Shown here: piece after piece, positions 1 to 64,000 of the stretch
Numbering within the stretch: the first letter of the stretch is position 1
Layout: each line of letters begins with the position of its first letter
Source: Ostrea edulis
Taxonomy: Eukaryota
Length of the DNA: 64,000 nt
Reading direction: 5' to 3'
Assembly: GCF_947568905.1 (NCBI RefSeq)
Contig: NC_079171.1
Location: 51,026,001 to 51,090,000 of the forward strand
Notes under the pieces: model-generated
Databases searched by the model: none
The model's input: only the letters and a program-made list of their open reading frames with translations
What the model was told of the DNA's origin: nothing
Program-made: the position numbers and the translations under genes

Positions 1-604
1 TTTTGGTATCAAAGCTTTTAACCTTGACCTTGGAGTTGGCCCTACTTTTAAGAAAGCATAACTTAAGCAACATCTCCTGAACCATTTTAGGTAGGGATTT
101 CATAATTTGCATATAGATTCTTTATAGAACGGCCTTACATGTCACACGTGATCTTGACCTTGGAGGTTGACCCAAATTTCAAAACATTAAATCTTACTCA
201 TAACTTTTGAATAGGCTCTCATATTTTATATATATCTTCATTCCTTGTGACAAAACATTTTTCTTTAAGTACCAAATTTTCTAAACTTTTGACCTTGGCA
301 TTTGACCTACTTTTAAGAAACCTGATCTATTAGATATCAAGCACTATTTAAGGTAGGGCTTTCATATAAATATGGAATGGCTGATGAAAAGAATGTATTT
401 TGCCAATTTTCTACATGAACTGATGTATATGAGACGAACAGGTAAAAATCTTTATAATATGTAGAATAAATTTACTCGCAGACAAAAACTACACTTTTAA
501 TTTTCATTTCAGATCCTTTATAAAATAAGTGAAACATAACATTGCAAAGGGGTCTAATTTTAATATTATCAAGAGCCTTACTACCTGATTCTGCAAGCCG
601 GTTG

Positions 605-952
605 CAATGTCCCAGTGGTAGAGCTTTCACTTTATAACCGTGAGGTCGTGAGTTGGATGTGTCAAACATGTTGTAAACATAGGTAGTGATTGCTTCTTTG
701 CCGAATGCTCAGCATTTAGAAGTGAGAATCACGGGTCTTCAGGATATGGCCTTAAAAACGGAAGCCCTGTGTGGCAGCAGTTGTTGACATGTTAAATAGG
801 AGCTGCGTGGCAACGGGTGTTGACATGTTAAACAGGAGCTTCACTGCTACGGCTATAAGCACTAAGCATAGATCTATGGTACTTCACCTACAACTGGTGA
901 CGTCTCAATGTGAGTGAAAAATCCTCAATGGGATGTAAAACAAACAACCGAA
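605..952 (+). mobile_element. tRNA-derived SINE (Meta-SINE-like core), near full length
   Basis: tRNA-like head (cagtggtagagc..gtgagtt), core cctgtgtggcagcag..gttaaa..cactgct, 3' end ggtgacgtctc.a.atgagtgaaaa and a (caaa)n tail. Confidence 0.75.
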
Positions 953-1169
953 CCTAATTCTACAGACGTGATAGTTTCACAATTTTATTAGTCGTATTTT
1001 GTCAATACAAATGAGTTTTAAAAGTTGCCAATATAACTGTTGTTTTTTTTTTAATTGAAAATTAAATTTTGTGTCTGTCAAATTTGTTAAGAGCCAAAAC
1101 ATTCAAGTTTAAAGAATTCACAAGTATGTACAGCCTCCTTACTGTACAAAAGTTATCTCCCCCTGATAG

Positions 1170-1679
1170 ACATTGACTGTTTCTCTTCATCATACACAGC
1201 TTACATCAACTGGTGCCACGTCTCATCCAGTCATGTCAGATTCCATGACCGCAGCACTCGAGCCCGTACCGAATCACGGAACCTCATCAACAAACACACA
1301 CCCTGGTTCACTCAGTCCTGTAGTGACGGGACGACAGAACACGGAGCTAGCAACACCGGACACTAACATGGATTCTACAGTAACTCTGGCGACTGTCGCA
1401 GACACGTTACCACCACCACGTGTATTAAATATAGTTACCCGCATTCCAGCATCGACGGTAACATGCAGTTCTCATTCGATGGGTTCTACTTGCCTGTCTA
1501 TTTCCAAGTCAACCCCCAACATGGTAGCAGACATGACACCAAACGTCAACCAGACTCCCATGGTGGTGGTGAAGCCGATGTTGGTCTCGCCGGCCCAGAG
1601 AGTTCGTTTACAGTCAGGCGGGCAGCAGTATTTGATTACGAAAATTTCTCGCACGGGAGCAGGTGTGGAAGCGTGTATG
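1170..1679 (+). CDS. Putative upstream coding exon A (170 aa, Ser/Thr/Pro-rich low complexity) of the transposase-derived gene; the gene continues 5' of the window
   Basis: Acceptor ccctgatag|ACA at 1170 and donor ATG|gtaagt at 1680. Open frame between them (ORF 1173..1733). Phase 0-0, compatible with exon B at 5130. Confidence 0.55.
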
Positions 1680-2787
1680 GTAAGTTTTATATTTCTGTAT
1701 GGTTGCCATGGTTACACGTACACTCTTACATGACAGCTTGAATAAGTGATATGAAAGGTCACTCATATCAGCCATTATCAAATCTCCCAGAAGGTTGCTA
1801 TATTTAAAGAGGTTCGCACCTGAGATCTGGAGTAATGTCAATTTTTTTGGGAAGTGTATATTTGATTTCTACATTGAAGGAGAATTAGGAAATTAAAAAG
1901 AAAAACTGGGATCGCAACACTTATTATTGAGCTACATTGCTTCAATCATGACCTTTTTGCACTTAAAATTTTTTCAATTAAACTTGATTTGTCTGTTGGT
2001 GTCAACACAACATAATCAACACAAATCAATTATTACATAAAATAGACACATAATAATGTCTTCTAACACTACAGGTAAAAAAAATTAATACTAGTAATGG
2101 AAATAAATAATGATTTTTTTGCACTTGATATACAAAAAACTTCATGATATCAAAATTGAGAGTTTAAAAGGACATATTGGGAGTAATGTCAATTTCTAAA
2201 ATTTTACACAATATTCAAGGTCTGGTCTTACAATTTAGAATGGAACTAAAAAAGGTTTGGATTGGAGATAAGATTTTTGAATTATTGGCGAAAATACTGA
2301 TTTTTTATACAAATTTTCGAGTAAATTTTAAGAATCGGTGTTCTGTGTGGAAAATTAGATCAACCACGTTAATAAATTACATTTGAACTAGTTCCAAGTC
2401 TCATCTACCTGTATCATGAATCATAAAACTGAAATACATGAATAGGAGTATAAAAATAGGCAATACATTGGATGAAACAGAAACTGTAATATCATGCAGA
2501 TTTAGAACTTTCTGATTAATGAATCCTTCTGACTCAAAATATAATCCCTGCCCAACCCTTTCCAAATTTGAATTGACTCAGATTTTTTTTTCCAACTGGA
2601 TAGAGTTCAGTAATAGATGTGTAATATGTTTGCACCAATGGCATCAGTATTAAATCAGTAAATACTTAGTTGTAACTTTTGGGGGGGTGGGGTGGGGTGG
2701 GGGGGTTGGTTGGTTGGTTGATATATGCAACCTGCTTTAATTGCTTTACATGGAATGATTGAGACTTATCAGTGGACCAGGCAAAAT

Positions 2788-2818
<31 letters not shown>

Positions 2819-3549
2819 CTCTCTCTCTCTTTCAAATTATTTTTGAAATTCGCAGTTAATAGATTTTTTGCATTCCAAAGAGGGTCATGAGCTCTCTTTA
2901 CATGTTGGGGGTTGGCAACTACCGTATATCAGGTTTTTCCCGCGTCATGTTTTTTCCGCGAATCAGAACCTAAAACATTATATTAAATTTATGCGAATCA
3001 AATTTTCAGTATTTCAAAGTCATAGCGAAAATATAATTCACGATTATCTAAACTTATGAATGAATTGGGGGTAAACGTCGGTATTTGTACGTATATCTCT
3101 TAATTTTTCATGCAAAAATTCAGCCAATGAATCTATTTACAGGATTTCTGAGTTACTGTCGCAATTATAATCAAATCTCAATAAGGATGATATTCCTGCT
3201 TCTCTGAATCAGTCTCCGACGATTTCGGGTTTTGTTTGCATGTAATCATAGAGCTTTGTCAGCCATTTTGCTCCAAGTGCCTTCATCCAGATTGGAGATC
3301 AATTGAACTCCACCTCGTCAATTTCGGAAGACACGCTCAGCTGATCACACACCTGTGCTGCTTACCAGTGTTCATTTTTGTTTACACTCAAGTATATTGT
3401 AAATATGTACAATTTGGAGGTATAGTAACGTAAATCACTGTTCGTTAGCTATAATGGTACTAGTACAAAATCATTTTCAGTTTAAAACGGCCATCAATCA
3501 TGTACGGTTATATGTACATGTATGAGTAGCTCAGGTATAATTATACATT

Positions 3550-4685
3550 CAGTCTTCACGAAAACTCAGTGGTCCGAAGACCGAGGCCAGTGAATTTTAC
3601 GGTCGGGTCAGTGAAAATTAAAAATCAGGAAGTCCGATGGGCTTGTAGACTTTTTGTAAGTCACGTTAAATATAATGTTGGATTTAGATATTCTAAACGT
3701 CAAGAAAACTTGTACGTTAATCGCGTGAATATTAAACGAACAACTTTTTGAAACAACAACAAATGGCCGCGTTCTGTATTGCACCGCACACCGGTAATTG
3801 CTGCTTTATTGCATTGTCCAATATGGAAGTTCCGAGTTCCCCAAGAGTTATTTCCCTTTGTCGAACTCTTCCGTAAAGTATGACATAAAATATGATGACA
3901 GTGGGTACATTTGCTAATTACTATCGTTGTATTATTTCTTAAAAGATGATATCCAGAGTTTCTAAGACCATCCTATCTCAGGGGAAAGGCAACTTTAGTG
4001 AGTTTATGAGTATTGGATAACAAAATGGCTCAAACAAATACTGTTAATTGCCATCTTTCTTTGATAAAAGCGTCACTCATGTAGAAGAGGAAACGAATAA
4101 TGATTTAATAACCAATTTGATGATCTTATTCAAACAGATTATGCTTAATATGGCCAGAATATACATACCAGTGATTGATATAAACAAAAGTTACGCTTTT
4201 ATTACATTAATCGTACGTAATCGTTATGTACAATGCCAGTCTACGATATAATGTATACATTGTGTACCCACCATACGTCATAAAATGCGAAAGAGTTCAA
4301 CAAAGGGAAATAATTTTTTTGTAACTCGGAACTTGCGTATTAAATGAACTTCGTCAATTGCAGTTATCTCTGATTTTTTGCAATTTCTATAGTTTATAGA
4401 ATTAATAAATCGTTTACATTTGATGTTGGTAGAGAAGACTAGTCTGATTACTTCCTAAGGTGCACTCGGGCTGTTTTCATGTTTGTGAAAAATACTTTTG
4501 TTGTTTGTGGGCAAAGAGAAAATAGTTCCAGTAAATTAATTGTACAATTTTACAATGCATTCCATAATGTATGTGATAAACATATTAAAATTTAGGGTCC
4601 AGTAAATTTAACTGTGGGCCAGTAAATTCAGACAGTTCACTGGTTCCGACTGGCTTGCAAGTTTTAAATGTTTTCGTGAAGACTG
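3550..4685. mobile_element. Nested TIR element flanked by the 6-bp direct repeat tacatt
   Basis: TIR cagtcttcacgaaaac / gttttcgtgaagactg, with subterminal ccagtgaa/ccagtaaa repeats. Confidence 0.75.
3827..4334. mobile_element. Innermost nested TIR element (TIR about 45 bp)
   Basis: aagttccgagtt..ttatttccctttgtcgaactctt, inverted at 4290-4334. Confidence 0.7.
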
Positions 4686-5129
4686 TACATTGATTGAAGC
4701 ACAGACCGTGACCCATTTAATTAGCTTGTCCTGTATTAAATAAACACCGAGGCTCCCATAACTGTTACCCGGCGCTTGTCAGATATAGGGGGAAACAAAG
4801 CTGAACACAGAACTTTCACTGCACCATTATCTGTATGCTATATAACTCTATTACAAACACAAAACTTTGTATGAAATTTACGCGGATTTATTTTCCGCGA
4901 TTCAGAAATCGTTGCGAACAAAGCGGAAATTAGATACACGCGGAGAAAACCTGATATACGGTATGAGTAAGAGGTGCATTAAATAAAAACCATATTCTGC
5001 GATGCTGCATATAATCATGTCACTCTAGCTCAAGTCTGACTCTGAGTATTTACCTGTCAGTAAATGTATGGTGACAAAGAACTTGGATTGCGTAATTTTT
5101 ACTAATTCTTGAAGTACGAATGATTACAG

Positions 5130-5325
5130 GGTAAAAAGAGAGTTGCAGAAGACTCATTGTACACAAAACCTGTGAAAAGGAGACTGACACGGAAGAAGCA
5201 AGGGCCCAGTACCAGCAAAAAATCTGCAAACATATCGGAAACAGAGACCCAAAGTTCGGAAGAGGACCAGTCAAATCAAAAAGAGGACCAGTCAATTGAG
5301 AAAGAGGACCAGTCAAATAACCCAA
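5130..5325 (+). CDS. Putative coding exon B (basic NLS-like stretch, then acidic EDQS repeats)
   Basis: Acceptor gattacag|GGT at 5130 and donor CCA A|gtaagt at 5326. Reads GKKRVAEDSLYTKPVKRRLTRKK...EDQSNNP. Phase 0-1, which matches the phase-1 acceptor at 6912. Confidence 0.6.
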
Positions 5326-5645
5326 GTAAGTGCATTAGATAATCAGCACGGACGACAGACCCTAAATTTTAAAATTCATTGCCCCAGGGTCAGTTCTGAT
5401 GCTTTCCAGACTGGGTACCCTACCTGATATATTGAGAGGACATTATTCTTTGAAGTACAAAGGTACGTTTTGACTCATGGGAATCAAATTTTCAAACTTT
5501 ACTCTGGAACATCTAGCACATAAACTATTTTAAACATGATGGCATCTAGATTTTGGAACCTGGGGTTCGGGGTCCATCAGGTGCTCAATAAAAGCTAAAA
5601 TCTAGCAATTTGAGATATTTACAGGTGAAACACGGACCAGTCACA

Positions 5646-5985
5646 GTTACTCAGTGGTAGAGTGTTTGCTTCATAACTGTGAAGTCGTGAGTTCAAGCCT
5701 CGCTCAAGCTATGACCGCATCAAACCTACGATGTAAACATAAGTAGTGATATCTCTTTTGACAAACACTCAGCATTTAGAATTGAGTATCATGGGTCTTT
5801 TGGATATGACCTTCAAAACAGAGGTCCCGTGTCGCAGCAGGTGTTAGCACGATTAAGAACCGGCAATGCCACAGCGGTAAACACTAAGCATAGGACTAAA
5901 TTTGTGGTACTTAGCCTACAACTGGTGACATCTCAGTCAGAGTGAATAATTCCTAACGGGACGTAAAACAAAGAAACAACTAACA
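5646..5985 (+). mobile_element. Same SINE family, full length
   Basis: A-box/B-box-like head, gtcccgtgtcgcagcaggtgttagcacgattaagaac core, same 3' end. Confidence 0.8.
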
Positions 5986-6420
5986 TCCATGAAACACTAT
6001 TTACTCTGCCTTTAATGATAAAGAAATGTTTATTTAGTATATACACACAAATGTACACATTATATAGATACTGAGGATAACCCAGGAAAGCTTATAAGCT
6101 TATTTCTAATGGGGTCCTTTCACTACTTTGATGGCTTATAAGCTTATTTCTAATGGGGTCCTTTGATGCAGTTTGGCACTGTTGTGCTTCGTTCATTGTG
6201 TTCAACATTGTTGTTGATCTTACCTTTCTTGGTACCATTATGCTCCATGGGGAGCCTCTTGGTGAAATAAAAAAGTTTCAAGACTTAAGTGTTTCATAGA
6301 ACTTAATCATGATATAACACGGCCTTGTTTTGTCTTAACTATATATAGAAAGTAGGCAGTGATTTTATTTAAAATAGGAGGTGAGAAATTGCCGAGTGCC
6401 TACTCTTAATGAGAACCCTG

Positions 6421-6728
6421 GAAATATCTGACGTTTTCCTGACTTTTTTTTATGATTTTGATATTTACCGTACCAGGAAAATGTCAGAACCGGCGCCATT
6501 ACGTAAACTGGAATTTCGCCGCCTCCAACTGGAGGCAGCATTCTCGGGCCGATTTTAAATACTTTGTAGTCGAATTCAATGTTAAACTCATAATTAATCA
6601 ATAAAACGATGCTTCTTGCCAGTTGGAGGCGGCGAATTTCCAGTGTACATGATGGCGCCGGTTCTGACGTTTTCCTGGCACGGTATATATCAAAATCATA
6701 AAAAAGCCAGGAAAACGTCAGATATTTC
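6421..6728. repeat. Foldback / long inverted repeat (arms about 110 bp, spacer about 86 bp)
   Basis: 6421-6532 is a near-perfect reverse complement of 6619-6728. Confidence 0.9.
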
Positions 6729-6911
6729 GGACTACGTGACCATGTGGGATAAAAACTGGTCAGTAGAGTTAGCTGGGCTTTGTCTTTTTGGGTATGAAAG
6801 CTAGATATTATTCTGTATTGGTTCGTAGTTGTAGTTTGTGTGTAAGTAACTCCACATCTTCAAGTCTGTGGTGATTGTATGTTTGTCACTCAACATCTTT
6901 GTTAAAATTAG

Positions 6912-9900
6912 CAGATGCCCAGTGGAATGGTGAACAAAAAGAGACAGGGAGTAAAAAACGTGGTAGACCTTCAGTGTTGTCAGAATCGGAACGTAAAAGG
7001 AGGCGCTCGGTGCTAAACAAGAGGCTGTCGAAACAGAGAATTTACCTGGGAGCAGTCAAGGAAGAATGGAATCAGCTCCGTGAGGCTCTAAATCTCGAGT
7101 CCAACCCTGATCTTGCCGAATTTCTTATTAATCATCAGTAAGTTTAGGTATTTCTGATCAATCATCAGTAAGTTTAGGTATTTCTGATCAATCATCAGTA
7201 AGTTTAGGTATTTGTCATCAATCATCAGTAAGTTTAGGTATTTGTCATCAATCATCAGTAAGTTTAGGTATTTCTCATCAATCATCAGTAAGTTTAGGTA
7301 TTCTGATACACTCGTCACATGTATGGAAGAAAAAAAGTCTGAAACATTTCATTGCAATTATTTCATTATGAATGTAATAATCAATTATAGATGTTCAGCA
7401 TTAGGACATGTTAAAAATGAGAAAAAATTCAATGAATATTATATATATTGATACATATAGGTATAGATAGGTATTATGTAACTGGAAAAATCTTAATCTA
7501 ATTTGCTACTTTTAGGGTTTGGATTGCAAAAATTTCCACCCACAGAAAAACCTGTAATGCAGTATGAGAAGAAATGACCTTTTATTAGAGAGAGACCCTC
7601 TAAGGGCTGTTCCAGAAATGATCAAATGGGGGGGTCGGGTGGCAAATGATATTTTTTTGTGTGGGTGGTCGTATTTTTTCATATTTTAATTGGTCCGTGG
7701 TGGGGTTGTTAATAAAATATTTATTATGGGTAGTGGGTAGTTTTTATTGTTTTATTTTGTGCTACGTGGGTGTTGAGTTTTCAGAATATTTTTATTGTCG
7801 CTCTTGTCGTGTTGGTTACAAAACGTCGGAGGGAAAATTGAAAACGTGCTTTCGAAATGCTGCTTTCGAAATCGAAAGTAACATAGAACTATTCGAGTTG
7901 TCGCTCTTTGCAGCGCATAACTTTCCATTACGACACTCTTCAAATTAGAGGCGCGTTTAATAGGGTCCCTTTGGACGTGATGGCGGCGAACTCTGTTCTG
8001 TAGATTATTACAGTTTACAGTGCATCGATTTTGGGAATATTTTGAAACCAATAGGTATTCCGTTTTCTAATAAAAATAGGCAAACCTTAGTTGATTTATA
8101 CGAGGGTACCGATGCGTTATATTTATCAGTCGGTGTGATGGTGATATAGAGGCCTCCTCCGGGCGCGGGCTCCATTAGAAGACGAACGATTCGTGGAAAA
8201 ACATATCCATACCCATTTCATGATAATAGCATCGTTTGGACTCCCAATCTTTCCAACATTCCCGCCATAGATGCCTTTGATTGTTGATGTGACATCGTTT
8301 CTTCAGAACTACTGTGATACAATGTTGCACAGGCATTACCGCGTCATTGACTAGAATGTTTGTCCCGAAAACCTCGTGAGATTTGTACCGTTTTCATTTT
8401 TAAAAATATTTTTGTGGTGGGTCTGGTTAGTTTTTTTTTTTTTATTAGATGGGTCATTGTAAAATGAGTTTATTAATTTGATGGGTCATGGGGTAATTTT
8501 TTATTTTTTTTTATGGGTGCTTGGTATATACAAAAGGTGCCTCCCGACCCCCCCATGTATTTATTTCTGGAATAGCCCTAAGCAATATATAGTGACATAC
8601 ACTACTTCTCTTGACAATGCACTGCTCTCGTAAAATTCAATATATACTGTATTATTCAATAACTTACAAATTAATTTCTTGAAATTCTTATGCATTATGT
8701 TGATCAGATGCTACAATAGGTCTATTGACCATTTCCCTTTAGGTTATTTAGAAATCATGTGTTTGCTTCGCACGTATAATAAAAGTGTTGAATTTAGTGA
8801 TTCAGAACATCAGACAATATTTATCAATACATGTATTTCTTGTTTTATTTGAAATAGCCAACAATGCCAGAATGTTTTTGCCAGTACTTCACCTCCAGAG
8901 AAGCCTCAACCACATGCAAAGTTGGAAATGTCTTCAACAGACGAAAAAGAAAATGGCAGGCAAGTTTTAGTTCATTTGAGCTGGAAATTCAAGTGAGCAA
9001 TTCTAATCAAGGTTTGCCTATCTGCCTGGTGGGGGCTTTCCACATTTTCAACACCTTCCCAAAATTGCAGGTCCAATTTCAACTAAGTGTGCCACAAAGT
9101 ATCCATAGTTTAATGGGGTTCAATTTTGAACAAAGGAAAGGTATTCTTCCTTGGAAGTTCTCCCCATAGTAACTGAGTGTTAATAGTACACAACTAAAAG
9201 CCTCGTATTTACACACACCAAACACAGCTAAAAGTCTCGTATTTACACACATCAAACACAACTAAAAGCCTCGTATTTACACACACCAAACACAGCTTAA
9301 ATTCTCGTATTTACACACACCAAGCACAGCTTAAAGTCTGAGACTCGTATTTACACACATCAAACACAGCTAAATGTCTTGTATATACACACAAAAAACA
9401 CAACTAAAAGCCTTGTATTTGCACACATCAAACACAGCTAAAGGCCTCATATTTACACACATCAAACACAGCTAAAGTCTTGTATTTACACACCTCAAAC
9501 ACAGCTAAAAGTCTTGTATTTATATACACACATCAAACACAGCTAAAAGTCTTGTATTTACACACCTCAAACACAGCTAAAAGTCTCATATTTACACACA
9601 TCAAACACAGCTAAAAGTCTCATATTTACACACATCAAACACAGCTAAAAGCCTCATATTTACACACATCATTCACAGCTAAAGGCCTTGTATTTACACA
9701 CATCAAAGACTGCTAAAAGTCTCGTATTTACACATATCAAACACAGCTAAGTCTTGTATTTACACACCTCAAACACAGCTAAAAGTCTCGTATTTACACA
9801 CATCAAACACAGCTAAAAGTCTCGTATTTACACATATCAAACACAGCTAAAAGCCTTACATATATATACACACATCGACTAAAGCTAGAAACCTCATACT

Positions 9901-11033
9901 TATGAGTTTAAAACAACAGGTTATAAACGAGATCTTCGGGTTCCTTATGGGTGGTTGGAAGCAGCCTAGGTGTTGACTAGCTGTTGATAATCATTCTAAG
10001 AGTAGATAAGAAAACCATGGATCATATAATAAACTTTGTTTAAATGTCAAATTTCAGTTGCAGTATAAAGCAAGAAGTTTGTAAAATTACATATAAATCT
10101 GTTTTGTTTTGAAGATCCATTGTGAGAATCAGTGAGGATTTTGAGGAGGAGGAGGAGGAGGAGGAGGACTCAACACCAGACCTCAGTTTGATTTTAGGGT
10201 ACCTTATTTTGTTCTGTTTACATGTATACCGTATGTCACACTGTGCACAAGGTTATGTCTGTTAGAAATCTGTCCCATATATCATGTTAATTAAAATATA
10301 GGTAAACATCTACATATAATTAATGACTTTTATTTACTATCCCTTCACATCATAGTGGGGGACACTGTATTAATGTTGTGTATGGTGTACATCTCATGCT
10401 GTGGATGTATGTGTGTTTATCTTTGTAAATGTTTTATATGAAGCAAACATCTGTGTAGTGTACTGAAATTGTAGTGAAAAGGACCACACAGACATTGAGG
10501 ATGTAGCAGGAGGGAACCTGGTGTTTGGAGTGGGGGAAATGTCACTTCCTGAGGACAAAGTGGGGGAAATGTCACTTCCAGAGGACAGAGTGGGGGAAAT
10601 GTCACATACAGAGGACAGAGTGGGGGAAATGTCACTTCCAGAGAAAGAAGCAGCAGAAAACGTCAAAGTTCCAGGTATCATGCAGATTCTGACAATGGAG
10701 GAGTCAGAACTGGTACTGAGATCAGAGAAAGTGATAGTGTTTGAGGAGCAGCTGCTGATGTTGGCTAAATCCAAGATTGATGATCAATGTTTAGTGAAAG
10801 GGTGTCCAGAAGCTGTGAAAATTTCAACAAGATATGTAGCATCTGCATTGTATCTGGTTTGGGTGAGTGTCTTTTACAAACACTTACAACTGGCCTCCAT
10901 AGCTGTAAAGTAGAGTAGTAAGTTTAAACTTGGAGGATGTGAATGAACCGTAATGTAAGAAGGAGGCAGAGGGGCGAGATCCAAAGTTCTATGTCTAATA
11001 GGAAATTTAATTCACATAGTTGTCATCAAAGAC

Positions 11034-11071
<38 letters not shown>

Positions 11072-14000
11072 ATCTCAAAACTTTCTATGATGAAGGTTGA
11101 TCCAAATTGATTATCTTGTAATAACACAACAGTACTAAATAACACTGATTACAGGTACAGGTAAACTTTGGTATCTCAAATACTGATATGTCGAATACCA
11201 TGGATGTCTCGAAGTGAGTCGACAGTCACGGCCAGTTTTACTATATTAATGATTTTAAAAAACCCCGGTATCTCGAACACGAAAATCTCGAATACCTGGC
11301 TTATCTCGAAGTAGATTTACGGTCCCAAGTGCTAAAAACACATGTGGTATCTGAAGTCCAAGAATTTTCTCGCTTCATTGACCTCACACATGAAGTCCAA
11401 AATCATCCCTTTATGCTAATTTTACGGTCTGTTGGACGTTTCTGATAAGTCTAGAATGGGCTTCATGGCACCATTGCCGATAATCACTTCTTATTAGCCC
11501 CTGTTTATATGGGAGCTTTATCTAATTATGCAGATTAGGTGTTTGGAGGTGATCATGAAATACACATTTATATGTAAGATGACATGATAATTCAACAAGC
11601 AGTGTGGGGGCGAGTACTGAAATAGGAGTTTAATTTTGTCGCAGTACACATTTACACATGCTATTACAAGTCAAAGTAAACACTAAACACATCAAAGGGA
11701 TATAGAAATCAAGAATTAAACAATAAAAGTCCTGTTTTTTTAAGTATAAGTATCAGCACCAAAATTCAAAATCTTCAGTATCTGATAAGCAATATACATG
11801 TAACGAACGACCCGGTATCCGACCCGGTATCCAACCCAGGGGATAGTGGGATTATCTGGCAGTGGTGTAAAAAGGAATCTTAAAGTTCATAAAATTGAAA
11901 TAAAGTTCCAGGCTATAACAGAAGTAGAAAAAGACACAGGATCCAAGGCAGCGATACTTCCTGTTTCCGTCTTCGTCATTATTACTGTGATCGGTTTATC
12001 ATTTACAGAGCGTAACACAAATCCGGGTATCAGAAATACTGAACCGAACATGATAGCTGATTATGATAAACGACTGAAATTCGTAAAATGTAAGTGTTGC
12101 AGTGTCAAATAAAGTAAAAATAATATACAATATGCATGCAAATGCAAACATATTAGAAAGAATCCTTAACTTCAAACTAAAACTTTTACCGATTTTAAAA
12201 GGTGTGTTTATTTACCTGTAATATAAAACAATATGCAACGTCAATCCATGAACTTTGATTTCTCGAACCCTCGGATATCTCAAAGTTTTTCTTCGGTCCT
12301 AACAAGTTCGAGATATTGAAGTTTACCTGTATATGTTTTCTAGTGTTTATCAACAAATCAAAGATGGGATGTATTATGGTATGGTGTCTTCCATCTGTCT
12401 GTCTGTCGTAACCTTGTAGACAAAATGCAGTGAACTGTAAGCACCAGGAACTTGCAACTTGTTATATTTGATAACCCTGATGAAAGGAAGATGCTTTATG
12501 TTTTTTAAGGTCCAGGGTTAAAGGTCAAGGTCGTAGTATCAATTACAAGGAAAACCTTTTAGGCAGAATACAGACTGAACTATTGGAGCTAGGATCTTAC
12601 AACTTGGTACATTTAATCACTATGATGAAAGGAAGATGTATATCATTTTACAACGTCAAAGGTCAAGGTCATAGTATCAGTTGATAGGAAAACCTTGTAG
12701 ACAGAATTCAGACCAAAGTATTGAGGTTGGGACTGTCAAACTTGATTCACATACTCCTCATGCCAAGTAGAAGACACCTTTTGTTCTCAAAGTTCAAGGT
12801 TGTTGTATATCCCTTAGTAGGAAAACCTTGTAGGCAGGATACAGACCGAATCATTTGGGCTAGGACCGTCAAACTTGGTACACATACACCTTATGCCATG
12901 CAGAGGATGTCTAATGTTTTTCAAGGTCACAGCATCATTTAGTTGATAAACCTAGTTTTTGTTACAAATACAGATAATGTCCTGAAATTTAGTCACAAGC
13001 TTCCTCACAGAGGAATATAAGTTTAGTTTGCGTTTCAGTTGCCAGTGGTTTGGTGCACCATGACCTATTTTAGGGGTAAAAGAAGGTCAAACAATTTCCC
13101 AGATTTTTTTTCTTACGAATACAGGTATTTCCCTGAAATTTTGTCACAACCTCCTTTTCAGAGAAATACATAATCAGTTCACACTTCAACTTGATTGTTG
13201 CCCCATGACCTATTTTAGAGCTAAAAGTAGGTCAAATAATTTTCTTGACTTTTTCTCATCATGGATAGATATTGCATTGAAGGTGTTGCAGTTGTATGTT
13301 TTACTGTTGAATGTTCATTAAAATGTTTTAGATGTAGTTTTATTTCTAAACATTCAATGAGTCCTGTTCACTGTCTTCCCGCTGAAGCGCTGCAGCATCT
13401 GCTTGTGTTTTAAGAGTTGGTATATAAACCAACGTGATAGCTGTGTACCGCAACAAAAAAAGGTTTACTGACAAAGAATAGTAGTGTTTAAAAAGTTTAA
13501 CTCGAAAATTATTTGTGTATTATAATAAAATTTATGTTGGATGCAGGAGATTTTACCCCCACCCCAAAACTAATTGAATTGAAAATTTTACTGGAAAACC
13601 ATTTGATCTCGCCCCTTTCTGCTGCCTAATCAGTTTATGTTTCACAAAATGAAATATTGTTTGGATAAGCGTAATGCTCTGGTAGTATGAGTGGATAGTG
13701 ATGGTTATTGATTTTCTGTGTATGCTTACAGTCTTGCTCAAACAAACACATAAAACATCGGTGGTGCTCCCAGCCACTGCTCAGTGGAGGCTCTCAGAGT
13801 GGGGACTTGATGATAACCGCTGCAATTCTTTGCTCTGGGAATGATTTCTGCAAGGTGAAGAGGATGGCAGATTTATTGCATCTTCATTTTCCAAGTCAGT
13901 CGTCATTTACACAGCTTCAGCAGAAGTGTCTTGTTCCAGCCATTGAGGAGACGTGGTTCGAACATCAACGAAGTGAGAGGACGAAACTTAACGATAAAGA

Positions 14001-17000
14001 CGTCGTCCTGCTGGGTATGTGACAGTGAATAATAGTGTTAAAATAGATGTACAATTTATTTGTTGACCGGTTGATTTTTACATGTTGACTGGTTGATATT
14101 TTCTTGTTGACTGGTTAATATTTACATGTTGACGGGTTGATATTTACTTGTTCACGGGTTGATATTTACATGTTGACTGCTTAATATTTAATTGTTGACT
14201 GGCTGATATTCCTCCGAACAGTAACTATTCTCTAAGGCGTAATTGAAGAACTTATGTAGATGAATAGAATAAATTTGCTATTTTCCAAATCTCTAGTCAT
14301 AAGAGTACAAGAGGGAGATATGTTGACTTTCTTTATTAGGGAAGCCCTATAGTAATCACATTGTCCATCCATCCGTCCATCTGTCTGTCAACACTTTCTT
14401 TGTGACACGATAACTCAAAAACAGTTTTCATCGTACAGTTTTCAAATTTTGTAAAGAAATACTTTACAATAAGAGGAAGACACCTATAGACTTATGTCCT
14501 GTGTCACAGTAGGTGTTGCATGCTAAAGAACCCTCACTGCTCAATGGCCTAAATTTGAAGCTCTTCACTGGTCTTGGTGACATCTCCATATGAGTGAAAA
14601 ATTCTCTCGAGAGACGTTAAGCAAGATACAATCAATCAATCAATCTTATTATGACTGTATCTATTTACCACTGTCTAAGGGAGATAATTCAATTTGAATT
14701 GTGATATGAATTATATTGATAATAGAAAATTTGCAAAAAATAACTCTTCAACATTGTGTATGTGTATATTTTGTTTTTGTTTTTTTAATGTGATGCTTGA
14801 TGTTACATGTATATTGAATTAAAACGTCATTGCCAGTCAGCAACTCTCGACCGGGATCAGAATGCAAAATAAAATTTCTTGTAGCTGGTTGCAAAGTGAA
14901 ACTGCTTCATTGAACTATGCACGTTACACATTAGAGAACTATTCCTTTTAATAAAGAAAGTCACAAAATAGATACAAAATGAATGTACCTTATTCATTAT
15001 TGTTGCCGAGCTTTCATCGATGAAAATCTCGAAATGGCGTGTTTCACTGCGCTTGTTGACGGTAAGGTTCACATTTTCAGCTCGAGTATTTTGATATTTG
15101 CTTATGAATTTTTTTAGCACATACATGGTATGTCTCTGCTAGGAATAATGGAATCTGTCTCACCTATATATGTAAAGACATATTCTATAGATTTCTATTT
15201 CTAAAAATGTATAACATGTCTATCAAATGTGTATGAAAATGTTAAGACCCCCAATGTCAGAATTTCCTTTTCCGAGACATCAATATGTCAAATTCATAAT
15301 TCTTTTCAAATAGAATGTACCACATTTTTTACCAGTTATCCATTTCGAATCCCCTATTTCAATAGGATTTAGTTGCACTCTGTTGTGTTTGAGTGGATGA
15401 GTGTGTCAAACAGAAGGAATTTAAATTTTCACAAATTTGCATTCCAATATATCATTGAATATTTATACCCCCCGAACGAAGTTCTGGGGAGTATATAGGA
15501 ATAGAGTCAGAGTGAGTCTGTCTGTCCGTCCGTCTGTCTGTGCAGATTCGTGTCCGGGCCATAACTTCTTTCTTCTTTGACTTAGGCATACCATATCTGG
15601 CACACGGGTAGATCACCATGAGACGATGTGTCGAATACCTTCATGATCTCTATATGACCTTGACCTCAAGGTCAAAATTAAAGGTTTTTTACAGTGGATT
15701 TGTGTCCGGGGCTTAACTTCTTTGTTCTTTGACATAGGCATACCATATTTGACACATGAGTGTATCACCATGAGACGATGTGTCAGGTACCTTCATGACC
15801 TCTATTTGACCTTGAACTTTGACCTCAAGGTCAAAATTGATTATAGAGTTTTGACATAATCATACCATAAGACATGGGTGTATCACCATGAGACTATGTG
15901 TCATGTACATTCATGACCTCTTTATGACCTTGACCTTTGATCTCAAGGTCAAAATTGTAGGTTTATGCCATGGATTTGTGTTCAGACTATATCTCTCATT
16001 TTCTTCCACAAAGGCATACCATATTTTGACACTCAGGAAAGAGGTAATTTATACCTATTAACAACACCCTTTGGGAGATTGGGGTAAGCGGGGGGTATTC
16101 TTAGTGAGCATTGCTCACAGTACATCTTGTATTAGTTCTAACATATATATACCAGCCCCAAACATTGCTATATCAAATACAGATGTCACTTTCCTCTAAT
16201 AACCCTCAGCGGGGCCTTTGCTGACTGTGTCACTTTCCTCTAATAACCCTCAGTGGGTCCCTTGCTGACCGTGTCAGTTTTCTAGTTTGGATTTATACTG
16301 GAGGTGATGTTAATATTGATATAAATTGAAGTCTTCTGATTAATAGTATGTATTTCCATTGAAACTAGTTTTCTAAAATTTGAAATAAGATTTTATTTGG
16401 GGGTGAAAATCTGTACAGTGTAAATACTTAGAGGCATTTTTGATATTTGATGCGTACCTTGATTAAGGTTCTTGATTTTATTTTACAGAGGGTATCTCTG
16501 AGATATTTTGTATTGGTTCATCTTGTTTTAGTATTTTCAGTACTTTGATTTTACAGGGGGCGGATGTCTGTGCAGCCCTGGGAATGGTGATCAATATTGT
16601 ACATATGCAATGATGGAAAATTACAGTAAAAAAATAATTGCTATGGAAACACTTGACAAGAGAGACACTCGTAAAGTTGATCTGGAAAAAGTGTGTTTTC
16701 AGAGAGCTCTGGAAGACATTAGAAATAGTTTTTATGTAACAGAAGTGGTTACTGATGTACATCCGCAGGTTGATGAGTTGATGAGTGAGTATTTGACGCG
16801 GCTGAAACGATACGCCCCCTTCACGATACGTCCCCTTCATGATACGCCCCGTTCACGATATTCCCCCTTCATGATACACCCCCTTCATGATAACGCCCCC
16901 TTCACGATACGCCCCCTTCACGATACACCCCCTTCATGATACGCCTCCTTCACAATACAATACATATTGCAATACTTATGCCATGATTCGATATTTTCAA

Positions 17001-20000
17001 TAAGGTAAATTTTACAGAAGAAAGCAATAATGACTCCAGAGAAAAACTCATCAGATTCGTGGTGAATGACAGTTTGACTGTTATTGGATGCCATTTTGTC
17101 CTTTGTGCATGTAGAAAGATTAAGTATAGGTCAAGCCTGATGTACTTTACCAAACCTGATTTTAAAAATCAACATTTATATTGAACAGTATCAATATTTC
17201 AGTGAATCGTTTCAGCCCTAAATTATATGTACATTTATCACTAATTTTGTGCAATGACTGCTTTAAGTACTATTTGTAATTTTCTGAAATGTTTGTTATG
17301 AATTTAAAGCAAAGGGTTTTTTAAGAGACATATTTCCTTTGTATGCAGAAAAGCAGTATTCTCGCATTAGACATTCACATGATGTATGGCAAGCAGCAAA
17401 GGAGTTGAGGGAAAAAATTATTGCGGTAAATATCTAACATCATTTTGCAAATGGGAATAAAGTGTGGCTTTAGTCTTGAGCTAAAGTTTCCGCTTTAACA
17501 AGAATTCACTATAAAATATAAAGTTCATCATTTTAAAGTCTGGAATCAAAGTGCTCAGATTAACAACCAAAGTGTCTGGATTAACAAATATTTATAAACT
17601 AGATATTTTGGATTAGGAAGCATTTGATATTTCATTATCTATATGAATTTAACACATTTTATACATCTGGGAATGTTTCACTGTGAAATGAACTGATCAT
17701 TAATTTAAGTACTGATCTATTTGCACCATTCACAATTTTGCAGGCTGGTCAAGATAAACGCTGCAAAGACCTTTTAAACTGGTGCAAGGATATAGTCGAA
17801 CATTTTTGGTACAGCTGTGAAGTTGCGAGTTCACATGAAGAATTTCTAGTAAGTGTTTTTTATACATAAAAGGAAAGAGGGCTGTCTCTCAGCTAGAGTT
17901 AGAACCTTTCCCCATAAAGATATGATTTAGTAGTCAGGGGAAAAGAACTCGCCATCACCCATTTAATGTCCCCCATTGTAACGCAGAAAGGAACACAGAG
18001 ATACCGGTACCTGTGCATCCGTCCGTCCCACTTGACTTTGTGGACACAACTCCTCTAAATCCGCTCAACGGATTTTGTTCAAATTTTGTAGGATTGTTAG
18101 TCATTATGTAGTTTATCATATTGTGCCGGCATATTGATTTGACGAATTTTACAGGAATTATGGGACTTTGTTGAATTTGTACATTCTTTACTATAGGAAC
18201 ACTTTGTGGCCGCAACTCCTCAGAAACCGCTCAACAGATTTTGTTCAAATTTTGTAGAATTTTTAGTCACCATATGATCACTGCAATTTTGATTTCACAA
18301 ACGTTACAAGAGTTATAGAGCATTTATACTGGGACTTTTTTTTTGCGGCAGTGGGGGACATATGTCTACACGCAGCAATCTTACAATGCTTTCTGTGTCA
18401 TATTATATCAATATATTCTTATTATTTCAACTTTGTTTTACTCCGTTTACCTGATCAAAATACAGAACTTGCATGATAGGTCGACAGGGGATGCTTACTC
18501 CTCCTAGGCACATGATCCCACCTCTGGTGTTTCAAAGGGGTTTGTGTTTGCCCTGTTATAGATTCTGTATTCATTATAGGAGTCACCGTAAATATGTTTA
18601 TATTTGCTGTCGATTAATTTTTAGTGTTTTTGCGAGTCAGTTAAATTCGCAAAAATATTTTTCTCAAAAATAATGTTTCACATGTTTTTTAATATGTTTT
18701 TACATAAATTTGCAAAATTAAGAAACACAAAAATGAATATATAGACTATTTACTCCAATTCACAAAAAATAAATCGCCGCAAAAATATCCAGATTTACGG
18801 TATGAGATTTGATCACTGTTTGTTATCTTGACCTTTTTCATTTTTACATATATATTTTTTTACATTTTATGAGTGCATTATACAATAGAGGTAGTTATAT
18901 TTTCATTTCTGATGATGGTCACCAATTTACAGGACATCTGGGTAGGAATGACCCACCACGTACTAAACAAACATAAGTGGGTGTCGTCGTATGCTAGTTT
19001 AGAACCAGGATATTGTTCCCATGGTGAACTGGATGAGGACAGAGACAAAAAATGGCTGAAAAAGAGGACTTCTGCCTACACCGCCCTGATTAAAATTGTG
19101 ATGGACAAGCAGTTCTTAAAAAATGTACACTACCTCCTTAATTTTAGGTAAATATTAAAATCTTCATTTTGTGTCTGTTAAAGTCCATTTCCATGCCTTG
19201 TTTATAAACTTTAGATAGTTTATCATTTCTCTGAAGCTCCTTCATTGAATTTTATCGGTTTTGGAGTGTAATGCATGCGGGACTAAATGAACAATGGCTA
19301 AGGTCCCATCTGACTTTAGCTGGTTGGTTGGTTGTATACTTGTGGAAAAAAGAAACTGTATACTTAAAAGTTTAACACAAACGTAAAAGGTATCCTTTGA
19401 TTGTTCTTTATTGAAGGCATATGTATGCAATGTATTGAAACAGATAAACAGTGTGTTTTTTTAGCTCACCTGAACCGAAGGTTCAAGTGAGGTTTTCTGA
19501 TCACATTTTGTCCGTCGTCCGTCTGTAAACTTTTCACATTTTCGACTTCTTCTCCAGAACCACTGTGCCAATTTCAACCAAACTTGGCCAAAAGCATCCT
19601 TGGATAAAGGGCTTTCAAGTTTGCTCAAATGAAGGGCCATGTCCAAAGGGGAGATAATCACAAAAATGCAAAAATAGGGTGGGTTTATTTAAAAATCTTC
19701 TTCTCAAGAACCACTGGGCCAGAAAAGCTGAAATTTACCTGAAAGCTTCCTGACATATTGCAGATTCAAGTTTGTTCAAATCATGCCCCCCTCCCCTCCC
19801 CCCAGGGCCACAATAGGGGATCAAAGTTTTACATACAAATATATAGGAAAAATCTTTAAAAATCTTCTCAAGAACCACTGAGCCAGAAAAGCGGATTTTT
19901 ACATGAAAACTTTCTGACATAGTGCAGATTCAAGTTTGTTCAAATCATGGCCCCCGGGAGTAGGATGGGGCCACAAGGGGGGATCAAAGTTTTACATACA

Positions 20001-22514
20001 AATATATAGGGAAAAATCTTTAGAAATCTTCTTCTCAAGAACCACTAAGTCAGAAAAGCGGATTTTTACATGAAAACTTTCTGACATAGTGCAGATTCAA
20101 GTTTGTTCAAATCATGGCACCTGGGAGTAGGATGGGGCCACAATGGGAATCAAAGTTTTACATACAAATTTATAGTTAAAATTTTCTTCTCAATAACCAC
20201 TGAGTCAGAAAAGCTGATATTTACAAAAAACTTTCTGACATAGTGCAGATTCAAGTTTGTTCAAATGTGTGTGTGTGGGGGGGGGGGGGGGGGGGAGGGT
20301 AGGATGGGGCCACAAGTAAGTGGGTGGGTCAAAATTTTACATACAAATATAGGGAAAATGATTGTTTGCGTGCTGTAACTGCTCTTGGGATGCTGTAAGC
20401 TGGGTTGTCTCAAGATAGTTTGGAATTCATATTAACACTGGAAATGCTTTGTGGAGATGATATCAGCAAACTGGCATTGTTCAGGACTGCCCATGATCAG
20501 GACACCTATGTTTATACGTACATCACCTTTGCGTATTTGATTCCAAAAGCCAAGGCCCTGTTTCACAGCAGGTGTGGCATGATAAAGATCCCTCCCTGCT
20601 CAAAGGCTATGAGCATAAGCCTAAATTTTGCAGCCCTTCACCGGCAATGGTGACGCCTTCGTATATGTGAAAAATTCTGAAGAGGGACGTTACAATTTAC
20701 AATCAATCAATCTCTTCATATGGGAATAAATATAACTTTGTTATGAGTACATGTATGTTTGAATAAGCATGTTTATATGTATATGTGGCTATAGTTTTAT
20801 AAGTCTTCTTCTCTATGCAACAGACATGGAGGACTCAATCAAAACCATTATATTCATGCAAGAACATGTATTCAGTTAGACTAAATAAAATCTCAGTAAT
20901 GTTTTGGAACATTATCCCATAACATGATTGTAAAGATATTGAAGAGCAGAATTTGGTTTTGGTTATGGTAATTAGTATTAATTATCTTAGAGATGTAGTG
21001 ATCACCAAACTTGGCTGATTGAGAAAGAAGAAAAAAATCTGTTACAATAATGAAAGCTAGCAATTGTCACTTCAGATAAAAAAGAAAAAATCTGTTAAAA
21101 TAAGGAAAGTTTGCAATTGTCACTTCTAATAAGAAAGAAAAGATGGACTTAGATGTCAGATAAATCATCATGTAAACATACCAGGAACACAACTAGTAGG
21201 TTTTGTTACTTGTAGTATTTGGGTCACCATCGAAATCCTTGGCACCTTGTTTGAATTTATCTTCTATTAAGCATGGAACCCGTGACACCTTGTTTGAATT
21301 TATCATGTATTAAGCACGCTAGAAATAATCTTCCAAGTGCATCATTATTTTCTTATTAGGAGTACAGCAAACCTTGAAATCTTCAACAACCATGTTTGGA
21401 TGCATGCATCAGAAAGGCTGACATATACTCCTGATGTGTACAGAGCAAGAAACATCTTAGCTGCACTAGATTACAACAGCAGTGTAGATCTGCCCTCAGT
21501 AACAAATGAAGACGACAGTTCTAGGTATGTTACAACAGCAGTGTAGATCTGCCCTCAACAACAAATGAAGACGGCAGTTCTAGGTATGTTACAACAGCAG
21601 TGTAGATCTGCCCTCAGCAACAAATGAAGATGGCAGTACTAGTTATGTTACTAGTGAAAGTCGACTACATCCTATAGGGTTTTCTATATACACTAGTCTG
21701 TATTTGTGAGAGTTAATAAGGAGGTATACCACATTGTGATCATGGCAGACTTTCTTTTAAAGCATGAATGGAAACATAACTATCAACAATATTTGTATAT
21801 TCTGTTGAGATTTAATTGCCTCGCGGAGTATCTCAGTCGGTGAAAATGCTGATTTGAGTCCAGCAGGGGTTTTAAATATTTTCAGATTACTTTCTATTAC
21901 AATTGCATTTTTTACTAAATTAAGTAAATTTGAAAGTTTTCCATTTCATAATATTATAAATATCCTCTACCTTTCATCTCAGGTGTAGAATTCCTACTTA
22001 AGGTAAACTTGACCTTTTAACTTCGGATTTTGACCTACATTAAGACTGCAATACTTATGTTTTCTCATTCTGAGCTTAGTGATAAAAAATTAGTACTGAA
22101 TTTTTAATTCTCATAATCTGAAAACGCTATTCAATGAATTCTACCCATTATTTCATTATGACCTTGACTTTTGATCTAAGTACACTACAGAATATGGTAA
22201 AGTTAAAACTGATGACGGTAAAGCATAAACAAATGACACCTGAGCCAACAGATTAGGTGTGCTTAAGATTAACAGACTTCTGTGCACTGATTACTATAGG
22301 GCTCCAAAGTCTGCTTTCTCCTTTTCCTTTTAACGGCTGTTAAATTTGGACTGATTATTAGAAATGAACTTATTTACATTGTCAATTCAGATATCAAAGA
22401 ACATTTTCGAAGAAGTCCGGGAGATGGATTATTGCTGAAAGAAAAGAGAAGAAGACATACCATCATATCGAAGACATTTTTGAGAAAAGTTTAAGGATTC
22501 AATTTGAAGTGTGA
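6912..22514 (+). CDS. Multi-exon gene encoding a Kolobok/Mutator-class DDE transposase-derived protein, with catalytic motifs altered
   Basis: Exons 6912-7137, 8858-8959 (GC donor), 10115-10198, 10475-10862, 13732-14014, 16557-16784, 17349-17425, 17744-17848, 18933-19147, 21360-21524, 22391-22514(TGA). All phases chain in frame with no stop. Motifs: LLG-GGCLCSPG..QYCTY (family form GDGRxDSPG), VVTDVH, HSHDVWQAAK (DxWH), DIVEHFWYSC, HHVLNKHKW, CSHGEL, STANLEIFNN, YRARNILAALDYN, FSKKSGRW. Confidence 0.88.
7128..7305 (+). repeat. 30-bp tandem repeat x6 containing the exon C splice donor
   Basis: aatcatca|gtaagtttaggtatt.. with donors at 7138, 7168, 7198, 7228, 7258 and 7288. Confidence 0.95.
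7604..8578. mobile_element. PIF/Harbinger-type MITE, TAA TSD
   Basis: taa|gggctgttccagaaat ... atttctggaatagccc|taa. Confidence 0.8.
9205..9862. repeat. Intronic ~34-bp minisatellite, about 19 units
   Basis: cacacatcaaacacagctaaaagtctcgtattta. Confidence 0.95.
11158..12329. mobile_element. Tc1/mariner(pogo)-like MITE, TA TSD
   Basis: TA|caggtaaact..tatctc ... gagata.tgaagtttacctg|TA, with internal atctcgaa subterminal motifs. Confidence 0.75.
14060..14210. repeat. 22-bp minisatellite just downstream of the exon G donor
   Basis: gttgactggttgatatttacat x ~7. Confidence 0.9.
15462..16130 (+). mobile_element. HINE/Helentron-type non-autonomous element with internal tandem repeats
   Basis: tttatacccccc start, (gtct/gtcc)n microsatellite, repeated tgaccttgacct..caaggtcaaa units, terminal hairpin tgagcattgctca. 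Confidence 0.7.
16808..16955. repeat. 16-bp minisatellite just downstream of the exon H donor
   Basis: gatacgcccccttcac x ~9. Confidence 0.9.
18586..18800. mobile_element. Small CCGTA-terminal MITE inserted into a Penelope-tail repeat
   Basis: ccgtaaat...atttacgg|TA interrupts the conserved ggagt|tatgagatt string of the repeat at 18441-18840. Confidence 0.7.
19458..20400 (+). mobile_element. HINE-type element with about 5 copies of a ~165-bp satellite-like unit
   Basis: ttttagctcacctgaaccgaaggttcaagtgag start, gtccgtcgtccgtc, repeated gcagattcaagtttgttcaaatcatgg. A related copy lies at 25150-25600. Confidence 0.75.
21472..21651 (+). repeat. 59-bp tandem triplication of the exon L 3' end, including its donor
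   Basis: AG|gtatgt at 21525 and 21584; third copy mutated to ag-ttatgt at 21643. Confidence 0.95.
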
Positions 22515-22518
22515 GTGA

Positions 22519-23030
22519 GGACTGCATCATCCAGTAGGACTGTCTGACAAAGATCCCAGGAAAGGATGCATCATCCAAGAAGACTGTCTGACAAAGATCC
22601 CAGGAAAAGATGCATCATCCAGTAGGACTGTTTGACCGAGATCCCAGGAAGAGATGCATCATCCAAGAAGACTGTCTGACAGAGATCATAGGAAATGATA
22701 CATTATCCGGTAGAATTGTCTGACAAAGATCCCAGGAAAGGATACATCATCCAGCAGAACTGTCTGATAGGGATCCCTGTAAAGGATATTCATCACACAG
22801 GAATGTCCTAGGAATAAAATATCCCAGGGAGGCCTGCATCATCCAGCAGATTGTATGACAAAGATCCCAGGAAAAGAGGCATCATCCAGCAGGACTGTCT
22901 GACAAAGATCCCAGGAAAAGAGGCATCGTCCAACAGGACTGTCTGACAAAGATCCCAGGAAAAGAGACATCGTCCAGCAGGACTGTCTGACAAAGACTCT
23001 AGGAAGAGCTGCATCATTCAGTAGAACTGT
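22519..23030 (+). repeat. 44-bp tandem array (about 12 units) immediately after the stop codon
   Basis: tgcatcatccagtaggactgtctgacaaagatcccaggaaagga at 22523, 22567, 22611 ... 23010. Confidence 0.95.
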
Positions 23031-25205
23031 ATCACATATTTGGTGAATTGTTGCCCCCTCCTTCCAGAGACCTTACCATTAGCTGAGAGGTTGTGACACA
23101 GAGTATGATTGTTACAGTACGAGCATATTCTTTTGTCAGTATACTAATATATCTCCTAACTTGGTGCATAGATAATGTTAGAAAAAAAGAGGTAAAATTA
23201 GAAGGAGCAATTGAGAGTTGCTAGAATTTTCATGGCGTTCAGGCAGAAGGCATATTCTGCATTTCAAGGCAAGAGATTTTGTGCAATGTCAGAGATGTTA
23301 TTTAATAATTGTAGGAATTTACTTTGAACTTTTGTTTGATTTTTGCATGTCCATCATACACAGGTCAGAATATGCTCGTTTCTGCACATTTGGCCAGTCC
23401 ATTATAAACTGTATACATGTATTAAAAAGTGCAGTAGTAACTCAAAAAAATATTAACACCCCATTAAACCATTCTTTGGACAAAAAATGGCTTTGGCGAT
23501 GCTTTTATCAGTACTTTTTATGAACCTGTTTTCAGACAGGACGTATTATGTTATTGCACTGTTCGTGCGTCTGGCTGGCTGTCTGTCTGAGTTAATGTTT
23601 CCTGGACTTCTTTCTGTAAGGGACGCATATACGACATTGGAATTTGGTCACAATTTTTCCCTCAAGAAGCGTCAAAGGGAGATTGCATTTCAGCTGAATC
23701 GGTCTGTCCTTGACCTACCTTAAGGGTTTAAGTAGGTAAAACAGTTTTCTGGATTTTTTTCGTTACAGATATTGCCCAGAAATTTACACATAAGCTTCTT
23801 CTCGGAGGAATACAAGTTCAGTTTGCATTTCAGCTGGATTTAATCATTATGTAGGTCACGGACAGTCCGTGACCTACATAATGATTAAAAGTAGGTCAAA
23901 CAGTTTTCTAGGCTTTTTTTGCATTATGGATACAGATATTGCCCTGTTACATAATTGTATTTAGTCACAGGCTTCCTCGTAGAGGAAAACAAATTCAGTA
24001 TACATTTCAGCTGGATTGGTCTGTCCTTGACCTACTTTTGGGCAAAAAATAGGACAACAGTTTTCCGGGTTTTCTTCCATTACAGATTCAGATATTGCCT
24101 TGACATTTAGTCAAAAGTTTCCTCTTTGAGGAATACAAATTCAGTTTGCACTTCAGCTGGATTGGTCCATCCTTGACCTACTTTTGGGCTATAAATAGGT
24201 CAAACAGTTTCCCCCTTTTTCATTACGGATACAGATATTGCCCTGATATTTTCTCAAAGGCTTTCTCTCGGAGGAATACAAGTGCAGTTAGTATTTCAGC
24301 TGGATTGGTGCATTATAACCTATTTTGGGGTAGACGTTGGTCAAACAGTTTTCCAGATTTTTTTTTCGGTATGGTCACACGTATTGCTCTGAAATTTTGT
24401 CATAACTTCCCTCTCAGATAAATACATAATCAGTTCACATTTCAACGTAATTGATGCACCATGGCTTACTTTAGGGCACTTAATTCAGAGTGCATATTGT
24501 GCTTCCAGGTTGAATCTCGCTGTCCGACGGGCGTATATTGTATCGTTTTGCGGTACTCTTGTTCTTTTGGAAAATTATTAATAAAAATGTTAGATCTAAA
24601 GTGTGTTATGTTAAATTAAAGAAATATATCACTGTATAAGTGGCGGATCAAAATTGGAAGAGGTGATTATGACCCAAGTTAACCACCCAAATGGTGGATT
24701 GAAGCCCACAAAATAAAAAAATAAAAATAGAATTACCATTTTATTAATTGTATACGGTCAGGAGTTGGTATGGAGGATGGATATCAGACAAAAGCAATTA
24801 TGTACACATTGCATTTCCAAGGGAAAAGAACATGCATTACGTTTAGCTATTTTTGAATGAAATTTTACTCTATTTTTCAACTGTTGAAATAAAGGGGACA
24901 AGTTATGATTCATTGTTCCGCATTGAGGAAACCCACTATTTTGCTGGCCGTGAAATGTTTTTTGTTTGCCCAAATCACGCAGTCCCCGCGAGATTTATCC
25001 AAATAATCAGACAGAGCCCTCTTAGCATGTAGACAAGAGAGACAAACTCATACGTGGAGTCCATGTTTCAATTAAGGTCATACGCAACATTTTTATAAAA
25101 TATTATATCCAGTACGATTTCCGAACTAGGTCTTAGATCCCCTGCGCTTAAAGCGACAAGTCAGCGTTTCAGATCTACCTGTCTGTATACGTTTTACATA
25201 TTTGA

Positions 25206-25246
<41 letters not shown>

Positions 25247-25674
25247 TTACAAATCATCCTTGGGTGAAGGAGATTATAGTTTAATCAAATGCAGAGTCAT
25301 GCCCCCTTCAAAGAGGAGATAATCACGAAAAATATAGAAATAGTGAAGTCATGCCCTTCAAATGGGAGATGATTAGAAAAATGGAAAAAAAAATTCTCAA
25401 TAACCACTGATCCAGAAAATTTCAAATTTACATGGCAGCTTCCTAACGTAGTGCAGATTCAAGTTTGTTAAAATAATGGCCCCTGAGGGTAGGATGGGCC
25501 AACATATATAGGAAATCAAAGTTTTACAGTTCAATGTAAGGAAAACATCTAAAGAACCAATTGGCCAGAAAAAGTTCAAATTTACATGAATATATAGGGG
25601 GAAATTTTTAAAATATCTCTTAACGATTTAAGTTAAGGTTTCCATATTTTGTATATACATTGCATTTCTATGAA

Positions 25675-25937
25675 GGATTGATTGAATATTGTTTAACGTC
25701 CATCTCGAGTATTTCACTCGAATGGAGACGTCACCACTGCCGGTGAAAGGCTGCATAATTTAGGCCTATGCTCGGCGCTTATGACTATTGAGCAGGGAGG
25801 GATCTTTATCGTACCACACCTGATGCAACACGGGACCTCGGTTTTTGCGGTCTCATCCGAAAGACCACCCCATTTAGTCGCCTCTTACGACAAGCAATTG
25901 GGTACTGAGAATCTATTCTAACCCGGATCCCTTCGGA
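25675..25937 (-). mobile_element. Same SINE family, 3' two-thirds. Other partial copies: 14495-14645, 20552-20712, 27175-27322, 31915-32080, 36935-36992, 38824-38920, 45305-45555, 47035-47090, 54235-54342, 63836-64000
   Basis: The shared string cactcatatggagacgtcacca..gccggtgaagg.ctgca.aatttaggcctatgc occurs in each copy. Confidence 0.85.
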
Positions 25938-26029
25938 ATTCTACGAAGGAACATGGGTCGTTGCAAACCACCAGTGAGAGCAACAGCATACTAGATATTG
26001 ATCAAACCATCGATCGAATATACGTCGTC

Positions 26030-26560
26030 ACACATCAAGCCACACAAATACCTCGAATAAGTGCAGCGTAAAGCCACCAGATCTTAGCCAATATACAGGA
26101 TACATATCCAGACTGTGTCTCATTTCTGCTTGATCACCTAGGCTGGGATTCTTTGCAGCATCGACGGACCAAAAATCGACTTGTCCTCTTTTACAAGATA
26201 ACGCGGTCAGCTAGTAGACATCAATCCAGTCTAGTACTACACGCCTGGATATGTCAGGACTAGAGGAGGCCATCGCTATAGATATCCACGTACTATCAGG
26301 ACGTCTATAAGGACCCCTTCTACCCTCGGTTTATTAAGAACTGGAATCTTTTACCAGAGTCTGCTACAGCAGTACCCTAACTGGAGGAGTAAGGGCCGGA
26401 TTAGAGAGTAATCCCTGGGCACAACTGGAACCCTGGTAGACGACAGGCTCCCTGAACAATCTTTAAATTTTTATCGGAAGAAGCTTTCGTTTTTTAACCG
26501 AGTTGGAGTTTGTATTACACTCAAGAATAAGGTCAACTCCATACAGGAAGAAGAAGGAAT
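26030..26560 (+). mobile_element. 3' fragment of a CR1/L2-group LINE
   Basis: Frameshifted QRKATR..LGWDSLQHRRTKNRLVLFYKI..RTRGGH..YK..FYPRFIKNWNLLPE (typical RT C-terminus), followed by a gaagaagaag tail near 26551. Confidence 0.75.
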
Positions 26561-27490
26561 AAAGAAATTAAATGACTAAACATTCTTGGATCTCTGTGTA
26601 CATGTATATGTCATGTTTCCCAAATTACAACTGTACTTCCGTTTTGGCTGGGAGAATATAACTTCTTATTGCGCGAGTCTCCCATGACAGGCAAAAGGTT
26701 GCGTTCTGTATTTGATATAATGACAGGGTTTTTGACCCATTGTTGTTAGGCTGCATCACTCTCATGTCTGCTTAACACGCCGAGTCATCTTCAGAATGTA
26801 TACACACATTCTTTTGGAGATACAGAAACGATGATGTGGATCATAAAATCAAGGATATCATTAAAATACATGTACATGAACATACCTCATATAATCAGCG
26901 TATATGTGAATTGCTAAACATTAAATGTCATTTTCCAGTTTCATGAGCTTACACGACTAGTTCATTCCCAATAAAAAAAACCTTGTAACTAAATGACCTT
27001 TTGTATGGCTTAAACTACCGAAGACACCTCCATTGCATAGATGCCACGGATTATACAGAAATTTCTTATGAGAAAATCATTCTATGCTGAAAAATAACAC
27101 CCTACATGATTGTCTCTTCGCCAACATTCTAGTTAAAATTAGAAGTGAAAGTCGCGAGTTTTAGATTTGTGCTTTAAAGGGGAAACCCTGTGTCACGATA
27201 AAGATTCGTCCGTGACCTTCAAGATTATACCAGGTCAACATTTATAGCACTTCACCTACAGCTGGCGACGTCTCAACATGGATGAATATTTATTCGAAAT
27301 GGTACGGAAAATAAACCAACTGTTGCTTTAGACTGTATGTGTTATCAGATACAAAATTATGACGAAGTGTGGAGACAGTGATATCGTTTTATTATCATTA
27401 GTTGTATTCAAAACAAACATTACTATTTATCCAGCATACGGTACATGTATATGAGAAGAACTGCGCATGCGCCATGCATCAGTGTCACGT

Positions 27491-27975
27491 TCATACTAGG
27501 GGACCACGTTGCTGGTGCTGTACATACTGTATTTCTGTGACCAGTATTGGGAATACTGGCGCGTGGAGTCCCTGCTGCTGTACCATCTGTGTGTGAAGAT
27601 CAGTACCGGGAACTAGCACGTGGAGTCCCTGCTGTTGTACTGTCTGTGTGTGAAGATCAGTACCGGGAATTGGCACGTGGAACCCCTGCTGTTGTACTGT
27701 CTGTGTGTGAAGATCAGTACCGGGAACTGGCACGTGGAACCCCTGCTGTTGTACTGTATCTGTACCGGGAATACTGGCACGTGAGTTGCGCATTGCTCGA
27801 TAGAACCTGGAGGAGCATCTCCCGCAGACGACATCTGTTTTTTCCGTGGAGTCTATCAGGAATGTTGTTCGTAGATACTCCTGGATTTTTCTGTAGATGC
27901 GATGCCTGTTTTGAGGTGTTGTTTTCTTTGAACACGTGAGGCAAGGGTAACTTTTTTTTGATCTAGGCTTTCTGT
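27491..27975 (-). CDS. Terminal exon ZnF-A: CxxC..CxxC zinc module followed by 19-aa (57-bp) Gln-rich tandem repeats
   Basis: Acceptor tttttcag|AC AGA at 27975 (phase 1). Reads YPCLTC..K..NRHRI..L...DVVCGRC. ORF 27491..28006. The repeat TVQQQGFHVPVPGTDLHTQ occurs about 4 times. Confidence 0.55.
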
Positions 27976-29021
27976 CTGAAAAAAAAAGTTTCAATATGTA
28001 TTCCACGCGAAATAAAGCTTTCTAACTATCACGGGCAGATACGGTATTGCAAATGAAAGGTGATTATAACGAAGAGTGGCCAACCTCATAAGGAATACAA
28101 AATAGAGAGTAGGGCAAACATGGGCCCCTGGATATACCAGAGGTGGTATCAGGTGCCTAGACTTACATTGTGTTAATGGGAATTGAGTCAACGGGTAACA
28201 TTTCGCAAACAGAATATGTGTTAGGTAGGCCAAGAATTGACTTACCTGATCATTTCTCATTGCTGATAAATATATTGTTGCTAGGAAGTGCATTTACTGA
28301 TAACATTTCCCAAGTACACTAAAACTGAGTTTCGAAAGTTTTTCAAAAACAATTTTTGGGATCATCTTTAAAGTGGAAAATGAAGACTTACGGTACATAA
28401 CATTCACCTATATGTATATGAGCTTCAAACAAGGAACAGTGTTGTGAAGACATGGTAGTAAATTAAACTTATGACATAACAGTTTCAGATGCCTAATTTG
28501 ATTGATAGTTAAACGTAGACAACAATGACCCATTTCTATTATCTGGCCTTTACATAAACAGGTGGTTTATGCACGCAGTGGGGTATCAGTACTATTTTAA
28601 CAAATGTTTCTAAACCAATCAGATTCGTCTACTACATGTATAACACCTATAACCAACACTCTGTAAACGACTGATAAACGTAGTTAAGAAATGCGAAACT
28701 GTTTTTCTCATTCTTGTGAAATCAACGCGTCATTTCAAACTCTCAAGCTTAAGAGCCAACATCCTTAGTGTTCTCATGAACATCCTTAAAAGGTGTTCTC
28801 ATGAACATACATGATACATGTATGTGTTCTCATTAACAATTCATTAAGTTGATTGAAATATAAATTCCAACATTGAAACAACTCCCAACATTTATATACA
28901 AATCCCTGTTATACCACAAATCGTCGGTCCATCCCAAATCCGCGCCCGGAATCCCAAATGCGGGGACGATTTGGGACAAGATTTCACTATTATTAGGGAT
29001 GACGATTTGGGATGTACTACA

Positions 29022-30198
29022 GTACACCCCATATCGTCACCCGTCCTCAATCGTCGCCCGCTAATATTTTATTGACGTTTTTAGGATAGATTACACCGAA
29101 GTTATTTCATTGTACCCTCTTTTATAATGGGGTACATAGGTTTCACTTGGTCTGTTTGTCTGTCTGTCCGCACCCATATCTCTGGTGTTTGTCGACCTAT
29201 TGGACTGCAATTTTGTATGTAGATTACAAGTGACCCCCCCCCCCCCCCCCCCCCCCCCCCATCAGAATTCTGTAATGAGAGCTTAAAGCGCTGCGAACTG
29301 TGCACAATTTTCAGCAACTCTGCAATATCTCTGGTGTTTGTGAACCGATATGTGGGTTACATATGTTCCGGGCATGTGCTTCCCGTCACATGAAATATCT
29401 TGATCACGAGCTCAAAGCACCGCGAGCTGTAATCATAGCGAACTATTTTCGACTGTCACTCTGGTGTTTGTGAACCGATTGAGTTAAAATTTTGTATGTA
29501 GGTTATGTGTGACTAATCAAAGAGGTTTCATTTATTTGTTGGTTTACTTGTTCGTTCATTTACTTATTTAGAGAGAGAGAGAGAGAGAGAAAGAGCAACA
29601 AACAAAAATATTGAGAAATAAAGTGGAAGGATGGGTGTTTCTCGAGGTTTTCACGAGTGAGAGTGTCCAAACGGCGGCTAACAGGCATTATCTAACATAA
29701 TCTGATGTCACTAACAAATCTGCGGTGCACAAGACCTAACAACCCCATGTTCAGCAGAATGACCCTACAACAAAAGGCAAAACGATTTATTGTCGAAAAA
29801 ATTCATAAAGATAACAATGACACCACCACCACCAACATATACAACTCTTTCAATAGTAACAAAACCACTTACCAACCAAAACAACAATAACAAATACTGT
29901 GATCATAATAAATCTTTTTAAAAATTTATACAACAGAAAGACAAAGTAGAAGATTAAAATGCTTGTAAGGTCCAGAGAACCTTTTGTGGTCATAGGAGAG
30001 GAGAAGGATCAACAAACAGGGCCAGTTTGTATGTAAATGGTGCTTCCAAATAGTTGCAGCAAGGGGGCGACAATTTGGGGTGCGAGGTTATGCCCAAATC
30101 GTCGCCGGCGACTATTTGGGACGGGCGACTATTTGGGGTGTTACATGTACAATCGTCGCCGGCGACTATTTGGGACGGGCGACGTTGTGGGGTGTAAC
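29022..30198. mobile_element. Non-autonomous TIR element with CpG-rich subterminal motifs
   Basis: gtacaccccatatcgtcacccgtcctcaatcgtcgcc is inverted at 30160-30198. The cccaaatcgtcgcc motif is reiterated. A related ~110-bp unit abuts it at 28905-29016. Confidence 0.55.
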
Positions 30199-30720
30199 AA
30201 TCCCAACATTTAAATACAAATTCCAGCATTACATTTAAATACAAATTCCAACAAAATTTAGGTATGAACATAAATCAAAAACTAAAGCGTTGTTTGTTTC
30301 TCTTATTTTACCGATTTGGAAAAAAAAAACCAGTCCGATTTTAAAAAAATATTTCAGTTATATTCCTTTCAAGAATTTTTTTGGTGCTAAATTAAGAAAC
30401 TTTTTTTGATATTTTTGTTTTCCTACTTTAAGACTTGATATTTCTTAATTGCATGTCAGAAATAAAACAGATGGTTTTTCAATATTAGAAAACCCGAAGT
30501 TTTTCAAGTTTGGTCCCAAAGTCAAAACACATTTTCCTAAATACCCAAAATTGTGGTAATAAAAGGGAAAAGAAACATTAACTAAATCTAGGCTGAGTTA
30601 GCATTGCGAAGGCACATATCGTCAGGTAAGGTCATAACTAGCGTCTGACTCACGCTATCCCCATGTCGGTTCGAAATTGATGAAGTTAATGTTTGTACAC
30701 AACCTGAAGGCACATCTGCA

Positions 30721-31112
30721 AAATGCGCATCTGGTGCATCAAAATTGGTACCATAGAAGTTTTACATTATGACCCCTGGGTCGAGGCCTCTGTTGGTGGA
30801 CTGTTAGTTTCCGAGGGTCTCTACAGCCCAGTAGCTAAGTACTTCTTTATTAGCTTGAAAATACGGATGTATATTTCATTGCTGGGACAAAATTTAGAAA
30901 TTCATTTCCAAATTAAGGATTATCTCCCTCATGCATAGCTCTTATCCCTGGACGAATTTGGCTCCAGTTTTTTTGGCACTCTAATTTTCCTTTTAGCTCA
31001 CAAATTTGGACATTTTGAATTTCCAAAATTTCATCTTGAGCATCACTGAAGAGACATTATTTGTTGAAATGCGCATCTGGTGCATCAAAATTGGTACCGT
31101 ATAAGTTTCACA
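30721..31112 (+). mobile_element. Retrozyme/Penelope-pLTR-like unit, about 346-bp monomer with terminal direct repeat
   Basis: aaatgcgcatctggtgcatcaaaattggtacc is repeated at 30721 and 31067. The second copy lies in a hammerhead core. A reverse-strand end fragment of the same family is at 50184-50229. Confidence 0.65.
31040..31083 (+). ncRNA. Minimal type-I hammerhead ribozyme motif
   Basis: Stem I gcatca/tggtgc; core CUGAAGA-G; stem II aca-ttatt-tgt; U-GAAA; palindromic stem III AUGCGCAU; predicted cleavage after AUC at 31077. Position 11.1 is U rather than C. Confidence 0.7.
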
Positions 31113-31329
31113 TATAACAAAATCGATAATACAACACGTTTCTGAAACAACGATGCCTCCGCGTGGCAGCAAAGTAATTCTGGTACAAAAAGAAAAGTAT
31201 TGTCACAAGGAATACATGTTAGAAATATGAACGCCCTATCACTCACCTTACACAAGTTGCCATGGGTAACGTTTTTCAAAAAAATAAGTAAAACCGAGAG
31301 GTCAAAGTTACAAAGTAAAAACATTTGGT

Positions 31330-31512
31330 ATTGAACGCATTTATAAATTTAGTTGAAAGTACATAAAACTTTAGTTGAACGTACTTATAACTTTAGTTGA
31401 ACGTATTCATAACATAAGTTGAACGTACTTATAACTTTAGTTGAACGTATTCATAACATAAGTTGAACGTACATAAAACTTCAGTTGAACGTATTTATAA
31501 CTTTAATTGATC
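31330..31512. repeat. 22-bp minisatellite x ~8
   Basis: ttagttgaacgtacttataact variants. Confidence 0.9.
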
Positions 31513-32428
31513 GCACGGAACTACAGTGAGGAGATATTTCCTTCATGTCATTTTATGATTTGACCTGCATAGCAGATTTCAATCGGAACTTAGAAATGCG
31601 TGTAAGCACATCAACTGAAATTCACTCAATTTCTTCAATTTCTCTTTTTTGTGGGTAAATCGATGTACATGTATTACAAATTACGTTAATCAGTTATCAC
31701 TTACTCTGGAGTAACATCAATTTGTGTAGTAAGCAAAAACCCTTTTATTTCAAAATGTATAAAATGTAGTCATGTAGTTCCTCAAAATGATATATCTAAA
31801 GACATAACTAATATACATGTATAAATAAAATGCAAACAAAATGTGTAGAAAGGCTATGGTTGCAAATACACTACAAAATATTGCATTCATGATATTCCTC
31901 GTCAATAGTGGTTGCTATTGTTCAGTGGTTAAAGCGTTCGCTCCCTGATCGTAAGGTTGTGGGCACCAGCCGCGTCAAAACGTAGACGTATTTAATGGGT
32001 GGATTGTTCCTTACCCAAAGGATTGACACCGAGAAATGAGAGTCGCGGGTCTTTCGGATGAGACCTTAAAGCGAAGATAAGAGTCTTCATGTTTTCTGCA
32101 TTGTGTGAAGACGCCTGTAACGACTGAATCAAGAATGAAATTAGCTTAAAATAGAGACTGGTGCTGACTGTACAAATACAGACAGATTTCCTAAGAATAT
32201 ATGTGGTCATCATTGAGATTTAAAGCGTTTACGGTAGGCTGTGATTGTGTCTCTTAACAATCGTTTGAGATGCACTGCTCTGGCGATTTAGCAGGGGCTG
32301 ACATCTAACTTCATTGAACTTCAAACGTCTTGTAGAAATACGGCATAATGTGACCCACATACTATCTCACTCAAATGAGTGTTTGGAATTGCTACTGCAT
32401 GATTTTCTTTTCTGGGTTTGCCACCTTG

Positions 32429-33924
32429 CTAGCTTTTCTTTTCTGAATTTGCTACTGCAGATAGGACATCGCTAGCTTTTCGTTTTTGTGAGATCGATAA
32501 TGCCTTTTTGTACGGTTTCATGGAAGCCTCTGACATGAACAAGACTGGTCTTCCCGCGAACTCTGCATCATTCATGGCTGTCATTGCTATCGCATGTAAA
32601 TGTTGTCGAGTGTACGTATTTTCGCAATTCGCTGATTTGCAGATTCCTCTCATGAACCCTCCAAACGACCGTTTTTTGATTGCGGTAGAGGTGAACCAGA
32701 TGTCGCAAAATCTGGGGAAGGGTATTGCATCTTTCAAGCAAGTATTGAAGAGACTAGTAGCCCCTTTGTCAGTTTTGGACAGCAAAAGACGTAGCATCTT
32801 CAGAGGACAACAGGGGGAATCTGGGACTGCATAAAGCCGTCTTTCAAAAGAAAACTCATCACTATTCAAGCCTCCTTGAATTCTTTTCTGCTCTGTCTCA
32901 TGAGAAAGGACAATATATTCCGAACCATCTCTATCAGTTCGGAAATCGAAAGAATCCATCCGAAGTTGATGGGACTGGAAGCCACGTGAAAGGAAGTGTA
33001 AAGAAATACTCAACCAAACACACTGACGTAGTATGGTCGGTACAAAAGGTGCAGCTTTGAAGTACGAATACATTTTATTTAGATCGTCAAAATGGATAAC
33101 TTTGGTATGACTGCTTGAATCAGATGGTTCACTTTTCTGCATGACTTTCAGCATACCATCTAATGTGTTATTTGCCGACTTGAATACTTTGTCATGTACA
33201 ACATCGATCGTGCGATCAATATCTTGTAGGTACCTGTTCAAAGCAGATCTAACGTTTTTCAGCGTGTTTTTGTGGTAGTGCTCAAGAATTTCCTTACGTT
33301 TAGCGGAGTGCTTGGGTTTGGCCTCGCAATAAAATTTACGTAAGCGGACTGCCAATACATCTGCTGACACAACAACAAAATCCAGTTTTTCTCCGTACAC
33401 CTCAATGTGCCAGTCTACAATATTAAATTTCTCTGATTAAGTTAATCTGACAATTTTCAAAGCATGTACAAGAGTAGAAATATGTATAAAAAAGCAAATC
33501 TATTTCAGTTTTAGCCGCGGCCTATTGGAAATTCTGTTATCAAGTTTGATTTGATAAGTGTAGGAAAATATCGAAAATATTTACCTTGAAATAATTTGAT
33601 TGCCCATCTGGTGTCATGTTTGGTGGATTTCGACTGTCTTGTATCCTCAAAAGTCACAGTCACTAATTCGCTGTCTGAATATGTTTTAAATCTCTTTGTG
33701 GGGGCAGCAGGGGACTCGGAACAGGTAGATACGACAGGGGACTCGGAACAGGTAGATACGACAGGGGACTCGGAACAGGTAGAGACGACAGGGCACTCGG
33801 AACAGGTAGAGACGTTCTCACACAGTTTACTTTCCAAGTTATTTTCATCTGGAAGGAATGAAACAGCTTCTAAATTTGTTAAGTCCATATGGGGGATGTC
33901 ATAAAGCATAAACTCTTCAAACAT
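32429..33924 (-). CDS. Crypton-type tyrosine-recombinase-derived gene YR1 (DUF3504-like), 2 exons, about 441 aa
   Basis: Exon 1 33924-33585 ends RFKTYSDSEL..RQSKSTKHDTRWAIKLFQ G|gtaaat. Exon 2 33414-32429 (tag|AC TGG). Motifs FYCEAK, YHKNTL, HFLSRG, QGGL, CPLKML, SLFN, YTRQHLHA, SMKPY. Confidence 0.85.
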
Positions 33925-34334
33925 TTCATTTTCATCAAATGTCCCAAGTCATTCATTGTGCATACACACAGTACAGTGAGAGACAGAAGACTGGCTGACT
34001 TCTATTTTCATTACATTTCATTTCAATTTTACATGTTCAAGAAAATAATTTCTGTCTACATTTTTGTAAATAAATTTCATGCGAATTTGGGGGGGGGGGG
34101 TTGTATTGTATTGTAGTATCGTACTTGTATATTTCCTTTAAAACTGTTCCTAGTAGATTATTTTGAAATTATTTAGGAAATTATTTTGTATTGCTAAAGC
34201 TACGTAGCAAAGGGATACCACAAAAATATGGCATCACGTGACCCGTGCGCGTTTCCAGTTCGTGTATTGAAATTTACTAAAAGCAGCGGGGGTTGTAAAA
34301 CGATGCCACACAGATCCATCTAATCTGATTCATT

Positions 34335-34525
34335 ACGGATAACTCCGTTTACCTGATCAGGATATAGGGCTCACGGCGGGTGTGACTGCTCGACAGGGGA
34401 TGCTTACTCCTCCTAGGCACCTGATCCCACCTCTGGTTTGTCCAGGGGTCTGTGTTTGCCCAACTGACTATTTTGTATTGCTTGTAGGAGTTATGAGATT
34501 GATCACTGTTCGTTATCTTCACCAT
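34335..34525 (+). repeat. Penelope-like 3'-tail short repeat. About a dozen copies: 18441-18840, 28086-28160, 34905-34975, 39137-39210, 40025-40152, 42040-42176, 42537-42697, 43105-43225, 44235-44480, 45138-45225, 45822-45975, 56805-57015
   Basis: Conserved cttactcctcctaggcacctgatcccacctctgg..gagattgatcactgttcgttatcttcacc in both orientations, with variable 5' truncation. Confidence 0.9.
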
Positions 34526-34571
34526 TCATTGAAATTCATTACAATTGTTATTGTAGGATTACTGTCATTAC

Positions 34572-34757
34572 GCTATACCGAGACATGTACAAGTAAACTT
34601 AGAATCGCCTATTAATGGCTATACCGAGACATGTACAAGTAAACCTAGAATCGCCTATTAATGGCTATACCGAGACATGTACAAGTAAACCTAGAATCGC
34701 CTATTAATGGCTATACCGAGACATGTACAAGTAAACCTAGAATCGCCTATTAATGGA
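34572..34757. repeat. 46-bp tandem repeat x4, nearly identical units
   Basis: gctataccgagacatgtacaagtaaacctagaatcgcctattaatg. Confidence 0.95.
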
Positions 34758-35041
34758 CACCTGACTGAGGACTGTGTGGCAATGTCAGTATATGGATGTT
34801 TTTAATATTGTCATCACTTCAATTTTCATTACGAAAAAAAAATGTTTTTCAACATATTACTCCCTATTAATGCAAGTCTCTAATGTTCCACAAATGCTTA
34901 TTTGTGTTCAGGGGTCCATAATATCGTATTCTTGATGGAAATTATGAGATTGATCAATGTTTGTTATCGACACTTTTTCATTCTGAAAACGAACAGATTA
35001 TCACACTCGAGAATTTTTCACTCATATCGAGAAGTGACATA

Positions 35042-35260
35042 CTGTGTAATCATTAGAATTCGTGGTGGCTCAATTTCCGTGGAATTAGTGGGTATCCCTC
35101 ACCCACGAATTTACATCCTCAACGAATAAAGACATAACAAAAACTCCAGAGTTATCTTTCTTACAAATATATATAAATCCACGAAATTACGTCCCCACGA
35201 ACCCGTAAAAATTCAGCAATCCAGGAAAATTGGCCCCCACGAATTTAAATAATTCTACAG
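35042..35260. mobile_element. Small MITE
   Basis: ctgtg.aatcatt..aattcgtgg versus ccacgaattta.ataattctacag (inverted ends). Confidence 0.6.
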
Positions 35261-35264
35261 TCAA

Positions 35265-35842
35265 TCATACCCCAACAAGATGTGGTTGTGAAACACAAAT
35301 GCCCCCGATAATGGCAAATCCGAAGATTTGATTTGATTTGATGTTTTCCGCCACACTCAACAATTTTTCAGTTATATGGTGGCGCCCAGTTTTTGTTGGT
35401 GGAAGAGAGAACCCAGATACGATGCACCTGGGAAGAGACCACCGACCTTCCGAAAGTAAACTGGGGAACTTTCTCACTTACCAGCGCGAGCAGGATTCGA
35501 ACCCGCACCGACAGAGGTGAGAGGCCGTGCGATTTTGAGCGTGATGCTCTAACCACTCAGCCACGGAGGCCCCCCAATTCCGAAGATGGCCAAGGGCAAA
35601 TATCTTGGTACCAGTAGAAAGAACTTGTCAAAAGAAATGCTCATGTACAATATGAAAGATCTAATATTTACCATTCAGAAGTTATGACCAATGTAAAAAA
35701 ATTTTTTTATTAAAAGTAGGTCAAATGTCAAATTCAAAAGGTTCAATACCAACGGAAAGATCTTGTAACAAGGAATACTCATGTAAAATATCAAAGCTCT
35801 ATCACTTACTGTTCAAAACTTATTGGCAAGGTTAAAGTTTTC

Positions 35843-35880
<38 letters not shown>

Positions 35881-35911
35881 AAAAAATGTTGGTACCCACG
35901 GAAAGGTCTTG

Positions 35912-35947
<36 letters not shown>

Positions 35948-35988
35948 TCACTTATTGTTCAAAAATTATTAGCAAAGTTAAAGTTTTC

Positions 35989-36033
<45 letters not shown>

Positions 36034-36057
36034 GTTGGTACCCACGGAAAGGTCTTG

Positions 36058-36093
<36 letters not shown>

Positions 36094-36134
36094 TCACTTA
36101 TTGTTCAAAAATTATTAGCAAAGTTAAAGTTTTC

Positions 36135-36167
<33 letters not shown>

Positions 36168-36203
36168 GGGGTCAAAAATGTTGGTACCCACGTAAAGGTC
36201 TTG

Positions 36204-36234
<31 letters not shown>

Positions 36235-36309
36235 ATCTATCACTTACTGTTCAAAGTTATTAGCAAGGTTAAAGTTTCAGACAGAATGACAAACAGGACA
36301 AAAACAATT

Positions 36310-36349
<40 letters not shown>

Positions 36350-36372
36350 ATCTTCGATCTCGGGGCATAAAA
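35265..36372 (-). mobile_element. HINE-type element with a 146-bp tandem array (about 4.5 units) and a long poly-C tract
   Basis: aaaagtaggtcaaactcc recurs at 35844, 35990 and 36136. Ends aacaagatgtg.. and ggatcttcgatctcggggg. Related elements: 1-360, 12370-13410, 17945-18385, 23545-24565, 41250-41475, 46110-46745, 47765-48010, 53990-54225, 60365-60785. Confidence 0.75.
35329..35574 (-). mobile_element. Young tRNA-derived SINE of a second family (V-SINE-like core) with a 13-bp TSD
   Basis: Intact A-box TGGCTGAGTGG and B-box GGTTCGAATCC; (caaat)n tail. Flanks caaatccgaagat / caattccgaagat (1 mismatch). Inserted in a HINE-type element. Confidence 0.85.
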
Positions 36373-37711
36373 AAAATGAGCAGGATAAAAATGGATCCCT
36401 GGAAAGAGCAGAAGTGAAATCAGGTGCATAGAAGGCAGTAAGCATCCACTATCGACCAATCACAACTCTCATCTGAATCAGATGTACGGGCTAACAATTG
36501 GTATGAAACACATCAGACAGCAATAACCTATTGGGAGGTTGCAATTGCAAATATGATCATTTTAACGACCATGTTGCAAATTGCAGACAACGTATTTGTC
36601 GGTGGCCTGCATCGTTAAAAAACTTGATCAAAGACAGAACACGTGTTCGCGTATCGAATCAGCTGAGAAATATATATACTATATCCATTTACATTTGTAA
36701 GCTGACCTGTTTTTATATTCCAATGAAGCAGAATTTATTCAAAAACTTCTACGTGAGAAGAAAAAATCTCTTGCTATTCGATATTTAGATAGCTATTATA
36801 ACTTTAATGGAAATAGATGCATGCGATTGAAATGGATATGAAAATGGCCATCTTTAAAAGACATGTGCGTCACGAAATAAAAAAAAAATCCAATAATATT
36901 CAACTGTCACATCCCCTATGGTAGCAAGAAAAGATTGATTGATTGTATGTTGCTTAACGTCTCGCTCAGGAATTTTTCACTCATATGGAGACGGCAAGAA
37001 AAGAAATATTAACTGTATATATGACTTCTATTAATACCTTTAGTTCTGTCATTTATCTTTACCAACAACATATTTTCTATAATTGATTTGTTGTTAACTT
37101 TTGCGTCCCTTCAAGAGCCCTTAACACACAGTGAATCATCATTTTTAAGACCTATCTAGTCGCCGAGTGCCAATTAAACAATTCAACACCTGCTGGGACA
37201 GGGAACTTCCGGGTTTTTTTCATGCCTCATCTGAGAGATCCATGACTTTCTCCTCCATCGTGAAAAATGTCTTGATGAACGTGTTTAACTGATTTATCGA
37301 GGCGAACTATCGAACCTAAAATACATATCAATAGAGCTGCCGCAAACGTCAAATAAATTCTTTGTAATATGGACAATATAAAAACTTGGAAGAGAACACT
37401 TCAAAAACACATTTATTTTTTCTAAATCATTTTAAAAAATCAACAGCAAACGGAAACTATACAGCAGAAAACACTAATATGTTAAATGATGTGCTTAACT
37501 ATTTCCAAATTGTACAACTTTTCAAGCCGTCTAAAATGGAAAGTGCTATTGCTATCAGCCAAATCTAACTAACACCAGAGGCTAAGGAAGGGTTTCCTTT
37601 AGACGATAGTCCAAGGTTACTACTCAAGTAGTATAAACATGAAAAATAACCGGCAACAATGGGTATTTCGGTAGAAAAAAGTTGCACTCTTGGGATGTGG
37701 GTTAGTACGTA

Positions 37712-40709
37712 TCAAGAATCCCAGTTCGTTTCAGAGGTTGTAGGATCTGTAATACTGGATAAAGTAATACTCAAACTTTTCTTTTGAGCTGGAGATATTT
37801 TCCTCCTTGGAGGATGTCTGGAAGAATGGAGTGATTTCTCATTTCTGTAATGTGACATAAAGAAAATATCCCGGTCCTCATATCCCTCTTCACTGAGGAT
37901 CTGAATGACAGTGGTACGCAAACATTGACCTGTGTAAATCCGAGATAGCCCTGCAATCTTGCTCATGTCTCTCATGAAGTTGGAAATGGTACGTTTTGAT
38001 AGCTGACTATTCCTATACCATATCGAGCAGGATTTCGGAAGGGTAACAGCATCATGGAAGACCTTATTAAACAACGATGTGGCTGTTGGTTCAGTTTTTT
38101 CCAATAGTAGTCTGAGCATCATCACGGGACAACTGTCTCCACCTGTAGCATACATACGCTTTTCAGACTGCATTGCAAATTCATCTACACTGCTCTGGCG
38201 ATTTTTCTGGAGAGTATCAGGATTGAGAGTGACGTATTCACCTGTTTCATCCTTGTGAAATGTGAATGAATCTTGTTTCAACTGACAATGGAATTCAATA
38301 CCTCGAGAAACAAAATGGATCGCTAGTTGGAAGTAGACACAGTGTCGAAGAATGACCGGACTCAGTGATGCGTTCTTGAAATAAGATGTAATTTTTTTCA
38401 TATCTTCTTTTTCAATAATATCTTTGTGTTTTGTGCATATGGCTGTACCATCCCTCATGCGCTCTTTCAAGAGACCATCTAGAACACCATTGGCTGTTTT
38501 AAATTCTTTGTCCTTTACAACATCTATGTTTCGTTTAAGATCAGTCAATTTTCGATTAATCCCCGCTCTAATATTTATTATTGTGTTTCTGTGGTAAAGG
38601 TCGCCATTCTTCCCAGGCCGAACTTCACAATAAAACTTTTCCAAAAGTTTGCCGAATTCTTGTGCATCAATTGTTTCAAAATTTATTTCACCTCCTCTTC
38701 TTTCCATGCTCCAATCTGAAAATCATTTCATAAAATGTACACTCTAAATCATATTATCACCATTTGTTTCATAGGCTACTGCTACCCGTTAATTTGACCT
38801 CCATTGTCATTGAATTAGTATGTGACTGATTGATTGATTGAATATTGTTTAACGTCCCTCTCGAGAATATTTCACTCATATGGAGACGTCACAAATGCCA
38901 GTGGAGGGCTGCAAATTTTTTTATTAGCATTATTTAACCTAGGTAAATAAAAACATGGCACGGTCCTTGTTTACATAACAAGGACTTGTGACCTCTATAT
39001 CCCCCTTGTACTTTGACTACTGACATTCAAATCTTTGCTGATCATTAGAAATACCTTAGTTTAGCATTCTAAATATTAAAAAAAATAAAAAAAAATCTGA
39101 AAATGTTAAGCTCAAATCGTGTCCATGTCCCTTTAAACCTATTCTATAGATTTTGTATTGCTTATAGGAGTTATGAGATTGATCACTGTTCGTTATCTTC
39201 GCTTTTCATTGAAAGAAATTTGTTAAGATTTCAATGGTAGTAATGTTTACACTTCAAATACGTCGAAGTATGGTTAAGGTGTGCTGAGTAAAGTTAAAAC
39301 AAAAATCACAAAATGTTCCTCAGTGCAATTCACACTATAGATCTATCACGTCACGATATAAAAGTACGTCATGATATATAGGTCTATAGTGGTATCGCGG
39401 GGAAAATGTCAAAATATTTTCTAGCTATTTACTACCATTCTCCAGCATTCAAGATGTATATCTCATGTGATTTTTTTTTCTATAATAATATATAAGTCTC
39501 ATGTTTATATATATATATATATATATATCGACTGGGCACAGTTGAAAGATGACCATATTTTATTTCGATCAAAGCATATTCCTAAAGGTAACTAGTTGCA
39601 GATTTAGGTTTATGATAGAGAGGTAAGATATTTTGCCTCGTTTAGATACGATTTGGCAGTGAATGTGGGAAATACCCAATATTTGAGTCGAGATTATGGA
39701 AATTGCTAAATGGATATTTTACCGATCCGTATCACTGTTTAAATTCACCATCCCAATGTAGACATATCAAGCCCAAACTGCAAATCTTTTGAGTGCATCT
39801 TTCACCTGTGCCGATGTGATAAACAACTGGAAGACCAGCGGATAAAAATAACTCTACCGGGTAAGTCACTTCTACGATGACGTAATGGTTCAGCGAGGGG
39901 TTGTTTTATGTATTGACAAAGTTTAGTAAAAAGATGCTTGGAAGAATTTTACTTTAATTTGAATATGGCGTTATTACTTGTTATTTTACTCAGAACACAT
40001 TAACTCCACTATGTTCCTATGTAAAGTGAAGATAACGAACAGTGATCAATCTCATAACTCCTACAAGCAATACAAAATAGATAGTTGGGCAAACACGGAC
40101 CCCTGGACACACCAGAGGTGGGATCAGGTGCCTAGGAGGAGTAAGCATCCCCTATCAATTACTGAAATAAAAACATAATGGAAAGGTTGAAATGTAATTT
40201 AGTACAAATTTAACAACAATGTAATCCCAGGTAATACTGTTAATAGTATCCTAGTGGTTTCTTGTTTGTTTGTTGTTTTTTTTTTTTTGTTTTTTTTTTG
40301 TTTTTGTTTTTTTTTTGTTTAGTTCTATTAATACAATTCTTCGTTACATAAAATATCATACCTCGAATTATTTCGTGTTTACACTGTATCGTACCTCGAA
40401 TCATTTCGTGTTTACACTTTAGACTATGAAATATCGTACCTCGAATCATTTCGAGTTTACACTTTAGACTATGAAATATCGTACCTCGAATCATTTCGTG
40501 TTTACACTTTAGACTAGATAGAATATCGTACCTTGAATTATTTTGTGTGCCCACTCTGTGTTTCTCTTCGTTGACTTTGCCTGCCTTGCTTCAAACAATG
40601 CGTTCACTTCTGCCTCTGTCGATTCTTTGAATCTTTTGAGAGGTTGGTGACATTCCATTGTAAAAAGATCCGACACTGAAGCTTGCGGGAGGGGTTCTTC
40701 TTTGGACAT
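37712..40709 (-). CDS. Crypton-type tyrosine-recombinase-derived gene YR2, 2 exons, about 393 aa from the first in-frame ATG
   Basis: Exon 1 40709-40532 (KRFKESTEAEV..RQAKSTKRNTEWAHKIIQ G|gtacga). Exon 2 38715-37712 (ttcag|AT TGG AGC ATG). Motifs FYCEVR, YHRNT, HFVSRGIE, CPVMML, YTGQCLR, SHYRNEKSLHSS. Confidence 0.85.
40350..40540 (-). repeat. ~45-bp tandem repeat containing the YR2 exon 1 donor
   Basis: Forward-strand gtacc cores at 40391, 40436, 40481 and 40528, i.e. G|gtacga donors on the minus strand. Confidence 0.9.
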
Positions 40710-41929
40710 ATCACTACAAACTTTCCGAAATTGTTCCAAATTAATTGCTTCCCAAATTGTTTCAAATTAATAGTTCCTTAAATATCACCAGAGGTGGAAA
40801 AACGAATCCCATTTACCCATATTTGTTGGAGATCGATTTCATGAAAAATTGTACATACCACTGTTTTGGTCTGTAATCAGTCTATTTGTGCGCGCGTATT
40901 CATAGTTTATAAATGACAAGCGTAAATATCAATTTGTTCCGAAGGGTATTTCATAAAAATCACAAAGGTATAAAAACTGCATTTTCCATGTGGTTACTTA
41001 AAAAAGTAGTTCAGGTAAGTACCGGTGTATATTCACATAACATTACACACCGACAACCCATATTTCTTTCTGATTTAAGGTATTGAAGAGATTTGTTGAA
41101 AAGGGGCAAATGATATAATATGCTTAAAACAAACGTTACAACGCAAAATGATTTATATTCAGCATAAAAAGTTACAAACACTACGAATTGGCATTCTATG
41201 TATGAACAGAGAGGCATATGGACCAGTGCAACTGCAATTCTCAATAAAACAAGATGTGTTTGTGAAACACTGTTGCCTACAAAATGCAACCAGGTGAAAG
41301 GTCAAATATTTTGATGCCAATAGAAAGTTCTCGCCACAAAATACACATACCAAATATTAAAGCTCCACCTCTTATGGTGTAAAAGGTATGACCAAGGTAA
41401 ACGTTTTTCACCCCAGACAAACAGATCGACCAAAAACTGTATGCCCCCGAATCTTTGAATTTGGGGACATAAGAAAACATCAAATCTCAATTATAGCTCC
41501 AACCTCACCACTTTGAGCATGACGTAAACAAACCTCAATTCTGCATAAATTTAATTAAATCCTGGACATTGCAAAATCTTATGACGTCACAGGATGGTGG
41601 AACTACGTTAATATCACGCAATGAATCCTTCACACACAAAACTCCATATCTTTTATCAGTAATAAATAATACAACCGAAAACATCCAATCGAATTCACAT
41701 AAGATACATCATTCTAAGAAAATCACAGACTTTGCTGACATCAAAGTTATACTAAAATTCCGGAACTCTGTAGCAAGCGATTTACCCAGAAGACGGCACT
41801 GCCATGTTCCAAATTTCAAAATGGCACTGCCATGTTTACAGTATTTTCAATTTACATTTCATTAAGATCAATACAAGTCGCGGTCATAATAAGTTTTGGC
41901 TGCACATGGAGCTTGCTGTGCATTTGGGG

Positions 41930-42740
41930 CTGCGTTGGAAAATGAGGACAGAGTTAATACGCTTACTGATTAATGTTGGTCACTGGAAAAAGCTCTCATG
42001 GACGCTTCATTTCGATATCCTAGATTAAACACACGACACATCAAGGGATGCTTACTCCTCCTAGACACCTGATCCCACCTCTGGTGTGTCCAGGGGTCCG
42101 TGTTTGCCCAACTATCTATTTTGTATTGTTTATAGGAGTTATGAGATTGATCACTGTTCGTTATCTTCACCTTGCATCAGACTTAAAATCAAGCATTGTT
42201 CAAGTTTTAAGTTGCTGTCGCTCAGAGACAATTAGGCGTGTATCGTTTTCGGTCTGCACCTTTGCAGATATCTGGCAAGAAATTGGCGAATGTTCTCTTG
42301 TTCAGTTTTATATTGGTGTACCAGTAATAGATTGGAAGAGGCAACGATTAAAGAGGTATGTTGTCCCTTGAACCATTTTTGACAAGGAAAATGTAAGCAT
42401 TTCAACAGGGCATGATTTTGAGTGATTTTCGTACATGCGTTTATCTGTGAAAACCTCACTTTCGTCTAGCCCACCTTGAGATGGTTTTTTGACATCGTTT
42501 CGTGAGTCAGACTGACATAAGTTAAACTCTGACTGTAATGCAAGGTGAAGATAACGAACAGTGATCAATCTCATAACTCCTACAAACAATACAAATAGAT
42601 AGTTGGGCAAACACGGACCCCTGGACACACCAGAGGTGGGATCAGGTGCCTAGGAGGAGTAAGCATCCCCTGTTGACCGGACACACCCGCCGTGAGCCCC
42701 TTCTTCATCCACTTTGAAATCAAATGCAGTTTCAGCTAGC
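41930..42740 (-). pseudogene. Decayed fourth Crypton-type YR paralog, split by two short-repeat insertions
   Basis: Minus-strand pieces, in order: AFDFKVDEEG / YVSLTHETMSKNH(frameshift)QGGLDESEVFTDKRMYE..CPVEML..LSK..YLFNRC / FLPDICKG..RYTPNCL*ATA / GYRNEASMRAF. These are collinear with YR1-3 and contain stops and frameshifts. Confidence 0.8.
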
Positions 42741-44560
42741 AATGGAGTTTTGGAGACAAAATAAGCAGTTTCCAAAAATATCTGCATCTTTTGAAGGTAG
42801 GATTGTGATGTTAATTATTTAGGAGACGGTGATCGAGACGTTACGTCGGTAATTCTGTGTTTCAAAGACCCTGACCCTCACAAACCTGCATGTTGTTTTG
42901 CGTATTAAAGAATAGTTTACTCAATTACGGACGAAATAGAGATATAAAGTGCCACAATTGTTTCCTTTATGCATGGAATTTTCACTATACTGCTATTCAT
43001 TATCTTCGTGTGTCATGCATCGAGTTCTGGGTCATTGTGAGGACTCTTTATCCTGTCAATGCCTGCGATGACATATGACCTCCTGTTTCTAATAAAAAAA
43101 AAAGTGAAGATAACGAACAGATCAATCTCACAACTAACAAATAAATAGCTGGGCAAATAAATATGGGTCACTGAACATGCCAGAGATAGGATCAGGTGCC
43201 AAGGAGGAGTAAACATCCCATGTCGACCAAAACATCCACGACTTTTCTCTTCTTATCCCCACGGCCTCATGAAGGAATACTTATTCACCATGTTAAATGT
43301 GTTAGGTGTGATGCGCTGGGATTCAGCATTAAACCCAGGACCTCCCAATTGCGTTGTTATTTTATTGAAACTATCTCGGGTCTCCATTCTTCCCAGGCCG
43401 AACTGAATGGGATCACATGTCTTATTCCGAGTTCACATAGATATATCGAATTGACATATGGATGAAAATGATTATCACACCTTGAACACCGACATCTTGA
43501 ATACCATGGTTATGTCAAAACTAATTCGGAATTCCTAAACACTTCTTCTGTAAGTATTTCAAATACTCAGACATCTCAGAATGTTTTCCTTGATCTCATG
43601 GAATTCAAGATAAGGAGGTTTGACTATATATATAAATGACACAGAATTTGTTATAATCTAACATGATCTATTTTCATAACAGTTAGAACAACTCACAATC
43701 GAGGAGTCCCCAAGGGTAACTTGAAATCATGAGTAACATAAAATACATAACACATCATAGAAAAATCAATACTGAAGCACTACTAAAACACATATAAAAT
43801 CTATATATTGATTTACAGATGCTGCTTTTAAAAATCAAATGTATTTCCAGTTGCATCTACTATATATCTAGTTCAATCGCCAGAACATTACAAGAACCCT
43901 AAAGATCTCTAAAAGATGTACTGTAATAAAACATTTGATAGACACAATTGACAACCGCAAGTGACGGCAGTCAGTATAGATAAAGCTTGCTTTCATCCAT
44001 GTGGTGACGACAGTATCGATAAAGCTTGCTTTCCTCCATGTGGTGCTGAATTCACTTTTTTCAATTGGTGCACGCTCTTTCCTCGCCCTTGATATCACCA
44101 CGGAAGTAGTTTTAATTATCTGAAAGTTATCAAATACTTAATAATTAAAGAAATCATGCGAATCACTATGTAGCTAGCATCCATTGGTATTTCACCATTT
44201 AATTCATTCGCATTTTTAAAGTCAATATAATGAAACTAATGTATAGATACCGATTGTAAATAAGCCGTTTTTGACACACTGATTTTGATTGCGGATAACT
44301 CCGTTTACCTGATCAGGATATAGGTCTCACGGCGGGTTTGACCGGTCAACAGGGGATGCTTACTCCTCCTAGGCACCTGATCCCACCTCTGGTGTGTACA
44401 GGGGTCCGTGTTTGCCCAACTATCTATTTTGTATTGTTTAGGAGTTATAAGATCGATCACTGTTCGTTATCTTCACCTTCCATACGTAATTATGCTACAT
44501 TTCAAGGAATATATAAATTAAATGTGAAATTTGAATTGAATATTGTAAAATATTGCTTAC

Positions 44561-44878
44561 CTGTTGCATATGGCACAGGAAATCCTAACAAAACCACAAA
44601 TTGAGGTGTTTCCAATGATGAGTATGATGATATTGATGATGATGATGTTGAAACTGCTGCTGCTGTCATGTCCTCAATCTTTAACCCGCCTTTTAAGTAA
44701 TGGTAACAAAATTTCCGACACTTATTACACACACAATCGAAATCCGATGGTGTCCTCCCTGTCAGTGTCATCAGTACTGGTCTTTGTTTCTCGGATACCT
44801 TGTAGCGGTATCTTGGATCTACTCGTTTCCGACATCTGAAACAGCAGTAGTTTTTGGGACGGGCCCTTCGTTTGGATT
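44561..44878 (-). CDS. Phase 1-1 exon ZnF-B: CxxC..CxxC module (paralog of ZnF-C); possibly pseudogenic
   Basis: tatttcag|AA TCC ... YCCFRCRKRVDPRYRYKV..LTGRTPSDFDCVCNKC ... LLGFPVPYAT G|gtaagc. 318 nt, open. The next acceptor (44119) gives D-N-stop. There is no ATG before the first CxxC. Confidence 0.6.
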
Positions 44879-45614
44879 CTGAAATATCTATTACAAATAA
44901 TTGAAATATAGAATAAATACGATTTAAGTTGGAATAAATATGTTAATTAACTGGAATGCACATATCACCTTAATTGTTCAAACCAAGCAAATGCTTAAAA
45001 TGTAATTATAAATCAATTAACACTTTCTCAAAACGAGACTAAATTAATTTTAAAAAAATTTAATGACTGAAAATGTGTACAAAAAAGTATTTTTGTTGAT
45101 ACCAGTAACTTTAAGGAAGAATACAACATAGTCATAATGAAAGGTGAAGATAACGAACAGTGATCAATTTCATAACAATACAAAATAGAGTTGGGCAAAC
45201 ACGGGCCCCAGGATATACCAATGGAGAGGGCGTTCTAAGTTTTAAGAGTGCTCAATCCTTTTGTTATAACATCTAGACAATAAAATATGTTCAAATCAAA
45301 TCAAACCAATGGATTGTATAGTGTTTAACAATCCACTCGAGAATATTTCACTCATGTGGAGATGTCACCATTGCCAGTGAAGGGATGCAAAATTTCGGCC
45401 TATGCACGACTCTTATGGTCTTTGGCAGGGAGGGATCTTTATTGTGCCACACCTGCTGTGACACTGGGCCTCGATTTTTAAGGTCTCATCCGAAGAACCG
45501 CCCATTCAGTCGCCTCTTCCGATAAGCAAGAAGTACTGAGGATCTATTCTAACTCACGGAATGCATTCATAGAAATAGAAATATCAGTTATATTTGTCTT
45601 TTCCGTTTAAGTTG

Positions 45615-45812
45615 AAATGCCTAACTGAGTAGCTCAGTGGTTTAGCATGTCGACAGCTGATCTGTGGATCACTTGTTCGAGTACAGCAGGCGTTTTTAAT
45701 TTTTTCCAGATTACTTTCTATTAAAACTGCATTTTTGACTAAATAAAGTACATTCCAAAGTTTTAAATTTCAAGTATTGTTGTACATATCCTCCATTTTT
45801 CATCCATCTCGG
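45615..45812 (+). mobile_element. Third tRNA-headed SINE-like family; second copy at 21815-21985
   Basis: gagtagctcagtggt head. The shared body ccagattactttctatta..tgcattttt.actaaat occurs in both copies. Confidence 0.6.
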
Positions 45813-48800
45813 TTTCTTTGGTGAAAGGTGAAGATAACGAACAGTGATCAATCTCATAACCCGTATAAGCAATACAAAATAGAAAGTTGGTCAAACACTA
45901 GCCCCGGGATATACCAGAAGTGGGATCAGGTGCCTGGGAGGAGTAAGCGTCCCTTATCGATCTGTCACACCCGCCATGAACCCTTTATCCACAATGTAGT
46001 AGTATATGTAGTATTCCTTCTTAAAATACATCAACGTTTTACATGATTATTCTAGTTTTCATAGCCTACAGGAGCCTGACATTTCCTTACTTAGGTCTCT
46101 TTAATGGACCCTTGCAAAAATCATGACAAGAGGTTCACAGTCCTTATCCATCATTTGAGAATTAATCCAAAAAGTATCACTAGTCTAAGGGCTACGAAAG
46201 CTTAACAATTTCCCTGTGCTGCATGTAATCTCAAAATCAATACGGACCATCTATTCCTTCGGATGTTCTAGTGTAGCAAGTTTGGTGTCAATCAATCAAA
46301 TGATTCTCAAAATATAGAGAAAATACATAACTATGTCTAGTTTTATCGTTCACCTTCGACAAAGTGACTTCAAAATAAATAGCGTCATTCTACTCCTTAC
46401 GTTATACCAGCTAGTGTACCAAGGATTCTAATTAAGTCCAGTTTGACCCTTGGCGTATGACCATGTGAACCCAAAATCAATACAGTTCATTTACCAGTGT
46501 ATCAAGTATGATGTCTGTCAATTAAAGGGTTCTAAAGATATTGAGTGGACAATATTTTGTACAGTGATTTGACCCTTCACCTTTGACCATGTGACCTCAA
46601 AATCAATAGTGGTCATCTACTCCTCAAGATGTACCAATGTACCAAGTTTGATGTATGTCAAGCAAAGGGTTCTTAAGATATTGAGCGGACAAGAATTGGT
46701 CTACACTGCCAGCGCCAGGTGCAAAACAACATGCCCTCTCTTTCAAAGGGTTTAGTTTGGGAACGGAACGCTTTGGCCTTGGAATATAATGCTGAACGGT
46801 TTACACAAAATGATTTGGTGTGGGAATTGGAACGATTCTAGTCCAGAATGGAAGGGTAGAAGAGCAGTTCATTTGGTGTAGTAGCACGCCTCAGGGTATG
46901 AACTGACATTCAGTTGCAGAGAAGATTTTGTGCAGTTTTTGACACATCCCAAGACCCCAAGGGTGCAGGAGTCTTGAAATTCACAATTTTTATCCCCCAC
47001 AACCCAATGATGCTTCATTCTAAATTTGAAGATGATTAATTGAATGTTTGTTTTACATCCCACTGAGAAATTTTCACTCATATTGAACATCAATTTAAAA
47101 AGAAATGGAATATGGCAGTTAATAACTAGAGGTACAAAAAGTTCAATTGCTAACTCACGACGGACGACAAATGGACATAGGCCAATAGCAATACTACAGC
47201 ATACTGTCTAGCAGTTTATGAAATATTTGTTCTTTTCTATATATCCTACTTATAATATCAAATTTTGAACTAAAGCTACTACATGTATATTTGTGAAAGT
47301 GTGGCAACCGATAAACAATGTCACACATTATAACACACCGTCTGTAATGTATGTGAAGTTATACATTATAACACACCGTCTGTAATGTATGTGAAGTTAC
47401 ACATTGTATAGCGATCACCGTGAATAATACCTATGACCACTTATACGAATGTAACCTTTTACCGTTTCTTTTAATTTTTCATTTGAATATGGATTTGTAT
47501 ATTACATATATAACAACATAAAAACCCACCTTTCACGTGTCAACTGCATTAGATGTTTCACTGCTTTCACACCACACTTTTCTGCCATCACGATTTTTTT
47601 AAATTCTCGAAACGGCCACCCAATTCACGGTTTAATTTGTTTGTTTTTTTCTTTTAAATTATTAATCTCACTATTTATTCTATTTTTCTGTAATAATATT
47701 GAATCATAATGAACATTCCCCATGTGAATTTCAAGACTGAAGTTGCAGAAACCATGAACTTTCCCCAAACAAGAGGGCCATGGGCCACATCGCTCACCTG
47801 GACAGCAGTTCCTTGCAATGAACAAGATTGAGCATGACCAATCATTTGAACAAACTGCAATCCCCTTCAACCAAGGATGATTTGTGCCAGGTTTGGTTGA
47901 AATTGGCCGAGTGGTTCTGGAGAAGATGAATTCGTCAAAAGTTTACGACAATGGCGACAGAATGTTTTCAGCAGAAAAGCTTACTTGGGCATTCGGCTCA
48001 GGTGAGCTGAGAACTTTAAACTGCAGTAGGTTAGGGCATTTAGTTGACCGTTGTAAACATCCAGTTGAGGAAGCTATTGCTTGGGTCACATTACAAATGT
48101 TGTTATGGAATAAATGGCATATTGTAGGTCAACTTCTTTTTAAACAATTTTTTTCCCCATTTTCCTGTTGTATATTGATTTGCCTAATAAAACAGATTAA
48201 CCGACAATTGGGGTTGAATTTAGTGTAGAATTTAGTTAAATATTTAGCTCAAATGAGGCTACAATGCCGAAAGTCTTCGTCATAGAGGTCCCCTTCTCGC
48301 TTGACATAATTCAAATCTAAACAATCAATTTAGTGATTCACGCTGAACAGATATATATGTACACTAGAGTCGTTGCATGACCTGGCCTGGGTTTCTCGAA
48401 AAGAACTTAATTTGAAACTTCGACTTAAGTCTGAGATTTTACTCAAATTTAGACTGCTCAAAGAGAAGAAAACTCAAACTTAAATTTGAGATTTCTTCGA
48501 GAAATTCAAACCAGACAAACACACATGCCACTGAATGAAGCACAACCTTTGATTTAAAAAAAATGCTGATGATTCGCTCTCATTTGTAAAACTATCTACT
48601 TGACAGACTTAGTAAAGCTTGTTAGTATAACTTCAGTAACATCAAACTTCAATAATGCCCCTCTTTTGTACAACTCTTAGTTAGCGTAGACAGTCCAGTA
48701 ACTAATGACTTGTTTTTAATTAGTCTATATTGGATTAAATACCACGAAGGACAAACTGGTACAACACCATACTAGTACTTTTCAAACAATACAATATTTG

Positions 48801-48909
48801 TAACAGCTACACTGTTATCAATGTTAGAGCAAAATAACTTTTAATGTTGATTCAAAACCAAACATATAAAACACATATATTTTCATTAAACATCTGACTG
48901 GTCGTAATA

Positions 48910-49154
48910 ATAGCTCAGTGGTAGAACATTTGCATAACCGGGAGGTTGCAAGCTCAAGTCATGCTCGAACATAGGTAGCGATTGGACCTTTGACAAATGT
49001 TCGGCAATGAAAAGTGAGAATTTAGGTTCTTTCTGATATGATCTTAAAAATAGAGATCATGAGTTGTGGCAGGCATTGGTATGTTGAAGAACCCTCACTG
49101 ATACGGCTTGTACACTACGTATAGGTCTAAATTTGTGGTACTTCACCTACAGCT

Positions 49155-49187
<33 letters not shown>

Positions 49188-49212
49188 CTGAACGTGAAAC
49201 AAACAACCAAAT
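48910..49212 (+). mobile_element. Same SINE family, near full length
   Basis: tagctcagtggtagaac head, then core and 3' ggtgacgtctcaatatgagtgaaaaattctcg end. Confidence 0.8.
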
Positions 49213-49470
49213 AACTTCTGAAAAAAGTTGTACACCTGTAATAAAACTAGGAATAAACTAGGAATATACTAATTTCTATTGAGAATTTGATCAGTCCTTT
49301 TCCTTTCATTCTCTCAAAAAATGCTTTTATTTTCAATTATCTAAATGTATAATACAGAAAATTAGTACTAGTATGAATTACCGGGATATTGTTGTTAATT
49401 TTAATCGGCTGGTATGGTATGATTCTGGAAATTACAAAAGCCAACGCATGGAAACTAAATTTCTCCACCG

Positions 49471-49482
49471 CAAGATGGCGGA
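49471..49482 (+). promoter_or_regulatory. YY1-type motif CAAGATGGCGG (possible promoter-proximal site)
   Basis: Exact match to the AAGATGGCG core in an otherwise AT-rich, CpG-poor context. No linked exon was identified. Confidence 0.3.
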
Positions 49483-50849
49483 CAAGGGACGTAACTTGCA
49501 GCAGCGTTGATAATACTTAGAACTCTTCAATGTTCACATGGATGATCACACAATACAAAATGACAATGCAAACTTTCTGAATCTACATTCATATACAAAT
49601 ACTATATGCACGAACATTTCGAAACATTTGTTTGAGGATACATATTTCAAATCCCCCTCTCCTTCATAATTGTATACAAATGAATGAGTCAAAGTTTTGC
49701 AAAGAAATAATGAAAGTTATACATAGATATGTGAATTTGAAATAGTACATACAATTTGTTGTTTGAAATTCACAAAGCAAACCCGACTGTTAAGTTTGCT
49801 CTGACAGTCTTTTTTTTTCACGATTCTAACTGTAACGACGTTCATGTTCCATGATTTTCGAAAAAGAGTAGGCTCGGGGGGGGGGGGGGGGGGGGGGGGG
49901 GAACGGACTCAAACACCCACAACCAAACATATTCCAATTTGTTAACCGCCGTAAAATGGCTGAAATATTGCCAAAACGGTGTAAAGCTTTTATTTCGAAA
50001 ACACCTCAAACCCGATCTTATTCATGTTCTCCATTGTTCTTATCAAGAACGTGCACGTTAATATTGTTTAAAGACCAGATTAATCAGAATTGCTCTATAC
50101 AATTCAAACACATGTACCCACTATCCTCTCTGTGTCTTGCACAGAAACAAGTGAATACTTGAAAAGAGATTCATTCCACTTGTATCTTCTGTAATGCTAT
50201 GTAAAACTTTATACGGTACCAATTTTGATAGCCATCTAAAATTTTAAAAAAAACCTACCACAGAACAGTATAGAATGTAATTATTACGTCATAATCAAAG
50301 AGTCTGATCCATGAACAATGAAAAATACGCTAGCTTCAGATATTGATAATTTCAATATAATATACTATACTTTTGAGATATAGGTTTTCTAGAAATACTT
50401 CTCTCCCCCTCCCCTTTTTTATACTTTTTCCTGACTATGATGTTTAATTTCACTTAACTGAATATCACAAACTATGACATTTTGGGGATACATCTCACAA
50501 CAATAGACTCTACATGAACTTGTAGATTGCTGAATACATCACGTTATATGAGCTCGAATGGTAAAGGTATTACATTTCACAATTTCGGCCATTTTTCAGT
50601 AATAAAAAAGCAATAAAACCGTGGTTATTGTCCAATGATTTTATAAACGTTTACTCAATTTAAAATTTAATCGAATTTGCAAAATTTAATTGAATTTAAA
50701 AAAGTGCATCTATGTAAACTATTAATTTCCAAAATTTAATGAATTTAAAAAATAATTAAAATAGTGTATCTATGTAGACTATTACATTGTAAAACAATTT
50801 CATTTTATTTTATAATCCATGATTTTCAACGAATGAGTATCAACAGTGA

Positions 50850-51985
50850 CGGTAGTAGCCCTGTGTTCGCGTTGGTGACGGCTACAGTGAGGAGTTTACT
50901 GTGAAGGTAGGAGTCCATCAGGGGTCAGTACTCAGTCCTTTACTTTTCATCATCGTGTTCGAGGCTCTTTCACGAGAATGTCGCACTGGTGTTCCCTGGG
51001 AGGATCTGTATGCAGATGAATTGGTTATCATTGCTGACTCATTGGATGAATGTGTCAAGAGGCTCCTGACTTGGAAAGAAGCTATGGAAAGGAAAGGACT
51101 GAGAGTGAATGCGGGCAAAACCAAGATCATGTTCTGGGGTACGGGTCTTTACCTACTTCAGGACTCAGGCCGCTTCCAATGTACTGTCTGTCGTACATGT
51201 GTAGGCAGCAATAGTATTTTCTGCAATGTCTGCAAGCACTGGGTGCACAACAAATGCAGTGGGCGCATGCGCCTGCTAGTGGACCCTGACTGTAGATGCT
51301 CAAGATGCAGGAGAACGGCTCGCCCTCTTGAATGATGTCCAAAGTTGGTGGTTGTAAGTTTCTTCTGCTACCTCGGAAACATGTTTTCCGCAGCTGGTGG
51401 ATGTGAACTCGCAACCACTACGCGTGTGAAGACCACTTGGAAGAAGTTCAAGGAGCTGCTATTGGTCCTGACATCAAGCCAGCTATCGTACAAGACCCGT
51501 GGTCGAGTGTATAACACTTGTGTATGAAGCGCTATGATTCATGGCAGAGAGACCTGGGCACTGACCAAGCCAAATCTGCATCGCCTACAGCGCAATGACA
51601 GAGCCATAAGACAGATCTGCAACATCAACCCAGAAGATATGGCCACTGTAGGTTCAACTGAATTGCTGGGTCGGCTTGGCATCCATGACCTCGACCTCAT
51701 CTTAAGGGAAAGGAGACTCCGCTGGTATGGCCACGTTGTCAGATCCAGCAGTGTCGTCGAGTGCGCTCTCAATATACAAGTTTCTGGTAGGCGTAGAGTT
51801 GGTCGGCCAATGCTATCATGGAGAGCTGACGGAGAGAGATCAAAGAGAATGGAAGCTCTCAAAATGGAGATCTGAGGCGAGATCTGCCATGCGTCCAGCT
51901 AGCCAGATACCTTGAAAGGGGTCCATTAGTGTGGACAATACCCGTGCATCTGCACGTAAATAAAAAGGAACCGACAACACCAACA
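50850..51985 (+). mobile_element. 5'-truncated, decayed RTE-clade non-LTR retrotransposon (RT C-terminal half with a Cys-rich insert, 3' UTR and tail)
   Basis: VGVHQGSVLSPLLF..LYADELV..GLRVNAGKTKIM; CxxC..CxxC..WVHxKC insert; FCYLG..GGC..W.KF.EL..YNTCV..YG/HG.ETW..RRLRWYGHV. Stops and frameshifts across ORFs 50901, 51345 and 51534. Confidence 0.9.
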
Positions 51986-52443
51986 ATGGTAGCAAATTAG
52001 GTGACCCAGCGTTACATCAGAACATGGCCGATTCGAATTCACTATCATGACACATAGAATAAAAGTGGACTATAGAGCACTGTAAAACCTTGAGTACTGC
52101 CACCAAACAGTATTAGTATTAAAAAAAAAATTCATATCTTTACATAGTGTGAATAATAAAAGAAAACAACACCGATACGGTTTTATTATGCGAGATAAAA
52201 AATTAAAAAACAACAACATATTACATGAATTTCTCAGAATCGGACCTGGCGCATCTGCTATACAGAATAGATACACTAACGACATCCTAGAGCTCTGTAG
52301 TTTTAAATTGTATGGGACATGTCATTACCTTCATTCATATAAGACACAGAATTAGTTGTAAATCTGTAATTACTTTATTTCATCGCATTGGATTTGTACA
52401 ATAAACAATCAAAGTGTCCCCAGTGGCTATTTGAAATCCTGTG

Positions 52444-52487
<44 letters not shown>

Positions 52488-52945
52488 CTCATAGAAATTC
52501 ATAATCAAGAAATACAAAACTTTGCTAAAACAGATATGAAGTCTATATATTGATTTACAGATGTTGCTAATCAAATACATTTTCCAGTTCCATTGAGAAT
52601 ATATTCAGTTGAACAGAATTAAGCTTCTATTTTAACCCATATTGCGCTGTATCAATAGGCAGGTTCTGGATGAAACATGCCTCCTTTGTAGCTTTAGGCA
52701 TACGAGACATGGCTTCTCCTCCCTGTGAACTCGGATGCCACAGTCCCCCTCAACATGGGCACATGATGGTCACAATCACTAAGTACTGCCAGTGAGGTGA
52801 GTACCACAAGTAAGGAGTCAGAGTTGTTCCTCATTGAGGCAGGGGAAGCCTGTCACGTCATAAAACCAGTCAGCGATGAAGTCCATTTCCTCCTCACGAA
52901 GCTTCAGGGTATTCACTTACTTCAAGAAAGCCATCATCTTTTCTC

Positions 52946-53688
52946 TCATGGCTTGGTGCTCCTCGGTGTTGCCACAGTGGTCTTATCTGAAAGTTATTAA
53001 ATATTCCAGGATTACAAAAGCGAGGCACTGAAATCAACTCAGATTTACATATAAAAGCAATCTATGCATGAGTAACTTTGTGACCTAAATTCAGACCAAA
53101 TGTGATACTTTGCGGACTAAATTTTAAAGTTTATTGATCAATCCAGTAGGCAATTGAAAACTCTCATCTGTCTTTTGTAATTCGCTGTAAAGAACTCATG
53201 TGAAATGTTATGTATCTAACATCGATGTTTAATCACTATTCATATTCTTAAATTCTGAAGCATAATGAAAGCGATACATTAATATACATTCATACATCAT
53301 TTATGACTCTATATATCAATAGAATTTACTTGGTCAAGGAATATCTAAACTGAATGTGAATTTTTATTCAAAATGTAGTGTTGCTTGCCTGTTGCAAATG
53401 GCACACGCAATCCTAACAAAATCATGATTGGAGGTTCTGTCGCTGCTGCTGCTGCTGATGACGATGCTCGTTTGCCTTCAACCTGTGTCTTAAAAGACGT
53501 GACTTTTATGTGAGAGTTACACATACACTGGCATCTACTGCAGAGAAAATCGTGATCCGAGGGTGCCCTCCCTGTCAGAGCGGTGATCACTGCCTTGTAC
53601 TTCATTGAAATCTTGTGCCTGTATTTCGGTTTTACACTTCGTGGACAGTTGAAACATTTGTAGTGTGTGGGACAAACCCTAGGCATAT
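52946..53688 (-). CDS. ZnF-C: phase 1-1 exon 53688-53389 (GC donor) plus short terminal exon 52986-52946; about 112 aa if started at the internal ATG 53686
   Basis: tatttcag|AT ATG CCT; MPRVCPTHYKCFNC..VKPKYRHKI..LTGRAPSDHDFLCSRC..LLGLRVPFAT G|gcaagc. The acceptor ataactttcag|ATAA is identical to the one after ZnF-B. Confidence 0.6.
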
Positions 53689-56059
53689 CTGAAATATTTA
53701 TTTTAAAATACATATAATTTACAATTTTGGTTGGATAAAATTAGAATAATCTTACCACCTTATGTTAGAATCTAATAGGGTATTTTCCTTAAAATATAAT
53801 ATAAATCAAAATTAATCAGTTGTATTATAATGCCTTTTCCGCTAAGAAGTGAAGGGGGGGGGGGGGGCTAATGCTGCATTTTTTATCTTAAAATTCTTTC
53901 TTCAACTATTGAATGTATCTTTTTAACATTGATTTCTCCTTAACACAAAGCAAAACTTCAAAAATCAATTCCATCGTTTGCTAGTTAAAACAAGATGTGT
54001 TTCAGGATGGCAGCAAGTAGTTCTGATACCAAGAGAAAGGTCTTTTAAGGAATACACACGTGAAATATGAAATCCTAGCACTAAGCATCAATAGTTAAGG
54101 CCAAGATTTTTAAAATTTAAAAAATAATACAAACTTCAAGGTGAAGGTCACGAGTTTTTTGCAGACAGACAGATAGACTTAAAACCTATATGCCCCTGAA
54201 CCTCCAATTAAAGAGACATGAAATACCCAAATCATGACCATAAGTGCCGAGTAAAGGCCTAAATTTGAAGCCCTTCACCGGTCTTAGTGACGTCTCCATA
54301 TGAGTGAAAAATTCTTGAGAGAGATGTTAAACAAGATACAACTAAATAATGACATTTTGATCCACCACTACTTTCATTTTAGAGTTACTGCCTTTCAATC
54401 AAAAAAGTAAACAAACACGTAATTTTACTACATTTTAAAACAAGTTACACAAAATGTTTCTCAACGCAATTAATATATAATTTAATCTTCGTATATGTTC
54501 CTTGTGGTTGTTTGTTCAATATCTACATGTGACTTGCCGATTCACAAAATTGAAAAACAATCACTTGTGAACAGACTTTTAATCCTAGAAACAAATAGAT
54601 ATATAAAAATTCACTTATCATTTTTATAACATAGTGTATGTTCTGTGGTGTTCCTATCTGACCTAAATGTATTGTGTTACAAAGGTCATGCTTCCTCTTC
54701 TTTGATAAGACATCAGGCCTGGAGGTTGTGAAATATTTACTGTACTCATACTCAAACCCAGCCATGTTTGTTTTGAGTACAACTCTCAGCAACTCCTAAC
54801 GCATACTTAAAAAAATCTTGAGCATGCACTCCATTTGAGTACGAGAATGATATTATAAAAGTTTTGAGTACGAGTACGATTTAGAGTACAGAGTTTGAGG
54901 TTCAGTAAGAAAACGTGCTTAAATACTTTTATAACCTCCAGGACTGGTGTTTTATCAATGTTGGACTTCTCTACATGACTTATACTTAAAATATCATTAA
55001 ACCTTTGAACTGCAGGGTTACTGCATTTGTTAATGAGTGGCAACCAATGGAAAAATTCATTCTATATACATATAACATTATGGTCTGCACATGTAAAGCT
55101 ACATCTTATAGATTACCGTTTACAAAACACGGGGTAGAATAATCGCGAGTTGGACACGATCTGGAGTCAAACAACTATGATGTTGATCTTAATAAAATTA
55201 TGCAATAAATTCATCATCCAACACGATTGACTTTATAACACAATGATTTAACTTCCAACACTTGTCTGTCTTCCTGTCTTCGATTATGGTGCAACAATTA
55301 TTTTTACACTTGACCATCAAAAGTACTAAAACACCAGGAAAATCAAAGACCTGTTAGATACTGTTTTGATCAATCATACTTGTGAAAATTAGTGAAAAGT
55401 GTCATAGAAATAAATTTGAATGTGTTAATTGCAAATTTTACTTTGAAAATGCAGAATGTATGTATCTTTTGAAACATTTTATTCTATTTTAAGATATATC
55501 TAAGTTCAAACGTAGTGAATTCATTTGGTCTCAAGTCAGATGGTAAAATATATCAGTAAAATATAAACTAACTTTACATATTTAATATCAGAAAATGAAT
55601 GTTGTTAAAATGTAACCCCTCTTTGATTCTATGTGGCTCATTGATACAAGTTAATTCATTACACGTGGTTTTGAATAATTCATGATCAATTTTTTTTTTT
55701 AAATCAAGTAACTTCCTATGATATAATATTAATTGAAATCCAAACATGCTCACAAAAGTAAATTATAAAATAGTTGTAAATCAAATACCTGCAATAAGTT
55801 ACCTGTCTGTACAATTCATGATAAAAGTGTCTGACTCGATATCAAATTTGTCAAATTCATGAACAAATTTCAATGTTGGGAATTGAATGCATCATGAGGC
55901 AAAATACTGAGGCGATCCGGGCAAAAAATAATAAACAAAGTCGTGCTCCTTTGGGCAACACCAAATACCAAAGAAGAAACAAAATAAATCAGCATGCAAA
56001 AAGGAAAATGATGGATTTCCAGCTAATGATCATTTTACATTACTTGTATGCTAGGCCTA

Positions 56060-57015
56060 ATTATACACGGAAATATTCATATCTAGTGATCAGTCATCCA
56101 AAAAATTACTATGTTAAACACCACTCTGATTCCACGTACAAGTACTTTGAAGTTGAAATAAGAAATATGCTAGAGTTCCTCATTGACAATATCTTTGTGG
56201 TCTCTGGTGATCAGGTCTTCCAACAGTTTGTTGGAATTTCTATGGGCACGAATTGTGCTCTTTTGGTTAGCTGGCCTGTTTTTATATATTCTTATGAACA
56301 GAAATTATTCAAAAACTTCAAAATCTCTTGCTGTGGCCTTCAATTCTACATTTAGATATATTGATTATCTATTAACAATAATAATTTTTATTCATATGTC
56401 GATTTGATATATCTCTTTGAACTCAAAATAAAGGACACCCATACTTAGATATTCTATTGAAAATAAATATTAAGGCAAACTAACAACTCAACTTTATGAC
56501 AAACGGGAAGATTTCAGCTTCTCTATCAACTTCCCATATTCATGTAGCAATATTTCATTCTCACCTGCATATGGTGTTTACATCTCTCAACTGATTTGAT
56601 ATGCAAGAGCTTGTTCTGCATATGGTCAGTTTTAAATTGAGGCAGGCTACTGACAAGTTGGTGGTGCAGGGGTTTCAACAGTCTTTTTTAAAGTCAGCAT
56701 TTCCCAAATTCTATGGTCGTTATAACGATCTAGTTTTCCAATACAACCTATCATTTAGTCAAATGCTGTCTGACTTGTTTCATACCAACTGTTAGGTCAT
56801 TCTTGGCACACTGATTTTGACTACGGATAACTCCGTTTACTTCATCAAGATACATGTATAGGGATCACGGCGGGTGTGACCGGTTGACAGGAGATGCTTA
56901 CTCCTCCTGGGCACCTCCACCTCTGGTATATCCAGGAGTACGTGTTTTCCCAACTATCTATCTTATATTGCTTACAGGAGTTATGAAGTTGATCACTGTT
57001 CATTATCTTCACCTT
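56060..57015 (+). mobile_element. 5'-truncated Penelope-like (Naiad-type RT motif) retroelement whose 3' end is the window's commonest short repeat
   Basis: MLEFLIDNIFV..FQQFVGISMGTNCALL..LYSYE..FRYIDY..YDKREDF..SPAYGVYISQL..KFYGRY. Many frameshifts. Runs directly into the ctccgtttac..cttactcctcc..ttatcttcacc repeat. Confidence 0.8.
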
Positions 57016-59407
57016 TCATACAAATATAACTTAATTTTTACCACATATTCTAACACCAATTTTTCTTGCTTAAATATTATTGATTTCTAAAAAATATATA
57101 AAAACCCACCTCTTTCAAGGGTCAACTGCATTAGATGCTTCACTTATCTCCATAGAATTGACAGGTTCCAGGCGACGCTTTTCGAAAGACCACCACGAAT
57201 TTTATCATTACTTTTTTTTTCCGACATGGCCACATCGTTTACAGTTGGAATTTTTCTTTCCTTAAAACTGTTAATCTAATCATGTATTTGAATTTTCTGT
57301 AATAAAATTGAACCGTAATGAATGTGGCCCATGTGAATCTCTGAAATTCTGAGATGCTACACTGCGGTAGGTTTGGGCATTTAGTTGAACTGTGTAAACT
57401 TGACCAGTGTAAACATGCATTACAAGGGAACTACTGTGCAGTATGACTTGAGTCACATTATGAATGAGAAAAATATTCTCTTATATTTATTCGAAAGTGT
57501 TCTTTAATTGTTTTCCAGGGTTGAGAGAACAAAAATGGCACATTGTGGGTCTTTCATGGTGTATGCTGCTTAGCTTCAATTTGTTAAATATTGGGCTGAA
57601 ATGGAGCTGTAATGTCAAAAGTACTAATCATAAAGGTCCTTTTTCACTTGAAATTATAAACATGCATGATAAAGTTGTGGCATTTCAATTACTTTCTGGT
57701 ATGGTTGAATACAAACCCTGTATTGATTCACATTTAACAGACATGTATATGTACTAGAATCGTAACGTGACCAGAAAACCACATGTACCACTGCATGAAG
57801 GACAATCTGATAAAAAAAATCTTACTGATTCATTCTCAGTTTGTTAAAATGTCTCGTACACTGTGTTAAGCTTGTTAGTATAACTTCAGTAATCTAAACA
57901 GATCAGCTCGTGATTTTGATTATTGCTGACGAATCCAATAACTGATTATATCTTAAGAGTTTAATTTAAGGAATGAATTCATTTTTTTTCTTCATTGGAT
58001 AAAAGTATAATACCACAAAAACAAAAGGACGGAAAACAGTATCCAACAAAAAAAATAATGATTTGTTCCTTATCATTTAATCATATTAAAATGCTGAGGT
58101 TCAATGATAAAACAGGATATGATTTGAGTTCAATTCAAGATTTATTCTATGGCATTTTGAGATTGGCATAGCAATTTGTGAAAACATCAACTGAAAATCG
58201 GTAATGGCGGCTTCCACAAACTGTTTACTGCTGACTCGGGTTCCCTTGTGCAGTTTTGAAAAGAAGAGTTAGAAATGAATCCCGCGAATAGAAAATTGCT
58301 GGAACTGACATTAAGTTCAAAGTCAGTACAAACGGTAAGCGTGGGACATGTGCATGATGTGGGATGCGATCAGAGATCCATCAAGTAGGGTTCTCTTTGG
58401 GGGTTGCTACAGTTTCCAGGTGGACGAGTGAGCGCCTTCCAAGTTTTTCCAGTGAACGATAAGACATTGCTTTTGATGGTCACTGAAATCTCTGTTATAA
58501 CTTTGTACGTATGCCTCGTTCCGGTGCCCACTCATGAACATATTATGTCAGCGTTCAAAACCATTGTTCTTAAAGGGAAAGGCAACCCAAAAGATTTTTA
58601 CATGATAAATGATAGGATTAATCATATGATAAAGAATTTTCATAAAATGCTGTAGATATATGGCCTAGATAAGCTTCAGTACTAACTTGAAAACGTTAAA
58701 AATTGAAATTCCCACGATCTATGCCATGATGTGCAACTCTTTCGTATTCAAGACCAAAAAATCAATAATTTTGACGTCACACCATCTGTTCCGGTTTTGA
58801 TGAGATGATTCAAAGATCATCCACAAGTGCTTGGGTTCTGGACACCCCCCCCCCCCCCCCCCTCCGAATAAGCTACATAAGTTGATTTTGGACTTTATGG
58901 GTAACCCAAGCACCTGTGAGATCATCAAAGATGTGCCTGTGGTAGATTTTAAGAATAAATAGGTTGATGCCTTCCTGGCAAGCAGTTAATTACACTAATG
59001 TGAAGGGGAGATGTGAAAAAAGGTTTTGGTTTTTTTCGAAATTTCCGACTCAACCATGTCATTTGAAAACAAAAGACTACGTAAACTGTGGATCCATCAC
59101 TTGCGTAATGACAAGTTGAGGTTCAAGACATTAGTATCAAGAGTATTTACCGTCTGCCTTGTCTGCGACTCGACTAAACGTCTTCTTTTCTCTATTTCTT
59201 CTTGCGAAAAAACGGGCTCAAATCTATACGACTCCAAACTTAACTGTTCGTGACTCGTTATGTTTACAGTGCAACTGAAGAAATAACCGGAACACAGACG
59301 GTGTGACTTCATAAATCAAACTTCAATGGCCACTCTCTTAGCGGCGGGTAATTCAAAATACATGATAGATTAATATTGATTTAATTGTTAAGCAAGGATT
59401 TTTGTTG

Positions 59408-61876
59408 TTAAAGATTGTCAATTACGATATCAGTAAGTAATACCTTATTCATAAAAGCAACTATGTGGTTAGGGTTGCCTTTCTCTTTAAGGGCTTGAAT
59501 TGCAGTCGCTCTGAGGCATTGTGCGGTGTAATTTTGAGAACAGCCAGAATTTCTAGATATGTCAGACATGAATTTCGAAAACTGGTACTGTTTGACAGGC
59601 CTTGCTCTGAACCACACTTTCTCTGATTGTGGAGACGCCCGTGCAGCTTTGGTACAGTGATTGAATAGAGATGTGGCAACCGGGTCTGTGACATGGAGAA
59701 GTTGTCGTAGGGTGCGAACTGGACAACTGTCATTCCCGGTTGAGTACATTCTATTATCCTGTGGAGCCTTAGATGTGCCGAGACCACCCTGTCTAATCCT
59801 CTGCTTGGTTTCGTGGGAAATTACCACATACTCTCTGCCATTCTCATCAAACAAAAACTCAAATGAGTTTGTCATTAGCTGTTGATGAAAATCAAGTCCC
59901 TGTGGCACAAAATGGATGGAAAGGTCATACCAGACCCGATAACGCAAAATGACAGGATTGTGAATAATGGAGAGGTAGTTAGAGATTTTCAGCAAGTCAC
60001 TACTGGTAATAACTGGTGTATGCTGTGTAGGCCGAGACAATCCAGATTTTATGTTTTGCTTCAATTTGCCATCAAGAATGGCATTTGCTGATTTGAAACT
60101 TCTATCCCTAACAATGTCAAAATCTCGACCAATATCATCCAGATGTCTGTTGAGAGCTGATCTGATGGATTTTAGTGTGTTCTTGTGATATTCTTGAGGT
60201 TGTTCGCCCTTTTTGGGGTCAAATTTAGGTTGGACTTCAGCATAGAAGTGTCTCAACAGGCCACAGAGTTCCTCTCTTTCTATTTTAAGCAGGTCAGTGT
60301 CAGTATTGAATTTTTCCATGCTCCAATCTGGAAATTAATTTTTCATTGTTTAGTTTGGGGCGTTATCTCAGTTATCAGTCCCCTAACGACGAAGTCGAGG
60401 GGATTTTAGGTTTGCGCTCCGTCTGTCCGTCCATCAGTTCAGTTTTCCGCACTTTTTTCTCTCTGTTCCTGCAGATATTTATTTGATATTTGGTATGTTG
60501 CTTTGCCATAACAAGTTACAGAATAAGTTCGAATTTCGTCTCGGTCCGTTGATATTTTCACTTAGTTTTGGCCCTTGGACTTACAAAAATGACGTGAATT
60601 ATCAGTTTTCCAGACTTTTGTTGTTGTTTTTTTTATAACTGTTGTGCTTGCAGATATTCATTTGATATTTGGTACTTTGCTTTGTCATAACAACATACAG
60701 ATAAGTTCGAATTTCGTCCCGGTTCGTTGATTTTTCATTAAGTTATGGCCCTTGGACTTTAAAAAAAAACCCAGCACGAATTGTTAGTTTACATCCAAGT
60801 TTCTTATTTCTACTGACAAGAGTACTACACTCATTAAAACTTCTAGCATACAAATACAACAATGTAGCTAAATTATTGACTTGGTGAAAGACCTAAACCT
60901 AATTATAAATATCTTTTTTCCTGGGCTAGTCCCTACTTGAACAGTAGTTGATTTCAAACCATTCCTATCCTGATTCCCCAATTATCCCTTTTACTATAAC
61001 CTGGCTACATAATGAAATTTTTGCAACTAGTAGGGGACTATCTATTGCCATGCAGTATTCCTAGCATGCTTGTTGTTTCATATGTTCAACTATTTTCTTT
61101 AAGAATTCATTAGTGAGACAGACTGAGAAATTTTATTCCATTTATTTTTATTTTATTTTAATGAGTGTTATTAATTAGTGCTGCTGTTTATTTATTCATC
61201 TTTTTTATGTTAAAGGGACTGATTCACAATTTTACCCAAAATTTCTTTTGATGATCAAAATCTACTGTCTAACATGTTTAAAAGATTTCACATAAGAATT
61301 AAGGTTATATGTTATCACAGAAGCTCATTTTAGATAGTTCATTATTTGTTTGTAAACCAAGATTGCAGTATGTTATTGTTTATGAAATCCCCCCCCCCCA
61401 AAAAAAAAATGGATATCGATCAAAGTTTATTATATCTTTAATATTTCAAGCATTCTTCGTGTAAAATGTGTCATCTAAAAGTTCAAATTTGTGACTAAGC
61501 AGAATTAAGATGCTATATATTACAAAATATTTCACTTGTAGGTATGCATAAAACGACTCGAGTGTTTACATAACACAGATTTAAGTCAAGCCTTCTTGCA
61601 TTCAAGGTCAACATTTTGGTTGTCAATATCCAATGAGTTATACTTTACATGTAAATGTTTATCATCAAGAATAAAAAATATTTTTTTTCAAAAATCGTGA
61701 ACCGAGTATACATTTGTTTGTATCACGTTACCTTGGAAAATCTTGACACCCCACTTTGTTTTGTGTTTTGTACCCTTGGAATGACGACCACTCTTCATGA
61801 CCTCCAATTCCTCCTCAGTGATTGTTTTGAATCTTGGATTGGAAACTACGACACAGGAATAGACAAACTTTTCATC
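59408..61876 (-). CDS. Crypton-type tyrosine-recombinase-derived gene YR3, 2 exons; 5' start and 3' end uncertain
   Basis: Exon 1 frame 61876-61732 (PRFKTITEEEL..RHSKGTKHKTKWGVKIFQ G|gtaacg). Exon 2 60327-59408 (tttccag|AT TGG AGC ATG). Motifs FYAEV, YHKNTL, HFVPQG, QGGL, CPVRTL, SLFNHC, YTAQCLRATA. Confidence 0.8.
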
Positions 61877-64000
61877 TCAATTGCCCGCAAGTAAACTCAA
61901 ACTTGTCCAAATGAAAGTTGAACATTTTTTTAGGCTCTAATATACCTATCAACCAGTAATTTTAATTATATCCCTGTCACTCGGTGAATAGCTCAGTATT
62001 CGGTTTTCCCTTATTTAGAATAGTTTTCCCTCTTTCAAGTTTTCCCTTCCTCTCCAATGTAAGAGGACATACCAGCGAATTATGTCGTACAAGTTGTATT
62101 GTTGTAATTGAATGAAATTGATGGGGAAAATGTCATTGAAAGTCATAAATCAGAAAATTACAAAGTCCAAAGTAGGGAAATAGATCTTTTCACCACAAAA
62201 TAACGGACTAGGGATGTAACATGTGGCGAAGTTTTGATACATGTATTTAATTCAAATGATCAATGTTTTATTTCAATTCAAAAGTTTCAAAAATCAGTTT
62301 TTGTTCAGTAACACAATAAAATATCCATGGAAGCTATCAATTCTGTAGATTGTATTCCTGGTTAAGAAAAGACAAAGTTGAAAGCACCGGTAATAGCGAT
62401 TGCAGCGCATGACACATCACCGCTACAGATCATGTCAGTATTAATTAAACCTGAAAATTAGGATCGCCACGCACGCCACCTGAATCTCATGTTCTGTCTT
62501 TAATTCAAATTTAAAGTTATTTTCAGCATAGCCTTTTCTAGGATTGTATTTTTTCTGAGCGTTTACCTCACTGAAATACTGAAGACAGTTGTGAAGCCAC
62601 CATTTTCTCAAAAATCTGACTAAGGTAATTCATTAGTCAGATAGTGTAATATGTTATTCAGAACGACTTACTGATAGGATAAGATAAGGTGCGATCTACT
62701 AGAATGGGCCTTTGCTAGGAAAGATAATCTGTCGTTTCAGTAAAGAAAATAAAAATAGACAGAGTTGGGCTTTAATATTTAGGTTTTAAACGGACTCTTT
62801 ACAGATAATATATTAGTTTGATCGATCTCATAGACTATGAGGTTAATAAACCCAATATACACGTGTATATCCGAGGACAACCAGTTCGAAAACTCATAAG
62901 TGACTTATTTTCTCGAGGATCATTATGTAATAACATACGCACATGTTATGATAATCATGATATTGAATGTAGAGATGACCATGAACAATAAACAAAAATA
63001 TTGAATTCAACATTATACATCGTTAACAACAACCCCCTCCCCAGTAGTTGTGCCTACAAACAGTTCTAAAAATTGAAATTTCAATATCTCAGTGGTAACA
63101 ATTACAAGGTACACATCAGTGTCCAATATAAAAGATTGGTGACCCCCCCCCCCCCCCCCTCTCATTCTGATGATGAAAACAGCCTTCAAACTATAAACGT
63201 GATGATGTGCTACTGCCAGTACATGATTATACTTTCATCTTCCACGATATCAAATTTCCTGTTCAAAGATGACTGCAGGAAATAATTTTTGAACGGGATC
63301 CATCGCTGAGGTATGTTTCGTAAATTTCGTGTTTACCATAAAAGTCAGTGTCCCAACATTTTGTCCAATTTCACAGTCAATATTTCTTCAAAATCTGCAC
63401 TCTAGCCTTGTACCATCAAGTAGCATTTAAAAATCCTTGTGGCATCTTTGTTCACTTTCTATTCTGTTTTCTCGAGCGAGACGTGATTGAGGCAAACACT
63501 AACAAATCTGACGTCACACAAAGGGCCGCTACTTCAGTTTAAAATCTTAATATTCTGTTACAGTAGACGGCGTCCTCAACTGGGATCTGCATGATTTAAA
63601 GTTAAATGACTGATAGAATCATGTTTGATTCAGTTATGATTCCGCCATATTGCCGACTATAAGGTCTGCCCGCCAAACATAGTGATATGGACGGCGATCA
63701 CATGGCACAATTAAACCATTGAAAAAGCAACATTTTAGTCTGAGGAAAAATAATATTTGATATTCATCATGCTTAACACAATTATTATAATAATCATATT
63801 TCCTACTGAAATAATCAATGTCAGGAAAGTTGTATTGATTGTTTGATTGTGTATTGTTTAATGTACCTTTCAAGAATTTTTCACTCATATGGGGATGTCA
63901 CCATTGTCGGTGAAGGTCTGCAGAATTTAGGCCTATGCACGTTGCTTACGGCCTTTGAGCAGGGAATGATCTTTCTCGTGTCACACCAACTGTGACATGA

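What the first reader, a model, noticed from the sequence alone, without database searches (positions are those of the whole stretch)
1170..22514. A >=13-exon, ~900-codon gene built on a disarmed Kolobok/Mutator-class transposase
Seen in sequence: 13 exons whose phases chain without a stop over 21 kb, with introns full of nested MITEs, SINEs and HINEs (long residence). The transposase signatures are recognisable but altered. The GDGRxDSPG motif reads GGGCLCSPG, so both Asp are lost, including the first catalytic one. DxWH reads DVWQ. The second D (VTDVH) and the E (LEIF) are retained, as are Cys/His residues of probable zinc sites. Established: the D..D..(C/D)xxH..E layout is shared by Kolobok, MULE, hAT and P transposases. 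Inference: a domesticated transposase that kept DNA/metal binding, lost cutting, and was captured by host exons adding an S/T/P-rich region and a basic NLS-like stretch.
Basis: partly seen in the sequence, partly recalled or inferred. Interest (0 to 1): 0.8.

Follow-up and report, generated by a model that had tools for sequence, protein, structure and literature searches.

The report
Disarmed Kolobok transposase gene in oyster
This is the larger part of an annotated but unstudied flat-oyster gene whose back half is a jumping-gene enzyme (Kolobok transposase) that has lost its cutting residue. The gene is still spliced and kept in frame, and it has a mirror-image twin next door, so it is a fresh example of a host taming a transposon.

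Summary
Window 1200-22514 (+) holds exons 6-18 of Ostrea edulis LOC125661394 (XP_056002385.1, 18 exons, 1445 aa). Five more exons lie 8.3 kb upstream of the window.

Exons 8-18 (665 aa) are a whole Kolobok-superfamily transposase ORF from an oyster-specific subfamily that already carried these introns.
- The first catalytic Asp is Gly: GDGRMDSPG reads GGGCLCSPG.
- DxxH reads DVWQ, and Tyr/Lys after the catalytic Glu are changed.
- The conserved C-terminal tail is lost.
- D2, E, the CCCH and H2CH zinc ligands and the AT-hook N-module are kept.

A head-to-head paralog, LOC125661398, 8.7 kb upstream, shares the same lesions. The two loci are colinear through their introns, so this is a segmental inverted duplication. 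In the transposase part dN/dS is 0.40 (Fisher p=1.7e-5). Spliced contigs of both genes occur in one public run.

A third copy on another chromosome keeps D1 but has stops and deletions.

Best reading: a lineage-restricted, catalytically dead, domesticated Kolobok transposase pair. It is probably a non-cutting DNA-binding protein. This is a new member of a known kind, since Kolobok domestication is described in Xenopus. Orthologs outside O. edulis and any function remain untested.

The parts
1200..1679 (+). Exon 6 of LOC125661394 (aa 556-715): S/T/P-rich, low complexity; no counterpart in the related TE copies
   Evidence: Exact CDS reconstruction; no match in L001
5130..5325 (+). Exon 7 (aa 716-780): basic NLS-like stretch KPVKRRLTRKKQ followed by an acidic/Ser-rich stretch
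   Evidence: no match in L001
6912..7137 (+). Exon 8 (aa 781-855): start of the TE-derived part. It holds the AT-hook-like KKRGRPS and the family's three-helix N-terminal module.
   Evidence: An HMM built from 8 other family members scores 69.7 bits, E=4e-20; alignment A2; AF2 model of three helices, pLDDT 80.8; homologous exon in L001 and L004
8858..8959 (+). Exon 9 (aa 856-889): linker; GC donor
   Evidence: weak match in L004
10115..10198 (+). Exon 10 (aa 890-917): acidic stretch (E-run)
10475..10862 (+). Exon 11 (aa 918-1047): in-frame 30-bp x3.9 repeat (GEMSLPEDRV), then the first half of the CCCH zinc module (C..C)
13732..14014 (+). Exon 12 (aa 1048-1141): C..H of the zinc module, the WCSQP block and helices leading to strand beta1; ends ...VVLLG
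16014..16087 (+). Alternative terminal exon of RefSeq isoform X2 (XP_056002386.1, 1165 aa). It lies inside a high-copy repeat and would cut the protein off before the catalytic core.
   Evidence: depth 1e4-1e5 there, so the reads cannot test it
16557..16784 (+). Exon 13 (aa 1142-1217): beta1-beta4 of the RNase H fold. It reads GGCLCSPG (D1->G, next conserved D->C), and VTDVH (D2) is kept.
   Evidence: An X26 contig ends exactly at 16784 and continues for 37 letters elsewhere. The paralog is only 80% identical here, so this contig is the window gene's own transcript.
17349..17425 (+). Exon 14 (aa 1218-1243): HDVWQ, the C/DxxH motif with its His lost
   Evidence: spliced joint 17425>17744 in X26
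17744..17848 (+). Exon 15 (aa 1244-1278): helical insertion domain
   Evidence: joints 17425>17744 and 17848>18933, GT..AG
18933..19147 (+). Exon 16 (aa 1279-1349): H2CH zinc finger (HH..C.H), intact
   Evidence: An X26 contig with 0 differences and another carrying the paralog's differences are both present.
21360..21524 (+). Exon 17 (aa 1350-1404): catalytic Glu (LEIF) kept. The Y and K that are invariant in the family 9 and 12 residues later are changed to H and E.
22391..22514 (+). Exon 18 (aa 1405-1445 plus stop): ends ...SLRIQFEV*, before the family's conserved C-terminal tail
22523..23030 (+). 44-bp x11.5 tandem array in the 3' region. It derives from the TE segment that encodes GMHHPAELxxRDPRR, a relic of the lost C-terminal tail, and the paralog has the same array.

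Best explanation
Window 1200-22514 (+) is the 3' two thirds of Ostrea edulis LOC125661394, an 18-exon, 1445-aa gene.

Origin (shown). Exons 8-18 are a complete transposase ORF of an oyster-specific Kolobok subfamily, which already had introns at these positions. Its parts, in order, are an AT-hook with a three-helix N-module, an acidic linker, a CCCH zinc module, and an RNase H-like DDE core with an H2CH finger.

Lesions (shown). The copy lost its first catalytic Asp (D->G), the neighbouring invariant Asp (->C) and the His of DxxH. It also lost the Tyr and Lys that follow the catalytic Glu, and the conserved C-terminal tail.

Later history (shown). The copy gained seven 5' exons. The whole unit, introns included, was then duplicated in inverted orientation, which gave the head-to-head paralog LOC125661398 with the same lesions. 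Both genes keep full-length frames, both are spliced as modelled, and nonsynonymous change has been held to about 0.4 of the synonymous rate.

Function (inferred). The protein can no longer cut DNA. It keeps the transposase's DNA- and zinc-binding architecture, so it most likely acts in the nucleus as a non-catalytic DNA-binding protein. Plausible targets are Kolobok-type ends or MITEs, or AT-rich DNA through the AT-hook.
For: Identity of the gene: exon E matches XP_056002386.1 at 100%, and isoform X1 XP_056002385.1 is in the same cluster. The CDS was rebuilt from the genome and translates exactly.

Kolobok descent:
- In the 34-member alignment the D1 block, D2, DxxH, H2CH and E are in register.
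- Curated Kolobok-1_BF and Kolobok-1_AP transposases in the supplement of PMC9587614 read LLGDGRCDSPG..HCAKYCSYT / VTD / DVFH / LENFH.
- That paper and PMC6004289 give C/DxxH plus a zinc finger before E as Kolobok signatures.
- Distant relatives carry THAP domains.

Fold: the AF2 model has pLDDT 88.9, with G1143 on beta1, D1208 after beta4 and E1356 on a helix. The nearest solved structures are ISCth4/IS256 transposase (Foldseek E=3.5e-6; VIA Z 14.5), P element and Hermes.

Source subfamily: intact relatives are P0171 (63% identical), Saccostrea P0172 and C. virginica P0194. The genomic copy L004 has the same intron positions and short introns. The tree gives an ostreid clade with support 99, and the stem to the gene pair is long, at 0.37.

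Selective loss: 76 of 98 family-conserved columns are kept. The shared losses include the active-site positions D144G, D148C and H233Q and, close after the catalytic Glu, Y366H and K369E.

Pair and constraint:
- The paralog lies head to head 8.7 kb upstream.
- The two loci are colinear through introns at 78-95% identity.
- For the transposase part dN=0.078 and dS=0.195, a ratio of 0.40 with Fisher p=1.7e-5.
- Random substitution at the observed density leaves the frame open in only 0.6% of trials.

Transcription: run X26 has GT..AG joints 17425>17744 and 17848>18933. It also has contigs that break exactly at exon edges, for the window gene and for the paralog.
Against: - dN/dS of 0.4-0.5 is relaxed for a host gene.
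- Identity between the paralogs is mosaic (exon 12 is 99% identical at the protein level, exon 13 63%), which points to gene conversion.
- No long ortholog was found among annotated proteins of Crassostrea, Saccostrea or Pinctada. The gene may therefore be young and restricted to Ostrea.
- Run X26 is of unrecorded type. I take it as RNA only because its contigs are spliced.
- The joins of exons 1-7 to exons 8-18, and of exon 12 to exon 13, rest on the RefSeq model and on the conserved phases in both paralogs. No junction contig that I saw shows them.
- Isoform X2 would drop the whole core.
- DNA binding and nuclear location are inferred from motifs only.
Confidence: 0.72

Rival explanations
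1. A young TE-host chimeric transcript without a host function. On this reading an immobilised Kolobok copy is read through from an upstream promoter and is drifting towards pseudogenisation. The open frames and dN/dS<1 would be leftovers of recent origin and gene conversion.
For: - dN/dS is 0.40-0.50, and some exons are near or above 1 (exons 6, 14, 16).
- No orthologs turned up in other oyster proteomes.
- Isoform X2 truncates before the core.
- Tandem arrays duplicate the donors of exons 8 and 17.
- A sister copy in the same genome, L001, has decayed.
Against: - Nonsynonymous change is significantly depleted (p=1.7e-5 for the core, 1e-13 for the whole CDS).
- Intron divergence of about 17% equals dS, so the duplication is not very recent.
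- With about 110 substitutions in the core, a neutral frame stays open only 0.6% of the time, yet both copies are open over 17 and 18 exons with every splice site intact.
- Structural and zinc-ligand columns are kept while active-site columns are lost.
Confidence: 0.17
2. Two separate genes wrongly merged by the gene model: a mucin-like S/T/P-rich gene (exons 1-7) and a separate transposase-derived gene (exons 8-18).
For: - RefSeq names isoform X2 'mucin-17-like'.
- I saw no junction contig for exon 7>8, because only 13600-19200 could be laid.
- TE relatives begin their ORF at the exon-8 homolog.
Against: - The same 5' exons, splice phases and order are kept in the inverted paralog.
- Exon 7 ends and exon 8 starts in phase 1 in both genes.
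- No stop or start signal separates the two parts in either gene.
Confidence: 0.08
3. The transposase gene of a still-mobile, very large intron-rich Kolobok element.
For: - The source subfamily does have intron-bearing transposase genes.
- Earlier notes of this scan mention intron-rich Kolobok-like elements elsewhere in this genome.
Against: - The first catalytic Asp, invariant in all intact relatives, is Gly.
- The second copy arose by inverted segmental duplication that took along the non-TE exons and the introns, not by transposition.
- The word search of the core found no other protein above 63% identity.
Confidence: 0.02

Closest known systems
Kolobok superfamily DDE transposases (Repbase Kolobok-1_BF, Kolobok-1_AP; Kojima & Bao 2022, PMC9587614)
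   Same: It shares the first-Asp block GDGRxDSPG..AKYCxY, the VTD second Asp, the C/DxxH motif, the H2CH zinc finger before the catalytic Glu and the LExF Glu block. It also has an RNase H fold with a helical insertion.
   Different: Here D1 is Gly, the next Asp is Cys, and the His of DxxH is Gln. The C-terminal tail is missing, and no TIRs or TTAA duplication are evident. This subfamily has no THAP domain; an AT-hook plus three-helix module takes its place.
Domesticated XKol transposase genes of Xenopus (Hikosaka & Konishi 2018, PMC6004289)
   Same: These are also Kolobok-derived single-locus genes with conserved H2CH and DNA-binding motifs but broken DDE triads, several of them reading GDE as here. 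Some also lie in adjacent duplicates.
   Different: The Xenopus genes are single long ORFs with THAP domains and have orthologs in two species. The oyster gene has 18 exons, a 780-aa non-transposase N-terminal extension and no THAP domain. So far it is seen in one species only.
Host-transposase fusion genes formed by transposase capture (Cosby et al., bioRxiv 10.1101/2020.05.07.082677)
   Same: A transposase ORF is spliced to upstream exons to give a chimeric protein with a dead catalytic core.
   Different: In vertebrates it is usually only the DNA-binding domain that is captured by a host regulatory domain such as KRAB or SCAN. Here the whole transposase is kept, and the 5' part is low-complexity with no recognised domain.
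ISCth4 (IS256 family) transposase, PDB 6XGX/6XG8
   Same: It is the best structural match to the modelled core and its upstream domain: VIA Z 14.5 over 264 residues and Foldseek E=3.5e-6.
   Different: It is a bacterial, active enzyme with about 10% sequence identity and no H2CH finger.

Membership tests
Kolobok superfamily (descent of the protein) | First-Asp block GDGRxDSPG followed by xxAKYCxY | tested here: met
   The block aligns in register with 32 relatives and with curated Kolobok-1_BF and Kolobok-1_AP. In the window it reads GGGCLCSPGNGDQYCTY: recognisable, but both Asp are replaced.
Kolobok superfamily (descent of the protein) | C/DxxH motif between the second Asp and the Glu | tested here: met
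   The family has HDIWH; the window has HDVWQ in the same column, with Asp kept and His lost. The motif's role as a signature is taken from PMC9587614.
Kolobok superfamily (descent of the protein) | H2CH-type zinc finger between C/DxxH and the catalytic Glu | tested here: met
   THHVLNKHKW...CSHG is in register with the family's HH..C.H. The feature is described in PMC9587614 and PMC6004289.
Kolobok superfamily (descent of the protein) | RNase H-like DDE fold | tested here: met
   AF2 model with pLDDT 88.9 and order beta1-beta2-beta3-alpha-beta4-alpha-beta5. Matches: ISCth4 Z 14.5, integrase cores Z about 11, Hermes Z 11.
Kolobok superfamily (descent of the protein) | THAP DNA-binding domain (present in many Kolobok lineages, not all) | tested here: not met
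   No Pfam THAP in the window exons or in P0002, which covers aa 1-1141, i.e. everything N-terminal of the core. THAP is present only in distant relatives P0025 and P0073. This subfamily has an AT-hook plus three-helix module instead.
Kolobok superfamily (as a mobile element) | TTAA target-site duplication and TIRs with 5'-RR...YY-3' ends | tested here: inconclusive
   No convincing TIR pair flanks the decayed copy L001. No intact element of this subfamily with its ends was available. The gene itself is not expected to keep TIRs.
Catalytically active DDE transposase | Intact D-D-E triad | tested here: not met
   The triad reads G-D-E in the window gene and G-E-E in the paralog. D1 is Asp in 30 of the 31 other aligned members that have this block. 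This is shown by sequence only; no assay was done.
Domesticated (host) transposase gene | Immobile single locus with an intact frame and purifying selection | tested here: met
   Exact 18- and 17-exon frames. Inverted segmental duplicate that is colinear through introns. dN/dS 0.40, p=1.7e-5, and 0.6% frame survival under neutrality.
Domesticated (host) transposase gene | Transcribed and correctly spliced | tested here: met
   Spliced contigs in run X26, both for the window gene (contig edge at 16784) and for the paralog. Caveat: the run type is not on record, and the 12>13 and 7>8 junctions were not seen.
Domesticated (host) transposase gene | Syntenic orthologs with the same lesions in other species | not testable with these tools
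   The protein searches found only O. edulis proteins with this architecture. No eukaryote genome search was available. A 93%-identical spliced contig from 'organism B' (X20) cannot be assigned to a species.

The most novel reading that the evidence does not exclude
The two head-to-head, catalytically dead Kolobok-derived genes may form a working pair, for instance a heterodimer. Such a pair would still recognise the ends of Kolobok elements and their MITEs, which are abundant in oyster genomes, and would act as a sequence-specific repressor or chromatin organiser at those thousands of sites. That would make it a transposon-derived regulator of a transposon-derived cistrome in a mollusc.
Probability: 0.15. 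Interest if true: 0.65.

Novelty: new member of a known kind. Interest (0 to 1): 0.45.

Why it matters
Domesticated transposases are well documented in vertebrates, flies and plants. In the paper library searched here, Kolobok domestication has been described only in Xenopus, and no report concerns a bivalve.

This locus is a clean, dated case in a mollusc:
- the intact source subfamily, a decayed sister copy and two constrained derivatives can all be compared;
- the lesions fall on the active site while the zinc and DNA-binding parts are spared;
- the inverted pair gives an internal measure of selection.

It offers a tractable entry point for asking what hosts do with dead Kolobok transposases in TE-rich bivalve genomes.

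It also corrects an annotation. 'Mucin-17-like' and 'uncharacterized' hide a transposase-derived gene.

Tried and rejected
- Pfam on single exons found nothing. The family has no Pfam model of its own; relatives give only sub-threshold Mutator/MULE hits, and a few carry PF20700 in precomputed annotation.
- The word search with the exon-13 ORF found only the 208-aa model of the decayed copy, because of the length window of that tool.
- The TIR search around L001 gave no convincing pair.
- ARAGORN found no tRNA-like SINE heads in 1-24000, so I did not classify the intronic repeats.
- The N-terminal module folds into three helices (pLDDT 80.8), but Foldseek against the PDB gave nothing significant; the best hit was a homeodomain at E=2.9. 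An HTH assignment is therefore not supported.
- Exon 1 compared with the N-module gave only weak similarity: BLASTP E=0.007, HMM 10.8 bits, with 2 of 5000 shuffles scoring higher. I treat this as a lead only.
- Runs X19 and X20, guessed to be RNA from 'organism B', gave mostly repeat hits. One exon-16 contig is closer to the paralog. It cannot serve as ortholog evidence.
- Earlier scan notes near this place: none.
- The supplements of PMC6004289 do not contain the motif strings. No member of this exact subfamily is in the PMC9587614 alignments.


Full report
WHERE THE WINDOW IS.
- The best holders of the stretch are oyster DNA runs.
- A search with exon 12 (window 13732-14013) against the representative protein library gave a 100% match to a 1165-aa protein.
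- Cluster look-up names this protein XP_056002386.1, 'mucin-17-like isoform X2', of Ostrea edulis. The same cluster holds XP_056002385.1, 'uncharacterized protein LOC125661394 isoform X1', 1445 aa.
- The locus fetched for isoform X1 (L002, OX387711.1 51007727-51058514) contains the window's first bases at offset 18274 and is identical from there on. The window is therefore OX387711.1 51026001-51090000.

THE OBSERVATION.
- I rebuilt the CDS from genomic DNA under the condition that it translates exactly to the RefSeq protein.
- The gene has 18 exons. Exons 6-18 lie in the window: 1200-1679, 5130-5325, 6912-7137, 8858-8959, 10115-10198, 10475-10862, 13732-14014, 16557-16784, 17349-17425, 17744-17848, 18933-19147, 21360-21524 and 22391-22514. 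That is 13 exons and 890 codons, with consistent phases, AG acceptors and GT donors (one GC).
- The motif readings are right. Exon 12 ends ...VVLLG, and with exon 13 this gives LLGGGCLCSPG. HDVWQ, VTDVH and LEIF are as stated.

WHAT FAMILY IT IS.
- Pfam sees nothing in the exons. The protein searches, however, find hundreds of relatives in bivalves, a gastropod, priapulids, hemichordates, echinoderms and fish.
- In a 34-sequence alignment the family shows GDGRMDSPGHxAQYCxYT, VVTDAH, HDIWH, HH..N.H.W...C.HG and LExF(H/N/Q).
- The supplement of Kojima & Bao 2022 (PMC9587614) aligns Kolobok transposases from the first Asp to the last Glu. It contains Repbase Kolobok-1_BF (LLGDGRCDSPG-HCAKYCSYT...VTDHRH...YDVFH...LENFH) and Kolobok-1_AP with the same blocks.
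- That paper and Hikosaka & Konishi 2018 (PMC6004289) give C/DxxH and a zinc finger before the Glu as Kolobok signatures. Descent from a Kolobok transposase is therefore well supported.
- The AlphaFold model of residues 1000-1445 is confident (pLDDT 88.9, pTM 0.84). It has the RNase H order of strands and helices. Position 1143 (Gly, where the family has Asp) is on beta1, D1208 follows beta4, and E1356 is on a later helix.
- The nearest solved structures are the IS256-family ISCth4 transposase (Foldseek E=3.5e-6; VIA Z 14.5, 264 residues, rmsd 4.3), the P element transposase and Hermes. These are the superfamilies grouped with Kolobok in the literature.

WHICH PART IS TE-DERIVED.
- The closest intact relative is P0171: 575 aa, 63% identical, assembled in 89 near-identical Logan records.
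- A genomic contig of the same subfamily, L004, has homologs of window exons 8, 9, 11, 12 and 13 in the same order. The exon 11/12 and 12/13 boundaries fall at the same residues, the introns are short, and the GDGRMDSPG motif is intact. The introns are thus a feature of the source element, not of long residence.
- The TE-derived part starts at exon 8. This exon encodes KKRGRPS (an AT-hook-like core) and a conserved module RIxIG...W..L+...L...(D/E)(V/L)Ax(F/L)L that is found at the N-terminus of family members from Pinctada, Argopecten, Crassostrea and Mya.
- An HMM built from those members scores exon 8 at 69.7 bits. The module is predicted as three helices, with no significant PDB match.
- Exons 6 and 7 have no counterpart in the related copy L001. 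Exons 1-5 lie outside the window and were not compared, apart from the weak exon-1 resemblance noted below.

WHAT IS BROKEN AND WHAT IS KEPT.
- Of 98 columns conserved in at least 85% of 32 other members, the window protein keeps 76 and the paralog keeps 74.
- Losses shared by both genes include D1143G (first catalytic Asp), D1147C, H1232Q (DxxH), N1236E, and Y1365H and K1368E just after the catalytic Glu.
- The CCCH and H2CH ligands, the WCSQP block and the hydrophobic core are kept.
- LEIFN is also the state of the intact nearest relatives, so it is not a lesion.
- The conserved C-terminal tail (GMH.P.EL...DPRR.S..IAP..PP.T....KSRF) is not translated. A stop follows ...SLRIQFEV, and the tail's first segment has become a 44-bp x11.5 tandem array at 22523-23030. 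The paralog has the same arrangement.

THE PARALOGS.
- A region search with the core found LOC125661398, 84% identical. Its first exon lies 8.7 kb upstream of the start codon of LOC125661394 on the opposite strand, so the genes are head to head.
- It has 17 exons with the same phases. Its counterpart of window exon 6 is fused into exon 5. It has the same 5' extension and the same GGGCLCSPG, HDVWQ and truncated tail, and its D2 has additionally become Glu (VTEAQ).
- The two loci are colinear through intron flanks at 78-95% identity. This is an inverted segmental duplication made after the lesions arose. The identity is mosaic, which suggests gene conversion.
- A third copy on another chromosome (L001; LOC130052702, modelled as 208 aa) keeps D1 (GDGRMHSPG). 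It has stops in the homologs of exons 8 and 12 and lacks exons 14-16. It is an independently decayed element.
- In the tree the gene pair, L001, P0171, Saccostrea P0172 and C. virginica P0194 form an ostreid clade with support 99. The stem leading to the pair is long (0.37) and the two tips are short (0.09 each).

SELECTION.
- Nei-Gojobori counts between the two genes give dN=0.124 and dS=0.263, a ratio of 0.47, over 1210 codons. For the transposase part (398 codons) dN=0.078 and dS=0.195, a ratio of 0.40.
- dS is close to the intron divergence of about 0.17-0.2.
- The depletion of nonsynonymous change is significant: Fisher p=1.7e-5 for the core and 1e-13 overall.
- When the observed number of substitutions is placed at random, the core stays stop-free in 0.6% of trials and the whole alignment in none of 3000.
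- Because the copies arose by segmental duplication, this constraint acted at the locus and not on a mobile lineage.
- The ratio is nevertheless high for a host gene, and some exons are near 1.

EXPRESSION. Only one 5.6-kb stretch (13600-19200) could be laid.
- Run X26, whose type is not on record, has one contig with GT..AG joints 17425>17744 and 17848>18933.
- A second contig ends exactly at 16784 with 37 further letters elsewhere. It differs from the window at 3 of 223 letters, whereas the paralog is 80% identical there. It is therefore the window gene's own transcript.
- A 751-letter contig enters exon 12 exactly at its acceptor and carries the paralog's three diagnostic differences.
- Exon 16 is present both as a 0-difference contig and as a paralog-type contig. 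Both genes therefore appear as spliced molecules.
- Low-depth unspliced contigs are also present.
- I did not see the 12>13 and 7>8 joints.
- The alternative last exon of isoform X2 (16014-16087) lies in a high-copy repeat and cannot be judged from these data.

MECHANISM.
- Shown: descent, fold, loss of D1 and neighbouring active-site residues, retention of zinc and N-terminal modules, duplication, constraint and splicing.
- Inferred: the protein cannot catalyse cleavage or strand transfer, because D1 is essential in DDE enzymes (established knowledge, not tested here).
- Also inferred: it persists as a DNA-binding, probably nuclear, factor. The basic stretches are KPVKRRLTRKKQ and KKRGRP. Possible targets are ends of Kolobok elements or MITEs, or AT-rich DNA.
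- The long S/T/P-rich and acidic regions suggest a disordered regulatory or interaction arm.

COMPARISON AND NOVELTY.
- Kolobok domestication, including G-D-E variants and adjacent duplicates, is described in Xenopus (PMC6004289). Capture of transposases by upstream exons is described in vertebrates (bioRxiv 10.1101/2020.05.07.082677).
- I found no report for bivalves.
- The gene is annotated but uncharacterised, and one isoform is misleadingly named mucin-17-like.
- I rate it a new member of a known kind, of moderate interest.

LIMITS.
- No eukaryote-wide genome search was available, so orthology and copy number outside the annotated proteomes are untested.
- The run names are coded.
- TIR and TSD features of the source element could not be examined.

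Noticed in passing
window 32429-33400 (-), 37712-38707 (-), 59408-60319 (-): Three paralogous ORFs of 300-330 aa. The second has a DUF3504 domain (E=9e-8) with sub-threshold QRICH1 and Phage_integrase hits, and the third matches DUF3504 and QRICH1 below threshold. The first has no Pfam hit and is grouped with them by eye on sequence likeness. These look like Crypton-type tyrosine-recombinase-derived proteins. RefSeq models a 1283-aa product on the minus strand from about 27491.
   Followed up: partly
window 27491-28006 (-) and 53345-53713 (-): Two Cys-rich ORFs (C..C ... C..C). One of them has a Q-rich 14-aa repeat. They lie near two of the DUF3504 ORFs and may be exons of the same genes. Pfam finds nothing.
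   Followed up: no
window 50901-51875 (+): A reverse-transcriptase fragment (RVT_1, E=1e-11) followed by a further ORF; a LINE-type remnant.
   Followed up: no
L002:6599-6751 (outside the window, between the two head-to-head genes): A third copy of the 51-aa first exon, 96% identical to exon 1 of LOC125661394. It may be an alternative or relic first exon in the shared intergenic region.
   Followed up: no
window 7120-7302 and 21471-21651: A 30-bp x6.1 array repeats the donor site of exon 8, and a 59-bp x3.1 array repeats the 3' end and donor of exon 17. Both could offer alternative donors.
   Followed up: no
P0195 (Crassostrea virginica LOC111099125, 643 aa): A member of a different oyster subclade reads GNGDVDSLG / VTNAH / KDVWQ, so it also lacks D1, D2 and the His of DxxH. 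It has a long branch of 0.52. It may be an independent domestication or a decaying copy.
   Followed up: no
P0152 residues 1-50 (exon 1, upstream of the window): The first exon aligns in register with the family's N-terminal three-helix module; G, W, A and L are invariant across all 11 rows. The support is weak (10.8 bits; 2 of 5000 shuffles score higher). The 5' extension may itself stem from a second, truncated Kolobok copy.
   Followed up: partly
window 9188-9853: A 34-bp x19 tandem array in intron 9.
   Followed up: no
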